DNA of 64,000 bases, from the NCBI GenBank assembly GCA_964016885.1, contig OZ024748.1, positions 59,334,001 to 59,398,000 of the forward strand, written 5' to 3'. The position numbers were made by a program, and so were the translations under genes. How positions within the stretch are numbered: position 1 is the first letter of the stretch; each line of letters begins with the position of its first letter. The notes below the pieces were generated by a model. It saw only the letters and a list, made by a program, of their open reading frames with translations. It made no database searches and was not told the DNA's origin. The stretch is from Eledone cirrhosa. Taxonomy: Eukaryota. Below are positions 1 through 64,000 of the stretch, one piece after another.

Positions 1-622
1 CCTCGGCAGGATTTGAACTCAGAACGTAAAGGGCCGTAACTCAATGCCGCAGAGCATGTTATCCGACGTTCTACCGATACTGCTAATCCACCACCCTAAT
101 AATAATTGATTCTACTTTAGGCACAAGGCCAGCAATTACCTCAGTGCATTACTGGTACTTTATTTTATCGACCCCGTAAGGATAAAAAGCAAAGTTAACC
201 TCGGCGGGATTTGAACTCAGACCGCAAAGGGACATAACTCTATGCTGCAAAGCATGGCGTCCGACCCTCTACCGATACTGCCAATCGAGCCACCCTAATA
301 ATAATGATAATTATTATTATTATTATTATCTGATTTCAAATCCTGCCAAGGTTAACTTTGCCTTTCATCCTTACGGGGGTCGATAAAATAAAGAACCAGT
401 CACGCACTGGGGTCGATTAAATCGAATTTTCCCCTCCCCCCAAATTGTGGATTGGCAGTATCGTTAGAGGGTCAGACGCCATGCTTTGCAGCATGGAGTT
501 ACGGGCTTTTACGATCTGAGTTCAAATCCCGCTGAGGTTAACTTTGCCTTTCATCCTTACGAGGTCAATAAAACAAAGTACCAGTAATGCACTGGGTTAA
601 TTGCTGGCCTTGTGCCAAAAGT
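1..622. mobile_element. Cluster of tRNA-derived SINEs (two minus copies 1-98 and 118-295; plus copies about 332-445 and 446-622)
   Basis: A-box TGGCAGTATCGG, B-box GTTCAAATCC, central gcctttcatcc..gtcgataaaat..gtaccag (Nin/Deu-like domain). Confidence 0.8.
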
Positions 623-1029
623 AGAAACAATTATTATTATTATTATTGAGATATGCACACAAAGCCAACAAGATACAGATTTTGGGAGGGAAAATATTTG
701 AGAGAAATCAACAACAGTTTTACAAATGTTTACAATGAAATACATCAGTCATTTGAGGTTACAGTTTATTTTCTCTTTTAATAACAAAATTGTTAAGTGT
801 GATATTTTGAAAATAACAATTCTCACATTTAATGTTTAAAACTGGTTTAAGTATGAAATTTTCACAATTTAATAAGATAATTGAATAAATGAAATAAAAG
901 TGAAAAAAAATTAACTTAAATTAGAGAGAGGAGAGAAAGAGAGGGGTGAGAGAGAGGGGAGTAAAATATTTAAATCATATTAAGATATATATAACTTTAT
1001 ATTTATTTTATATATACATATATTATATA

Positions 1030-1044
1030 TTACATGAATATGCC

Positions 1045-1082
<38 letters not shown>

Positions 1083-1292
1083 CGCATACGTATATGTGTG
1101 TGTGTATATATATATATATATACATATGTGTGTATATACTTATATATATATACACATATGTGTGTATATACTTATATATATATACACACATATATACATA
1201 TATACGCATACATATATATATGCATATGTATATATATACACACATATATATACATACATGTACATATATATGCACATGTATGTATATATATA

Positions 1293-1324
<32 letters not shown>

Positions 1325-1470
1325 CATATATATATACATGTACATATATATATATACATGTGTGTGTATATATACACACACATATATGTACATATAAATA
1401 TATTATATATATCCATACATATGTGTATATATATAGAGAGAGAGAGACACACATATATTTGTGTGTATAT
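1030..1470. repeat. Compound (TA)/(CA)/(TG) microsatellite
   Basis: Direct inspection; similar tracts at 11900-12410, 24775-25045, 33950-34380, 45760-46130 and 60045-60270. Confidence 0.95.
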
Positions 1471-1908
1471 AACTTTGAACCATAAACTCTCTTTACATTC
1501 ACAAGTTCCACATAATTAGTGGAAGTTTCTTTATTTTGTTTCGTTTTGTATTTCTTGAGTTCTATACTTTATGAAATACAAGATGACCAAGCATTATTTG
1601 AAGACAATGGATTAGAAACTGGCAGAAAGGTTTTCTGGTATTTTTTTATAAATGAGAACTTTGTAATATAGTTTATATAAAACATTGTGAATATGTGTGG
1701 TTAAGGTTGTATCGGAGGGGGCAGTATAATGCAAGTTAGAACTAAAGGAGTGAACACAATATTCCAGCCTTACGAATCTCAAACTAGTTTTGGCGGGTTT
1801 TTTAAAGATTTTTTAACTGAAGAATTTTGATTTCAGTTCTCTAATAAATATAGATCTGTGTTGTATGATAAATATTCTTGTCAATCATTAACATTGATAT
1901 TAAAAATA

Positions 1909-2205
1909 TGAAAGATCTTACATCAGTTTCGACGGTGAGCTTTCAAGTGTCCGATCAACTTAATGTCCAACTCGTTAAAAACTATGAAAGATCCTTCGTC
2001 GCTTTCGATGGTGAGCTTTCAGTTATTCGGTCAACTGAAGACCCAACTCGTTAAAACCTGTGAAAGATCCTTCGTCACTTTCGACGTTGAGCTTTCAGCT
2101 GTCCGATCAACTGAAAGTCCAACTCGTTAAAATTATGAAAGATCCTTCGTCACTTTCGACGGTGAGCTTTCAGGAGTACGATCAACTGAAAGTCCGACTC
2201 ATTAA
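1909..2205. repeat. About 76-bp tandem repeat, about 4 copies
   Basis: tgaaagatc.. starts at 1909, 1985, 2061, 2136; internal ctttcag..ctgaaag hairpin. Confidence 0.85.
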
Positions 2206-2653
2206 TTAATCTGTGAGTGGTTGAGTATTCCGGTTATTCCACAGAAACGTGTACAATTTCCAAGCTGAATCCACATGACACAATATGGCAAGGATGGACA
2301 TTTGAACTACTATTAGTCCTGACGGGCTTCCACATAGTTTCTGTCCACCCCATTTCATACACAAGAGGTGGAGCCTATGGTAAAGACACATGTTCAAAAT
2401 GTCCCGTGGTGGGACCGAAGCTAGGATCTTAAGATTACAGTGTGTACCTTCCAGGAATTTACTATTTAGAATATAACATGAAATAATTATATAACACTTC
2501 ACAGGTACATGTTTATATACAAAGATTTGTTAAATACATATATGTATATTTATACACACACGGAAATATATATATATTTATATTTGGAGATACTATATGA
2601 GTAAAACTGACTTATGTTAGCTTGTTTAGTTTATATATATATATATATATATA

Positions 2654-3035
2654 TATTATAGATAAGGAGGTATCAGTGATTCATCAAAACCGAGTTTATT
2701 AATATATTACATATGATTCTCCGACGATCAGCTCAAGGTAGGATCTATAACAGATCGAACCTGACTCTGCATTCGCAAGGTGCTCAGATATGTTTTGCGC
2801 TTTCAAAGCATTTCATCCGCAAAACATATCTGAGGACCTTGCGAATGCAGAGTCAGGTTCGATCTGTTATAGATCCTACCTTGAGCTGATCGTCGGAGAA
2901 TCATATGTAATATATTAATAAACTCTGTTTTGATGCATCACTGATTCCTCCTTATCTATAATAATATACTCTGCTCTGCGTGAGCATCGAGTGCTCAAAC
3001 GGCATACCACCTATGGACGCATTGATTGCAGCCAT

Positions 3036-3043
<8 letters not shown>
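2654..3043 (+). mobile_element. Fold-back Penelope-like pLTR remnant between (TA)n tracts
   Basis: 146-bp inverted arms 2654-2799/2818-2963 plus 80-bp tail; degenerate hammerhead CUGAGGA..GAAU-C-AUAU-GUA at 2830-2909. Confidence 0.65.
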
Positions 3044-3087
<44 letters not shown>

Positions 3088-3169
3088 AGCATAAGTTTGG
3101 TAAAATATCCAAGGATAAGAACAATCAGCCCATAGGACGAGTTAAGTACTAGCCATCTTTCTTTATATA

Positions 3170-3218
3170 ACAGGCTGAATGAGTGGGGTGTATAACATAA
3201 CGAAACTTAAGTACCTGT
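3170..3218 (+). ncRNA. Type I hammerhead ribozyme-like motif (Penelope-type)
   Basis: ACAGG-CUGAAUGA-stemII(G..C)-GAAA-C-UUAA-GUA-CCUGU; stem I ACAGG/CCUGU; palindromic stem III ACUUAAGU; one extra A in the core. Confidence 0.65.
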
Positions 3219-3325
3219 ATATGTCACTGTTGTAACTAATTATATATTACCGACTCTACTACCCTAAGTATCGAGTACTCTGGTGTGTTATGGTCAACCT
3301 GGTTTCTTACCACACTTCCTTTGTT

Positions 3326-3375
<50 letters not shown>

Positions 3376-6300
3376 GAGATTACAGTTTAACAGACATTTA
3401 TTTGCATATGCAAATAAATGTCTGTTAATTTGTAATTTTCCTCTGTGGAATATTTTGATACCAAATGGATGTCAATATAAACTCTTGGAACTGTAAATAC
3501 TAAATATTTGAATCCCAAATCCACATTGAGTGCTGAACAATGTAACACAAGTATTAATAAGCAGACTATATAAGACCAGTCAAACTGTCATATATCTTCC
3601 TAGGTACTCAAAGTTTGTCGATGCTAACTGACACTATCACTTCATCAGATGTATGTATGTAAGATTAGGAGATACCAGTTCAGCTAAGTACTCGATACTT
3701 GGAAAAGCAGAGCATACGTATGGTGAAACGTTAGTGCCTGAAAACTGTGCTGGCGTTGTTTCAACTCTTTTGTACTCAGTTTAAGAGACCCACAGACTTC
3801 GGAGGGGTAATATTTTATGAGGGTAGGAGGCTTTCTTTGGATACTGTACTGTAAATATTTACACTAACATCTGTAGTAAAGATATCAAGGAGAAACATTA
3901 ACATCCCTCTTAAATCCCTAGGCTAAAGTTTTCCATAGGTGGACTACTTGTCAAAACCACTGAACAGGTTTACACGCTTGCCACTTCCAAAAAACGAGGG
4001 GGTGAGTATCAACGTGGTTATTGGACGTGCTAGAAATAGCAGCCACATTTCTGTGAAATCATATCCTGTCGACATTGATTTTTTTAAGACCCCATTGTAT
4101 AGTGTAGCCAGAATAACACCAAGCCAAGAAAAAACAGATTACGTGGCCCTGGATGGAATACCTTTGATTATAGGTCTGCTCGATCAGACCTGACTTCTGG
4201 CTATATAACAAGTGTTAACAGCTACGTAATTAACTAAAAACAAAAATAATAACGAAGGTAGACTGTCTTTCTAGCAGATGTTGAAGCCATACAACTGTGT
4301 ACTAATACAAGTATTTCTTTTTAAGAAACATAAAATATTAACGTGTTTATAATACTTTAAAATCTAAACTCGACAAATAAATCTCCCGACACTCGAAGAA
4401 ATCATAAAATTGAAAAATAGTGCAAGACGTTTCATTTGTGACGGCGGCACGTGGCCTATTGGGCAGTGTTAGACACATAATCAGAAGATTGTGGGTTCGA
4501 TTCCTTGGCTGGGCGGTGCGATGTGTTCTGGAGAAAAATACTTTATTTCACGTTGCTCCTTCTACCAGGAATTGCAACCAACAGATACAATCAGCAATGG
4601 AAAGACAAATGGAAACATAGTTTCCTTGGTCCTATCTGACAATCGGCTGCTTTCATATATAAATTTAAATTATCATGAAACTAAGAAATACTATTTATAT
4701 AGTTCAAATTAGTTTAATATAAAATATAAATTCTTTCTATAAGGAACAGAGGAAGTGAAGTATTGAGATAAGTGAAGGCAAAAATGTTAGTGAGAAAAAA
4801 CAGAAACAAGTCTATATTTGAAAAAGAAAAGAAAAAACGATTTTGAAATGTGAAGCACGCGAAAGATAAGTTATCTAAGGGAGGTTACTCTATAAGCATA
4901 ATTTGAGCAATTAAGGGGAGATCACTCTAAACAGCAAGTGATGAATCCAACCAACAACAAAAAAAATCGCGAAAATAAATATCAAAAGAAATTCATTGAT
5001 AAAACAAAAGTGTTAACAAACATTTGCAAAAAAAAAAAAAAAATCCAAAATTCGACAGAATATATATTTGTTTAAAAATGCGGAGGGTTTGAACAGAGAT
5101 CAATAAATATTTTACAAGGGTGTGAGGAAAGACTTTTGATATACAATATAACGTGAAAAGAATAACAGAATAAAGGAAAAAAATCATAATCAATCAACCA
5201 ACGCCTTGTTTAATTATCGGCAAAATTTACTTCATCAAAAGACACAAAAAAAATATTTTTTGTCTCAAGACACGATTTCAGATCAATTCTTTTGATAAAC
5301 CTATTGTATATTAATATCTGAAGAAAGTTATTTATTTCAGAAATTAACGAATATTTATAATTAGTGTTTGGGGTAAATTATTTCGTGATAGGGAATAGTT
5401 TGTTTTATTGTCTTGTTTTGTTTTTACGACACATACACATATAATATAATATAATGTACAGGAATGTAAGGTTTTTAAATGTCCCACATTGTTAAAAAAT
5501 ATATAGTTAAAAGAAGTTAAAAATGCATTTGGAATCTTTAAGGTTTATTTGCAATAATGTAGAAGTTATTTAGAATTAACTTTCTTAAAGACTCTAATTG
5601 CATTTTCAACTTTTTCATGTGTGTGAGGTGGAACTCCACTCCAGAGTAACAAGACTCGTTATTTAGCCTTAATAATAATGTTATATATATATATATATAT
5701 ATCCCATGAAAGTACAATAGTTTACTTAGCTGGATAAATATTGGGGAAAATAGTATTAGGATGTTTGACCAGAGAAATACTTGCAATAGGAACCCACGAA
5801 CTAGGACAGTGCACCAATTATCCAAACCCCTCCTACATATGATGACACAGATGAACAAATTATTACTATTATTATTATCATTTAAAACCCAAGAGAAGGT
5901 AAAGAGGATTCAGAAAGTATAATTAACCTCACCCTATATTGAAGTGATTTTCCTATTGGCTTTTCCAAGCAAGCAAAAACCTATGTTTAACGTGTGAGCT
6001 GAGATATATGAATATTTCCAGAAACACCACCAGTCAAGATAGATCAAGCTTAGTTAAGATATATATATATATATATATATTAGTTGGTACTGTAAATATA
6101 TTGAAAATCGAACAATAACAATGATAAAATTAAGAGAGAATTACAATAAATGTTTTAAATAATGATTTATCAAGGTTATTTAGATTTACTCAGATTTTGA
6201 TATTGTGGCTAATGTTCTATCTACTCAAATAAATCAATTTAGCAATGCAATTCTGAAAATAGTAAATGTGCATGTCCTTCCAACCCATGCTATGAATAAA

Positions 6301-6461
6301 CAATGAAGAAAAAATAAAGATTAATATAATCATAAGATATAAACTAAAACACAACAGGATTTTTGTTAGTCTTTGTCGATTTTTAATATAAAATGTTTTC
6401 TGAACAGTTTAGAGTGGAATGTTAGAAATTTTATTGATTTCCTTATATTCGGGATGGGGAT

Positions 6462-6495
<34 letters not shown>

Positions 6496-7828
6496 GGGGG
6501 GGGGCATATATTTGAACATTCATACTTTCACAAAAAGATTTAATACATGCTGTAAAATGAGGAATCATCTAGGAATCAAAATTACATCAGAAACTCAGCT
6601 CATTCTTGACTCTTTCTCTGTCTCCATCTGAGATTTTGAACTTGTATAAAATATTCAAATTATTATCATATTTTTTTTTTTATAATTTGTTCGAGAGATT
6701 TTTTTTTCTACAATGGTAAAATAATATATTGTCACATAAATATGGTGGACATGGTACCTGGCAACCCATTGATGGATAAACAGTTCAGATCTTATCCCTG
6801 GCTCTATATTTTTGCCCATGGCTAAAACATTTAACTTGGCATGATCCGCCTAACTATAAGCCACATCACATAGTGGTATACAGCACTATGAAAAGTAGTG
6901 CATGCAATGCTAAATTCAACTTAGCCATGTGTGGAAGGGTGGTTTTCAAATAAGAAAAAAAAAACGATGGTTAGGCTTTGAGCTAACAACTGACCATCAT
7001 AAAATACACATGCTATGAAAGTAAAGATGAAAATTAAGTTGAATAAAGAGCAGGTCAAAATAGATTAGTGGTTAGATAAAGATTTCTTTTTTTTAATGTG
7101 ACAATCTGTATATTTTATGAAAAATCAAAAGAGGAAAAATAAAAATGACATTTTCAAGAAAAAAAAAAACTATCTTTATTAATCCCTCTGTCAGTGAATC
7201 AGTCCATTACAAAGGTTTGGACAAAGCAGGAGTTATGATATGTTGGTGTTTGTCATTAACTTTAAGATTTCCACACACACAGAGGTAAGAGTTCTCCATT
7301 GCGTGCACACACACACACATACACAAAGGTAAGAGTTCACCACTGCACACACACACACACACACACAAAGATAAGAGTTCACCACACACACACACACCTA
7401 TATAATCCCTCCACACACACAAACAAAACAACAACATATGTGCAACTATATATCTAGTCAGGACCAACAACGCTGAACATTATTGGGATGATGTCATCAT
7501 ATTTTGGTTTTACATAAAGGATGGTGGGATTAAATAACATTTCATACAAAATACAAAACAAATTTCACTTTTATATAAATTTAATTTTTAAAAAAAAGCA
7601 AAAAAAAAACACTGGATTAAAACATTTACAACTCAAAAATCTAAATACTTTTTATTCTTCTTCATTTTATTATCATTATTTTATCATTATAGTCATTATT
7701 ATGAGTAGTAATAGTGCCATCACTGAAGACTGGGTCTTTGGTTTTGTATGCATCATATTCATAGCAAAAATACCTGTCCCTCCAAAATTTACAATTCCTA
7801 ATAATTTCATCTTGAAGGGTAAAAAAAA

Positions 7829-7867
<39 letters not shown>

Positions 7868-8339
7868 CTAGAGTATGAAGAAGACATTTGGAGAGAAACA
7901 GAGAAAAAAAAAGAACGGGGAGGGAGGTGGCGTTTAAATCGTCTGAACCATAAAAAAGTCATCCTTAAATTTCTAATATATCACAAAATTTACCAAAATA
8001 TCATGTGATCACAGACTGATTCCTTGACCCAAGTATACTTTCAACAGACTCCTACATTATCAGGGTCACAGACAAAAATTTAAAAAAAGGGAAAAAAATA
8101 ACAAAATGTCAAACAAACAAAATAAAAACATCAATATAAACAAATTAAATAAATCAATTCCTTTAATGAAGTACAAAGAAAAAAAAATTCAAAAAAATTC
8201 CTAATTATTGATGAGAAACTATTAATTATAATATGCAAATCATTTTTTACATGTAGCAAAATGTTTGAGACAGGAATCTCAGTTGATGTGAGGTGTTGGT
8301 ATCTTGTCACTGATGTTTGGCTGCTTTTGTGGCACTTAA

Positions 8340-8548
8340 CTCTTTTAGCATTTAAACCGGCCATATCCGGCCAGAAATCTCTTACCTCTTTCTGTTCAAA
8401 CCAGCCATTACCGACCGCTCATACTGATGTAAAGGTACTGTTCTCAAAATATTTAATATCAAAATCTCGTAGATTCGATATTATGTGAGATAAAGCCTTT
8501 ACCATGAACATATAATAGTAAATATAGAGTAATGTAAATGTTAAAGGG
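8340..8548. mobile_element. piggyBac-type MITE, same family, opposite orientation
   Basis: TTAA flanks, degenerate TIRs, internal sequence matches 17779-17986. Confidence 0.72.
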
Positions 8549-10317
8549 TTAAACACTTTTGAAACCAAACTGCCTGAAACTGCCCTAGGTTCTATAATAA
8601 AAAGCTGTTTATTTTGAAGTGTATGTAGTTATTTATCTATCTATCTACAACCGTTCCCTTATAATTTTATCTAAGAACTTTTGTTAAGTTATGCTCCAAA
8701 TACTAACTTAATGAGAAAATTAACTAAATCCTTCAAATTTTGGATTGTTTTCAAAATACATATAGGGCAAAGGATGACAAATAAAACACATCGTTTGTTT
8801 TTGCTTTGAACTCTCTGTTTCACATGAAAAGAGGGTTTTAGCCTTGAAATATAGTGGGTAAAACATTACTTTGTTTTGATTATTTGTCATCCTTTTCCCT
8901 TTATGTATTTCTCCCACATTGTACCAGTTTTTTGAAACTCATCAATCTTTTATTGTATATATATTTCTTCTTCCTTCTTTTTATCAAAAATAAATCCTAA
9001 GTTTAATTCCAATCTGAAGTGAAACCCTGCAACAAAGAGTTCTGTCCACACCAGACCTCTCTTCATCAGGACAAAATAATGTATTCCACTTTACAAACTT
9101 TGTATTCAAAATTAGTTTCTTACTGAGCTGTATCACAGAATGACATCCACTACTTGTACATCTAAGTCAACACATTCTTAATAAATTAGTTGAGATTCAA
9201 AGAAAGTATTCCATCTGTACTCTGAGCCTTCTCATTGTACAAGTAACCACAAAGTTTTCTATGCAGCAAAAAAAAAAGAAAACAAAAATGTTTAATAAAA
9301 AAAAAAAGGACCTCGTCATAAGGTCAAACCCAGGAAATTATGTTTCCCTTGTTCTTTTTCCTATTTCTAATACTATCTGCTGGTTACAGATCCTGGCAGA
9401 GCTTCATGGGTTTTCCACTAACAGGAGGTCATATTTGAACTCAGAATGAACAAGACCCGAAGAGATACTGTAAAATAAAACCCATCCATCTCTTAAATAA
9501 TTCCAACAATGCATTGCCCCATGACTGTCTAAAGTCTTATCAGGCTGGTGTTTATCCCGGTTTCCAAGTGTCAAGCGACTGAGAGAATAAAACTTCCCCT
9601 AGACAGGATGTCAGTCCATTGCAGAGTTAAACCCCCAGCTACTGCTGGTACTCATTTACAGCTGAGTATACTGGAGCAATGTGAAATGAACTGTTCTGCT
9701 CAAGAACACAACACACACACAGAAACCCAGTCCAGGAATCGAACTTACAATATGATTGTAAGTCCAACACCCTTACTACTAGGCCATGCACCTCCACACC
9801 CTTATGACTGGTACTTTACTTTATTACCCTCGAAAGGATAAAAAGTAAAGTTAACCTTGGTGGGATTTGAACACAGAGTAGAGAGAACTAAACCAAACAC
9901 CAAGCCAACTCACTACCTGTAAGACAGGATCAGAGTGAAATAGCTCGCTGAAGATATGTTCTTTCAAGACTATAACAAGTACTGTATCATGTCTTGCTTT
10001 TTTCATTCCCCTATCAGATTGGTACACTGAGAGAATATATGGGATTAGATCACCCGCAGTAAAAAAAAAAGGAAAAAAAAAACAAGTCCAACGGTGAATT
10101 TGAACTCACAACCTATGAGCATGCCTCCATGTCTATTTGTTAATTCATCCACTTGGATATTCTACAGCTAGGCATCTCTATTACATCTAGAACTATCTAA
10201 TATCTATATACAGACTAATTGTAACAAAATCACAGTGACTTCAACAGGACGGAAGAGTGTTAATCTAATATTCTTAGGCTACAACAAAACATACTATATC
10301 CATATACACATACATAC

Positions 10318-10358
<41 letters not shown>

Positions 10359-10764
10359 CATACACACAAATGTATAGGGAAGTGCATAGAGGTAGGTGTA
10401 TCTTAGTGTCTAGTGTATATTTGTGTGTATGTATTGTCATCATCATCACTATTGTCGTTTTAACGTTCCAGCAAGGGTTGGACATGAGTGTATGTATATA
10501 TATAAAGTTGCAAACGATATATATATATATATATATATCATCATCGTTTAACGTCCATCTTCCACGCTAGCATGGGCTAGACGGTTTTGTTCCATTTGAT
10601 GCGGGAATGGTCGGGAGACCATGTCTCGCTTTCCCGGGAGGGGGGGGGGGGGGGGCATATATATATATATGTAGAAGTTCTATTTAAATTGTTGGGATAC
10701 AACAAGCAAATATTTTTATAACTGATATAACGCACTCAATATAGTTTCCATTTGTTAATATATC

Positions 10765-10802
<38 letters not shown>

Positions 10803-11308
10803 GTGTGTCTGTGTGTGTGCATACATATATATATATATCCTAAAGTATACAAAACAATGTGAGTAAATAACCAACAAACTCCGAGAGGGGATACTGACCA
10901 GAAACAAAGAGACTGTGATGTCTTAAGGTTGGTTGGTTAGGAGGAGGAGCAGGAGGAGGAAGTGAGGTGCCATTACATGAGGGTCAATTCAAAAACAGAA
11001 AAGAAAAAAAAATCCAACTTCCACTTCCCGTCCACTCCCACCCCCTCACCCCCAAATCATTGAAGACTGACCGGAAACTTCTAGGGCCTGCTAAACAATA
11101 GACACACAGATAGACAGTCAGTCAACAGCCTGGTAACATCCATAACAGCCGACAATGGTAAGAAGGGGTTTCTCGATCCCTGTTATTATGTATATTTGCA
11201 ACAACAAAAGTTTTTTTGAGGCCTTTTTTTTTTCTTAATATTAAACATGGCAACATTTATAACAAAAAAAAAAAAACATAAGAAAAAAAAACAACAAATG
11301 TATATATA

Positions 11309-11350
<42 letters not shown>

Positions 11351-12170
11351 GGGGGGGGCGAGAGAGAGAGAGGGTTTCCATTCAGACATTCACAGAAAGT
11401 AACAGTCAAATACATGTCTTACAGTGTCAAATATTCTCAGTTTACTATTTAAAAATTCAGTTCTTTGTTTTTTTCCAAATACAGAAAAAATTTCGAAAAA
11501 AAAAAAAATATCTTTGCAATTTAAATGTAACTCTTAGAAAGTGTGTGTATGTCAGTGTATATCTGTGTATGTGTGTGTGTGTGTGTGTATGTGTGTGTCT
11601 GTGTGTAAGTTTCAGTGCAAGTGTGTGCAACTGCGTGTTTGTATCTAAATTCTTCAAAATCTTGATCGACTAATGTTATTGCAGTTAGCTCCCTTACTTG
11701 TATATGTTTATATTAAAAGTCTCTAGAGGGATTTTTGTCAACTAATTACTTGGCTAATCTCAGCTGACCAAGGGTTTTCAACTCACTATATTATATATGT
11801 TCCCAAAAAATGTCATAAAGGCACCCTTACAACTGTATCATGAGTTAAGGGTTTATGACATGGCATATTACGTATCTGAGACCCTAATATATTTGTATTC
11901 AGTGGATGTGTGTATGTAGGTGTGTGCGTGTGTGTATATGTATATATATGTGTATATGTATATATATATACACATATATATATACATACACATATTCGCT
12001 GCACATGTATATATATATATACACATATTCACGTTTGTGTGTATATATATATATACATATATATATATACACATATTCACGTTTGTATGTATATATATAT
12101 ACATATATATAAATATACACACACACATATATATATATACACATATTCACGTTTGTGTGTATATATATAT

Positions 12171-12201
<31 letters not shown>

Positions 12202-12215
12202 CACATATTCACGTT

Positions 12216-12256
<41 letters not shown>

Positions 12257-12328
12257 TTACACATATTCGCACATGTATATATATATATACACATATATAC
12301 ACACATATACACACATATATATATTCGC

Positions 12329-12366
<38 letters not shown>

Positions 12367-12380
12367 ATATACATATTCAC

Positions 12381-12411
<31 letters not shown>

Positions 12412-12497
12412 GCGAGGGAGAGAGAGTCAGAGATGTTCAGTGGATGACATACATTCATACAATATCATTCTTTAACCTTGAAAATCTCTTTGACAGG

Positions 12498-12529
<32 letters not shown>

Positions 12530-14099
12530 CAACAACAATAATAATGATAATAATAATAATGGGCTCCTGATTTAGGTACAAGGCCAACAAATTTTGGGGT
12601 GAGGAGCAAGACAATTAAATCGATCGCAGTACATTACTGGTACTTTATTTTATCGACCTCGTAAGGATGACAGGTAAAGTTAACCAGATCTCTGACATTG
12701 GCACAGAGCTATATAGTAATAGTGAAGAGATAGAAGAGGAGGGAGGGAGAGTTCAGCTAATTGAATCAATCTCAGTAAATACTACTAGTACTCTTTACAA
12801 TCAACACCAATACACAACTGGTACTACATTTTATTGAAACCCCCTTTCCTCCCCCAATTCCCGGTAGATGTGAAATAAAATTGACCTCGGCAGGATTTGA
12901 ACTCCGAATGTTCAGTGAGATAAAACAAATACCACAATATATTTAGTCCCATAAAATATTGTTTCTGCCCTTCCATGACCCCTAATGATGAGGATTTCTA
13001 CTTTAGACTGAAGGTCAGTAAATTAAACAGAATGGGAAAGAAGGAAGTCAATTAAATCAACCCCACTATAAGACTGGTACTTTATTTTATCAACTCCAGA
13101 AAGATGAAAGGCAAAGTTGACCTGGGCAGAATCTGAACTCAGAAATGCAATGAACCAAAACAAATACTGAAGCATAAATAATCCAATCTCCTAATGAGTC
13201 TACCAATTAATTAAAATATAGAATTGAAACTTGTTAATAAAATGATTCAATGTATCGCCTTTGGTTTCTTTCACTTGAATTAAAATTATTATGCACTGTA
13301 TTTTTCCCATAAGCAATTAATACATTGTTGAGCTTTCTCACATTTGATAAAGAACAAGTGTTATACCCACTTCTATTCATCAACTATATATATGTATGTG
13401 TGTATGGATGAAATGTTACTAGGTGCTCCATACTTAAAGAAAGAAGAGTGTAGATATATGATGGGGTTTGAGCTTAACTGTCGGGCTTCCACCCTATATA
13501 TATATATACATCATATATATATAAAATATATATATATATACACACATACATACATACATACATTGGGAGGGTCATGTTCTCAATAAAAACATATGCACCT
13601 GTTGGATTTCACTTCAGTTTATTATAATTTCCCAGTCGATTAGTTTAATAACCAAATATCTGTGTGTGTGTGTGTGTGTATATATAAATATATATAATAG
13701 GGTTTACATTTTTGTTAGAATAGTTTATATGAAGCCTATCATGTCCCTCACAAGACTAAGCCCTCCACGCCATAATAGATAACTAAACAATATTAGTGGC
13801 AAGAAGGGGTGTCCTACCCTAGAACATTGCCTCAAAAAGGGCCCTAGGTTGAATATGATAGCTATCGTAGGACCCATAAGACTAACCCTTGCTTTAGTAG
13901 GATAAACGACTACTGTTGCAGTTGTTACGTTATGTTACAAAGAACAAAAAGAAAATAGATTTGCTGTGCCAATGAAGGTGAGAGGCAGCTTTGACCAAAA
14001 ATCAAAAATATATCAACGACCAAAGACAGAAAGAAGGAGGTGGGGAGTGAATTACAAGAAAAAGAAATACATAGAAGGAATAATTAATAATGTTTTCGG

Positions 14100-14270
14100 A
14101 TTTAGGCACAAGGCCAACAATATGGAGGGGAGGAGAATTCGATTAAATCGACCCCAGTGTATTACTGGTACTTTATTTTATCGACCCTGTATGGGTTAAA
14201 GACAAAGCTAACCTCAGCAGGATTTGATCTCAGAACGTAAAGTGCCATAATTATATGCCACAAAGCATGT
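14100..14270 (-). mobile_element. tRNA-derived SINE, same family
   Basis: aggcacaaggcc..gaccccagtgtattactggtactttattttatcgacc..gatttgatctcagaacgtaaag. Confidence 0.8.
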
Positions 14271-16368
14271 TGTCCGATGCTCTACAGATCCTGCCAATTC
14301 ACCGCCCTTGAAGGAATAATTGATTATAATTTGGGTTTGTTTTGTTTTGTTTTTCTTGAAAATATTTTTTAAAAATTTTTATTTTATTTTCAAAAATTAC
14401 AACAAAGTACTAATAAACACTATAAATTATTTCTTCAGATTTAACAAGAACAAATTCTTCAGGTAAATGAGATCTTTCTGGTTATTTAACTCTTAACATC
14501 ATGTAATGATTTTAGCAGAAAAAAATATCTACAAACATGTATGTTAATCTAAACGTTTATACTATATTTACTAGTGGACAGATTGGTTTTGGAGAAAAAA
14601 ATATTTGTAGTATTAGTATAAAAAAAGACTTTCATGGTGCTGTTTTTTGTACTTTTTTCAAGAATGTCTTGCTAATGTGGTTTCATGTGGGACAGGATGT
14701 TAAGAGTTAAGGAATATACCAAACAAACCAAAATAACAATACTTTGGAACTTGTTCTACAAAGAAAAACCCCCACCCTCACCTTGTGATAATATAACAGG
14801 GTTTCTGTTTTTTGTATTATTTTGTTTGTTTTTAAGGGACTTTTACTGTGTTTTTTTTAAAACCTTTTGCTCAGTATTTCAGGAGGGAGGGGTAGAGTGA
14901 GGGTAGAGGAGAACAATTGTGGTGGAGGTGGTGGTGGTGGTAGTAGTAGTAGAAATAATAGTAATAGTAGTAGTGGTAGTAGTGATATGAGAGGTGTGAG
15001 GGGGAGGGACATTTATGGTAGTGGTAGTAGTAATAGTAATAATAATAGTAGTAGTAGTAGTAGTAGTAGAGACAGACAGACAGACAGAGAGAGAGGAGGA
15101 GGGATGGAAAATTAAATAACTTTTTTTATTGCCCTCTCCCCCTCCACTGAAATGAAAAGTAGAATTAAAATAATATTTTGCTTTAAAATAATTTAGAAAA
15201 AAAAAAAAAAATTCAATTAAAAACGGAACAATATTTCTTTGTAATTAATGTCAAATATATATACTTTTTTTTATCTTAGGCATAATTAATTGGCTTCTTA
15301 AAAGTTGCCATTAAAGATGAGGTCTTTTATTAATTCTTTAAACCTTCCTTCTTGAAAACAGTCGATATTAAGTTTGACCAATTTTTAAAAGCTAGTGATT
15401 ATATTTTTTTTTTCCTTTCTTATTTATATTTATATATTTATATATTTATATATATATATTTGTTTTTTGTTTGTTTGTTTTTTGTTTTGTTTTTCTTTCT
15501 TTTTAAAACTTTCAGATAGTTTCAACTGCACCTACAATTTACGAAGATGCGTAAATTCAGCATCATCAGCAGATAAAGATGACACTGCACATTTCTGCAT
15601 TGGAGGGGAGGGGGAAAAAAAACTCGACATTCTTTACCCATTCATATCTTGGCAAGATTATTTCATTTTTCTTCTTTTTTTTCTCTTAAATCTCTCTTTT
15701 AAGTATTTACCTGTCTATCCAACCCTCAAATCATCCAGCCAACAATCCATCTGACCATCTATAAATCCATCGATCCAATCAGACATCCAGCCAACCAACC
15801 CTACCATCGATCAGTCGGTCGGTTGGTCAGTCTGTCTGTTCGTTTGTCTAGCCAGCCAGCCAGCCAACCATACCATCTGTCAGTCAGTCGGTTGGTCAAT
15901 TGGTCAGTCGGTCTGTTCGTTTGTCTATCCAGCCATCCAGCCAACCAAACAACTAGCCAGTCAACCAACCATACCATCGGTCGGTTGGTCAATTGGTCAG
16001 TTCGTTTGTCTATCCATCCAGCCAACCATCCCATCGGATGGTCGGTTGATTGGTCAGTTGGTAAGTCAGTCTGTTCGTTAGTCTATCCAGTTAGCCAACC
16101 ATCGCGTCGGTCAATTGGTCAGTTGGCCTGTTTGCTTGTCTATCCATCAATCCAATCAGCCAGCCGTCCAGCCAGCCAGCCAACCAACGAACCATCCCAT
16201 TAGTTGGTCAGTCGGTGAGTCGGTCTGTTTGTTTGTCCATTCGTCCCGGTCACATTCCCATCTCTCGCCGCCATCAATCTCTATGCGTGTCTGTGATGTG
16301 TCTGCTGTTGAACCCGTGAAGCATCAGATGCAGTGAACTCAAGTGGAATCTGCAGTCTTGTCCCGCTG

Positions 16369-16712
16369 TCATTTCGGAGATGCTCGCACTATACAAGTTT
16401 CTACTTTCAGAGAGCCTGCATTCCTGCGACTGCTACCACCACCACCACCGCCAGCGCTGCTGCTGCTGCTACTGCTGTTGTTGTTGTTGTTGCTACTCGC
16501 TCCCCTTTCCACTATAATCGGAGTGACGGAAGAGACGCTACCACCACCACTACCACCGCCAAAGGTGGCGATGGTGGCTGGAGCTGTTGATGAGGACACT
16601 GGAGCACTGGACAATGGCGTGGCAACAGTGGTCAGACCAGCTGCTACTACGTTCTCTCCGGACGAAATTCCAGTTGCTGTGATAATGATGTTTGGTGTCT
16701 CTCCAACAGGGA
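16369..16712 (-). CDS. ATF2: ATF2-like terminal coding exon 10 ([15 protein letters not shown]...VRASPK*)
   Basis: Polypyrimidine tract plus cag|TC acceptor is phase-1 compatible; open to TGA at 16369-16371; low-complexity C-terminus. Confidence 0.75.
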
Positions 16713-19509
16713 CTGGTCAATGGAGAAAAAAAAAAATAATAATAATTGTTTCTACTTTAGGCACAAAGCCAGCAATTTGGGGAGAGGGAAAAGTCAATTA
16801 AATCAACCCCAGTGCATTACTGGTACTTTATTTATCGACCCCGTAAGGATGAAAGGCAAAGCCAACCTTGGCGGGATTTGAACTCAGAACATAAAAGGCT
16901 GTAACTCTATGATGCAAAGCATATTGTCAGACGCCCAACCGATACTGCCAATCCAGTGCCCTAAACAATAATATCAACGGTCCCATACAGGGAGGATTTC
17001 CAATTTAGGCACAAGGCCAGCAATGTGATGAGGGAAGAGGGGAGAAAGTTGATGATATCAACCTCAAGTATTTGACTTTTGTTTGTTCTTTTATGGACCT
17101 TGGAAGGGTGAAAGGCAAAGTTGAAACATATTGAGTTTGAATATAAAGTTTTTATATAAAATTATGATGGAAGGTTTTCTGATAAATTATGCAAACATTT
17201 TGAAAAGGATGGTTTAAGATCCATGATTCTATAATTCAAAACTCCTTGTTTTCAAATATTTATATTCATCTAAAAACCTTCCATCATAATTCTATGTAAG
17301 AACCTTTCTTAACTTATGCTCCAAACTCCAGTCTTATAATGAGAAAGTCTGTTATATTACAAAATCCTTCTAAATTCTTGATTATTTTGAAAATGATTTG
17401 AAAACCATATGCAGTATCTTTCATTAGAAATGTGGTAACGAAAGAGGTTGATAATGAGAAAGTTAGTTAATTTAAATTTTCTTTTTTTTTTTCTTAATTA
17501 TTTTCAAAACTATGGACAGTGTCTTTCATTATAAATATGGTAACGAAATGGGTTAATAATGAGAAAATTAGTTAATTTACAATTTGTTTTTTTAATTCTT
17601 AATTATTTTCAAAACTATAGAGTGTTTTTCATTAGAAATATAGTAACGAAATGGGTTAATAATTAAAAAAATTAGTTAATTGCAACATTTTTTTTTTCAA
17701 ATACTTAATTATTTTCAAAATTAGTTGAAAACTATAGGCAGTGTCTTTCATTAAAAATATGGTAATGAAAGAGTTTAACCCTTTAGCATTTACATTACTC
17801 TATATATACTATTATATTTTTGTGGGAAAGGCTTTGTCTCACATAATATCGAATCTATGAGATTTTGCTACTATTCATTTTTAGAACAATACCCTAACGT
17901 CAGTATGAGCAGCCAGTTATGGTTGGTTTGAACAGAAAGAGGTAAGAGAATTATGGCTGGATACAGCCAGTTTAAATGCTAAAGGGTTAAAAAAAGAAAC
18001 CAGATGTGGACTTACCTGCCTGTATGGAGAGTTGCCCCATAGATTTCTGTTGAAGTGTGATAGGACAGTCCTTGTGAGCGAGTAACAATGATTTTAACTG
18101 AGCCACTTCAGTACGTAAAAGATTTACTTCACTCTGGGAAAATTGGTCAATAAAGAAGAGATAGATAAGTTTCACAGAAAGAAAACACAAACATCGAAGG
18201 TCAGATCTCATTAAGTGAACACTTAACATGTTAGAAATAGCAGCCACAATACCTCCCTCGTTTTTTACTGTTTAGTCACAGAGAGAAGAACTGTGCTTAT
18301 GACATGACCCTTTTAAGGGTCTTTAAGATTGATGAGGGGGATGGAAGGTGGTACCTTCACATTAGGAATAAGCATGCAGTAAACTGACACACACATGAAG
18401 ACACACACACACATCGAGAGATAGAGTTGATGAGCTTCTTCACAGATGCCATCTACCAAATTACTGACAAGTTAGCCATGAAGCTATAGTAAAAGATACT
18501 TGCTCAAGGTTCCATACAGTTGAAGTGGGACCTGAAATGATGTGGTTGTGAAGTGGAGTTCATAACCACACAACTTAGCAGTTCAACAAAAAGAGATCGA
18601 TAAAGTAAGGACCAGACTTGAAAAAATAAGTACTGGAATCGATATGGTCTACTAAATCAAGGCAATGCCCCAGCATGGTCCTAGTCTGATGACTGAAAAG
18701 AGTAAAAGAATAAAAGAAAGGATTGGAGTTCTCCTCAATAAAGGTACATAACTCTGTTCCAGTTTGATATTGAAATATAACAGCTTTTATATCGTACTTG
18801 TTGGTTAACCACAAACCACTCCTGGTGAAGTTCTACTTGTTGGTTAGCAACCACAAGTCAGTCCCGGTGAAGCTCTACATGCTGATAAGCCACTAGCCAC
18901 TCCTGGTCAAGCTCTACTTGTTGATAAGGCACTAGCCAGTCTTACTCAATCTGGACTATGGTCAAAGTCATTCCAGCTGTCACCTTGCTATCTTTCTTTC
19001 AACCATAATGTATCCAAGACTATAACATTGGACGTGTTCTTGGGGTTTTTTAACCCTTTCGATAGCAAACTACTTGAAAAACCACGCTTGTTTTCTTATG
19101 ATACAATTTATTTATAACCCTTTTGATAGTAAACACCCCAAACCCCGAACCTGTTTCTATGATACAAGGTCAATTATTTTTTAACTATTTACATATCAAA
19201 CTACCTGAACCCCTAAACCCTGTTTCTATGGTAGAAGGTAAATTATTTTGAAGTGTTTATGGTTATGGTTACACACCTGTAATCTAGAGTTGGTATTCTG
19301 CAATTCTTCTGCTTTTTTCTCTAAGTCAGTAATCCACTGCTTCCTCTTCTGCCGGCACCTGGCTGCAGCAGCCCTGTTAACAGATAGATAGACAGGTGAA
19401 AGAGAGGGGGAAGAGAAAGAGGGAGAGGTGATAGGGAGAGATAAACAAACAGGTGAGAGATAGGAGAGAGCAACAGTCATTGAATATGAGATACAACAAC
19501 AGTTATTAA

Positions 19510-19555
<46 letters not shown>

Positions 19556-22500
19556 TGAACAGAACAATAGTGACAGTTATTGGATGAGAGAAAAAGAGAG
19601 AGACGTAGATGAGATACCACACACACAAAAAAAAGACCAGGTAGGGTAGTTGCTAAAACAAATGCAACGTCCAGCAATATTAGAACTATCAGTCCATCAG
19701 CCAAATCAGCCATGTTAACACATGAGTTAATTCTCAGAGTTATTGTAAATAGACAACAACTGAAGTAGAAAACATCAGGACTATAGAATATTGAGAAGTG
19801 CTGAACGTACCTGTTCCTTTCAAGAAATTTTCGTCGTCTTTCATCAGGGTCATCTTCTCCAGATCTCTTCGGTCTTTTGCTATCAAAGTAGAAAATATGT
19901 TTTACATTAAAATAAAAAGCATATTTTGGTAGAATTGGGATAAACATGGGCTCCATAAGACATGGAGAAGGTAACTCGTGTAGGAGAAGAGCAGTGACTC
20001 CAAATAAAATATGACTGCACATGGTAGACATTGGCTCCATAAGCCATGGAGAAGGCAACCCATGAAGGAGAGCAGGGACTCCAAATAAAATATGACTGCA
20101 CGTGGTAGACATTGGCTCCATAAGCCATGGAGAAGGCAGCCCATGAAGGAGAGCAGGGACTCCAAATAAAATATGACTGCACATGGTAGACATTGGCTCC
20201 ATAAGCCATGGAGAAGGCAACCCATGAAGGAGAGCAGGGACTCCAAATAAAATATGACTGCACGTGGTAGACATTGGCTCCATAAGCCATGGAGAAGGCA
20301 GCCCATGAAGGAGAGCAGGGACTCCAAATAAAATATGACTGCACATGGTAGACATTGGCTCCATAAGCCATGGAGAAGGCAACCCATGAAGGAGAGCAGT
20401 GACTCCAAATAAAATATGACTGCACATGGTAGACATTGGCTCCATAAGCCATGGAGAAGGCAACCCATGAAGGAGAGCAGGGACTCCAAATAAAATATGA
20501 CTGCACGTGGTAGACATTGGCTCCATAAGCCATGGAGAAGGCAACCCATGAAGGAGAGCAGGGACTCCAAATAAAATATGACTGCACGTGGTAGACATTG
20601 GCTCCATAAGCCATGGAGAAGGCAGCCCATGAAGGAGAGCAGGGACTCCAAATAAAATATGACTGCACATGGTAGACATTGGCTCCATAAGCCATGGAGA
20701 AGGCAACCCATAAAGGAGAGCAGTGACTCCAAATAAAATATGACTGCACATGGTAGACATTGGCTCCATAAGCCATGGAGAAGGCAACCCATGAAGGAGA
20801 GCAGGGACTCCAAATAAAATATGACTGCACATGGTAGACATTGGCTCCATAAGCCATGGAGAAGGCAACCCATAAAGGAGAGCAGTGACTCCAAATAAAA
20901 TATGACTGCACATGGTAGACATTGGCTCCATAAGCCATGGAGAAGGCAACCCATGAAGGAGAGCAGGGACTCCAAATAAAATATGACTGCACATGGTAGA
21001 CATTGGCTCCATAAGCCATGGAGAAGGCAACCCATGAAGGAGAGCAGGGACTCCGAATAAAATATGACTGCACGTGGTAGACATTGGCTCCATAAGCCAT
21101 GGAGAAGGCAGCCCATGAAGGAGAGCAGGGACTCCAAATAAAATATGACTGCACATGGTAGACATTGGCTCCATAAGCCATGGAGAAGGCAACCCATAAA
21201 GGAGAGCAGTGACTCCAAATAAAATATGACTGCACATGGTAGACATTGGCTCCATAAGCCATGGAGAAGGCAACCCATGAAGGAGAGCAGGGACTCCAAA
21301 TAAAATATGACTGCACATGGTAGACATTGGCTCCATAAGCCATGGAGAAGGCAACCCATAAAGGAGAGCAGTGACTCCAAATAAAATATGACTGCACATG
21401 GTAGACATTGGCTCCATAAGCCATGGAGAAGGCAACCCATGAAGGAGAGCAGGGACTCCAAATAAAATATGACTGCACATGGTAGACATTGGCTCCATAA
21501 GCCATGGAGAAGGCAACCCATGAAGGAGAGCAGGGACTCCAAATAAAATATGACTGCACATGGTAGACATTGGCTCCATAAGCCATGGAGAAGGCAGCCC
21601 ATGAAGGAGAGCAGGGACTCCAAATAAAATATGACTGCACGTGGTAGACATTGGCTCCATAAACCATGGAGAAGGCAGCCCATGAAGGAGAGCAGGGACA
21701 CTGAATAAAAACTAATATGGAGTAGAGAATACCCTTCAATCCAGTAAGACAACTTCATTTGTACTGGTGGCATGAATAATGCCCCTGGTCGACGCTGTTG
21801 AAGAAGAGGAGGATGGAGGAGAGGAGGAAGAGGTAGAGGATGGATAAGAGGAGGAAGAAGAAGAGGAGGGTGAAGGGGAGGGTGAAGAAGAGGGTGAAGA
21901 GGAGAGTGAAGAAGAGGAGGGTGAAGAAGGAGAGGAGGAGGATGACAAAAGGATGGGGGGGGGGCAGGAAGGTGAGAAGGAGGTGGAGAAATATTTCAAA
22001 AGTTTTACTAACATGACAGCTCCACTGCCACCAATGATAGCTGCATCGAGGCTCTCTGGTGATGAAACTGTAGCATCAGATGTGACACTGGCTGTCTCAG
22101 TTATTATGGACATAGATGACGGTGATGGTGATGCTATTTGACTGACATGGTTGACCGAATCCACCAACCGACTGTTGTTGGAAGTGGTCAAGTCTTGAGG
22201 GACATTTTGACTACTTTGTAAAGCAGCTTTCAATTTCTGACAGAGAGAAAAATAAACAAAAAAAAAAGCAACAAGGATTAAAGAAATAACATTTAAAAAT
22301 AAAAAAAATTCTAGAACAATCATATTTGATGGGGGAAAAAAAATATACCAAATATATTCCAATATAAGTCGATGGTGAATATAAGGCAAACCCACCCTCT
22401 ATTTTTTGTTTGAGATATTGAGCAGAACTCTAAACCTTATTTACGTAGGATTAGAATTTGGTAAAAATCATCAAAATATTGACCCCCAAATATGAACCAA

Positions 22501-22557
22501 CCCTGCTTCTACCATCCATTTTTTTGGGGTCACATATTCTTCAGCTTAAATTTGAGT

Positions 22558-22588
<31 letters not shown>

Positions 22589-24776
22589 CTAGCAGCAGTA
22601 CCCAGCGTTGCTTGGGTAGGTAAAATAATATCTGCTTTGATGAAAAGGTGTTGATCTTAGCGACTGCTTCTCGATGACTCATCTATGGCCACACATAGGC
22701 CATGCGGGGGAGGGTGGTGATGACCTCTATCACTGAGAAACGTGGGTGACTGACGAAGGGGCATGATGGGGGAGGGAGGTAATGACCTCTAACACGAAGC
22801 CAAATTTCCTCACGCTACTTGATTGGAAACCGATGAATTCTCAAATACACAACTAAAAGCTCAGACGACATCAGTGGCCATCGTTTTGCCTTTGACCATC
22901 TATAAGATGTGCAATGATAGGTTCTATCGTAGTATAAAAGTTGAACCAAATAAATTGATTTGTGTGAGGTGGAGCTGAAGATTTGAATTTGAACGAAATC
23001 GGTTGAAAAATGTGGGAGCTAGAGCTGAAAAGCCGGAAATTTGAGCAAAAAAGGTGGTATTTTCGAATATTTAAGCGGCTGCCACGCCGTTCCTGAACAA
23101 AAAATCCAAAATGTAAAGCCACTTTAAGACGTGAAATAATCAGATCTAGCGTAGTGTAAAATTTGAACAAAGTAGGTTGATTAATGTGGGAGCTAGAGCC
23201 AAAAAAGTGGAAATTTGAGTCTAAAAGTGGTATTTTTGAATATTTAAGCGGCTGCCACACCGTCCCTGAACAACAAATGCAAAATATAAAGCCATTACAG
23301 GATGTGCAATGATAAATTCTATTTTGCTTTAAAATTTGAATGAAATTGGTGGCAAAATGTGGGAGCTAGAGCCAAAAATCTTATTTTTATCTGCAGAATG
23401 ACCCCCGGAAATAAAAAAACGATATGCACATATATAGAAAACACTCCCCGATGATTAATCTATGAGCCTGTAAAGTTTCATGAAAATCGATCGTAAAATG
23501 TAGGCCCCTATAGGTAATACACATACGCACACACACACATACTTAATTTTTTATATATACAGATATATATATATATATATTATAAAATAAGAGGAGGCTG
23601 GACTGGTGTAATTCTTTAAAAGGTTTATTATACTATGATCATTTCAGTGACATCATCAGGTATTCGAAATATAACAAAGAAATATAATAGACAAAATCCA
23701 TGGGGCTGAAAATCAGAGACATGAGGGCGACCGAACATTTAGCAGCTTCTACCCCGGTCGGCCGCCCTCCAACTACACACCACCAAGTACACAAACGAAG
23801 ACGGGTGAGTTGCATTACGTCGAGTGCTCTCCATAATATTATATCGAGGTTGACCATACGGAATGACCAGTTCTATCCAGTGGTGAACCAACAAACCTAA
23901 ATAAATATATATATATATATATCATCATCATCTTCATTTAACGTCCATCTTCCACGCTAGCATATATATATTTACTAACAAAATTAAAGATGTCATGTCT
24001 GAGAATATCAGAAATATGCACCATGCCACTTGTAGAAGCTCAAAGATTCTAAGGAATAAATCCGAGCATTTATTGAAATTAAATTAAAAGTCGATTGACA
24101 TATTTATATAAAATAAACATATCATCAAACATTGACAGGGCATAAGTTGTACAAATTATCCCCTGTCAATGTTTGATGATATGTTTATTTTATATAAATA
24201 TGTCAATTGACTTTTGATTTAATTTTGATTTATATATATATATATATATATATATCAAAGGTATATATTGAGTTAGAAACTCAAAATAGTCTCTTACAAC
24301 AAAATAGCTCTAGGAAAGAGATTTTTCCGAGCCATATATTATAATTGAATATAAAAGAAAAACAAACACAGATAAATACATATATGTGTTCAAATTGTAA
24401 GGGACCAGATTCGCTAAGGTGAAATGAATACTAACTGAATGAATACTAATCTGGTCCCTTACAGTTTGAACACATATATGTATATATCTGTGTTTGTTTT
24501 TCTTTTATATTCAATTATATATATATACATATATATATAGAGAGAGAATAAGAAAATGGGAAATAGTTTCAGATGTTAAAGTCCTTTATTAATAAGGCTG
24601 TGATACATATTTCAATGACAACAGTGGCCACGCAATTCCACCTAACCATTGCTATAATCTCATCAGGCAGCTTCTTACATAATAAGGTTACATTCTCAAG
24701 ACAATCCAAATTAAAACGATAAGGGAACAGACAAAGATGAGATGATGCTCTTGAAGCCTTCGCCCGTTCCCTTGTA

Positions 24777-24825
<49 letters not shown>

Positions 24826-24849
24826 ATATATATATGTACATATATATAC

Positions 24850-24894
<45 letters not shown>

Positions 24895-25469
24895 CGTACA
24901 TATATATATATATATATGTATATATATATGTATATATATATATATATATACGTACATATATATATGTGTGCATATATACGTACATATATATATGTGTGCA
25001 TGTATGTATATATATATACATACTACTGTACGTCTGTATACATATATGGTTCAGTGGTTAGAGCATTGGCCTTGCAATCGAAAGGTTGTGAGTTCAATTC
25101 TCAGACCAGGTGATGTGTTGTTTCCTTGAGCAAGGCACTTTATTTCACATTGCTCCAGTTTACTCAGCTGTAGAAATGAGATGATAGGGACTGGGGTCCC
25201 TATCATTCCACTGCAAAGTGGTCGTGGAGGTGCCACGGCAAAAAAGCACCCAGCACTCACTGTAAATGAGGTTGGTGTTAGGAAGGGCATCCAGCTGTAG
25301 AAATCAAGCCAGAATCAGTGCCCGTCCCACCCTTGCAAGCAGGGAAAAGCGGACGTAAAATGATGATGATGATGATGATGATGTACGTACTTATATTTAA
25401 GTATACATACTTATATTTAAGTAACAGCCGTACTAAGAGTGGGAAATGAAGTTTCGTTTCATTTTTCCC

Positions 25470-25510
<41 letters not shown>

Positions 25511-28500
25511 CGTAAATATATATTCATGTACCTCTATGCCAACACAAGAGCAAGAATGAGGGGCTCATTCTACTGACATGGCTTTAAAAATGAGGTTGTT
25601 TGCATAATTGCAAACGAATCGAATATTATTATTATTATTATTAATATTCGAAAAACTCAGATTACATTTAATATATATACACACATATATATATATATAT
25701 ACACATATATAAGCCGACCCCTCACTATTTTGTCTGAGAAATGGTCAAAACTCCAAATCTTATTTTCGTAGAATTAGAAGTTGGTGAAAAATAGTCAAAA
25801 TATTGACCCTGAGTTTAAGCCATTAATGTGACGTGGGCGGTGGATTGGCAGTATCGGTAAAGGGTCAGACGCCATGCTTTGCAGCATAAAGTTACGGCCC
25901 TTTATGGTCTGAGTTCAAATCTCACCGAGGTTAACTTTGCCTTTCATCCTTACGGCGTCAATAAAATAAAGTACCAGTAATACACTGAGATAATTGCTGG
26001 CCTTGTGCCGTAAGTAGAAACAATTAATGTGATGTTAATAAAACCCGAGACAATAAAACACTCCAAATAATGTCAGTAGTGATCAAAGAGTTACTGTATA
26101 TACCAGGATGAAGTGGGCAAAGAAGAAGAAGAAGAAAAAAACAATTAATTACCTGCTTAGCTAACGAAGGTTGACTAAGCCCTGGTGATGAGGAAGTAGT
26201 AGCAATAGCAGAAGCAGCAGCAACTGAAACAGGGGTCGCTGAAGAGGACTTGGGAGAGATGGCAGGGACAGGTATAGAAGCTACCTGCATGGCAGAGTTT
26301 GTAATAGTGGCAGGGATCTGGACAGGAACTGTTTGTCCTGTGGGTAACTGCAAGAACACTTGCATGGTATACTGAGCAGATGAGATAATGTTGGGAGACA
26401 ACCTGCAAAGAAATTATTAAAATTATAATAAACAAATTTACAACTTAAAAATAAAAATAATAATATTAAAAACAAATATCACACAAGTACCAGGTACTAG
26501 TTACACTATGCAATTTGAAAGGAAGGGGAAATAAACTAAATAGACCCCAGTGCATTACTGGTACGTACTTTATTTCATCGACCCTGTAAGGATGAAAGGT
26601 AAAGCTAACCCCAGTGGGATTTGAAATCAGAATATAAAGGATGGTACTATGTGCCACAGAGCGAGTTGTCAAAAGTGCCAATCCTACAAATTTCACATAT
26701 GTACCAGTTACACTATGCCAGTTAGCCCTTTTGATACCAAATTGCCTGAAACCACCCCTAGTTTTACAATACAAATATAAAGTAAAAGGCACAACCTTTC
26801 CTTCCTAAACTAAACACACAGCACCACAAGATTTTAAGGCAGTTTTCCCTGCTAAAAGTAAGGTTAGCCTTATAGGACCCCATAACAAGTTTCACCATTT
26901 TACCCTATCCTTTACACCCATCTTCACCATCATCACCTGCTATGTCTTTCTTGGTCTTGCCTTTATTTTACTTCTTTCTATAGTCATTCAACACATGACC
27001 TAACAGTCTTATCCCATCTCTCTCTCTCCAGCATTCATCACTGGCTTTATTCCCATTAACCTCTACACATCCATTGTTTGTCTTCCTCTCTCTCTCAGTA
27101 ATACTCCTCTCATCCACTGAACCATTTCCATTTTTGTTCTTTCCAGCCTTCTCTGCTGCTCCACATTCATTCCCCCATGTATTGCTTTGTTCCCATTTAA
27201 AAAAGATCAATCAACAAGATCCCAGACCTCACTTACTCACCAAGTGGAGATAGAACATGTCAAATCAGACCAAGGAAACAATGTTCCCATTGCTGATACT
27301 ATCTACCGGTTGCAACTCCTGGCAGAAAGAGTAACATGAAATAAAGTGTCTTGCTCAAAGACATAACGCATCACCTGGTCCAAGAGTCGAACTCGCAACT
27401 TCACAATTGTAAATCCAATTCTCTAACCACTAAGCCACACATGTTCACTTGATCCCATAAATCATAACAATTCTCACACACACCTTGATTAAATAGTTTT
27501 TAAAAAAACTAGAGAAAGAAAAGACAAAAAAAGAAAAGAAATAGACAAAGGAAAGACAAAAAAATAGACAAAGAAAAACAAAAAACAAAACTAGACAAAA
27601 AGACCCCAAAAAGGCTAAAAAATAAGGGAAAAAAAAAACAGCACGTGACTATTGCAGGGTTTGAACTTACATTGGAGCTGCAGTGGTATGAATGACAGTT
27701 GGTAAAGTAGTGGTTGTACTACTGACTGCGGTGCCTTCAGTTGTAGACTGCACCGAACTATCTGCAAGCTGTGATGTTGTCGACATAACCGCATCATCGT
27801 CTGACGTGGTCGATGTAGGTTGAGGCATGGAATGCGTCGCAGAAACAGCCACAGTGGCTGAAGCTGGGGGTGTGGCAATAGACAAGCCATGGCCAGACTG
27901 ACCCCCACTCTCCTGTCTCTGCTGCTGCTGCTGTTGTTGTTGTTGATGTTGTTGAACCACACTGCTTCTCGGCGATTCATCTGCTACTTGTATATCGATG
28001 TCCTCGTTCTCCAATTTGAGAGTTTCCACAATTTTGTGTGGTCTCGCGACCACGGGGGTATTGAGCACTTCATTGGAATGTGGACCTGGTAAAGGGACAG
28101 CCTAGAAAACAACAACAACAAATATTGAAATAGGTCTCCAGTGTTTTCCAACAAAAATGGAAATAATACAAGGGCCGGCTGAAAAGTTCATAGGTTCACC
28201 ATGCTAGAGCTGGGAAATCTTACATGCATTAATTTCAACTCTTCTTAATAATAACTGCATTGTTTCTTTCCAGGGACTATGTTAAAAAAAATAAACCCCA
28301 TTTGGTCATTCGATGAGAGTATCTTGATCAGCCTATGAACTTTTCAGCAAAATGGTTGATGCTAGGAAGGACAACTAAGTTGTAGAAACCATGACAAACA
28401 GGAACCTATGAGCAAGATATGTTTATTTGACCTGTATAGACTCAAAATGTGTCAAACTCTCCAATACATGGACTTAAAATGGTGTTGACAATAATGATAT

Positions 28501-31060
28501 ACACTGTGTAAAGCCTGTCTTAAGCTGGAGGCTCATCACGCTGGTGTTTATCCCGCTTTTCCTGGCATAAAACAGCTGAGAGTTCAAGACTCCGCCCTGT
28601 CCATTGCAGAATTGTCCAGCTATTGCTGCTGGTACTCATTTTCGGCTGAGTATACTGGAGCAATGTGAAATGAAGTGTTATTGCTCAAGAACAGAACACA
28701 ACCCAGTCCAGGAATGGAACCCACAACATTATAATCATAAGTCCAACACCCTTACCATGAGGCCATACGCTCCCCACTGATCTTCACAGTGATAGAAGAA
28801 ATAAAAAGATGGTGTTACTTACATCAGAGGATACATCATTACCACCAGTTTCGGATGCTTTTTTAAAAGCTTCTTCAAAGGGATTTTTAGTTAAGTCTTG
28901 AAATAATCCAATCTCTTCACAGTTCTTAAGAAATTTAGTTGGGGTTGGTGTTTGATCTGTAAAAAATTAAAAAATAGATTTTTAAAAATCAATATTAATC
29001 CTTTTAGTTTTACAGCACTTTTGACATACGTTTACACCTTCACACCCCCCCTTAAATCCTACCATATTTGTATTATATCATGACACCATACTTGTCATCC
29101 TACCTTCTCATCTATCCATGATCACTTACCATTGACATTATACCTATCACATGACGTACTCTCCCTCTCTCCTTCCCCTAAACCTGCCTCACACGAGACA
29201 GGTCATCATACCCTGCTCCACTCCATAGGGTAATGAAGGCTCTTCTGTTGAATCAATGTCCAACATCCTCTCTAGTGCTGGTGCCATGACAAAATACACC
29301 CAGTACACCTTGTAAATTGGTTGCTATTAGGAAAGGCATCCAGTTGTAGAAAATTTGCCAAACAAAGAGTCGAAAGTATTCTTTTGTTATTCCAAAGACA
29401 TAGAGCTGGTGCCATGATAAAATACACCCAGTACACTCTGTAAAGTGGCTGGTGTTAAGAAGGACATCCAGCAGTAGAAAACATGCCAAAGAGTTAGGAG
29501 TATTTAGTTACTTCAAAGGCACTCCTTAGTGCTGGTGCCACAATAAAACACACTCAATACATTCTGTAAGTGTAAGCGAGATGTTTCTGGCATTATTGTA
29601 CATCACAGCCGAAAATGCTTCATTTTATATCTTAAAATTTCAAAAAATGTTCTATATATTTATCTCTATTTTAATAAATACATCTAAAGTAAAAGAGTTT
29701 TCATCATGGAGCCCCTAAAATACTACTGTGGATCACTAATTTATTATTTTGCTTGAAAGGACTAAAAAAAAATCTTATAAGAGCCCCCAAGGGCCATGAG
29801 GACCAATGATTTAGAGTATATATAGACAGTATATAATGAGAGTAGTGAGTATATAGTGAATATAGAGAGTATATAGTATATATATAGCGTATATAAAGAG
29901 TATATAGTAAATATAGTAAATAAAGAGACTATATATAGACAGTAGATAGTAGATATAGAGAGTATATAGTGTATATAGAGAGTATACAGTGAATATATAG
30001 AAAGTATATAAATAGTATATATAGTGTATATAGAGAAGACAAAGCCAATGAGTCAGTGTATGATTTGCCAATTCCATGAGAATTACAAGGTAAAGGTGTA
30101 GTGATTAATAATATCTCACTCAACACACTAGCAACATTCTCGTCTTAATACACTCACTAATTATTGATTTTTAACAAAATATTATAACACAGGTAGTTGC
30201 TTGTTTCCTTGTTCCATTGGTTGTTTGTCATTTATTAGTGTTATACTTTTATTTCTGAGATACCGTAGCTAAAAATGTCTAAAATCTGTCTCGAACACAG
30301 AGGCTCATCAAGGTCGGTGCTTATACCAGTTTCTGTGGCATTGAGTGAGAGTACAATACTCCCCCTGGATAGAACCCTAGTCCATTACAGGGTTAAAGTT
30401 TGTCTTGAACAGTTCTGAAAACTGAGAACGGCTGTCATGTGTGGGTTTGTATACATGTGTGTGTGTGTCTGTGTCTAGATGTGTGTGTGTGTCTGTGTAC
30501 ATGTGTGTATATTATTGTGGACCCCTTTTTGTGAAACACTGATTCCTTAACACCATCATAAATCTGGCACAGGAATAAAACCCTGTGGTTGTGGTGATAG
30601 AGGTGGTGATGGTGGTGGTGATGGTGATGGTGGTGGTGATGGTAGTGGTGAGGGGGGGGGGGGGTAATGGAGGTGGAGATGGTGGTGGAGGTAGAGATGG
30701 AGATGGTAATGGAGGTAGAGGAGGGGGTGGTAATGGAGATGGTAGTGGAGATGAAAGATGGAGGTGAGGAAGTTATCTTCAGACGAGAGAGAGATTTTGT
30801 CCGAATGCTTGCTAATTATAATTTACAAACAATAGAAAACATCTCCTAGACTACTCTGAAAACCAGTCAGTACATGGTCATTGACAAATAAACTAACATC
30901 GAATGCCAACAAATCTAAACCCAGAGATATTTCAATCATAGAAAACAGCCGGATTCTCTGTTTATACAGGAGATTGTTTGCAATAGACTTACTACATTGA
31001 TCACCTAAGTATTAGATTGAGCAAAGCTAGCCTCAGTCTCGACATTGTAGATCACCATTA

Positions 31061-31107
<47 letters not shown>

Positions 31108-33432
31108 TAAAATAACAGATTAAAGTTTAAGCAAAGAATCACTGTTTTCACTCTTAACGGGATCTTCTGAAACTAAAAATATCAATCTGTGAACGTAGAA
31201 GCAAATATTTCGAAAATCGTCTTCCTGTTTTCCTTCGGTTGACAACATTTTTCGAAATATTTACTTCTGTGTTCATAGATTGATTTTTTTAGTTTCAGAA
31301 GATCCCGTTAAGGGTGAAAGCAGCGATTCTTTGCTTAAACTTTGATCTGTTATTTTAATAAATATTTCCTCTAGGGTTCTTATATATTAGATATAGATTT
31401 ATCCTTATCGAGCCTTCTTTGGATTTTAGTCTTCACATTTATTAATATTACTGTATATATATATATAGTAATATAAATAAATATATAACAGAGGAGTTGT
31501 GGTAAGGAACCAGATGGATCATAACGCACCAGAGTACTCAATACTTAGGGTAGTAGAGTGGGTAATAGGAGAAAGTATGACCCCAACGGCAGACTTTAGT
31601 CCAGAAATAGCCGTCGAAACGGCTTGAGCTCTGCCGTCGGGGTCATACTTTCTCCTATATATATATATATGCATGAACCCATAACTTCTGATGGAGTTGT
31701 AGGGGTGCCATAGTGACATATGGTATTTATTGAGCATTTTAAAGACTGGCAGAGGTCATCTCTCTCTAGGTCTGAACTTAGCAAATTTCTTTCAGAGAGA
31801 GAGACAGAACGAGCGAAAGACAGTCAGGGACGTCATTACATTGCCATCATTACAATGCCATCATTAAGCATTATCATTACATCATTATCATTACATTTGC
31901 TATCATTACATTTGCTATCATTAAATTGCTATCATTACATTTCCTATCTTTACATTGCTATCATTCCATTGCCATCATTACATTGCTATTATTTTAACTT
32001 TATAATGTTCTTTTCAACACTGTTGTATAAATATTAAAGATAAATGAAGGCTCTTGGTATGAGACTAGACTATGTGTCTGTCTGTGTGAGTTTGAGTGTA
32101 GGTGTGTCAGTGAGTGTCTGTGTTTGTTGGAGTGTGTCAGTGTGTATTGGAGTGTGTTGGAGTCAGTGTATGTGTGTGTCACAGTCCATGTGTCGGTGTC
32201 TGTGTGTCAGTGTGTGTGGGCCAGTGAGTCAGTGTATGAGCCAGTGTGTATGTATCGGAGTGTGTGAGCCAGTGTGTGCTAGCATGTGTAGATCAGTGTA
32301 CAGGCCAGTGTGTGTGTCTCTGTGTCGGAGATTGTACCAGTGTGTGTGTGTGTGTGTCGGAGTGTGTGTCACTGTGTGTCTGTGTGTGTCACTGTGTGTC
32401 AATGTGTGTGACCCAGTGTGTGTCTCTGTGACGGAGATTGTGCCAGTGTGTGTGTCGGAGTGTGTGTCACTGTATGTCACTGTGTCTGACCCCATCAGAA
32501 GACATGTAAAAACTTACCTAAAAATAAATTGTTTGGTGTTCTATTGTTGCTGCCAGAGTTTAAGGTTAAACACATCTCATGTTTCTTCAAGTGTACAGTC
32601 AAGTGATCTTCATTGGTAAATCGCTGACAAACAAATAATACACATTTTATATAGAAATATATATATATATACCTGCGTGTATATATATACAGATATATAC
32701 ACATACATTGGTATTTTTATATAGACATTTATACAGATAGATAGATATATATATGTAGAGAGAGATAGAGAGAGAGACAAACACACACACTCAGATATAC
32801 ATGCACACATAGCTATAATGTTCATACACACACACAAATATGTAAACGTTTACACATACATGTATACACACACATACACAGATATATAGAGAGAGATGAG
32901 AGAGAAAACAAAATATATATATTTATATATTTATTAAAATAACAGATTAAAGTTTAAACTAAGAATCGCTGCTTTCACCCTTAACGGTTCTTATATATTT
33001 TATATATATTTATCCTTATCAAGCCCTCTTATCAAGTCCTGCTCGTATAGGACTGACTGGCGGGTTTTCTATGGCTGGATGCCCTTCCTAACACCAACCA
33101 CGTTTACAGTGTGGACTGGGAGGCTTTTACCGTGTTACCTACACGGCCACATTACAGCATGGACTGTGTGTTTTTTTTTGTCATGACCTCATTTGTTTCG
33201 GACTGGATGTTGTGGTACCAACATAACTTCACATTTAAGGGGGTGGTGTGGATGGGATGGGGGTAGTGGGACGGGGGTGTATTTTGTTAGAGGTGCCTAC
33301 TGACTGTAGGTTTCGCTTTGTACTTAGGCAAGGCGGGTCTTCTGTAATACTGTGTAGCGCCAAAGATCTCGGTCCAGTGTCATTGTCTTGGAGAGGTGTG
33401 TGTGAGGTCAGAATTTATATATATATATATAT

Positions 33433-33469
<37 letters not shown>

Positions 33470-34215
33470 ATATAAGATCAAAAGATGGTTAAAAGATTTC
33501 CAAGTATTCTATTATGCGCATTTCAAAAACAAATATAATCATGGGATGATATCTGCATTCTCATCAGATAAAATAGGGATACATATGAAGCTTAAAAAAC
33601 ACTTGTGAATAGTGAAGTTTTAAATCAACATATATATATATATTGAAATGCGCATAATAAAATACTTGGAACTCTTTTAACCATCTTTTGGTCTTATATT
33701 ATTTATACTCCAGTCCTACAAACTGTAGAGTACTACTTATCCGATATTTGCATTGCTTTATTGTGCTACAATAAAACTCACCTCCTACATTATATATATA
33801 TATATATAGATAGATAGATAGAAACACACACATGCATATATGCACATAGCTATACTGTGCACACACACAAACATATGTATATGTGTATAAATACATTCAC
33901 ACAAATATATACAAACTGCTAAACAAACATTTTCTAACTCTGTGCGTGTTTGTATGTAGGATGTATGTATTTGTGTGTGTGAGTGTGTGAGTGTGTGTGT
34001 ATGTATGCATGTATGATGTACATTTGTATGTATGTCTATGTTTGATGTATGTATACATGATGTATATATGAATGTATGTATATATCTATGATGTATATAT
34101 GAATGAATGAATGTATGTATGTCTGATGTATAACTGTATGATGTATATATGTGATGTATATATATATATATATGTGTGTGTGTGTGATGTATATATGTGT
34201 GTGTGTGTGATGTAC

Positions 34216-34248
<33 letters not shown>

Positions 34249-34261
34249 ATGTACATATATA

Positions 34262-34326
<65 letters not shown>

Positions 34327-37018
34327 TATATCATATATCATATATGTGTATGCATATGTATGTATGTATCTGTATGTATGTAACACCTATGTACACAATT
34401 GAAAATATCATTCACTGAAGCTACAAAGACTTCCTTTGGTGACCTTTCCAGAAATGAAACAATAGAGCAAAGAACTGACCAATACACAATGGTCAGTTAA
34501 CTGTTAAGGCAGGAGCGGGATAATTATAGAGTCTGGTATAATAGGAAAGTGTCTACTGACCGAGGTGGACAGTAACAATGAGTGGAACAGTACATTGTCA
34601 TCATCTTGAGACAGTAGTGTCTTGAGCTGGTACAGAAATACCTTCTGGACATAAGGTGGTAGTTGGGGGGACGAGGGGGGGGGACAATGAGGGAGGAAGA
34701 GGGGAAGGAGAAGAGAAAGAGAAGGAGGGCTGGGGATTGATAAGCCAAACAAAGGAGCCCTCTCTGTGGTTGTTTGTCTTATTAGAAATAGCAGCTAAAT
34801 CTCACTCAAACCGGAAGTACCTTCTAGACACAAGATGGTGGAGGGAAAGGACATTGAGGGGAAGGAGGGCTGGGGTTGACAAGCCAGACAAAGGAGCCCT
34901 CTCTATGGTTGTTTGTCCTGTTAGAAATAGTAGCCAAATCTCACTCAAATTACAATATAAAGGTGGATATAGAAACACCTTCTGGACACAAAGAGATAAA
35001 GGACAGAGTAAGGAAAGAAGGAGGTGGGGTGACAAGCTAAACAAAGAAACCCTTTCTGTGGTTGCTTAACCTATTAGAAATAGTAACCAAATTTCACTCA
35101 AACTATAGTCTTGAGATGGTACAGACTATTTTCTGAACACAAGAGGAAGAAAGTACAGAAAGGATTGACAAGCCAAACCAAGGAGCCCTATCTGTAGCTG
35201 CTTGTCCTAGTAGAAATAGCAGCCAAACCTCACTCAAACTACAGATGGTATAGATATAACTCTGAATACAAGGAGAAGGAGGATGGAAAAAGGGAGGAGC
35301 TATGCAGATATTGCAGGATATACAACTGTGGATTTGATAAGTCAAACAAAGGAGCAGTTTGAAAGCCTTTTTTCCCTGCTAAAGCTGGGATTAGCCTTAG
35401 GAGTCTTAGGTCAGGCTTCTACATGTCCTATCCTCTGCACCCCATTCCTATCACCTCCTCCATCAGGTTTCACCAAGTCTATCTTAGTCTTCCTCTACTT
35501 CCTTCTACATTTATTTCCATCAGTCCTCTCACCCAGTCACTTTCATTCTTAACACATTCATCATGGCTCAACTCCCCTCACACAGTCACTTTCACCTTTC
35601 CTCAACACATGTCCCAGCCCTCTCACTCCATTTCTCTTTACAATGTTCATCACTGGCTCTATTCCTCTCACCCAGTCACTTTCATCTTTCCTCAACAAAT
35701 GACCAAGTCATCTTGTCACAACATTCATCACTGGCTCTATTCCTCTCACCCAGTCACTTTCATCTTTCCTCAACAGATGACCAAGTCATCTTGTCACAAC
35801 ATTCATCACTGGCTCTATTCCTCTCACCCAGTCACTTTCATCTTTCCTCAACAAATGACCAAGTCATCTTGTCACAACATTCATCACTGGCTCTATTCCT
35901 CTCACCCAGTCACTTTCATCTTTCCTCAACAGATGACCAAGTCATCTTGTCACAACATTCATCACTGGCTCTATTCCTCTCACCCAGTCACTTTCATCTT
36001 TCCTCAACAGATGACCAAGTCATCTTGTCACAACATTCATCACTGGCTCTATTCCTCTCACCCAGTCACTTTCATCTTTCCTCAACAGATGACCAAGTCA
36101 TCTTGTCACAACATTCATCACTGGCTCTATTCCTCTCACCCAGTCACTTTCATCTTTCCTCAAAAAATGACCAAGTCATCTTGTCACAACATTCATCACT
36201 GGCTCTATTCCTCTCACCCAGTCACTTTCATCTTTCCTCAACAAATGACCAAGTCATCTTGTCACAACATTCATCACTGGCTCTATTCCTCTCACCCAGT
36301 CACTTTCATCTTTCCTCAACAGATGACCAAGTCATCTTGTCACAACATTCATCACTGGCTCTATTCCTCTCACCCAGTCACTTTCATCTTTCCTCAACAA
36401 ATGACCAAGTCATCTTGTCACAACATTCATCACTGGCTCTATTCCTCTCACCCAGTCACTTTCATCTTTCCTCAACAAATGACCAAGTCATCTTGTCACA
36501 ACATTCATCACTGGCTCTATTCCTCTCACCCAGTCACTTTCATCTTTCCTCAACAGATGACCAAGTCATCTTGTCACAACATTCATCACTGGCTCTATTC
36601 CTCTCACCCAGTCACTTTCATCTTTCCTCAACAAATGACCAAGTCATCTTGTCACAACATTCATCACTGGCTCTATTCCTCTCACCCAGTCACTTTCATC
36701 TTTCCTCAACAGATGACCAAGTCATCTTGTCACAACATTCATCACTGGCTCTATTCCTCTCACCCAGTCACTTTCATCTTTCCTCAACACATGACCAAGC
36801 CATCTTGTCACAACATTCATCACTGGTTCTATTCCCCAAGATGTTATTTTTTTTTGTTTAAATTTCATCATTGGTGAATTCTAAAGATTTACACACAAAT
36901 ATTAATTAACAAATAAATAATAAGATCAACACATGTATAAACACACGCACTGAGGTTTACTTACCATCCCACATCCTGGAGATGAACATACAAAAGGTTT
37001 TTCATCTTCACTCATCAT
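16369..37018 (-). CDS. ATF2: ATF2/ATF7/CREB5-family bZIP transcription factor, 10 coding exons: 36965-37018, 32518-32623, 28823-28956, 27671-28101, 26153-26402, 22013-22236, 19811-19879, 19277-19373, 18016-18133, 16369-16712 (1827 nt, 608 aa)
   Basis: Manual splicing gives [35 protein letters not shown] (C2H2), [33 protein letters not shown], and [72 protein letters not shown] (bZIP). All introns are GT-AG with matching phases. An invertebrate gene of this family cannot be assigned specifically to ATF2, ATF7 or CREB5. Confidence 0.93.
16755..16962 (-). mobile_element. tRNA-derived SINE, full length, in ATF2 intron 9
   Basis: Full family consensus with A and B boxes. Confidence 0.85.
17779..17986. 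mobile_element. piggyBac-type MITE (208 bp)
   Basis: TTAA|CCCTTTAGCATTTA...TAAATGCTAAAGGG|TTAA. Confidence 0.8.
18016..18133 (-). CDS. ATF2: ATF2-like exon 9 ([39 protein letters not shown])
   Basis: Leucine zipper end with the LLAHKDCP signature; cag|AGT and G|gtaagt. Confidence 0.94.
19277..19373 (-). CDS. ATF2: ATF2-like exon 8 ([32 protein letters not shown])
   Basis: bZIP basic region and zipper; cag|G and CAG|gtgtgt. Confidence 0.94.
19811..19879 (-). CDS. ATF2: ATF2-like exon 7, basic region start ([23 protein letters not shown])
   Basis: Canonical ATF2 basic region; tag|C and AG|gtacgt. Confidence 0.93.
19945..21700. repeat. 81-bp minisatellite, about 21.5 copies, in ATF2 intron 6
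   Basis: Unit gactccaaataaaatatgactgcacatggtagacattggctccataagccatggagaaggcaacccatgaaggagagcagg. Confidence 0.97.
22013..22236 (-). CDS. ATF2: ATF2-like exon 6 ([10 protein letters not shown]...GGSGAV)
   Basis: AKQ|KLKAAL resembles ATF2 AKMRLKAAL; cag|AAA acceptor; AT|gttagt donor is phase-compatible with exon 7. Confidence 0.82.
22587..23563 (+). mobile_element. Non-autonomous Helitron/Helentron-like element in (TA)n
   Basis: Starts tactagc..acccagcgttgcttgggt hairpin; ends with (CA)n and tttatatatacagat; internal about 175-bp repeats at about 23012, 23187 and 23360. Confidence 0.55.
23630..23663 (-). ncRNA. Minimal type I hammerhead-like motif in ATF2 intron 5
   Basis: AUAC-CUGAUGA-UGUCACU-GAAA-U-GAUC-AUA-GUAU, then AAUAAA; palindromic AUGAUCAU; stem II vestigial. 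Confidence 0.6.
24076..24225. repeat. Near-perfect 150-bp palindrome next to (TA)n
   Basis: Centred on tgt|aca at 24150/24151; arms complementary with few mismatches. Confidence 0.85.
24340..24519. repeat. Inverted repeat with 72-bp arms next to (TA)n
   Basis: Arms 24340-24411/24448-24519; spacer contains aatgaatactaa twice. Confidence 0.85.
24597..24671 (-). ncRNA. Type I hammerhead ribozyme motif in ATF2 intron 5
   Basis: GCUGC-CUGAUGA-17-bp stemII-GAAA-U-AUGU-AUC-ACAGC, followed by AAUAAA. Confidence 0.68.
25047..25385 (+). mobile_element. Second tRNA-derived SINE family with (GAT)n tail
   Basis: A-box TGGTTCAGTGG, B-box GAGTTCAATTC, ccttgagcaaggcactt domain, tail ggaaaagcggacgtaaaatgatgatg; related minus copies at about 9545-9800, 27290-27440 and 28530-28778. 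Confidence 0.78.
25835..26012 (+). mobile_element. tRNA-derived SINE, same family
   Basis: gggcggtggattggcagtatcggtaaagggtcagac..gagttcaaat..gttaactttgcctttcatcc. Confidence 0.85.
26153..26402 (-). CDS. ATF2: ATF2-like exon 5 (LSPNII...[17 protein letters not shown]...SLAKQ)
   Basis: [15 protein letters not shown] resembles the ATF2/7 central motif LHLPNGQTMPVAIPA; cag|G and CAG|gtaatt. Confidence 0.9.
27671..28101 (-). CDS. ATF2: ATF2-like exon 4 ([16 protein letters not shown]...polyQ...TAAP)
   Basis: Open frame 27667-28068 extended to tag|GCT acceptor; AT|gtaagt donor; phase 0 to 2. Confidence 0.85.
28823..28956 (-). CDS. ATF2: ATF2-like exon 3 ([45 protein letters not shown])
   Basis: Conserved TPTP phospho-acceptor transactivation segment; cag|AT and GAT|gtaagt; not in the ORF track because it is short. 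Confidence 0.94.
31100..31453 (+). mobile_element. Fold-back element between (TA)n tracts
   Basis: About 117-bp arms 31100-31216/31249-31365 plus tail; a deleted related copy lies at about 32925-33030. Confidence 0.7.
31495..31657 (-). mobile_element. Short fold-back element, same family as 51274-51455 and the tail at 3250-3315
   Basis: 28-bp arms 31566-31593/31630-31657; tail is the reverse complement of the actaccctaagtatcgagtactctggtg family. Confidence 0.65.
32518..32623 (-). CDS. ATF2: ATF2-like exon 2 ([35 protein letters not shown])
   Basis: Second half of the zinc finger plus JNK D-motif-like KKHEMCLTL; cag|CGA and G|gtaagt; phase 0 to 1. Confidence 0.93.
33469..33790 (+). mobile_element. 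Fold-back Penelope-like pLTR remnant with hammerhead
   Basis: Arms 33469-33526/33643-33700 plus tail to 33790; flanked by (TA)n; same family as 45497-45759. Confidence 0.72.
33505..33575 (-). ncRNA. Type I hammerhead ribozyme motif in ATF2 intron 1
   Basis: UAUUUUAU-CUGAUGA-stemII-GAAA-U-GCGC-AUA-AUAGAAUA; 8-bp stem I, intact core, palindromic AUGCGCAU. Confidence 0.75.
34735..35245 (+). repeat. Four tandem copies of a dispersed repeat (gacaagccaaacaaaggagccc..tagaaatagcagccaaatctcactcaaa)
   Basis: Copies near 34740, 34880, 35030 and 35168; the core also occurs near 4030 and 18230. Confidence 0.7.
35440..35625 (-). mobile_element. Degenerate RTE-clade LINE 3' ORF remnant
   Basis: Minus-strand translation includes [14 protein letters not shown] and [12 protein letters not shown], resembling the RTE C-terminal GHVLR..RGRPRKTW motif. 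Confidence 0.5.
35644..36835. repeat. 78-bp minisatellite, about 15 copies, in ATF2 intron 1
   Basis: Unit cattcatcactggctctattcctctcacccagtcactttcatctttcctcaacaaatgaccaagtcatcttgtcacaa; nearly invariant. Confidence 0.97.
36965..37018 (-). CDS. ATF2: ATF2-like coding exon 1 ([18 protein letters not shown]); exon probably begins at 37076
   Basis: First half of the C2H2 finger; in-frame TAG directly before ATG; donor ATG|gtaagt; acceptor ttttatatccattcag ending at 37077. Confidence 0.9.
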
Positions 37019-39759
37019 CTAACACACATGGGTATGTGAAAGATGAGAGCAAATTGACAGCTACACTATGGATGACCTGAATGGATATAAAAGAAAACAA
37101 ACACCTTTACTGTATGTATTATATGGACATGTAACTCCTGATGGAGTCATAGGGGTGTTGTACTGATATATGGTGTTTATTGAGCATTATAACCCTCGTG
37201 GAGCACCCATCCTTTCTCCAGGTCTGAACATAGGTAATTTCTTATACAAAAGAGAGACAGAGAGGAGACAGAAATGTTCATAAGTGTTAGGGTTTCGTTC
37301 CAGCTCCCCTAAATAGGAGACCCAGTTTATCACAGGTAACATTCCTAAAAAAAACCTAGTACAAATTTCTGACAGCTAACTAAATTGAAGTTATAACTCT
37401 TCCCCCAACCTTCCCCCAACAAACTCTGGTTCTATGAAACAAAACCAACCATTTTATAAGGTCCCTATTTAAATTAAAATCCTCCAACATAATTGTTAAG
37501 TCTCTATGGCTAAACCTGTCAGTGTGTTTGGCTGTTAACCAAAAGGTTGGTGGTTCAAGCTCACCCACAGACGATGGTATATCTTTTCAATGGTAGTGCC
37601 GGTAAATCTCTCAACAATCTTCATTAATTAATTGAAAGAGAATGTATTTCATTAGAAATACATTCATTAAATGTTTAATGTTCAGCCTAAATACACCACC
37701 TTTCGGTTGTTGTTTTAATTGCAGTTATCAATAAATATATAATACACCACAAAATTTGAAGTAAAAAATACAAGAGGAGTTTATAGTCCATCAAGCTTAT
37801 AGTTCACTCAATTATTTCACCTGTCTAAAAAGACATCTTTAACCCTTTGGCATTTAAACTGGCTATATCCAGCCAGAATTCTCTCACCTCTTTCTGTTCA
37901 AACCGGCAATAACTGGATGCTCAATGGATGCTCAAGATTGAACCACTTCTTTAGCCTGTGGTTCAATTTTATAAAGATTTCTCTTTAACTTGTGAAGACT
38001 CAAATGATGAAAATCAAAGATCAACACATAATAATAATAATAACAATAATGATTTCATTCATTGGCCACAAGGGCCGACATGTAGGGGACAACACAAAGC
38101 CATGGACAGTGCGGGGGGGGGGGGGGTACAATAAAATTGAGAATGGTTTCTAATTTAGGCACAAGGCCAACAATTTGGGGAGAGGGGAAAATCGATTAAT
38201 TCGACCCCAGTGTATTACTAGTGCTTTATTTTATCAACCCCGTAATAAAGCACCAGTAATGCACATAACAATAATAATAATAATAATAAACAAAATAATA
38301 TTGATAATAACAATATTAATATATTTGCAATAATAAAAGCAGAACCCCTTTTTTTTAAAAAACAATTTCTCCACTTGCTGCTGACTGCCAATTTATTCTT
38401 CACCAAAAGTGATATAATTTACAATCTTCTTTCTTAAATGCCAAAAAGAACAGAAGGGTAAGTAGAAACACTTCATCAGAATATGCCAAAAGTTTTCTCA
38501 GTCTAATCTGATGGCATTTATCCAAAGAAATATCTACTGGCACGGTCAATTTCCTTCGCAAATGTTCCCCATAAAAAAAAATCAAAAATCAAAAAAGAAA
38601 ATCATAATTAAAAAAAAATAATAAACAAATAAATAAATAAACAAATAAATAAATAAATTTCTTTTAAGACTTACTTCAGTTCTAGAAACTGAACCGATAA
38701 TTTCAATGAGTGGTCAGGTTTCTAATTAACCCCTTCTTTAATCCTCTCTCGTATCTCCTTCCTCCTCAATGCATCTGATACACTTCTAATGTTAATTACA
38801 GAGATGTGGGAGGGGGGGGGGGGGGGCCATAAAAATCACCTCGTTAGCTTAATAACCAATTTCAAGCTAAGAAGATATATGATGTTTCTAAGCAACAGTT
38901 AGATATTTCAATTTCATCCCTTTACTTCCATCTTAAACTCTTGTCATGTTATGTTATTAATACTTACTAGACTTACCTAACTTGGCTACTTTTAACAATC
39001 ATACTTCTTAGCAATGTAACCCCTACTCCTTCTCTCTCCTTTCCCTCTCCATTCTCCCTCTCTCCCCCTCTTCTCTCCTTCTCTCTCCCTTTACTATTTT
39101 TGTTTGATAAACCTACAAATAGAACTGTAACCATCTCTTCATAATACCAAACCTTAATTATCCGATATACATAACAAATGACTGAGAAAGAGACAAGCCA
39201 GTAGCCGAAGTTTACGATCATCCGAGTCAACCAGAAGAACCATATCTCATGGTTTGGCCACACCATTCATCCACAGGGGACATCTATTGCCTACAGAGTA
39301 GCTAAGGGAAATTTCCTCCCCAAAAGAAACACAGGCAAGTCACTAAAGAGATGGTAAGTCAACCAGAAGAGCCATATCTGATGGTTTGGTATTTTATTTA
39401 TCATACCAGTAACACACTGGAGTTGATTTAATCAACTTTACCCTTCCCAAAAAATTGATGGCCTTGTGCCTAAATCAAAACAGTGAATTAATGATAATTG
39501 TTTATGCTATAAGCCCAAGGCTAGAACTTTGAGAAATGTTATTAGTCTATTAAATCAGCCCCAGTGCATAACTGGTACTTTATCTCATCAACCCCAGAAA
39601 GATGAAAGGTAAAGTTGACCTCAGCTGGATTTGAATTCAGAACATATAGAGCTAAAACTAAATACCACAAGGCACCTTGTCCGATGTCCTACCCATTCTG
39701 ACAATGTAAAACAATGTCACATAGAGAAACAAAATACAAACAAAAATTATTTTCCATAC

Positions 39760-39908
39760 CTTCAGGGGGTCTTGATGGAGTTGGGGAGCTTCATGAACAC
39801 CAAGCTCCCCGTGTTGAGCCAGATAGGTTAGTTTTCAGCTACATCGGGAGAGGTTACGACTAAAGAGAGTCTAGAGTGCATGGCACCAACAGAAGGCAAC
39901 TAATAACT
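39760..39908 (-). other. Candidate non-coding 5'UTR exon of the ATF2-like gene with uORFs
   Basis: Strong acceptor ttttctattttcag| and donor AAG|gtatgg around a unique, GC-richer 149-nt segment. Confidence 0.5.
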
Positions 39909-40046
39909 CTGAAAATAGAAAACGTTAGAAAAATTACTAGATTTAATTTTTTTTTTTTTTTTTTTTTCAAAAGAAAATATTCTTCTTAGAACCATTACTG
40001 TTTGGTTACAACTTGAACCACTTAATCTTTTTTTATATCTTTAAGG

Positions 40047-40231
40047 CAGGGTTCCCCAAACTTTTTCAAATGCGGAACCCTTTTTTGTCCAGAATCTTTT
40101 GAGATAACCCCAAAGTCTAATACTGTTATATGGTCGTAATAGAAATATACTCCTCTACCTTTATCCATGGAACCCCAGACACTCTTTTCTGGAACTCTTG
40201 GGTTCCGTGGAACCCACTATGGGAACCACTG
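40047..40231. mobile_element. hAT (Charlie-type) MITE
   Basis: TIRs cagggttcccca/tgggaaccactg; 8-bp flanks ctttaagg/gtctaagg (6/8). Confidence 0.75.
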
Positions 40232-41945
40232 GTCTAAGGCAAAACCATGGCCTATAATTTCCAAATAATTTTGAAAATAAGATTTTAAAGGAACTTCATA
40301 TAAAAGTCTTCTTTGCCCATTTATTCCTGGGAGGATCGTGGAGGCAGAGTCCTCAAGTGCTCCTTCCAGCAGTGCCTATCAGAAGCAACCACCTCCAATT
40401 GATCCAGCTGGATCCCTAAGCGAGACAAGCTGAGCTCGTATATAACTGGCCTTCTAATTATTAAGCAGGTGTTTGAAACATTACTTTTGACTGGAATTGT
40501 GATGGGATGTTTTATTTCTCTTTAGATAGATATCTTCTTCTAGAGTCAACCCTTCTTTTGAAGGTGAAGCATTTATTTTGCTTTTTCTAATGGCTAGAAT
40601 AAATGTAGCTCACCACATCTGCGTGCTCATAGATGTTGTGGCCACCCATTGTCGAATTAATAGTCGATCACTGCGAAGCCACTGGTAATCATGACATCAA
40701 GGACATCTAATTAAACTGATGATCATCACATGAGCCACTGCCTACTATGAGATAAGTTGGAATATTATCAAGGCCTACTCCTCTAGATCTGACCTGTTCT
40801 GCTAGACTATCCTATGATAGCCATATCATAGAACCAGGGACAGTTTCAAGTGGCTTGGTATTAAAAGAGTTAAACACTATCTCATGTTTTAGGGATAATT
40901 ATATATGGTTTCTTATTTAACATTGAGGGTATACAAAGCAAACACTAGTGTTATATTGTGGTTGGTGATTGACTGGAGACAACACTTGGCTGAGAGGATA
41001 TGTTAGTCTTGTCAAAGACATGATAACCTCTCTCCTGCTGGTAACACAATAAGAGACACCCACTACACTCTGTAAAATCTTTGGTGACTAATTGGAGATA
41101 ATAAGTGATTGAGAGGATTCTTTAATTTGTCATGGATATGATAATTTCTCTAGTGCTGGTGTCACAATCTGATACACCCAGTATACTCTGTAACTGTAAA
41201 AAAGTTGGTGATCAATGCAGGCAAGATAAAGTTGATAGGATTCTTTCGGCTTCCCAAGGGTGTGATAACTTCTTTAGTGCTTGTACCACAATCTGAGACA
41301 CCCAGTACACTCTGTAAAAAGGTTGGTGATCAAATGGAAACAAGATAGAGTTGATAGGATTCTTTAGTCTTGTCAAGGGTATGATAACTTCTCTAGTGCT
41401 GGTGCCACAATAAAACACATCTAAATGAACTTGACTGTTGACAGCAAGATGTCTTAACCACAGACAAATCACAATAGCAGGGAGGAAGTATATATACAAA
41501 TCACTGAGCCTTCCATTGATAGTTCAACACTCCACCAACAGCTGTCTGTAACTCGACATTAACCAGTGAGGCTATTTTTGTCAATGGAGTGCACATTAGA
41601 CTTACAGTGTTAATCCTGATAAAGCCAACACGATTCATATTCCAGCGGTTTTTATATTCTTCATATATATATTTTATTTGTTTTTTTTTATCATACAGTG
41701 TAAGCAGAAAGGTCATTTGTCATAATAATCACATAATGTCACAATATTGTCATATGTGAAAGAGAAAGGTGTAGATTATGAGTGACATTTAGTGCAGTTA
41801 ACATTGTTGGAGTTTAGTGAATTATAAGGAAAGTATAGAAGAAATTAGTTATTCCCATCAGAGCAAACAGATGAACTGGTATATGGGTGGTGGAGAAGTG
41901 ATAGAGTCAATTGTTGTGTTGCTGATATGATAAAAAAAGGACACC

Positions 41946-44900
41946 AAGTCCACACTGTAAAGTGGTAGTTCTGGTGCCACAACAAAGAGCATAGTCCACC
42001 TTGTAAAGTGGTAGTTCTGGTGCCACAACAAAGAGCATAGTCCACACTGTAAGGTGGTAACTCTGGTACCACAACAAAGAGCATAGTCCACACTGTAAAG
42101 TGGTAGTTCTGGTGCCACAACAAAGAGCATAGTCCACACTGTAAGGTGGTAGTTCTGGTGCCACAACAAAGAGCATAGTCCACACTGTAAAGTGGTAGTT
42201 CTGGTGCCACAACAAAGAGCATAGTCCACACTGTAAAGTGGTAGTTCTGGTGCCACAACAAAGAGCATAGTCCATCCTGTAAAGTGGTAGTTCTGGTGCC
42301 ACAACAAAGAGCATAGTCCACACTGTAAGGTGGTAGTTCTGGTGCCACAACAAAGAGCATAGTCCATCCTGTAAAGTGGTAGTTCTGGTGCCACAACAAA
42401 GAGCATAGTCCACACTGTAAGGTGGTAACTCTGGTACCACAACAAAGAGCATAGACCACACTGTAAAGTGGTAGTTCTGGTGCCACAACAAAGAGCATAG
42501 TCCACACTGTAAAGTGGTAGTTCTGGTGCTACAACAAAGAGAATAGTCCACACTGTAAGGTGGTAGTTCTGGTGCTACAACAAAGAGCATAGTCCACACT
42601 GCAAAGTGGTAGTTCTGGTGCTACAACAAAGAGCATAGTCCACCCTGTAAGGTGGTAGTTCTGGTGCCACAACAAAGAGCATAGTCCACCTTGTAAGGTG
42701 GTAGTTCTGGTGCCACAACAAAGAGCATAGTCCACACTGTAAAGTGGTAGTTCTGGTGCCACAACAAAGAGCATAGTCCACCCTGTAAGGTGGTAGTTCT
42801 GGTGCTACAACAAAGAGCATAGTCCACCTTGTAAGGTGGTAGTTCTGGTGCCACAACAAAGAGCATAGTCCACACTGTAAGGTGGTAGTTCTGGTACCAC
42901 AACAAAGAGCATAGTCCACACTGTAAGGTGGTAGTTCTGGTACCACAACAAAGAGCATAGTCCACACTGTAAGGTGGTAGTTCTGGTGCCACCAGAAAGA
43001 GCATAGTCCACACTGTAAGGTGGTAGTTCTGGTGCCACAACAAAGAGCATAGTCCACACTGTAAGGTGGTAGTTCTGGTGCCACAACAAAGAGCATAGTC
43101 CACACTGTAAGGTGGTAGTTCTGGTGCCACAACAAAGAGCATAGTCCACACTGTAAAGTGGTAGTTCTGGTGCCACAACAAAGAGCATAGTCCACCCTGT
43201 AAGGTGGTAGTTCTGGTGCTACAACAAAGAGTATAGTCCACCTTGTAAGGTGGTAGTTCTGGTGCCACAACAAAGAGCATAGTCCACACTGTAAGGTGGT
43301 AGTTCTGGTACCACAACAAAGAGCATAGTCCACACTGTAAGGTGGTAGTTCTGGTACCACAACAAAGAGCATAGTCCACACTGTAAGGTGGTAGTTCTGG
43401 TGCCACCAGAAAGAGCATAGTCCACACTGTAAGGTGGTAGTTCTGGTGCCACAACAAAGAGCATAGTCCACACTGTAAAGTGGTAGTTCTGGTGCCACAA
43501 CAAAGAGCATAGTCCACCCTGTAAGGTGGTAGTTCTGGTGCCACAACAAAGAGCATAGTCCACACTGTAAGGTGGTAGTTCTGGTGCCACAACAAAGAGC
43601 ATAGTCCACACTGTAAGGTGGTAGTTCTGGTGCCACAACAAAGAGCATAGTCCACACTGTAAAGTGGTAGTTCTGGTGCCACAACAAAGAGCATAGTCCA
43701 CCTTGTAAAGTGGTAGTTCTGGTGCCACAACAAAGAGCATAGTCCACACTGTAAGGTGGTAACTCTGGTACCACAACAAAGAGCATAGTCCACACTGTAA
43801 AGTGGTAGTTCTGGTGCCACAACAAAGAGCATAGTCCACACTGTAAGGTGGTAGTTCTGGTGCCACAACAAAGAGCATAGTCCACACTGTAAAGTGGTAG
43901 TTCTGGTGCCACAACAAAGAGCATAGTCCACACTGTAAAGTGGTAGTTCTGGTGCCACAACAAAGAGCATAGTCCACACTGTAAAGTGGTAGTTCTGGTG
44001 CCACAACAAAGAGCATAGTCCACACTGTAAAGTCGTAGTTCTGGTGCCACAAGAAAGAGCATAGTCCACACTGTAAAGTGGTAGTTCTGGTGCCACAACA
44101 AAGAGCATAGTTCACACTGTAAGGTGGTAGTTCTGGTGCCACAACAAAGAGCATAGTCCACCTTGTAAGGTGGTAGTTCTGGTACCACAACAAAGAGCAT
44201 AGTCCACCCTGTAAAGTGGTAGTTCTGGTGCCACAACAAAGAGCATAGTCCACACTGTAAATTGGTAGTTCTGGTACCACAACAAAGAGCAGAGTCCACA
44301 CTGTAAAGTGGTAGTTCTGGTGCCACAACAAAGAGCATAGTCCACACTGTAAGGTGGTAGTTCTGGTACCATAACAAAGAGCATAGTCCACACTGTAAAG
44401 TGGTAGTTCTGGTACCACAAGAAAGAGCATAGTCCACACTGTAAAGTCGTAGTTCTGGTGCCACAAGAAAGAGCATAGTCCACACTGTAAAGTGGTAGTT
44501 CTGGTGCCACAACAAAGAGCATAGTCCACACTGTAAGGTGGTAGTTCTGGTGCCACAACAAAGAGCATAGTCCACCTTGTAAGGTGGTAGTTCTGGTACT
44601 ACAACAAAGAGCATAGTCCACCCTGTAAGCTAATAGTGCTGGTACCATGATAAAAATCACCCAGTCAACCCTGTAATATGGTAATGGTGATGTCACAATA
44701 AAATCACCCAGTCCACCCTGTAATGAGGTAGTACTGGTACCATGATAAAAATCACCCAGTCAACCCTGTAATATGGTAATGGTGATGTCACAATAAAATC
44801 ACCCAGTCCACCCTGTAATGCTGTAATACTGGTGCCACAATAAAACACCCAGTCCTTCCTATAATGAGGTAATACTGGTTCCACAATAAAAAAAAAACAC

Positions 44901-44995
44901 CCTTTTCACCCTGCAATATGATAGTGGTGGTACCTGGTGCCATACTAAAAAGCATGCAGTCAATCCTGTAATGTGGTAGTGCTGGTGCCATAAGT
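41946..44995. repeat. 46-bp minisatellite, about 58 homogeneous copies to about 44628 plus degenerate copies
   Basis: Unit cactgtaaagtggtagttctggtgccacaacaaagagcatagtcca. Confidence 0.97.
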
Positions 44996-45428
44996 GAAAT
45001 GAAGACAGTGAGCCCATCTCAGAGATTAGTAGCCCCTCTTGAATACTGACACAGTCTGTGACACCCCATCCAACCCTTACTACAAGGGAATACAAAGATT
45101 AAACAATGATGATGATGATGATGATGATGCCTTATAAAAATGAAGTGCAGACGGTATGAAAATAAGATGGAATGATCATGATAGAATATCGTTAACCTGT
45201 TAGTCAGGTCTACTAATCAGTAATGACCAAGAGAGTAAGTAGCAATAGAAATACTAATATTACTTTAGCAACTAATTCCATTATTCCTATAATGGCAGAA
45301 CCTGCCTGGTCACATCTTGGCAAAACCCCAAATACAATCTGAAACTGACAGAAGCTAGGTAAAAACCTCACAGCATGTATGTATAAGATATGTATATAAG
45401 TATGAGAAATGTGATGTGTGTGTGTGTG

Positions 45429-45496
<68 letters not shown>

Positions 45497-45498
<2 letters not shown>

Positions 45499-45759
45499 GG
45501 AGGTGAGTTTTATTGTAGTACAATAAAGCAATGCAGATATCGGATAAGAAGCACTCTACAGTTTGTGGGACTGGAGTATGCATAATATAAGATCAAAAGA
45601 TGGTTAAAGGAGTTCAATATATTTTATTATGCGCATTTCAGAAACAAACATCATCAATTAAGATTTTTTATAAAAAATCTTAATTGATGATGTTTGTTTC
45701 TGAAATGCGCATAATAAAATATATTGAACTCCTTTAACCATCTTTTGATCTTATATTAT
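45497..45759 (-). mobile_element. Fold-back element with a perfect 178-bp spacerless palindrome
   Basis: 45582-45759 is self-complementary about 45670/45671; tail 45497-45581; (TA)n on both sides. Confidence 0.8.
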
Positions 45760-46012
45760 ATATATATATATATATATATATTGTATGTATGTGAGGTGTA
45801 TATGCATGTATTTATAATGGTTGTTTGTGTGTATATATATATATATATGATGTATGTATGTTGTGTATATATGATTATATATAAATGCATGCATGTATTT
45901 ATAATAGTATATATATATATATATGTATACATATGATGTATGTATGTTGTGTATATATGATTATGTATATATGCATGCATGTATTCATAATAGTTGTTTA
46001 TATGTGAATGTG

Positions 46013-46043
<31 letters not shown>

Positions 46044-46409
46044 GTGGTTGTTTGTATGTATATATGTATGCATATGTATGTATTTACAATAGTTGCAACT
46101 ATGTATCTATGTATGTATAAAGTATGTATGCATTTATTACAGTAGTTTTTGGTTGGTATTTTGCATATCTCAGCATATTCACTTCAAGCAGAAATATTTT
46201 CTCTCCTCCTCCCTCCCTTTCTCACTGTCTCTCTCCTTGCCATTCTCTCTCTCTCTCCTTCTCCACTCCACCTCTCCTTCTCTCTCTGTTTCTGACAAAC
46301 TGGATACCTGCCAACCATCAACTACAGAAATATTTAAAGTTTTAGGTCAAAGCTCAAAACTTTTATATAATAATTTCAGATAGATTATTTACAAGTCAAA
46401 AGGTTTCTA

Positions 46410-46890
46410 TAGGTAGATATAGAAGGTACAGACAGTCTGCTTTCGGGGGAATTAAAGGACCGGGTCAGAGGGCAGAAAGTTTCAGTAGGGAACTGGGAAT
46501 CATAAAGATGGGTGGTCTGCATTTATTTGTCAAATTTGGAGGGCGAGTCTTGTTTGGTTTGGCAGCAACCATGAGTACAGGTTTAGGGTGATTGCTGAAT
46601 GTTTGTGGAATAATTGGAGCAATAAGGGTCTTATTTACATATAAATAAAATATAGAAGTTATAGACAGCTTGCTTTTGGGGAATTAGGGGGCCAGGCCAG
46701 AAGTCAGAAAGTTTCTGTAGGTAATTGGAAATTATACATAGATATAGAAGGTATAGACAGCTTGCTTTTGGGGGAATTAAGGGGCCAGGTCAGAGGCCTG
46801 AAAGTTCCAGTAGGTAATTGGGAATTATACATAGATATAGAAGGTAGAGACAGCTTGCTTTTGAGGGAATTAAAGGGCCAGGTCAGGGGT
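46410..46890. repeat. About 95-bp degenerate tandem repeat (3 copies plus 1 displaced)
   Basis: atagatatagaaggtatagacagcttgcttttggggaattaaggggccaggtcaga recurs. Confidence 0.75.
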
Positions 46891-47285
46891 CAGATTTAGT
46901 GGTTAATTATTCAAAGTAGCAATACAATTAATTGGAAGTTTTTTTTTTAAAACAAAGGAAATTATTTATTTATAATACTATGTGAATGAATTTGTTGGAC
47001 ATGGAAACTGTCAGAAAATCTACTGAGTATATATATATACATTATATAAATATATACTGTAAATGAGGTTGGCATGAGGAAGGGCATCCAGCTGTAGAAA
47101 CCAAGCCAATATCAGTTCTGTATGAGTAAGACATGGTCACATGATCTAACAGTGCCCACAACAGAACTCGTCTAACAACTCATGCCAGCATGAAAAAATG
47201 GACGTAAAACGATGATGATGATAATGATGATATATTATTAAAAGATCGGAGGCCATAATCAGTTGATTCAGGTTTATTTAAAACT

Positions 47286-47343
47286 CTGTTATACATATTT
47301 CACTGAGGACTATCAGTTATGATGGCCTGAGCTCTTCAGACGG
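47286..47343 (-). ncRNA. Type I hammerhead ribozyme motif
   Basis: CCGU-CUGAAGA-stemII (GCUCAGGCCAUCA/UGAUAGUCCUCAGU)-GAAA-U-AUGU-AUA-ACAG, then AAUAAA. Confidence 0.65.
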
Positions 47344-47974
47344 TAAAATAATTAATTAATTTACATATGTTTCATTCAAATTCAAAAAGAGGTGATTTTG
47401 TAATACTATAATGACTGGAAATTTACAAATTGAATTTAACCCTGAACTGTCTTTTGCCAATCTTGATGCGGATAAAATTATATTACAGCTTTAAATATCT
47501 TTCTAGGTGCAAATCCCACGGTCATTCGTAACCAAAAGGAGTCTTTACCCTCTCTTTTGTTTTACCTATGCCAGCATGGAAAAACAAAACACAAACATAA
47601 AAACTATGATGACTTGTAAAAATAAAATATAAAAAATATAAAAAATCTTAGAAATAAAAAGATAAAAAGAAAAAGATCAGAATTCATAGTTGAGCTTACT
47701 AATTATTGATTTATTGATTAGAAAATTGGAGTCTCTAGCTCAATAGTTTCTGAGATATCAGACACATACAACAATCAATCAACCAACCAAGGAAACAAGC
47801 AAAGAAACCAAAATAGTGGCACCTAATCTTGGTGATGGTGATGTGGGATTATATTGTGGTAGATGAGAGGTGGGTAAGAGCTGATGGTGGGTGGGTGACA
47901 GCTGACGGTGGGGAGAGTATGTTGTAGTAGAAGAGGAGTAGGTAAAAATTGATGGTGCAAACAATAATGGTTTC

Positions 47975-49265
47975 TGATTTAGACACAAAGCCAAACAATT
48001 TTGGGAGAGGTCAAAGTTGATTAAAATGGCCACAGTGCATGACTGGTACTTTATTTTATCGACCCAGAAAGGATGAAAGGCAAAGTTAAGCACGGCAGGA
48101 TTTGAACTCAGAACGTAGGCTGCACTTTAATAATTGTTTCTACTTTAGGCACAAGGCCAGGCTGCCCTTTAATAATGATTTCTAGTAGAGGCACAAGGCC
48201 AATAATTTGGGGGGATGGGAAAGTTGATTAAATCAACCCCAGTACATTACTGGTACTTTATTTTATTGACCCTGTAAGGATGAAAGACAAAGTTAACCTC
48301 AGCAGGATTTGAACTCAGATCATACAGAGGCGTAACTCTATGCTGCAAAGCATTGTGTCCGACCCTCTACCGATACTGCCAATCCACTACCCTTTAATAA
48401 TAACAATGGTTTCTAATTTAGGCACAAGGCCATCAATTTGGTAGGGAATTGCAGTGTTGAATAGGTTCTATATTTCATTGACCCTGGAAAGATGACAGAC
48501 AAATAACAATAGATCTTTTTAACATTGGCACAAAGCCAGTAATTTAGGGGGAAGAGGAAAGTTGATTATATTGATCCCAGTATGTTACTGGTACTTTATT
48601 TTATCACCCCCTGAAAGGATGAATGGCAAAGTTGGTCTCAGCAGGTAGTGGACCAGAACAGATACTACAAAGCATTTTGTCCAACGCTTTAATGATTCAG
48701 CCAATCCACTACCCTTTAATGATAATAATGATGATAATTTTTTTTTTGTAAGGTTCCTCTAGCAACCAGTTGCTAGATGAAGCATGTTAATTGGCCTCAG
48801 ATCAGTCCCTGATCTCAGATGCTCAATATATCAGGTAGGGTTCTGGCTAGAAATGGTAGCAATTTGGGTACTGCCTATGAAGTCAGGGATACCAAGGCTT
48901 TTGATGAAAGATGTAAGGTGTTTAGGGACCATGATAATAACAACGGTTTCTGATTTAGGAACAAGGCCAATAATTTTGGGGGAGCAGGAGACACAATTAT
49001 ATCGACCCTAGTACTTGACTAGTTCCTTTTTTTTACTGACCCTGGAGGGGGACAAAAGGTAAATACTAACTAATAAATAATTGATTGTACTTTTTGGCAC
49101 AAGGCCAGCAATTAACCAGTGCATTACTGGTACTTTATTTTATCGACCCCCGTAAGGATGAAAGGCAAAGTTAACCTCGGCGGGATTTGAACTCAGAATG
49201 GCAAGGGCCATAACTCTATACTGCAAAGCATGGTGTCCGACCCTCTACCGATATTGCCAATCCAT
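47975..49265 (-). mobile_element. Tandem cluster of about 6 full or partial SINE copies
   Basis: Repeated ggcacaaggcc..ctggtactttattttatcgaccc..ggatttgaactcag. Confidence 0.8.
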
Positions 49266-51273
49266 TGCAACATTCTGTACCAAAACAGATATTTTGTTAT
49301 TTTGTTGCTGTTGTTTTGTTATTGTTTCGCCTTCACCTTGAACGTCTACACCAGCAGCCAATGTAAGGTGTTACTGCCATCCTACTACCACCATCACTAT
49401 TATAAAGGAAATATTTATTGAACAAAATCTTGAACCTAATCAGCTAAATCAATCAGCTGTTTCTGTGGAGCTTTCCTGAGTAACTAGTTAATCAAACATT
49501 TACCTGGCTGATTGGAGAATAAACACCACTACCAAAGATAATGCTGTTTATTCTTCATGCAATCTTGGCTATTTTTTGTTGTTGTTGTTGTTGTTGTTGT
49601 TTATATTTCAATCAATTAGGTATGGTTTTTGATAGATTTATCACCTGCATAAACTCCAGGTAACAGTGTGATAAACCTGTCACCTGGATAAAGTCCACGG
49701 TAACAGCTGACTGATTCAACCGAAATGTATTATTATATTCTACCATTTTTTCCAGACCTTAATGAGATGTATATGTTTAGCCCTATCATTAATATATTTC
49801 ATATAAAATACATTGCCTATGATTATCAAATCATTTTGAAAATAATCTGAAATTAAACATATATTTATTGATACTTCTAATAAAATTAGTGCTTAATCCA
49901 TCAGCATTTAAATCGGCCGTATTCAGCCAGAATTCTCTCACCTTTTTCTGTTCAAACCGGCTGTAACTGGCCACTCATACCAACATTAAGGTATTGTTCT
50001 CAAATAAATAACAAAATCTCATAGATTCGATATTATGCGTGATCATTTTGTGAGGTAAAGACTTTACTGTGAAAATACACTAATATATATAGAGGGTTAA
50101 ATATTAAAATCATTCTGAACAGCAAATTTAATCAACATAGACATTCGAACAATACAATAGGAACCTTAAAAATAAACCTTAAAATGTCCACATATAAATG
50201 CTTCTCAACTGGTAAACCATACAGATCATATACAGAGCTTCCACTACAGTATTGGGATCTGGAATTTTAAGGAATTTAGTAATATAATTAACTTTCTCAT
50301 TATAAAGCTGGTCTTTGGAACATAGCATAAGATTTCTTACATAAAATTATACTGAAATGTTTTCAAATAAATATAAATATTTCATCCCTTTTCTTGCTAT
50401 ATCTCTAATGAAACACATTACTTATGGTTTTCAAATAATTTTGAAAATAATCAAGAATTTGGAGGAATGAAGTAATATAACTAACTTTCTCAATATAAAG
50501 CTAGTGTTTGGAGCATAACTTAAGATTTCTTACTCTCAAGTCTCGAATAATCATCATCCCCCATCCCTTGCTTATTAAGTTTTCAGATTTTTACTACCAG
50601 CCCTGCTCTTATTCCAACCCCTCCACTTATTTAATTTTGCTGATCTATCTTTGGTGACTTTTTATTTTAAATGGTAGCATTTCTGCAACAATTAATTTTC
50701 TTTATACATTAAAAAACATTATACAAGACATTATACAAGACAAAAAAAAATACATTACTTGAAATCCCATACTTTATAAAATAAATAGGATCAGTTGGGG
50801 TTCCAACTAATTCTGGTTTTTAAAACACATCAATGGAGACAATCTGGAAAAATTACTGATTGTTTCAACCCCACCCCTGCCATCTTATTCCTCCACCACC
50901 ACCCCCTATTATTTGGGACTTGAGAGTAGATAAAATGATGAAATGTGTTCAAATATATATAAACACTTTACCCCTTACGTTACCATATTTCTAATGAAAG
51001 ACATTGTCTATGGTTTTCAAATCATTTTGAAACTAATCAAGAATTCAGAGGAATTTAGTAATATAAATAACTTTCTTATCTTTGCCTTCAAAATTTCTAA
51101 CCAAATTTATCATCCTTCCTTCTTATCACCTCCACCGACCCCTCTGTTACCATATTCCTTCTCCTCCATAACAGCATCTATATATACATATATATATATC
51201 TTTACAAAACATATTGCTATATAGTTTCAGTGTCCTACACACACATACATGTGTGTGTGTGTGTATGGAAAGA

Positions 51274-51455
51274 GATTCAAGACCCCCCCCCCCCGACGGC
51301 TGAGCTACGGCCGTTTCGACAGCTAGGTCCAAACTAGCTGTCGAAACGGCCAGAGCTCAGCCGTCGGGGGTCTTGAATCACTTCATACTACCCCAAGTAT
51401 CGAGTACTCTGGTGGGTTATGGTCCACCTGGTATTTTACCACATGCTATCTGATT
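51274..51455 (+). mobile_element. Fold-back element with the 3' half of a hammerhead
   Basis: Arms 51274-51326/51334-51379; GAAAC-GGCC-GUA on the minus strand of the left arm; tail then (TA)n. Confidence 0.68.
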
Positions 51456-51487
51456 ATATATATATATATGAAAAAATGGGGAGAAGA

Positions 51488-51543
<56 letters not shown>

Positions 51544-51802
51544 CTGTGTGTGTGTGTATATATCTATATATCTGTGCATGTATATATATATATATATACA
51601 CTGTAAATGTGGTTGGTGTTAAGAAGAGCACCCAACCGTTGAAAACCTGCCAGATAGTCCTATATGAGCAAGACATGGTCACCCGACCAGCCTTGCCTCA
51701 AGTGGGACAACTCCCGTCTAACCCATGCTAGCGTGGAAAATGGACGTTAAACGAAGATGATGATGATGATGATGATGATGATATATATATATACATGCAC
51801 AA

Positions 51803-51833
<31 letters not shown>

Positions 51834-52454
51834 GACATACATATATGATGGCTGCCCCCTCATTATCGACACACACACATAACACATACATACACACACA
51901 TACACACACATACATATCTTTACAAAATATATTGCTATATAGTTTCTGTGTCAGACATATTGTTAACTGTAAGATTTTTTTTTAATCACACAGAACACAA
52001 AAGTGAAATGTTTTGTTTTGGTTTGTTTTTTTTGTTTGTTTGTTATTCAGAGGGGGGGGGGGGTGATCGAGAGAGGGGATGAGGGATGAGGGGAGAAAGA
52101 GAGAGAGAGATGGGGGTGAGTGAGAAAGAGAATGAGAGGGGGTGAGAGAGTGAGAAAGATGGGGCTGAGCGAGAAAGAGAGGGAGGGTCACATCTGTAAA
52201 ACTGGAAAATTAGGAAAATTATTTCTTTTTTTTTAAGAGAGTGGGGGGGGGGGGGCAAATGGTAAAGAAAAGAAAGCTTAGAGGAGTTTACAATAGTTTG
52301 AATAGTAAATGAATAGATGATATTGTGGGAGGAGATGGGGTGGAAGGAGGAGTGGAGATGAGGTAGGAGGGGGATGGGAAGATGGGAGGAGGAAGGGGAT
52401 AGGGAAGAAATCAATTTAATTAAGTGCTAAATAGAGATAGATGTGTAAATAAAT

Positions 52455-53790
52455 GGTGGTGGTGGCAGTAGGGGGTGAGGTTTTACAAGGTGGTGGTGGT
52501 GGTAGTGGCAGCAAAAGATGTCATAGTATAGTGGTAGGGCACCAGTGGTGGTGGTGGTGGTGGTAGCATGATGGTGGTGTGGGATGGTGGCGGTGTGGTA
52601 TGATGGTGGTGAGGTATGGTGGTGGTGGTGATGGTGTTGACGGTAGTGGCAGTGATGGTGGTGATGATGGTGGTGGTGGTGGTGATGGTGTTGATGGTAG
52701 TGGCAGTGATGGTGGTGATGATGGTGGTGGTGGTGGTGATGGTGTTGATGGTAGTGGCAGTGATGGTGGTGATGATGGTGGTGATGGTGGTGATGATGAT
52801 GGTAGTGGTGATGATGGTAGTGGTGATGATGGTGGTGGTGGTGGTGATGGTGGTGGTGGTGGTGGTGGTGATGGTGTTGATGGTAGTGGTGGTGGCAGTG
52901 ATGGTGTTGATGGTAGTGGTGATGATGGTGGTGGTGGTGGTGATGGTGGTGGTGGTGGTGGTGATGGTGGTGGTGATGGTGTTGACGGTAGTGGCAGTGA
53001 TGGTGGTGATGATGGTGGTGGTGGTGGTGGTGATGGTGGTGGTGGTGATGGTGGTGGTGTTGACGGTAGTGGCATTGATGGTGGTGATGATGGTAGTGGT
53101 GGTGGCAGTGATGGTGTTGATGGTAGTGGCGATGATGGTGGTGGTGGTGGTGATGGTGGTGGTGGTGGTGGTGGTGGTGATGGTGGTGGTGGTGGTGGTG
53201 GTGATGGTGTTGATGGTAGTGGTGATGGTGGTGGTGATGATGGTGATGGTGGGATGAGTATTGTTAGGACAAAAGACAGACTTAAATCAATGACAATATT
53301 CATATTAGTTTTGTTTTGCTTTGTTAGACAAGTGTTCATTGTGCTATTGACATGGTGGCAGTGGTGGTGGTGGTGGTGGTGGTGGTGGTGGTGGCAGCGG
53401 TGGTGGTGGCGGTGGTGGCGGTGGTGGCGGTGGTGGTGGTGGTGGTGGTGGTGGTAGTGGTGGTAATAGTAGTTGTGATGCTGGTGGTGGTGGTGGTGGT
53501 GACAGTAGTTGTGATGCTGGTGGTGGTGGTGGTAGTAGTAGTTGTGATGCTGGTGGTGGTGGTGACACTAGTTGTGATGCTGGTGATGGTGGTGGTGACA
53601 GTAGTTGTGATGCTGGTGGTGGTGGTGGTGACACTAGTTGTGATGCTGGTGATGGTGGTGGTGACAGTAGTTGTGATGCTGGTGGTGGTGGTTGTGACAG
53701 TAGTTGTGATGCTGGTGGTGGTGGTGACAGTAGTTGTGATGCTGGTGGTGGTGGTGACAGTAGTTGTGATGCTGCTGGTGGTGGTGGTCA
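52455..53790. repeat. (GGT/GAT)n trinucleotide tract with higher-order units
   Basis: Direct inspection; similar tracts at 56810-57170 and 62700-63520. Confidence 0.93.
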
Positions 53791-54146
53791 TGATTGATGT
53801 TGTAAGGCCAGTGGTTGCCAGGCAGTGTGCCTCACTGCACTGGTGTGCCACGCAAAAAGAACAAGATTCTATTTCATAATGTGAAAAACAGAAATTGAAA
53901 TTCATACCAATCACATACACAACTGTCAAAATGGAAAAACAATTAAACTGAGAATGAAAACAATACCAAAAGACACCAAACACGTGTTTGTCTTTAATAA
54001 CATGGCTCCATTTATTGGCTAAAGAAGGAATTTATACAGTATATACTCAAAGATAAGCTGACCCCTACTATTTTCTGTCTGAGAAATAGCTGAAAATCCA
54101 AACCCTGTTTATAAACTGAAGCAGCTAATCAACGTATTGTTTAGAT

Positions 54147-54363
54147 CAGTGGTCTCCAAACCTTTTTTATACCAAGGACCATGCAAATATATATATATAT
54201 AACTTGGCATTAGGAAGAGCATTCAGCCATAGAAAACCAGCCAGAAACTTTCCTATATGAGCAAGACACAGTCGCCTGACCCAAATTGCCTCTAAATGGG
54301 ACAAACCTGTCTAACCCATGCTAGCGTGGAAGATAGACATTAATCGACGACGATGATGATGAT

Positions 54364-54398
<35 letters not shown>

Positions 54399-54965
54399 AT
54401 TATGCTGGTACCACAAAACATCCAGCCCACACTGTAAAGTGATTGTGTTGGTGTCATGACAAAAAGCACACAGCCCACACTCTAAAGTGGACATGTAAAA
54501 GACACGGCAAAAAACACCCAGCAAACACTGTCAATGTGGTTGGCATTAAGAAGGACATCCAGCCATAGAAAACCAGCCAGAAATACTCTTATATGAACGA
54601 GACATGGTCACCCACCCCAACTTGCCACTAAATGGGACAAATCCGTCTAACCCTTGCTAGCGTGGAAGATAAACGTTAATCGATGATGATGGACTGGCTT
54701 TATGCCGGACAATCTTTCCACAAACTAGTAGCTGCAAATAAAGCTAGACATAAAATATACATTAATTATAAAATGTACTTAAAGTTATGGTAGATAGTAT
54801 TGAGTAGACAAATATTGAATATTTCAACAAATCTTTTTAAATTAAAGTCCAATATTCAATTTATCTATTATATGATTTTAAACAAATTAAATATTTCTTT
54901 GCAGCCTGGTAGCAAATGATCCACAGACCTGTACTGGTTCGCAGTCCAGTGGTTGGGGATCTCTG
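54147..54965. mobile_element. hAT MITE with nested SINE 3' fragments
   Basis: Perfect 8-bp TSD gtttagat on both sides; TIRs cagtggtctccaaac/gttggggatctctg. Confidence 0.82.
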
Positions 54966-55390
54966 GTTTAGATGGTGTATACAAGCCAACCTCCCATTTT
55001 GACATCAATTTTTGGGGTCACATATTCCTCAGCTTATGTTCAAGTATATATGGCATGAATAATTTCTCTGTATTTCTAATTATCTATATATCTATTTTAT
55101 ACTATGCTATCATTATCATCATCATCGTCATCATTCTTACGTCCACGTTTCCATGCTAACATGGGTTCGGCGGGATGATTTGAACTGAAACAATGCTCTG
55201 CAGCCAAAGGCCCTTCATGGCACAAAGCCTTTTAGTCACCTCTTATGACATGAAGCGCAGGGATTTGGTGGACTTATTCTAATCACCAGGATACATATGG
55301 TCAATAAGTATAAATACCGCTTTGAATAAATTTTTAAATTTAGGTACAAATGGCTCTAAAATACTTTTATTTGTTCTAGATCAGGTAGCA

Positions 55391-56507
55391 GTGGGCCACA
55401 TAGGATGTGGCTCATCATAAGGTGGGCCACATAGGATGTGGCTCACAATTAGGTGGGCCACATAAAATGTGGCTCATCATAAGGTGGGCCACATAGGATG
55501 TGGCTCACAATTAGGTGGGCCACATAAAATGTGGCTCATCATAAAGTGGGCCACATAGGATGTGGCTCACAATTAGGTGGGCCACATAGGATGTGACTCA
55601 TCATAAGGTGAGCCACATAGGATGTGACTCATCATAAGGTGAGCCACATAGGATGTGACTCATCATAAGGCAAGCCACATAGGATGTGACTCATCATAAG
55701 GTGAGCCACATAGGATGTGACTCATCATAAGGCAAGCCACATAGGATGTGACTCATCATAAGGTGATCCGCAGGGAATGTGACTCATCATAAGGTGAGCC
55801 ACATAGGATGTGACTCATCATAAGGTGATCCGCAGGGAATGTGACTCATCATAAGGTGAGCCGCAGGGAATGTGACTCATCATAAGGTGAGCCACATAGG
55901 ATGTGACTCATCATAAGGTGATCCGCAGGGAATGTGACTCATCATAAGGTGAGCCGCAGGGGATGTGGCTCATCATAAGGTGAGCCGCAGGGAATGTGAC
56001 TCATCATAAGGTGAGCCGCAGGGAATGTGACTCATCATAAGGTGAGCCGCAGGGAATGTGACTCATCATAAGGTGAGCCGCAGGGAATGTGACTCATCAT
56101 AAGGTGAGCCACATAGGATGTGACTCATCATAAGGTGATCCGCAGGGAATGTGACTCATCATAAGGTGAGCCGCAGGGGATGTGGCTCATCATAAGGTGA
56201 GCCGCAGGGAATGTGACTCATCATAAGGTGATCCGCAGGGAATGTGACTCATCATAAGGTGAGCCGCAGGGGATGTGGCTCATCATAAGGTGAGCCGCAG
56301 GGGATGTGGCTCATCATAAGGTGAGCCGCAGGGGATGTGGCTCATCATAAGGTGAGCCGCAGGGGAAGTGGCTCATCATAAGGTGAGCCGCAGGGAATGT
56401 GGCTCATCATAAGGTGAGCCGCAGGGGATGTGGCTCATCATAAGGTGAGCCGCAGGGGATGTGGCTCATCATAAGGTGAGCCGCAGGGGATGTGGCTCAT
56501 CATAAGG
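55391..56507. repeat. 31-bp internally palindromic minisatellite, about 36 copies, containing 20 TGACTCA sites
   Basis: Unit aggtgagcc(a/g)ca(t/g)(a/g)g(g/a)atgtg(a/g)ctcatcata. Confidence 0.97.
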
Positions 56508-56816
56508 CAGGCTGCACTACTAAAAATTTCAAGGCAATTTTGAAATTAGGTGTGCCACTCAGAAAACCAAATGGGCCACATACAGCTCGCGGGCCGCAGT
56601 TTGCCCATGACTGATCTAAAGTATACCAGGTGCAATCAAAGATGTTCTGCCATTTAGTTTTTTGTAGACACAGTATATCTAAGACTATATTATCTAATGT
56701 GAACTTCTTAAAAAAAAAAAAAATAGTAAGGTCCAATGAGCGAGATTTGGCAGCTACTTTTAACAGGCTGAGCAATGATATAGAGGCTCTTATCATTGGC
56801 TTGATAATGATAATGG

Positions 56817-56857
<41 letters not shown>

Positions 56858-57980
56858 TGGTGAATTAGATGATGATGATGATATTGTGGTGATGGAGAAA
56901 ATAATAGTGTGATGATGATGATGATGATGATATATATGGTGAAATGAGATGGTGGTGATGATAGTGTGGTGATGGAGAAGATAATAGTGTGATGAGGAGA
57001 AGGAGGAGGATGACGATGATGAGAAAAATGATGATGATCATCATGATCATGATGAGGAGGAAAAAGAAGATGATGATATTGTGGTGATAGAGAAGATAAT
57101 AATATGAAGATGATGGTGATAAGGATGATGTTGATGATGATGATGATGATGATGATGTTGATAGTGTAGTGATATTGTGACAACAGTGATACTGAAGAAA
57201 CACTTTTGAAATTAATTTGCTTTTTTCTTCCTTACAGAAACACAATATATGGTAATATAATCTTTTGGTATTATATAAATCAAATCAAAAGTTGGCACTT
57301 AGCAGTTACCAATATAATAAATATTAGCAACTGTGCACATGGAAAAGCAGACATAAACGACAAACAAATGCAATCATCTCTTCTCCTCATCAGCCACCCT
57401 CTGCAAATGCAATTTTGTGAGTTAAAGTGAGATTGTATCATTATAGCCAGGTTGTACAGTGCCTTTAAATATTTAGGGGGGAGGGGGGCAACATAGTTAC
57501 CAAAGAGAAAATAAGAAGTAAGTATAAGTGAATACAAATGAGTATTTCTACTTAGACAACACTGAAAATAGGGTAAATCACCACCAACACCACCACCACC
57601 AAGTGGTGCCAAACTGTATCAGCCATTGCCTTTCCCTTAGACAACATCGGTGATGTGGAAAGAAGAGACTGGTATGCTTGGGTAACTACTGGTCTTCCAC
57701 AAGACATCCCTGCCCGGATTTGTACCTCGGAGGTGAACTTTCTAGGTGCAAATCCCATGATCATTCGTGACTGAAGGGGTTTTTTACATTTATCCTTTAC
57801 CCTTTATATATATATATATATATTTACATATAGTTCACCATACCGAGAACAAATGTTTCACCTTATGCAAATCTTCATATATATATATCATCATCATTCG
57901 TCGACTACTGTCGAGATGATGGATCTCACTCTCATGCCCCAGAATTCCCTGTCCCCAGGTCCTGTCTACTGGATATATAT

Positions 57981-58304
57981 ATATTGAAAGAGTGAAGAAT
58001 AACATGGTCAACGGTACAAAAAAGGGTTTTATTTACAGTATTAACAATTGTTTCACTGATTAAGTTGTCTAAAAATTGCTGAACACTTGAAGTTGTGTCA
58101 CTCAATTTTAAATATGTTAGCTTACCCAGATCATCAGAAAGTCCTTCCTGATGATCTGGGTAAGCTAACGTATTTAAAATTGAGTGGCACAGCTTCAAGT
58201 GTTCAGCAATTTTTAGACAACTTAATCAGTGAAACAATTGTTAATACTGTAAATAAAACCCTTTTTTGTACCGTTGACCATGTTATTCTTCACTCTTTCA
58301 ATAT
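57981..58304. mobile_element. Fold-back element with 157-bp arms and hammerhead core
   Basis: Arms 57981-58137/58148-58304; CUGAUGA (58148) .. GAAA-C-AAUU-GUU (58231-58242); explains the mirror ORFs 57932-58198(-) and 58087-58320(+). Confidence 0.75.
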
Positions 58305-59196
58305 TATTACTCCAAGATAAACTTACATAGGAATTCCCAAGAAATCACAAACTCGCCACCTACGGAAACCTCTTGTTGAGTCAAACACCGCTGTACGCTA
58401 AAACTATCCACAATACGGAGTATTCACAACCTCTAACTGGATTACCTATAACGATATTCCGTTATCCCTTATATATAACATTGTATGCAAATACTCTGTT
58501 CATAAGGGTCTTCTTCTTCACCAACTTAATCCTTAGAGAGGTGTGGGGCAGGGTATTTTACTTAATTTTCTAAGCTATTGACTGTGCTTACAGATATTTT
58601 TGTTTACTGTTTGCTAAATAAACTTCTTGCAGCTGTCTCACCAGAAGCATACATCTTGTGTTGTTGTTGTTGATGATGATGATGATGATGATGATAACAG
58701 TAACAACAACAACAAACAACAACAAAGTATTAGATCAAGGACAGATTCACAAGTATTTGTAAATCAATGGACTAGATAGATAAAATAGATTTGTCCATAA
58801 CAAGGAAATAGTTTTAAAACATTCTACAATGGTTTAGCAGAAAATATCTAAATATGGGTTTCGGAATTTAAACGTTAATTCTATTTTTACTGGTCGGCAG
58901 ATAGTTGTGAAAATTTGCAGAATTAGAGTAAAGACTTTAATTTTTAATGTGATGCAATCTTAGTACTGTTTTGTACTTTTCGAGAATGTCATGTTGTGGT
59001 TTGTTAATTCAAATGTTTAGAGTATTTTTACTAGCGGACAGATAGTTGTGAAAATTTGCGATATTAGCATAAAGAATTTTTAATGTGATGCAATCATAGT
59101 GCTGTATTTTATCAGATTTTCATAGCACTTCACATCTTCAGCAGAAAACTACAGAATGCCATTGAGGTGGGTTATAAATGCTACAACAAAGTTTAA

Positions 59197-59406
59197 CTCT
59201 TTGGCATTTACATTACTCTATATTTACTATTGTATTTTCACAGTAAAGGCTTTACCTCACATAATTATCTCACATAATATCAAATCTATGAAATTTTGAT
59301 ATTATTTATTTTGAGAACAATACCTTAACAGCCTGATACAGCTGGTTTGAACCAAAAAAGGGTGAGAGAATTCTGGCCAGATACAGTTGGTTTAAATACT
59401 AAAGGG
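59197..59406. mobile_element. piggyBac-type MITE, same family
   Basis: ttaa|ctctttggcattta...taaatactaaaggg|ttaa; further partial copies near 37840 and 49895. Confidence 0.72.
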
Positions 59407-59592
59407 TTAACATCAACTACAATTGACTTCACCAGTCTGGGGCAGATCTGCAAAGTTCATATACTCTGTCCTCTATGTCTTAGAATGACGAATACATTAT
59501 TTGTTTTCAACAATGAACATTTTGTCATTCAATGAACACCACATCATACTCTACTTTTTAAATTAACATCAAATTATTCCATACGACTTTAA

Positions 59593-59623
<31 letters not shown>

Positions 59624-60371
59624 ACACACAGAACTTTGTCTTTCTTACTTTCCAAAATGAGAAAAAAAAAAAATGTACCAGTCAAGTACTCAGGGCAATT
59701 CTTGCTCTATATATCTTTCTCACATCCTCACCCTTTCCTTCTCTGGAAGAAATCGGGCATGAGTGAGTGTGAGAGTGTGTATGTGTGTGTTAGTGAGTGA
59801 GTGTATGATGGAACTGTCTTGCAGCACTGTAGAGAACAAAACGTCTCCCAATATAAGAACCAACCATCTCTACTAAATGTTAACCCTCACTAACCAATGA
59901 CCCATTAATCCATTAGTTCCAAACATTATTTTACCATTATCAAATAAATTATCACAGAAAAATCATTACAATTATCACTTATTATAGAATTTAGTTCATG
60001 TTTTTAAGCTATATTTTGTTTCTCTTGCTAACATGTTTTTTTCTCTCACACACACATATATATATATATATACTCACACACACACACATATATATATATA
60101 TAAATAAACATATACACACATATATACAAACATATACACACATATATACAAACATACACACATACATATGTATACACGCATACATATATAAAACATACAC
60201 ACACACACCCATATGCAAACATACACACACATATATATACACAAATATATATATGCGTGTGTATATGTGTATTTTTTGGATTTATTCCAGTATGTCAGTA
60301 ATTTTATTATAGACATCATTATTAATGTTGCTATGAGGTGATTGGTTTTGATTTAGTTGTGTTCTGTGGAG

Positions 60372-61205
60372 AAAGAGAAAGTTGCTTGGTAGTGTAATGT
60401 TGTAGTTGTGTTGGAGAAAGTTGCTTGGTAAGGTAATATTGTAGTTGTGTTGGAGAAAGTTGCTTGGTAATGTAATGTTGTAGTTGTGTTGGAGAAAGTT
60501 GCTTGGTAATATTGTAGTTGTGTTGGAGAAAGTTGCTTGGTAAGGTAATATTGTAGTTGTGTTGGAGAAAGTTGCTTGGTAAGGTAATATTGTAGTTGTG
60601 TTGGAGAAAGTTGCTTGGTAAGGTAATATTGTAGTTGTGTTGGAGAAAGTTGCTTGGTAGTGTAATGTTGTAGTTGTGTTGGAGAAAGTTGCTTGGTAGT
60701 GTAATGTTGTAGTTGTGTTGGAGAAAGTTGCTTGGTAATATTGTAGTTGTGTTGGAGAAAGTTGCTTGGTAATATTGTAGTTGTGTTGGAGAAAGTTGCT
60801 TGGTAAGGTAATATTGTAGTTGTGTTGGAGAAAGTTGCTTGGTAAGGTAATATTGTAGTTGTGTTGGAGAAAGTTGCTTGGTAGGGTAATATTGTAGTTG
60901 TGTTGGAGAAAGTTGCTTGGTAGGGTAATATTATAGTTATGTTATGGAGAGAAAGTTGCTTGGTAGGGTAATATTGTAGTTGTGTTGGAGAAAGTTGCTT
61001 GGTAGGGTAATATTGTAGTTATGTTATGGAGAGAAAGTTGCTTGGTAGGGTAATATTGTAGTTGTGTTGGAGAAAGTTGCTTGGTAGGGTAATATTGAAG
61101 TTGTGTTGGAGAAAGTTGCTTGGTAGGGTAATATTGTAGTTGTGTTGGAGAAAGTTGCTTGGCAGGGTAATATTGTAGTTATATTATGGAGAGAAAGTTG
61201 CTTGG
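60372..61205. repeat. 39-bp minisatellite with 34-bp and longer variants, about 21 copies
   Basis: Unit agttgcttggtaaggtaatattgtagttgtgttggagaa. Confidence 0.95.
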
Positions 61206-61219
61206 TGTAATATTGGAGG

Positions 61220-61258
<39 letters not shown>

Positions 61259-63267
61259 CACATGTCAATTTTATGTAAAAACATGTGAAGATAGCAACAA
61301 CTACAACACAAAATCACCTGACAGGATGGTTTAACCTCACCTACCTATCTTTATATATTTCTAGTGTGTGGAGGGAGAACTAGTACATCAATAAAACACC
61401 TGACTATTAGGCAATGGGTGTCAGGAAGAGGAGATTTATATTTCCTATTTTTTTTTCTTGATTTATATGAACGAATGAATTATCTCAGTGTCCATTTTCC
61501 CTGCTAGCAAGGCTTGGTCAAGCCATCATAGACCAAGTCAGTACTTGGCTAGAGCCACCAACACTAAGTGGGATACTATTATCAACATCGTTTAATGCCC
61601 TTTTCTCCATGCTTGTATGGGTTGGATGGGTCTTTTCCAGCACAGCATCTCTCAACCATCCTTCGTCATCTCCTTTGTGAGTCTCAGTGATTTGAGGTCA
61701 GCTCAAAACATGATAACCTGTCTAACCCGTACAAGCATGGAAATAGACATTAAACTGTGATGATGATGATGAAATGTTAGTCAAGAAATACCATATTTGC
61801 CGGCCTATTAAATGCACTTTTTTTTCCCAAAAAAGAAATATGAAAAAAAAAAGAACCTTCCCTGCATCCATTATGTCCATACCACTGATAGGAGGCTGAA
61901 GAGAGGGTGAGGACAATCATGGTTTTAAACATTTTAGTTTGTATTACTATTAGTATTACCAATACAGTAATATAATATAATTTATATAAGCAAAATGATG
62001 TCAAACTTATATGAGTTTCAGAGAAAACAACAAAATCATTTTTAGTAAATTTATGAGTAAATTCTTTTTTCTGAAAAATGTCTTTGTAAAACCATGGGGC
62101 ATCATATTTGGCATCAAATAGGCCAAAAATATGGTAATTAATCACTTTAATAAGTCCCTTAATATTCTTCATTAAATTAATTGGAATATAGTGTATTTCA
62201 TCAGTTAGCTCATCTAACCCATGCTTACATGGAAAATAGACATTAGATGATGTTGATGATGATGATTATATGTAAAGTTACTACGTTAGTAATAAAATAA
62301 TCAATCATTTTAATGTCCCTTAAAATTCTTCATTAATCAATTAATTAAAATAGAGAATATCTCATTAAACATATGGCCAAGAAAAGGTTAACACCAACAC
62401 CTGGACCTTTGGTGCCGTTAGCAGGGTCCACTCTCTTGCATGTATTTAGGCCAAATCTCTGGATTAAGGATACCTTCCCTACTCCAAACAGTGACAGGGA
62501 CTCTGAAAATGCCTATAGGTACTGACCTTCCCTCCCTATACAATAGCAAAAAAAAAGACAGTCAATGCATTTAATCAAAACTTTTATCTTAGAGGCAAAT
62601 ATTTTGCAAACTGTTACAATTATGGCTATCACAGGTACACCCCCTACTCCCCTCTCTCAAGCTAACAGTTTGGAATAACATTTTTTTTTCAGGGGAGGTG
62701 GGGGATGGTGACAGTGGTGGTGGCGGTGGTGGCAGCAATGGTAGTGATGATAAATGGAAGGTAACAGTGGTGATGGTGGTAATGGTGGTGATAGAAACAG
62801 CAGTTATAATGGTAGTGGTAATGGAGACAGTGGTGGTATTGATAGTGGTGAAAGCAATGATAGTGATGATAAATGGAAGGTAGCAGTGGTGAATGTGATG
62901 GTGGTGCTGGTAGTGGTGACAGAAGCAGCAATTGTAATGGTGGTGGTGGTGGAGACAGCAGTGGTGGTGTTGGAGGCGATGATGATGATGACCAGTACTG
63001 TGTTAGTAAAGACAATATTTCAAAGAGTTACATTAATTCTCACCAGGTCTTCCAGATCCTCCAGTATTTCGATCTTTTTTTTTTCTTTTCCTTCCCTAAA
63101 TTGCAATTAAGACCCCCACCCCACCACCCACTCAACCCTTCCCCCTTCGAAATTAATTGGATAGAACCAGTAAATCACTTTAATTTATAACCAGTTTCAC
63201 TTGATAAACATGATGGTGATGATGGTGGTGGTTGTAATGATGGTGACGCTGGTGGTGGTTGTAATGA

Positions 63268-63298
<31 letters not shown>

Positions 63299-64000
63299 TG
63301 TAGTCGTGATGGTGGTGGTGGTGATGGTGGTGATAGTAGTGGTGATGGTGGTGGTAGTAGTGGTGATGGTGGTGTTGGTGGTGGTTGTAATAATGATGAT
63401 GGTGGTGGTAGTGGTTGTAATGATGATGATGGTGGTGGTGATGGTGGTTGTAATGATGGTGGTGGTGCTTGTGATGATGATGGTGGTGGTGCTTGTAATG
63501 ATGATGATGTTGATGATGAGTGAACAAGCTATGTCAGCTGTTACATCTTCAAAACTCACTCTCTCTCACACACACACACACACATTTATCAATATCACAT
63601 ATGCTCCACATTCTCCTTATATGACACTCCACCAATCCAATGTCTGTCCATCCCCCCCCCCCCCAAAAAAAAACATGCATGCATATATACAGAGATCTAG
63701 TCAGCCATATTGACCCAATATTTTATCGATCCCTATTTGTCAAACCTCTATGTTATGGTACAAGACACACACACATCAGCAGCAGCATTTTTATATCAAA
63801 TTTTCCATGCTGGCATGAGATGGGACCTCTTGAGGCAATGTTTTACAGCCCTTCCCAAAACCAACCCTTTTAGTAACCTCTTACGAACACACGGGGATAT
63901 GGTGTACCTATTCTGAATACACATGATACACCCAACACACACATACACACAATATGCCTCCACAGTTTCCATCTAGTAAATTTCACTTGAAAGGCCTCTG

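Follow-up and report, generated by a model that had tools for sequence, protein, structure and literature searches.

The palindromic inserts that lie beside (TA)n runs in an octopod ATF2-like locus raise the question of what elements they derive from and how their fold-backs were formed. The window, that is the whole 64-kb stretch of DNA analysed, had been taken in a sequence-only reading to hold ten fold-back elements, and a fold-back was found at the place given in 10/10. Nine of the 10 were recovered by an ungapped scan, and E7 (33469-33526 against 33643-33700) was located through blastn and gapped alignment. The explanation favoured here, with a probability of roughly 0.72, is that the inserts are 5'-truncated 3' ends of Penelope-like elements, probably of the Hydra clade and of several families, inserted into (TA)n, with a fold-back made at each insertion. 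The fold-back architecture as such is already published, and the twin tail hairpin described below is the new element of this analysis. The features of the window are the following.

2654-3043, plus strand: E1, an inverted arm (2654-2799) and a forward arm (2818-2963) on either side of an 18-nt loop, then an 80-nt tail, with (TA)n on both sides
2968-2992, plus strand: tail hairpin of E1, 4 nt past the arm end
3245-3326, plus strand: B0, tail-only copy of family B that follows a short TA run, begins at the arm-end site and ends at (GA)n
3379-3436, no strand assigned: E2, 58-nt palindrome
16561-37018, minus strand: host gene, ATF2-like bZIP factor, 10 exon matches
23580-23905, minus strand: E11, insert of ~325 nt between two (TA)n runs, no fold-back, absent from the earlier list
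23968-24225, minus strand: E3, 75-nt arms (24076-24225) and a 108-nt tail with its hairpin from 24067, no part of a hammerhead being seen
24256-24519, minus strand: E4, 72-nt arms around a 36-nt loop, an 84-nt tail with its hairpin from 24332, and a GAAA half that is damaged
31100-31453, plus strand: E5, family C, 117-nt arms around a 32-nt loop, followed by an 88-nt tail
31480-31658, minus strand: E6, family B, 29-nt arms, 36-nt loop with stem II and GAAA, 85-nt tail
32927-33030, plus strand: E5b, family C, 61-nt inverted arm joined directly to the tail, no forward arm
33469-33790, plus strand: E7, family A, a long inverted arm and a short forward arm from GAAA, with a 90-nt tail
33505-33575, minus strand: complete type I hammerhead fold with exact core in the inverted arm of E7
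45497-45759, minus strand: E8, family A, 89-nt arms that match perfectly and both contain a GAAA half, 85-nt tail, tail hairpin from 45577
51274-51455, plus strand: E9, family B, fold centre at the stem II hairpin of the hammerhead, TA flank on a single side
57981-58470, plus strand: E10, 157-nt arms from CUGAUGA, each with a GAAA half, a 76-nt stem II region and a 166-nt tail whose hairpin, from 58309, has a long loop; TA flanks both sides

The layout proposed for all ten sites, reading (TA)n, inverted arm, forward arm, one-sided tail and (TA)n, is displayed by 9/10, the exception being the bare palindrome E2, which has no tail, TA flank or hammerhead part and on present evidence lies outside the set. 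The proposed extents are correct as places, although the tails of E3 (23968-24075), E4 (~24256-24339), E6 (31480-31564) and E10 (58305-58470) fall outside them. Tails in the window measure 80-166 nt and arms 29-157 nt, the arm ends are AT-rich, and a (TA)12 run at 24231-24255 is common to E3 and E4. Outer ends lie at most 6 nt from a run of at least three TA units in 17/20 cases, against 7.9% of random positions, a count that is partly circular because tail ends were placed by eye at the start of the microsatellite. In each insert the two arms come from the same segment; one halts 4-8 nt before a hairpin, and the other continues through this hairpin as the tail. No window element continues to a second hairpin.

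The arms of a pair are 92-100% identical, except in E9, where they are 83% alike because of a 7-nt poly-C gap. The identical arms of E8 are compatible with chimeric fold-back reads produced during assembly or amplification. Against such an artefact, 9/10 arm pairs are non-identical with transitions in excess (788 matches, 19 transitions and 11 transversions summed over all pairs), boundaries are common to independent loci, and the same layout occurs in unrelated metagenome contigs; an artefactual origin is thus considered extremely improbable. Two sequencing runs from one sample contain 0.74-0.75 of the words of 26700-33900; they may be the source of the assembly and are therefore not independent support for the window sequence; no RNA dataset was among the listed runs containing these words.

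The primary sequences, earlier described as mostly unrelated, include three families with 2-3 copies each within the 64 kb: family A (E7 and E8), family B (E6, E9 and the tail-only B0) and family C (E5 and E5b). Within a family the arm end and the tail are constant and the fold centre is variable, as seen for E7 versus E8 and E6 versus E9. Since copies of the same family differ at the fold centre, the fold-back hairpin is not a copied unit and is likely made anew at each insertion. The long inverted arms beside TA runs could also suggest TA-targeting foldback elements or miniature inverted-repeat DNA transposons. This interpretation is largely refuted, and very improbable: the conserved tail is found on the outer side of a single arm, copies of one family differ in arm length and in centre, some copies consist of a tail alone or an arm alone, and both the hammerhead parts and the tail hairpin are stranded.

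Hammerhead cores had been attributed to several of the arms. A complete exact-core type I fold was found in one of the ten listed sites (33505-33575, in E7), with stem I of 8 bp, stem II of 11/12 bp, a palindromic 8-nt stem III and an AUA site, and the other sites carry halves, damaged cores or none. The additional insert E11 holds a complete minimal type I hammerhead at 23630-23663 and ends ~50 nt past the cleavage site, so that with E11 included hammerheads are complete in two inserts, partial or damaged in seven others and absent from E2 and E3. The hammerhead of E1, read from 2830, is damaged (61-nt stem II region, A15.1 changed to U), that of E5 folds at 31291-31341 with U4 changed to A, that of E10 has both cores without the 5' strand of stem I, and those of E4 and E6 are damaged or partial. 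E9 retains the GAAA half and the palindromic stem III in its inverted arm. Eighteen halves formed by GAAA and a palindromic stem III occur in the window, 7 of them inside the hairpins (2.9% of bases), where they point outward in 7/7 cases; 3/8 families carry such a half, a number reached by 0/20,000 shuffles. The stability of the monomer folds does not exceed that of shuffles (z = -0.06 for E7 and 0.07 for E11), as would be expected of motifs that depend on a dimer or on protein. A third exact-core match at 26567-26676, in which the stem II region measures 89 nt, was discounted as a probable chance match. The idea that hammerhead cleavage causes the 5' truncation was also rejected, the arms of E1, E5, E7, E8, E9 and E10 extending upstream of the cleavage site. 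No hammerhead was among the 150 of 229 Rfam matches listed, and the matches on TA repeats and long hairpins were microRNA families, all far below gathering scores.

The tails of otherwise unrelated families open with an RCTC-stem-loop-NN-GAGY hairpin located 4-8 nt past the arm end. A descriptor of this hairpin, composed after the window tails and published Hydra ends had been viewed, is matched in 6/7 family tails and in 0/7 on the opposite strand, while 0/20,000 shuffles reached at least two. Over the whole window the descriptor gave 14 matches (shuffle mean 6.6, maximum 14), and it fails on the tails of E5 and E9, the latter bearing a damaged hairpin. Model R1, constructed from non-window hairpins only, places four window tails on top. 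Its best match is the E6 hairpin (from 31559, E=0.0008), with B0 (from 3253) at E=0.004, E7 (from 33707) at E=0.087, E1 at rank 4 (E=1.3) and E4 at rank 6 (E=3.7); E3, E5, E8, E9 and E10 are missed at E<=10. In alignment A4 the stem positions are 100% paired and 9 cells show two-sided change, counts that are conditional on selection by the descriptor and constitute no independent proof. The outer pair is A-U in most window hairpins, in contrast to G-C in 21/21 metagenome representatives. The RCTC-GAGY tail hairpin was not found in the literature searched.

Metagenome loci were probed with an independent pattern that contained neither RCTC nor any stem. The tail hairpin was present in 38/45 matches with a full hammerhead, in 8/71 other matches, all 8 being damaged or cut-off hammerhead copies, and in 0/11 viral matches; these matches are not independent, as 29/46 fall in one group and the 15 fold-backs come from a few families. 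Fold-backs occur in 15/39 loci with room upstream, and in 15/15 of them the inverted arm halts 3-10 nt before the hairpin. Locus L076 codes for a 721-aa protein in which the Hydra marks RWK, DKT and CxCX5C were recognized by eye, so that a Hydra-type RT-endonuclease ORF lies at a locus bearing the same hairpins. Relatives of this protein were detected in 17/126 loci and once in genome contigs, with none in viral contigs. In full-length Hydra-type elements two copies of the hairpin, spaced 32-46 nt apart, follow the hammerhead and precede the start codon. A second hairpin was identified by script in 5/53 loci, and additionally in L021 and L076. In L076 the 3' copy stops 4 nt short of the second hairpin, and the end of L127 coincides with this position, the tail end at hairpin 2 being directly seen in one family only. 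The exact pattern of the family A tail gave 0 matches in the metagenome contigs.

A Penelope-like origin, as the sequence-only reading had proposed, is very probable and is upheld by the arm, tail and (TA)n layout, by the outward Hydra-style hammerhead parts and by the tail hairpin shared with Hydra-type RT-endonuclease loci. The Hydra clade comprises C-terminal-endonuclease Penelope-like elements, including Hydra-1_Obim of Octopus bimaculoides (Craig et al. 2021, PMC8557442). Its proteins are marked by RWK, DKT and CxCX5C and by the lack of CCHH. The clade resembles the window inserts in its (TA)n target, a hammerhead near the 3' end, U residues flanking stem II, a stem III of 8-10 nt, the inverted 5'-truncated copy and the one-sided tail. 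An attached inverted 5'-truncated copy is present in Penelope-13_HM, and the published Penelope-like pattern combines such a copy with a tail of 30-40 bp and a (TA)n bias, the microsatellite targets concealing target duplications (PMC8557442). U before and after stem II, which the Hydra hammerhead table (File S2, PMC8557442) shows in the majority of its rows, is observed in E5, E10 and E11; E10 and E11 show both Hydra-style features, E5 the flanking U only, and E7, E8 and E9 an 8-nt stem III. In contrast to the published Hydra elements, the window copies are ORF-less, their tails are longer and several stem II regions are long (36-76 nt). Insertion into (TA)n is not specific to Hydra, Naiad and Neptune being alike in this respect and Neptune also bearing hammerheads. 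The Naiad clade, which lacks a canonical hammerhead, was rejected on account of the hammerhead parts in families A, B, C, E10 and E11; E2 and E3 carry none. Inspection by eye revealed the exact tail hairpin in 3/6 new Hydra consensus sequences, Hydra-2_Amil, Hydra-2_Ajap (3' end) and Hydra-1_Ajap (twice, 5' end), and with a mismatch in Hydra-1_Crog; no complete hairpin was seen in the octopus consensus Hydra-1_Obim. The words 'hairpin' and 'stem-loop' are absent from the main text of PMC8557442, and three window motifs are absent from its supplement. Membership of the Hydra clade is likely. Because tblastn, together with Pfam on 148 of 225 candidate frames, revealed no ORF remnant of the elements in the window, and because its nucleotide sequence does not resemble the 3' segments of the metagenome loci, the placement rests on motif and architecture.

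Minimal type I hammerheads of Penelope-like elements were described by Cervera and de la Pena 2014 (PMC4209133). In the part of that source consulted, the motifs share with the window a palindromic stem III, an extra base before stem II and opposite-strand pairs 100-700 bp apart, and most are single and ascribed to truncated elements; the same part describes no downstream hairpin, and differs from the window in that most motifs here are halves or damaged.

The inserts had further been interpreted as an ORF-less population of mobilised hairpin elements. This part is not sustained, as fold centres vary within a family and the window pieces are shorter than the ~250 nt that separate the ORF end from the hammerhead in L076. 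Because they are too short to reach the ORF, truncated copies of coding elements would also be ORF-less. A related possibility is that the parents themselves are short, dedicated non-coding elements of a retrozyme-like kind, dependent on borrowed Penelope proteins, with the fold-back still formed at insertion, a proposal compatible with the twin-hairpin mechanism. It draws on the lack of any ORF trace in 13 inserts, on the concentration of truncation near the hammerhead and on the description of non-autonomous hammerhead-bearing Penelope-like derivatives (10.64898/2026.07.22.740005). In the window, Pfam applied to 148 of 225 candidate frames detected the bZIP exon only and no element ORF with RT and GIY-YIG endonuclease, a motif search found no Penelope protein remnants, and tblastn with the L076 protein gave a best E=0.43 and no ORF remnant; the generic repeat search was dominated by TA runs. 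The shortness of the inserts nevertheless accounts for the missing ORF, no tandem hammerhead arrays exist in the window, and the metagenome group with the same short fold-backs also holds ORF remnants (L040, L064), so non-coding parents are considered rather unlikely. Animal non-LTR retrozymes (PMC7229834; 10.64898/2026.07.22.740005) are likewise short, non-coding, Penelope-linked and equipped with a type I hammerhead. They consist of head-to-tail tandem units, in contrast to the single, head-to-head window inserts, and were rejected since no such array is present.

The origin of the inverted repeats and tails of Penelope-like elements was named as an open question in PMC8557442. In the mechanism proposed here, the fold-back would be assembled afresh at insertion from two copies of one RNA end. 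The element protein, probably as a dimer, would bind two hairpins and nick both strands of a TA-rich target, and reverse transcription would begin ~5 nt 5' of each hairpin. The tail-less inverted arm would result from a start at hairpin 1, and the tailed arm from a start at hairpin 2; both cDNA copies would halt early, often at the hammerhead, and then join head to head. A precedent is offered by a purified Penelope-like protein, predicted to be a dimer, that extends both strands and starts at two internal sites bounding the tail, for which no conserved signal was found in vitro (PMC11167929). In the same study, the Anolis Poseidon element PAc (Frangieh et al. 2024, PMC11167929) further resembles the window inserts in the cutting and extension of both target strands, in AT-rich targets and in a hammerhead upstream of the start sites. 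PAc differs in having its starts in a stem-loop of AC-rich sequence inside the ORF, while here the starts would lie just before two repeated hairpins of the untranslated leader. That the tail hairpins act as putative signals for the reverse-transcription start site is slightly favoured.

An inverted arm could alternatively arise in elements of the same Penelope-like origin by snap-back self-priming of one cDNA at stem II or at the palindromic stem III, with the fixed ends resulting from pairing of a TA-rich primer to AU-rich RNA and the hairpins serving another job (promoter, endonuclease recognition on DNA or translation control). The fold of E9 centred on stem II, the lack of a central loop in E2, E3 and E8, the AT-rich arm ends and the 14 metagenome fold centres positioned between +2 and -28 nt relative to the core start, values biased by a search pattern that required an intact core, all agree with it. 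Self-priming was also proposed from junction palindromes (PMC3846280), and the tail of D. virilis Penelope is needed for endonuclease recognition (as cited in PMC11167929). Snap-back alone leaves unexplained a second arm that halts 3-10 nt before the hairpin in 7/7 window and 15/15 metagenome cases. The inverted arms of E7, E6 and E1 moreover hold unique upstream sequence missing from the forward arm. E5b has an inverted arm without a forward arm, its arm-tail junction showing a short G microhomology, although a later deletion could give the same result. Self-priming is thus regarded as unlikely.

The twin-hairpin reading can be extended tentatively, at somewhat less than even odds. Hydra-clade elements may bear two identical cis-acting hairpins, not described before and conserved, with compensatory changes, between cnidarian-type and octopod families; each hairpin would place a subunit of the dimeric RT-endonuclease ~5 nt upstream on the RNA, and together they would dictate insertions composed of an inverted arm plus tail. 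If this is true, tail length would equal hairpin spacing and any RNA given the pair could be inserted into (TA)n. The hairpin repeated 3-10 nt from each end is an experimentally testable candidate for a start-site signal. The tail hairpin may also serve as a marker to classify palindromes without an ORF that might be taken for MITEs by repeat pipelines. With 13 inserts in 64 kb, seven of them in the introns of the ATF2-like gene (E3, E4, E11, E5, E6, E5b and E7), and arms of up to 157 bp, these insertions suggest that long double-stranded RNA may come from introns here, in a group of animals noted for extensive RNA editing.

The ten sites proposed by the sequence-only reading are all fold-backs (10/10; nine recovered by an ungapped scan and E7 by alignment), and the nine with a tail are most likely truncated Penelope-like ends, a kind already known. 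The layout comprises (TA)n, an inverted arm, a forward arm, a one-sided tail and (TA)n, the tail being present at nine of the ten sites and missing from E2. The positions proposed for the fold-backs hold; they leave out the E3, E4 and E10 tails and part of the E6 tail, which are included here.

Fold-backs and related inserts in the window
2654-3043, fold-back E1
3245-3326, B0, tail-only copy of family B
3379-3436, fold-back E2
23580-23905, E11, insert outside the original ten
23968-24225, fold-back E3, tail 23968-24075
24256-24519, fold-back E4, tail 24256-24339
31100-31453, fold-back E5, family C
31480-31658, fold-back E6, family B
32927-33030, E5b, short copy of family C
33469-33790, fold-back E7, family A
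45497-45759, fold-back E8, family A
51274-51455, fold-back E9, family B
57981-58470, fold-back E10

Arms are 29-157 nt long and 92-100% alike, except in E9 (83%, with a poly-C gap), and the pooled arm pairs contain 788 matches, 19 transitions and 11 transversions, a divergence pattern that reads as real, aged DNA. Of the 20 outer ends, 17 have a TA run no more than 6 nt away, against a background of 7.9%, a count affected by the placement of tail ends by eye. Within each of the three recurring families (A, B and C) the arm end and tail are constant while arm lengths and fold centre vary. Thus, the hairpin is formed at each insertion rather than copied as a unit, and the earlier view of ORF-less mobilised hairpins was overstated. 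E3 and E4 show a weak mutual resemblance by eye in their tails and inner arms, and one (TA)12 run is common to both inserts.

The window has the composition of animal DNA, AT-rich and dense in repeats, and carries an ATF2-like bZIP gene on its minus strand. The ATF-2-like protein of Argonauta hians is 93% identical to an exon peptide from the window and gives 10 exon matches by tblastn at 16561-37018. Judged from this single homologue search, the host is probably an octopod cephalopod. An abundant short interspersed repeat family, probably an octopod SINE, has many copies that are nested or inverted, two of them forming an inverted pair at 136-600, and a tRNA-like match at 37500-37573 (35.4 bits against an Rfam gathering score of 29) is possibly a SINE head. 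Minisatellite arrays are young, with units 91-98% alike, and two lie within introns of the ATF2-like gene.

Surrounding repeats in the window
1-640, 9804-9902, 12567-13144, 14079-14320, 16735-17122, short interspersed repeat
25835-26026, 26511-26670, 38135-38245, 39404-39705, 47960-49268, short interspersed repeat
19944-21710, minisatellite array, 81 bp unit
35646-36835, minisatellite array, 78 bp unit
41947-44647, minisatellite array, 46 bp unit
55403-56507, minisatellite array, 31 bp unit
60375-61206, minisatellite array, 39 bp unit

An exact-core hammerhead descriptor matches the window three times (40 shuffles averaged 0.2 matches); the third is a probable chance match and the other two lie in inserts.

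Exact-core hammerheads
23630-23663, minus strand, in E11, an insert of ~325 nt flanked by two TA runs and missed by the sequence-only reading
33505-33575, in the inverted arm of E7

The E11 hammerhead, complete and minimal, has the same sense as the host gene in whose intron it lies; a GAGCACT-like motif near the upstream end of this insert is without a clear partner. E7's complete hammerhead shares the sense orientation of the ATF2-like pre-mRNA, but its 3' half would be locked within the fold-back. The GAAA-plus-palindrome half occurs 18 times in the window, seven times inside hairpins and there always pointing outward (7/7); it is present in three of eight families, and three were reached in 0/20,000 shuffles. 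Hammerhead readings are damaged or incomplete in E1, E4, E5, E6 and E10, and no hammerhead parts were seen in E2 and E3. U flanks stem II on both sides in E5, E10 and E11, as in most Hydra-clade rows of File S2 of PMC8557442. The predicted monomer folds of these putative ribozymes are no better than those of shuffles.

The tails of otherwise dissimilar families start with a hairpin in which RCTC leads into an inner stem-loop, and two bulged bases separate this from GAGY; the hairpin begins 4-8 nt past the arm end in 7/7 measured elements. A descriptor of this hairpin matches six of seven family tails and none on the opposite strand (0/7), with two or more reached in 0/20,000 shuffles. The descriptor was composed after inspection of the window tails and of published Hydra ends and is loose across the window (14 matches against a shuffle mean of 6.6 and maximum of 14), and an outside test was therefore required. 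A covariance model built from 19 metagenome hairpins and zero window sequences gave 21 window hits, headed by E6 (E=0.0008), B0 (0.004), E7 (0.087) and E1 (1.3), with the E4 tail ranked sixth; the tails of E3, E5, E8, E9 and E10 were not recovered by this model. Outside the fold-backs, minus-strand descriptor matches at 3713 and 41590, the latter between short TA runs, may be remnants of old copies with tails or chance matches.

Metagenome loci (L-numbers) were collected with a pattern of two hammerhead cores and GAGYACT 52-82 nt downstream, which specifies neither RCTC nor stems and matched at least 116 times in metagenome contigs and 11 more times in viral contigs. Among the metagenome matches listed, the hairpin is present in 38 of 45 full hammerheads and 8 of 71 others, these eight being hammerhead copies in which a stem is damaged or cut off, and in 0/11 viral matches. 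At 75% identity the 46 hairpin-positive loci fall into 14 groups, one of which has 29 members, so that independent families number about a dozen. The second and third inner pairs display five and four pair types, respectively, among 21 hand-picked representatives. Of the 39 hairpin-positive loci that extend 150 nt or more upstream, 15 are window-like fold-backs, and the inverted arm ends 3-10 nt short of the hairpin in all 15, the test having a floor at -10. L094 has the same two ends in another arrangement, its inverted copy being downstream, not upstream, of the tail. Matches such as L008, L012, L072, L079, L092 and L111 have both cores and a good stem II, with no stem I by the test and no tail hairpin, and are perhaps another Penelope-like clade.

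Locus L076 carries a 721-aa ORF ending ~250 nt upstream of the hammerhead, and by eye its protein displays the RWK, DKT and CxCX5C marks of the Hydra clade. Relatives of this protein are found in 17 of 126 loci, and database proteins matching it at E<=1e-50 number at least 2,841; the few that carry names come from corals, a bivalve and a bryozoan. Within the 64-kb window no ORF of this type was found (best E=0.43) and the metagenome 3' segments have no nucleotide match; the window elements are probably new octopod Hydra-clade families. Where the hammerhead precedes an ORF, the first hairpin is followed 32-40 nt later by another of its kind in 5 of 53 loci by script and, counted by eye, also in L021 (after 34 nt) and L076 (after 46 nt), and the start codon follows 21-44 nt past this second hairpin. 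L076 has both read-through and terminated copies, the terminated copy stopping 4 nt before hairpin 2, and its close relative L127 has the same end point followed by a TA run. In other terminated copies a microsatellite starts 24-57 nt past hairpin 1 (22 of 46), and two large families end 32-34 nt past it. Inspection by eye of the published consensus sequences shows both hairpins in Hydra-1_Ajap, which begins 2 nt ahead of hairpin 1; Hydra-1_Crog has its tail at the end and begins 6 nt ahead of a variant of the second hairpin, and Hydra-2_Amil and Hydra-2_Ajap contain hairpin 1 within their tails. No complete hairpin was seen by eye in the Hydra-1_Amil and Hydra-1_Obim consensus sequences, and read-through to hairpin 2 was found in none of the window elements.

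Each tailed fold-back comprises two head-to-head copies of one RNA end, of which one stops before hairpin 1 and the other runs through it. The purified Poseidon protein, a predicted dimer, cleaves AT-rich DNA on both strands and extends them, starting at two internal sites that bound the tail, and hammerhead cleavage is not required (PMC11167929). In the proposed mechanism each hairpin would hold one protein subunit immediately 3' of the corresponding start site; reverse transcription from the hairpin 1 site would give the inverted arm and that from the hairpin 2 site the tailed arm, and both cDNA copies would end early and then be joined. Partial forms fit such a two-start mechanism: E11 has only the short end, B0 has only the tail, and in E5b the inverted arm is fused to the tail, a form that a later deletion could also explain. 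The main rival keeps the same Penelope-like origin and has the ends set by TA/AU pairing, the hairpins serving another job. Fold centres lie at the hammerhead or close to it: in 14 metagenome loci they are +2 to -28 nt from the core, a range biased by the search pattern, and in the window they are at about -6 (E10), -21 (E1) and -63 (E5), with those of E6, E8 and E9 falling within the stem II region. Those of L009, L011, L017, L018, L066, L085, L093 and others cluster within ~10 nt of the stem I 5' strand; a short AT palindrome is often present there, and small core duplications occur in some. Ribozyme stalling, or snap-back at the hammerhead, may contribute to the fold centres.

The inverted copy, the tail and the (TA)n bias are already in print (PMC8557442), as are pairs of minimal hammerheads on opposite strands, ascribed to truncated elements (PMC4209133); junction palindromes and self-priming have been discussed (PMC3846280), and 31 recently active Penelope-like families are reported in Octopus vulgaris (PMC13282606). 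No description of the paired hairpin was found in searches of the open literature, the word 'hairpin' having 0 occurrences in the main texts checked. What is added here is a hairpin, conserved and repeated, that lies within a few bases of both fixed ends and opens the question of how tail and inversion arise to direct testing.

Follow-up and report, generated by a model that had tools for sequence, protein, structure and literature searches.

Tandem arrays inside mobile elements are exemplified by the tandem-repeat-containing MITEs of molluscs, such as DTC84 of the bivalve Donax trunculus, a non-autonomous inverted-repeat element of the pearl family which carries a short tandem array (PMC3879986). 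As described there, variants are ordered along the array and each unit contains a palindrome that has been proposed to drive changes in length; the cores are 156 bp long and number at most five, a microsatellite is attached, the target duplication is AA and the element is present in high copy number (PMC3879986). The Charlie-related hAT transposons, such as hAT-HT1N1 and hAT-HT3N1 of Anolis, have CAG termini and the target consensus NTCTAGAN (PMC3014272, PMC2836564). Tandem repeats made up of clustered transcription factor motifs, AP-1 motifs among them, have already been described in human, where examples are the IFNB1 MRE with 45 PU.1 sites and the MORC3-restricted repeats with SPI, AP-1, and SP/KLF motifs (PMC13373173), and the VNTR motif polymorphisms reported to affect expression include single-base unit variants which potentially toggle a binding site (PMC11701250). 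In the partial coverage of the octopus literature that was searched, by title and abstract, for minisatellites, for ATF2 with AP-1, and for tandem repeats, enhancers, and ATAC-seq, nothing was found on the locus reported here.

This locus is a 31-bp minisatellite of Eledone cirrhosa, analyzed in a window of 64 kb, by which we mean the whole stretch of DNA under study (64,000 nucleotides). The array shares with DTC84 its location inside an apparently non-autonomous element, the ordering of variants and the palindrome in each unit, a resemblance which is one of analogy only: the unit is 31 bp and not 156 bp, there are 36 copies, the ends are hAT-like and the putative target is an 8-bp site of the TCTAGA type. 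No microsatellite was found within 55382-56613, and the defining features of pearl/DTC84 are absent from that interval. Like the Charlie-related hAT elements the putative host element has CAG termini, its putative target-site copies resemble their target consensus, and its right end is 14/16 identical to the terminal inverted repeat (TIR) published for Anolis hAT-HT1 (PMC3014272). Its terminal repeat on the left has decayed or been lost (6/16), the target copies agree with each other at 5/8, and about 90% of its length is minisatellite; we take this as a likeness and not as family membership. The human motif-cluster repeats are matched in having more than 15 motifs of one factor near a gene (here 20 TREs), and the VNTR polymorphisms in the single-base variation of the unit. 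The IFNB1 MRE differs by its demonstrated binding, its enhancer activity and its mouse counterpart (PMC13373173), whereas the present array is a regulatory candidate and lies in an invertebrate host with gene-body methylation.

The minisatellite and its putative host element

The array, its AP-1 block and the parts of the element around it are as follows.

55391 to 56507, no strand assigned: 31-bp minisatellite of 36 units and 12 unit types, without indels, the unit an imperfect palindrome (by repeat finding and unit splitting)
55593 to 56252, plus strand: AP-1 block of 22 units, 20 with GTGACTCAT and two (units 19 and 26) with GTGGCTCAT
55374 to 55381, plus strand: left putative target-site copy TTCTAGAT, an exact fit to the hAT consensus
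55382 to 55390, plus strand: left end of the hAT-like relic, degenerate and beginning CAG
56508 to 56613, minus strand: non-array body of the relic, 106 bp
56598 to 56613, minus strand: right terminal repeat
56614 to 56621, plus strand: right putative target-site copy ATCTAAAG, one mismatch to the consensus

Tandem Repeats Finder reported the array at 55403-56507 with a period of 31, 35.6 copies, 91% matches and 0% indels, a head-to-tail arrangement which falls within the range of minisatellites (units of about 10-100 bp in arrays of 0.1-20 kb). Scanning the window for GTGACTCAT returned 20 exact matches between 55593 and 56252, on the plus strand only, and none outside the array block, and the spacing between the 36 GTG[A/G]CTCA sites is 31 in 35 of 35 intervals; the earlier note had described 20 perfect AP-1 sites in 31-bp register over this interval, and the scan confirms it. 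The core of these sites is the heptamer TGACTCA, which agrees with the same note's identification of the motif as the TRE and is given as its canonical form in Table 1 of PMC5775265. The remaining 63 kb of the window contain four further TREs and no CRE (TGACGTCA). At the AP-1 position 20 units carry A and 16 carry G, the G units being 1-6, 19, 26, and 29-36 in a variant map that represents a single haplotype. The earlier description of G units flanking a block of A units thus holds for 14 of the 16, units 19 and 26 lying inside the block. Units 16-20 recur as a block at 23-27, dimer repeats are present as well, and the differences between units grow with their separation, being 2.6 for units at lag 1 and 6.6 for those at lag 30. 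Dimer repeats, a five-unit duplication and lag-dependent divergence are what slippage and unequal exchange usually leave behind, and the 20 sites are one motif that has been copied, not the product of 20 events.

Several other identities for the array were considered and rejected. No open reading frame of at least 80 amino acids crosses it, which tells against a coding array. An Rfam scan of the 64 kb for structured RNA gave no match at the array. A 24-nt stretch of the unit has no matches in GTDB genomes, which tells against a bacterial or archaeal origin, and an ARE/MARE reading fails because the unit runs on as TGACTCATC, whereas ARE/MARE requires TGACnnnGC.

The array appears to be bracketed by the ends of a transposon. 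Read inward, both ends start with CAG (at the right end the sequence is CTG followed by ATCTAAAG), and the left end matches little beyond these three bases. The right end is the only match to the hAT-HT1 TIR in the window at up to three mismatches; a two-mismatch match anywhere in 64 kb was produced by 11 of 100 shuffles, while the real match lies only 106 bp from the array. A strict end pattern, picked after the sequence had been seen, has three matches per 64 kb, two of which bracket the array, and a looser one has 13 matches, giving a rough and post hoc joint chance of 1e-5 that both ends fall so close. It should be noted that complementarity between the terminal repeats, expected over about 14-16 bp, amounts to 6/16, and for this reason the element is classed as a hAT-like relic and not as a family member. 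The two 8-bp target-site copies show zero and one mismatch to the published consensus (PMC3014272, PMC2836564) and are 5/8 identical to each other, so that with ends of such low similarity it is chiefly the right end that carries the transposon call. The rest of the window yielded no further copy of either the unit or the element body. On these sequence features the host of the array is likely a decayed hAT-like non-autonomous DNA transposon. Two comparable elements were observed elsewhere in the window: a hAT-like relic at 54147-54965, with an 8/8 target duplication and ends matching at 11/16, stops about 420 bp to the left of the host element, and a hAT-like miniature element of 185 bp at 40047-40231 has target copies matching at 6/8 and ends at 11/16.

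Position of the array relative to the ATF2/7-like gene

The gene on the far side of the interval, and the splice features predicted upstream of its start codon, are the following.

16369 to 37018, minus strand: ATF2/7-like gene of 10 coding exons (zinc finger, JNK/p38-target region, bZIP), ATG at 37018
37019 to 37096, minus strand: splice acceptor predicted 58 nt before the ATG, with the exon starting at 37076, score 9.8
39760 to 39908, minus strand: candidate non-coding internal 5'-UTR exon, acceptor rank 38/1295 and donor rank 45/1486

The ten exons, which run from the ATG to a stop codon near 16370, are colinear with those of the Argonauta hians protein "ATF-2-like", the only named one among three matches, at 54-100% identity per exon, which places the DNA in an octopod. 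The product combines an N-terminal zinc finger and DQTPTP MAPK-target region with a C-terminal bZIP, the arrangement of ATF2/ATF7, and the best PDB matches for both signature regions are ATF-2 (E 2.9e-08 and E 6.5e-09). The assignment to a bZIP gene of the AP-1 family, ATF2, which had been made previously, is therefore borne out by the colinear exons and the PDB matches, as is the distance of about 18.5 kb between array and start codon: the array edge is 18,373 bp away from the ATG and the first site 18,575 bp. Coding exon 4 (27670-28101) contains a poly-Q tract; its counterpart in Argonauta, where the Q/P/S-rich stretch is expanded, is longer by about 58 residues. The sole Rfam match in the window is a tRNA-like piece at 37500-37573 (RF00005, 35.4 bits), which precedes the ATG by about 480 bp and is likely the head of a tRNA-derived SINE or a pseudogene.

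The predicted acceptor ranks eighth among 1295 AG sites in 37-64 kb, with a score inside the training range of 7.4-15.1, a scale trained on the nine known acceptors of this same gene and hence on a small set. The strength of this acceptor indicates that the exon containing the ATG is probably internal and that at least one non-coding exon lies upstream. The candidate exon at 39760-39908 falls outside the top 12 of the 140 candidates scored and is thus only suggestive; it contains upstream ATGs, including one that opens a short frame stopping just before the donor. The CpG observed/expected ratio, computed after repeat masking and with 95% block bootstrap ranges, was 0.29 (0.24-0.35) in 37-64 kb, 0.40 (0.31-0.48) across the coding span and 0.61 (0.43-0.79) in 1-8 kb. 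A promoter search for a CpG-rich peak in 37-64 kb found none, the best 500-bp segment having a ratio of 0.72 with seven CpGs. CpG depletion is an indirect sign of methylation. In O. bimaculoides methylated CpGs are reported to concentrate in introns and exons, while methylation is also found at the promoters of one class of genes and is relatively high in satellites (PMC9476566). Given the acceptor before the ATG and the CpG depletion, the array probably lies in a long, historically methylated 5'-UTR intron and not upstream of the promoter. The earlier reading had overlooked both the hAT-like ends and this probable intronic position. No other coding gene was detected in 37-64 kb: when frames of at least 50 amino acids were searched against Pfam, with repeat-masked and low-complexity frames removed beforehand, 86 of 87 had no match and one gave a below-cutoff low-complexity match, a search which short exons would escape.

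Unit palindrome and spread of the AP-1 variant

Each unit is a near-palindrome with arms of 10 bp and a 3-bp spacer. Complementary arm positions number 9 of 10 in the left-hand G units, 7-8 in the right-hand G units and 6-9 in the A units, and in the four of 36 units that were folded the energies were -9.9 and -8.6 kcal/mol (z -4.6 and -4.7) for two G units and -5.5 and -3.3 kcal/mol for two A units. The G-to-A change that creates the AP-1 site therefore weakens the palindrome of the unit. Since the G pairs with a C of the opposite arm, it is likely, on this symmetry, to be the ancestral allele. The claim that one G-to-A change arose and then spread through the center of the array gains from this polarity, and loses its simplest form on the evidence of the unit backgrounds: A and G each occur on both of them (four-gamete counts 5/9/11/10 over 35 units), so that a single origin would need recombination within units. 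The commonest right-hand G unit has two differences from an A unit and 6-7 from left-hand G units. Recurrence or reversion of the change may be an alternative to one mutation with recombination.

The right subterminal region of the host element contains GGGCCACATA at 56573-56582, which is identical at 10/10 bp to units 1-7. This shared segment suggests that the unit is an amplified subterminal piece of the element, as we infer from the 10 bp common to both.

The clustering of the AP-1 variant was compared with that of other variant columns, in this array and in the other large and homogeneous minisatellites of the window, of which there are four (91-98% matches).

19944 to 21710: 81-bp unit, stopping 65 bp short of the basic-region exon's acceptor
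35646 to 36835: 78-bp unit, beginning 130 bp after the first coding donor
41947 to 44647: 46-bp unit
60375 to 61206: 39-bp unit

Within the AP-1 array, clustering as strong as that of the AP-1 column was seen in four of the six remaining common variant columns (runs P <= 0.0006), and the spread of the AP-1 variant is therefore not special. None of nine common variant columns was clustered (P < 0.05) in the three other arrays tested, which indicates that the history of the AP-1 array differs from theirs.

The window is rich in further repeats. A fold-back at 57981-58304, 1.4 kb from the array, has arms of 161 nt which are 98% complementary, a spacer of 2 nt and TA-rich flanks; it is likely a young fold-back MITE or, less probably, an assembly inversion. 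Five more fold-backs were observed (97-639, 2654-2963, 31100-31365, 45576-45765, and ~51290-51370), with arms of 36-190 nt and ends that look unrelated, several of them sitting in (TA)n tracts. Long degenerate (GTG)n/(TGA)n tracts occupy 52545-53788, 56802-57162, and 63214-63491 and are accompanied by extreme local GC skew, which reaches 0.77 in 52-54 kb.

Interpretation of the AP-1 cluster

How surprising the cluster is depends on the null. Shuffles of the whole window produced GTGACTCAT 0.67 times on average and three times at most, but the copies depend on one another, which makes this null unsuitable, and a per-unit null was used instead. The five large minisatellites make up 11.9% of the window, and in these arrays 287 of the 8192 canonical 7-mers occur at least 10 times. 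The probability that at least one shuffled unit of the five arrays holds a TRE is 0.027, and for the AP-1 unit alone it is 0.004. The other four arrays each repeat, in most of their units, some motif of a panel of eight transcription factor motifs: CCAAT 21 times, the E-box 21 and 14 times, SOX 53 times and the IRF half-site 15 and 22 times. Extrapolating this single window to an assumed genome of 2.3-2.7 Gb gives about 1000 TRE-bearing arrays, and the chance that one of them lies near any AP-1-family gene is 0.10-0.34 if 4-10 such genes and spans of 64-100 kb are assumed. The coincidence of array and gene is uncommon per window yet expected in a genome scan, and the link to ATF2 which the earlier note had implied is left unsupported by a co-occurrence that is unremarkable by chance at these two figures. 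Helical phasing was likewise rejected as evidence. At 10.5 bp per turn the phase drifts by -17 degrees per unit and by -360 degrees over 21 intervals, and at 10.4 bp per turn by -145 degrees; with a total drift of 145-360 degrees the sites of the block do not share a common face, and the proposal that they do holds between neighboring units only. Among unit lengths of 20-100 bp, 12 of 81 fit whole helical turns equally closely.

We consider it quite probable that the locus is a neutral minisatellite of 36 units which expanded in a decayed hAT-like non-autonomous transposon, and that its AP-1 motifs are a by-product of one copied variant. In this scenario a small hAT-type element would have inserted at a TCTAGA-type site, probably in the 5'-UTR intron of ATF2, after which a palindromic 31-bp subterminal segment would have been duplicated and amplified by slippage and unequal exchange, with hairpins aiding the slippage. 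A G-to-A change would then have turned TGGCTCA into TGACTCA, and recombination would have shuffled the A onto two unit backgrounds. The resulting DNA has probably been gene-body methylated and the array is probably without a selected effect on ATF2, although on naked DNA one would expect Jun/Fos to bind the array. That the sites are high-quality TREs is a point against the neutral reading.

Among the competing explanations, the array might be a co-opted stress-inducible enhancer, at which Jun/Fos or Jun/ATF2 dimers, bound cooperatively to the 20 sites, would exert a feed-forward effect on ATF2 transcription, with the number of A units setting the output. To its credit are 20 canonical TREs within 660 bp and the lack, between array and ATF2, of any other recognizable coding gene; in the published record, TREs mediate the auto- and cross-regulation of AP-1 genes (PMC5775265), human tandem repeats include AP-1-like motif clusters that are predicted to drive accessibility, and motif-cluster repeats can be genuine enhancers (PMC13373173). 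We nevertheless regard such an enhancer as unlikely, because chance occurrence suffices, phasing is absent across the block and the context is depleted in CpG. ATF2 moreover prefers the CRE, which the window lacks. The published base rate also weighs against it, being about 5% for SPI clusters: about 50 are accessible and bound among the roughly 1000 SPI clusters that exceed 15 motifs in human (PMC13373173). By the same human analogy, the array could at times be occupied by AP-1 and yet be biologically silent, or be actively repressed, a repeat-silencing pathway of the MORC/DAXX type preventing its action; this would fit both the site quality, which predicts binding in vitro, and the JUN-motif clusters reported among the MORC3-restricted human repeats (PMC13373173), and we hold it to be improbable. 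The boldest version is decidedly doubtful: a dead hAT transposon in the 5' region of ATF2 would have spawned the palindromic minisatellite, and one substitution, present 20 times over, would have become an AP-1 enhancer and so completed a feed-forward loop from JNK through Jun to ATF2, the ratio of A to G units tuning its strength between individuals.

Two explanations of another kind remain to be weighed. That the copy number was inflated by an artifact of assembly or consensus is suggested by the general proneness of tandem arrays to assembly error and by the recurrence of units 16-20 at 23-27, and is very unlikely in view of the 12 distinct unit types, the graded left-to-right divergence, the absence of indels and a length of 1.1 kb, which long reads readily span. 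A role as a decoy that titrates AP-1, raised in the earlier note, has the local density of sites in its favor and is implausible, to the point of being almost dismissible, because the density of TREs in the rest of the window (four in 63 kb, or about one per 16 kb) implies of the order of 10^5 sites in a genome of 2-3 Gb, among which 20 would make up about 0.01%.

If the array is neutral, as is likely, it offers a worked example of how copying makes motif clusters in repeat-rich cephalopod genomes, with steps that can be followed from the end of a transposon through a minisatellite to a transcription factor motif, and it shows why the null for such clusters must be set per unit and not per site. 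If it is functional, the A and G units and the number of units would provide a natural dose series for one mutation amplified into an enhancer of a stress-response transcription factor, and, were the enhancer reading true, cephalopod minisatellites would be a fast-evolving source of homotypic enhancers.
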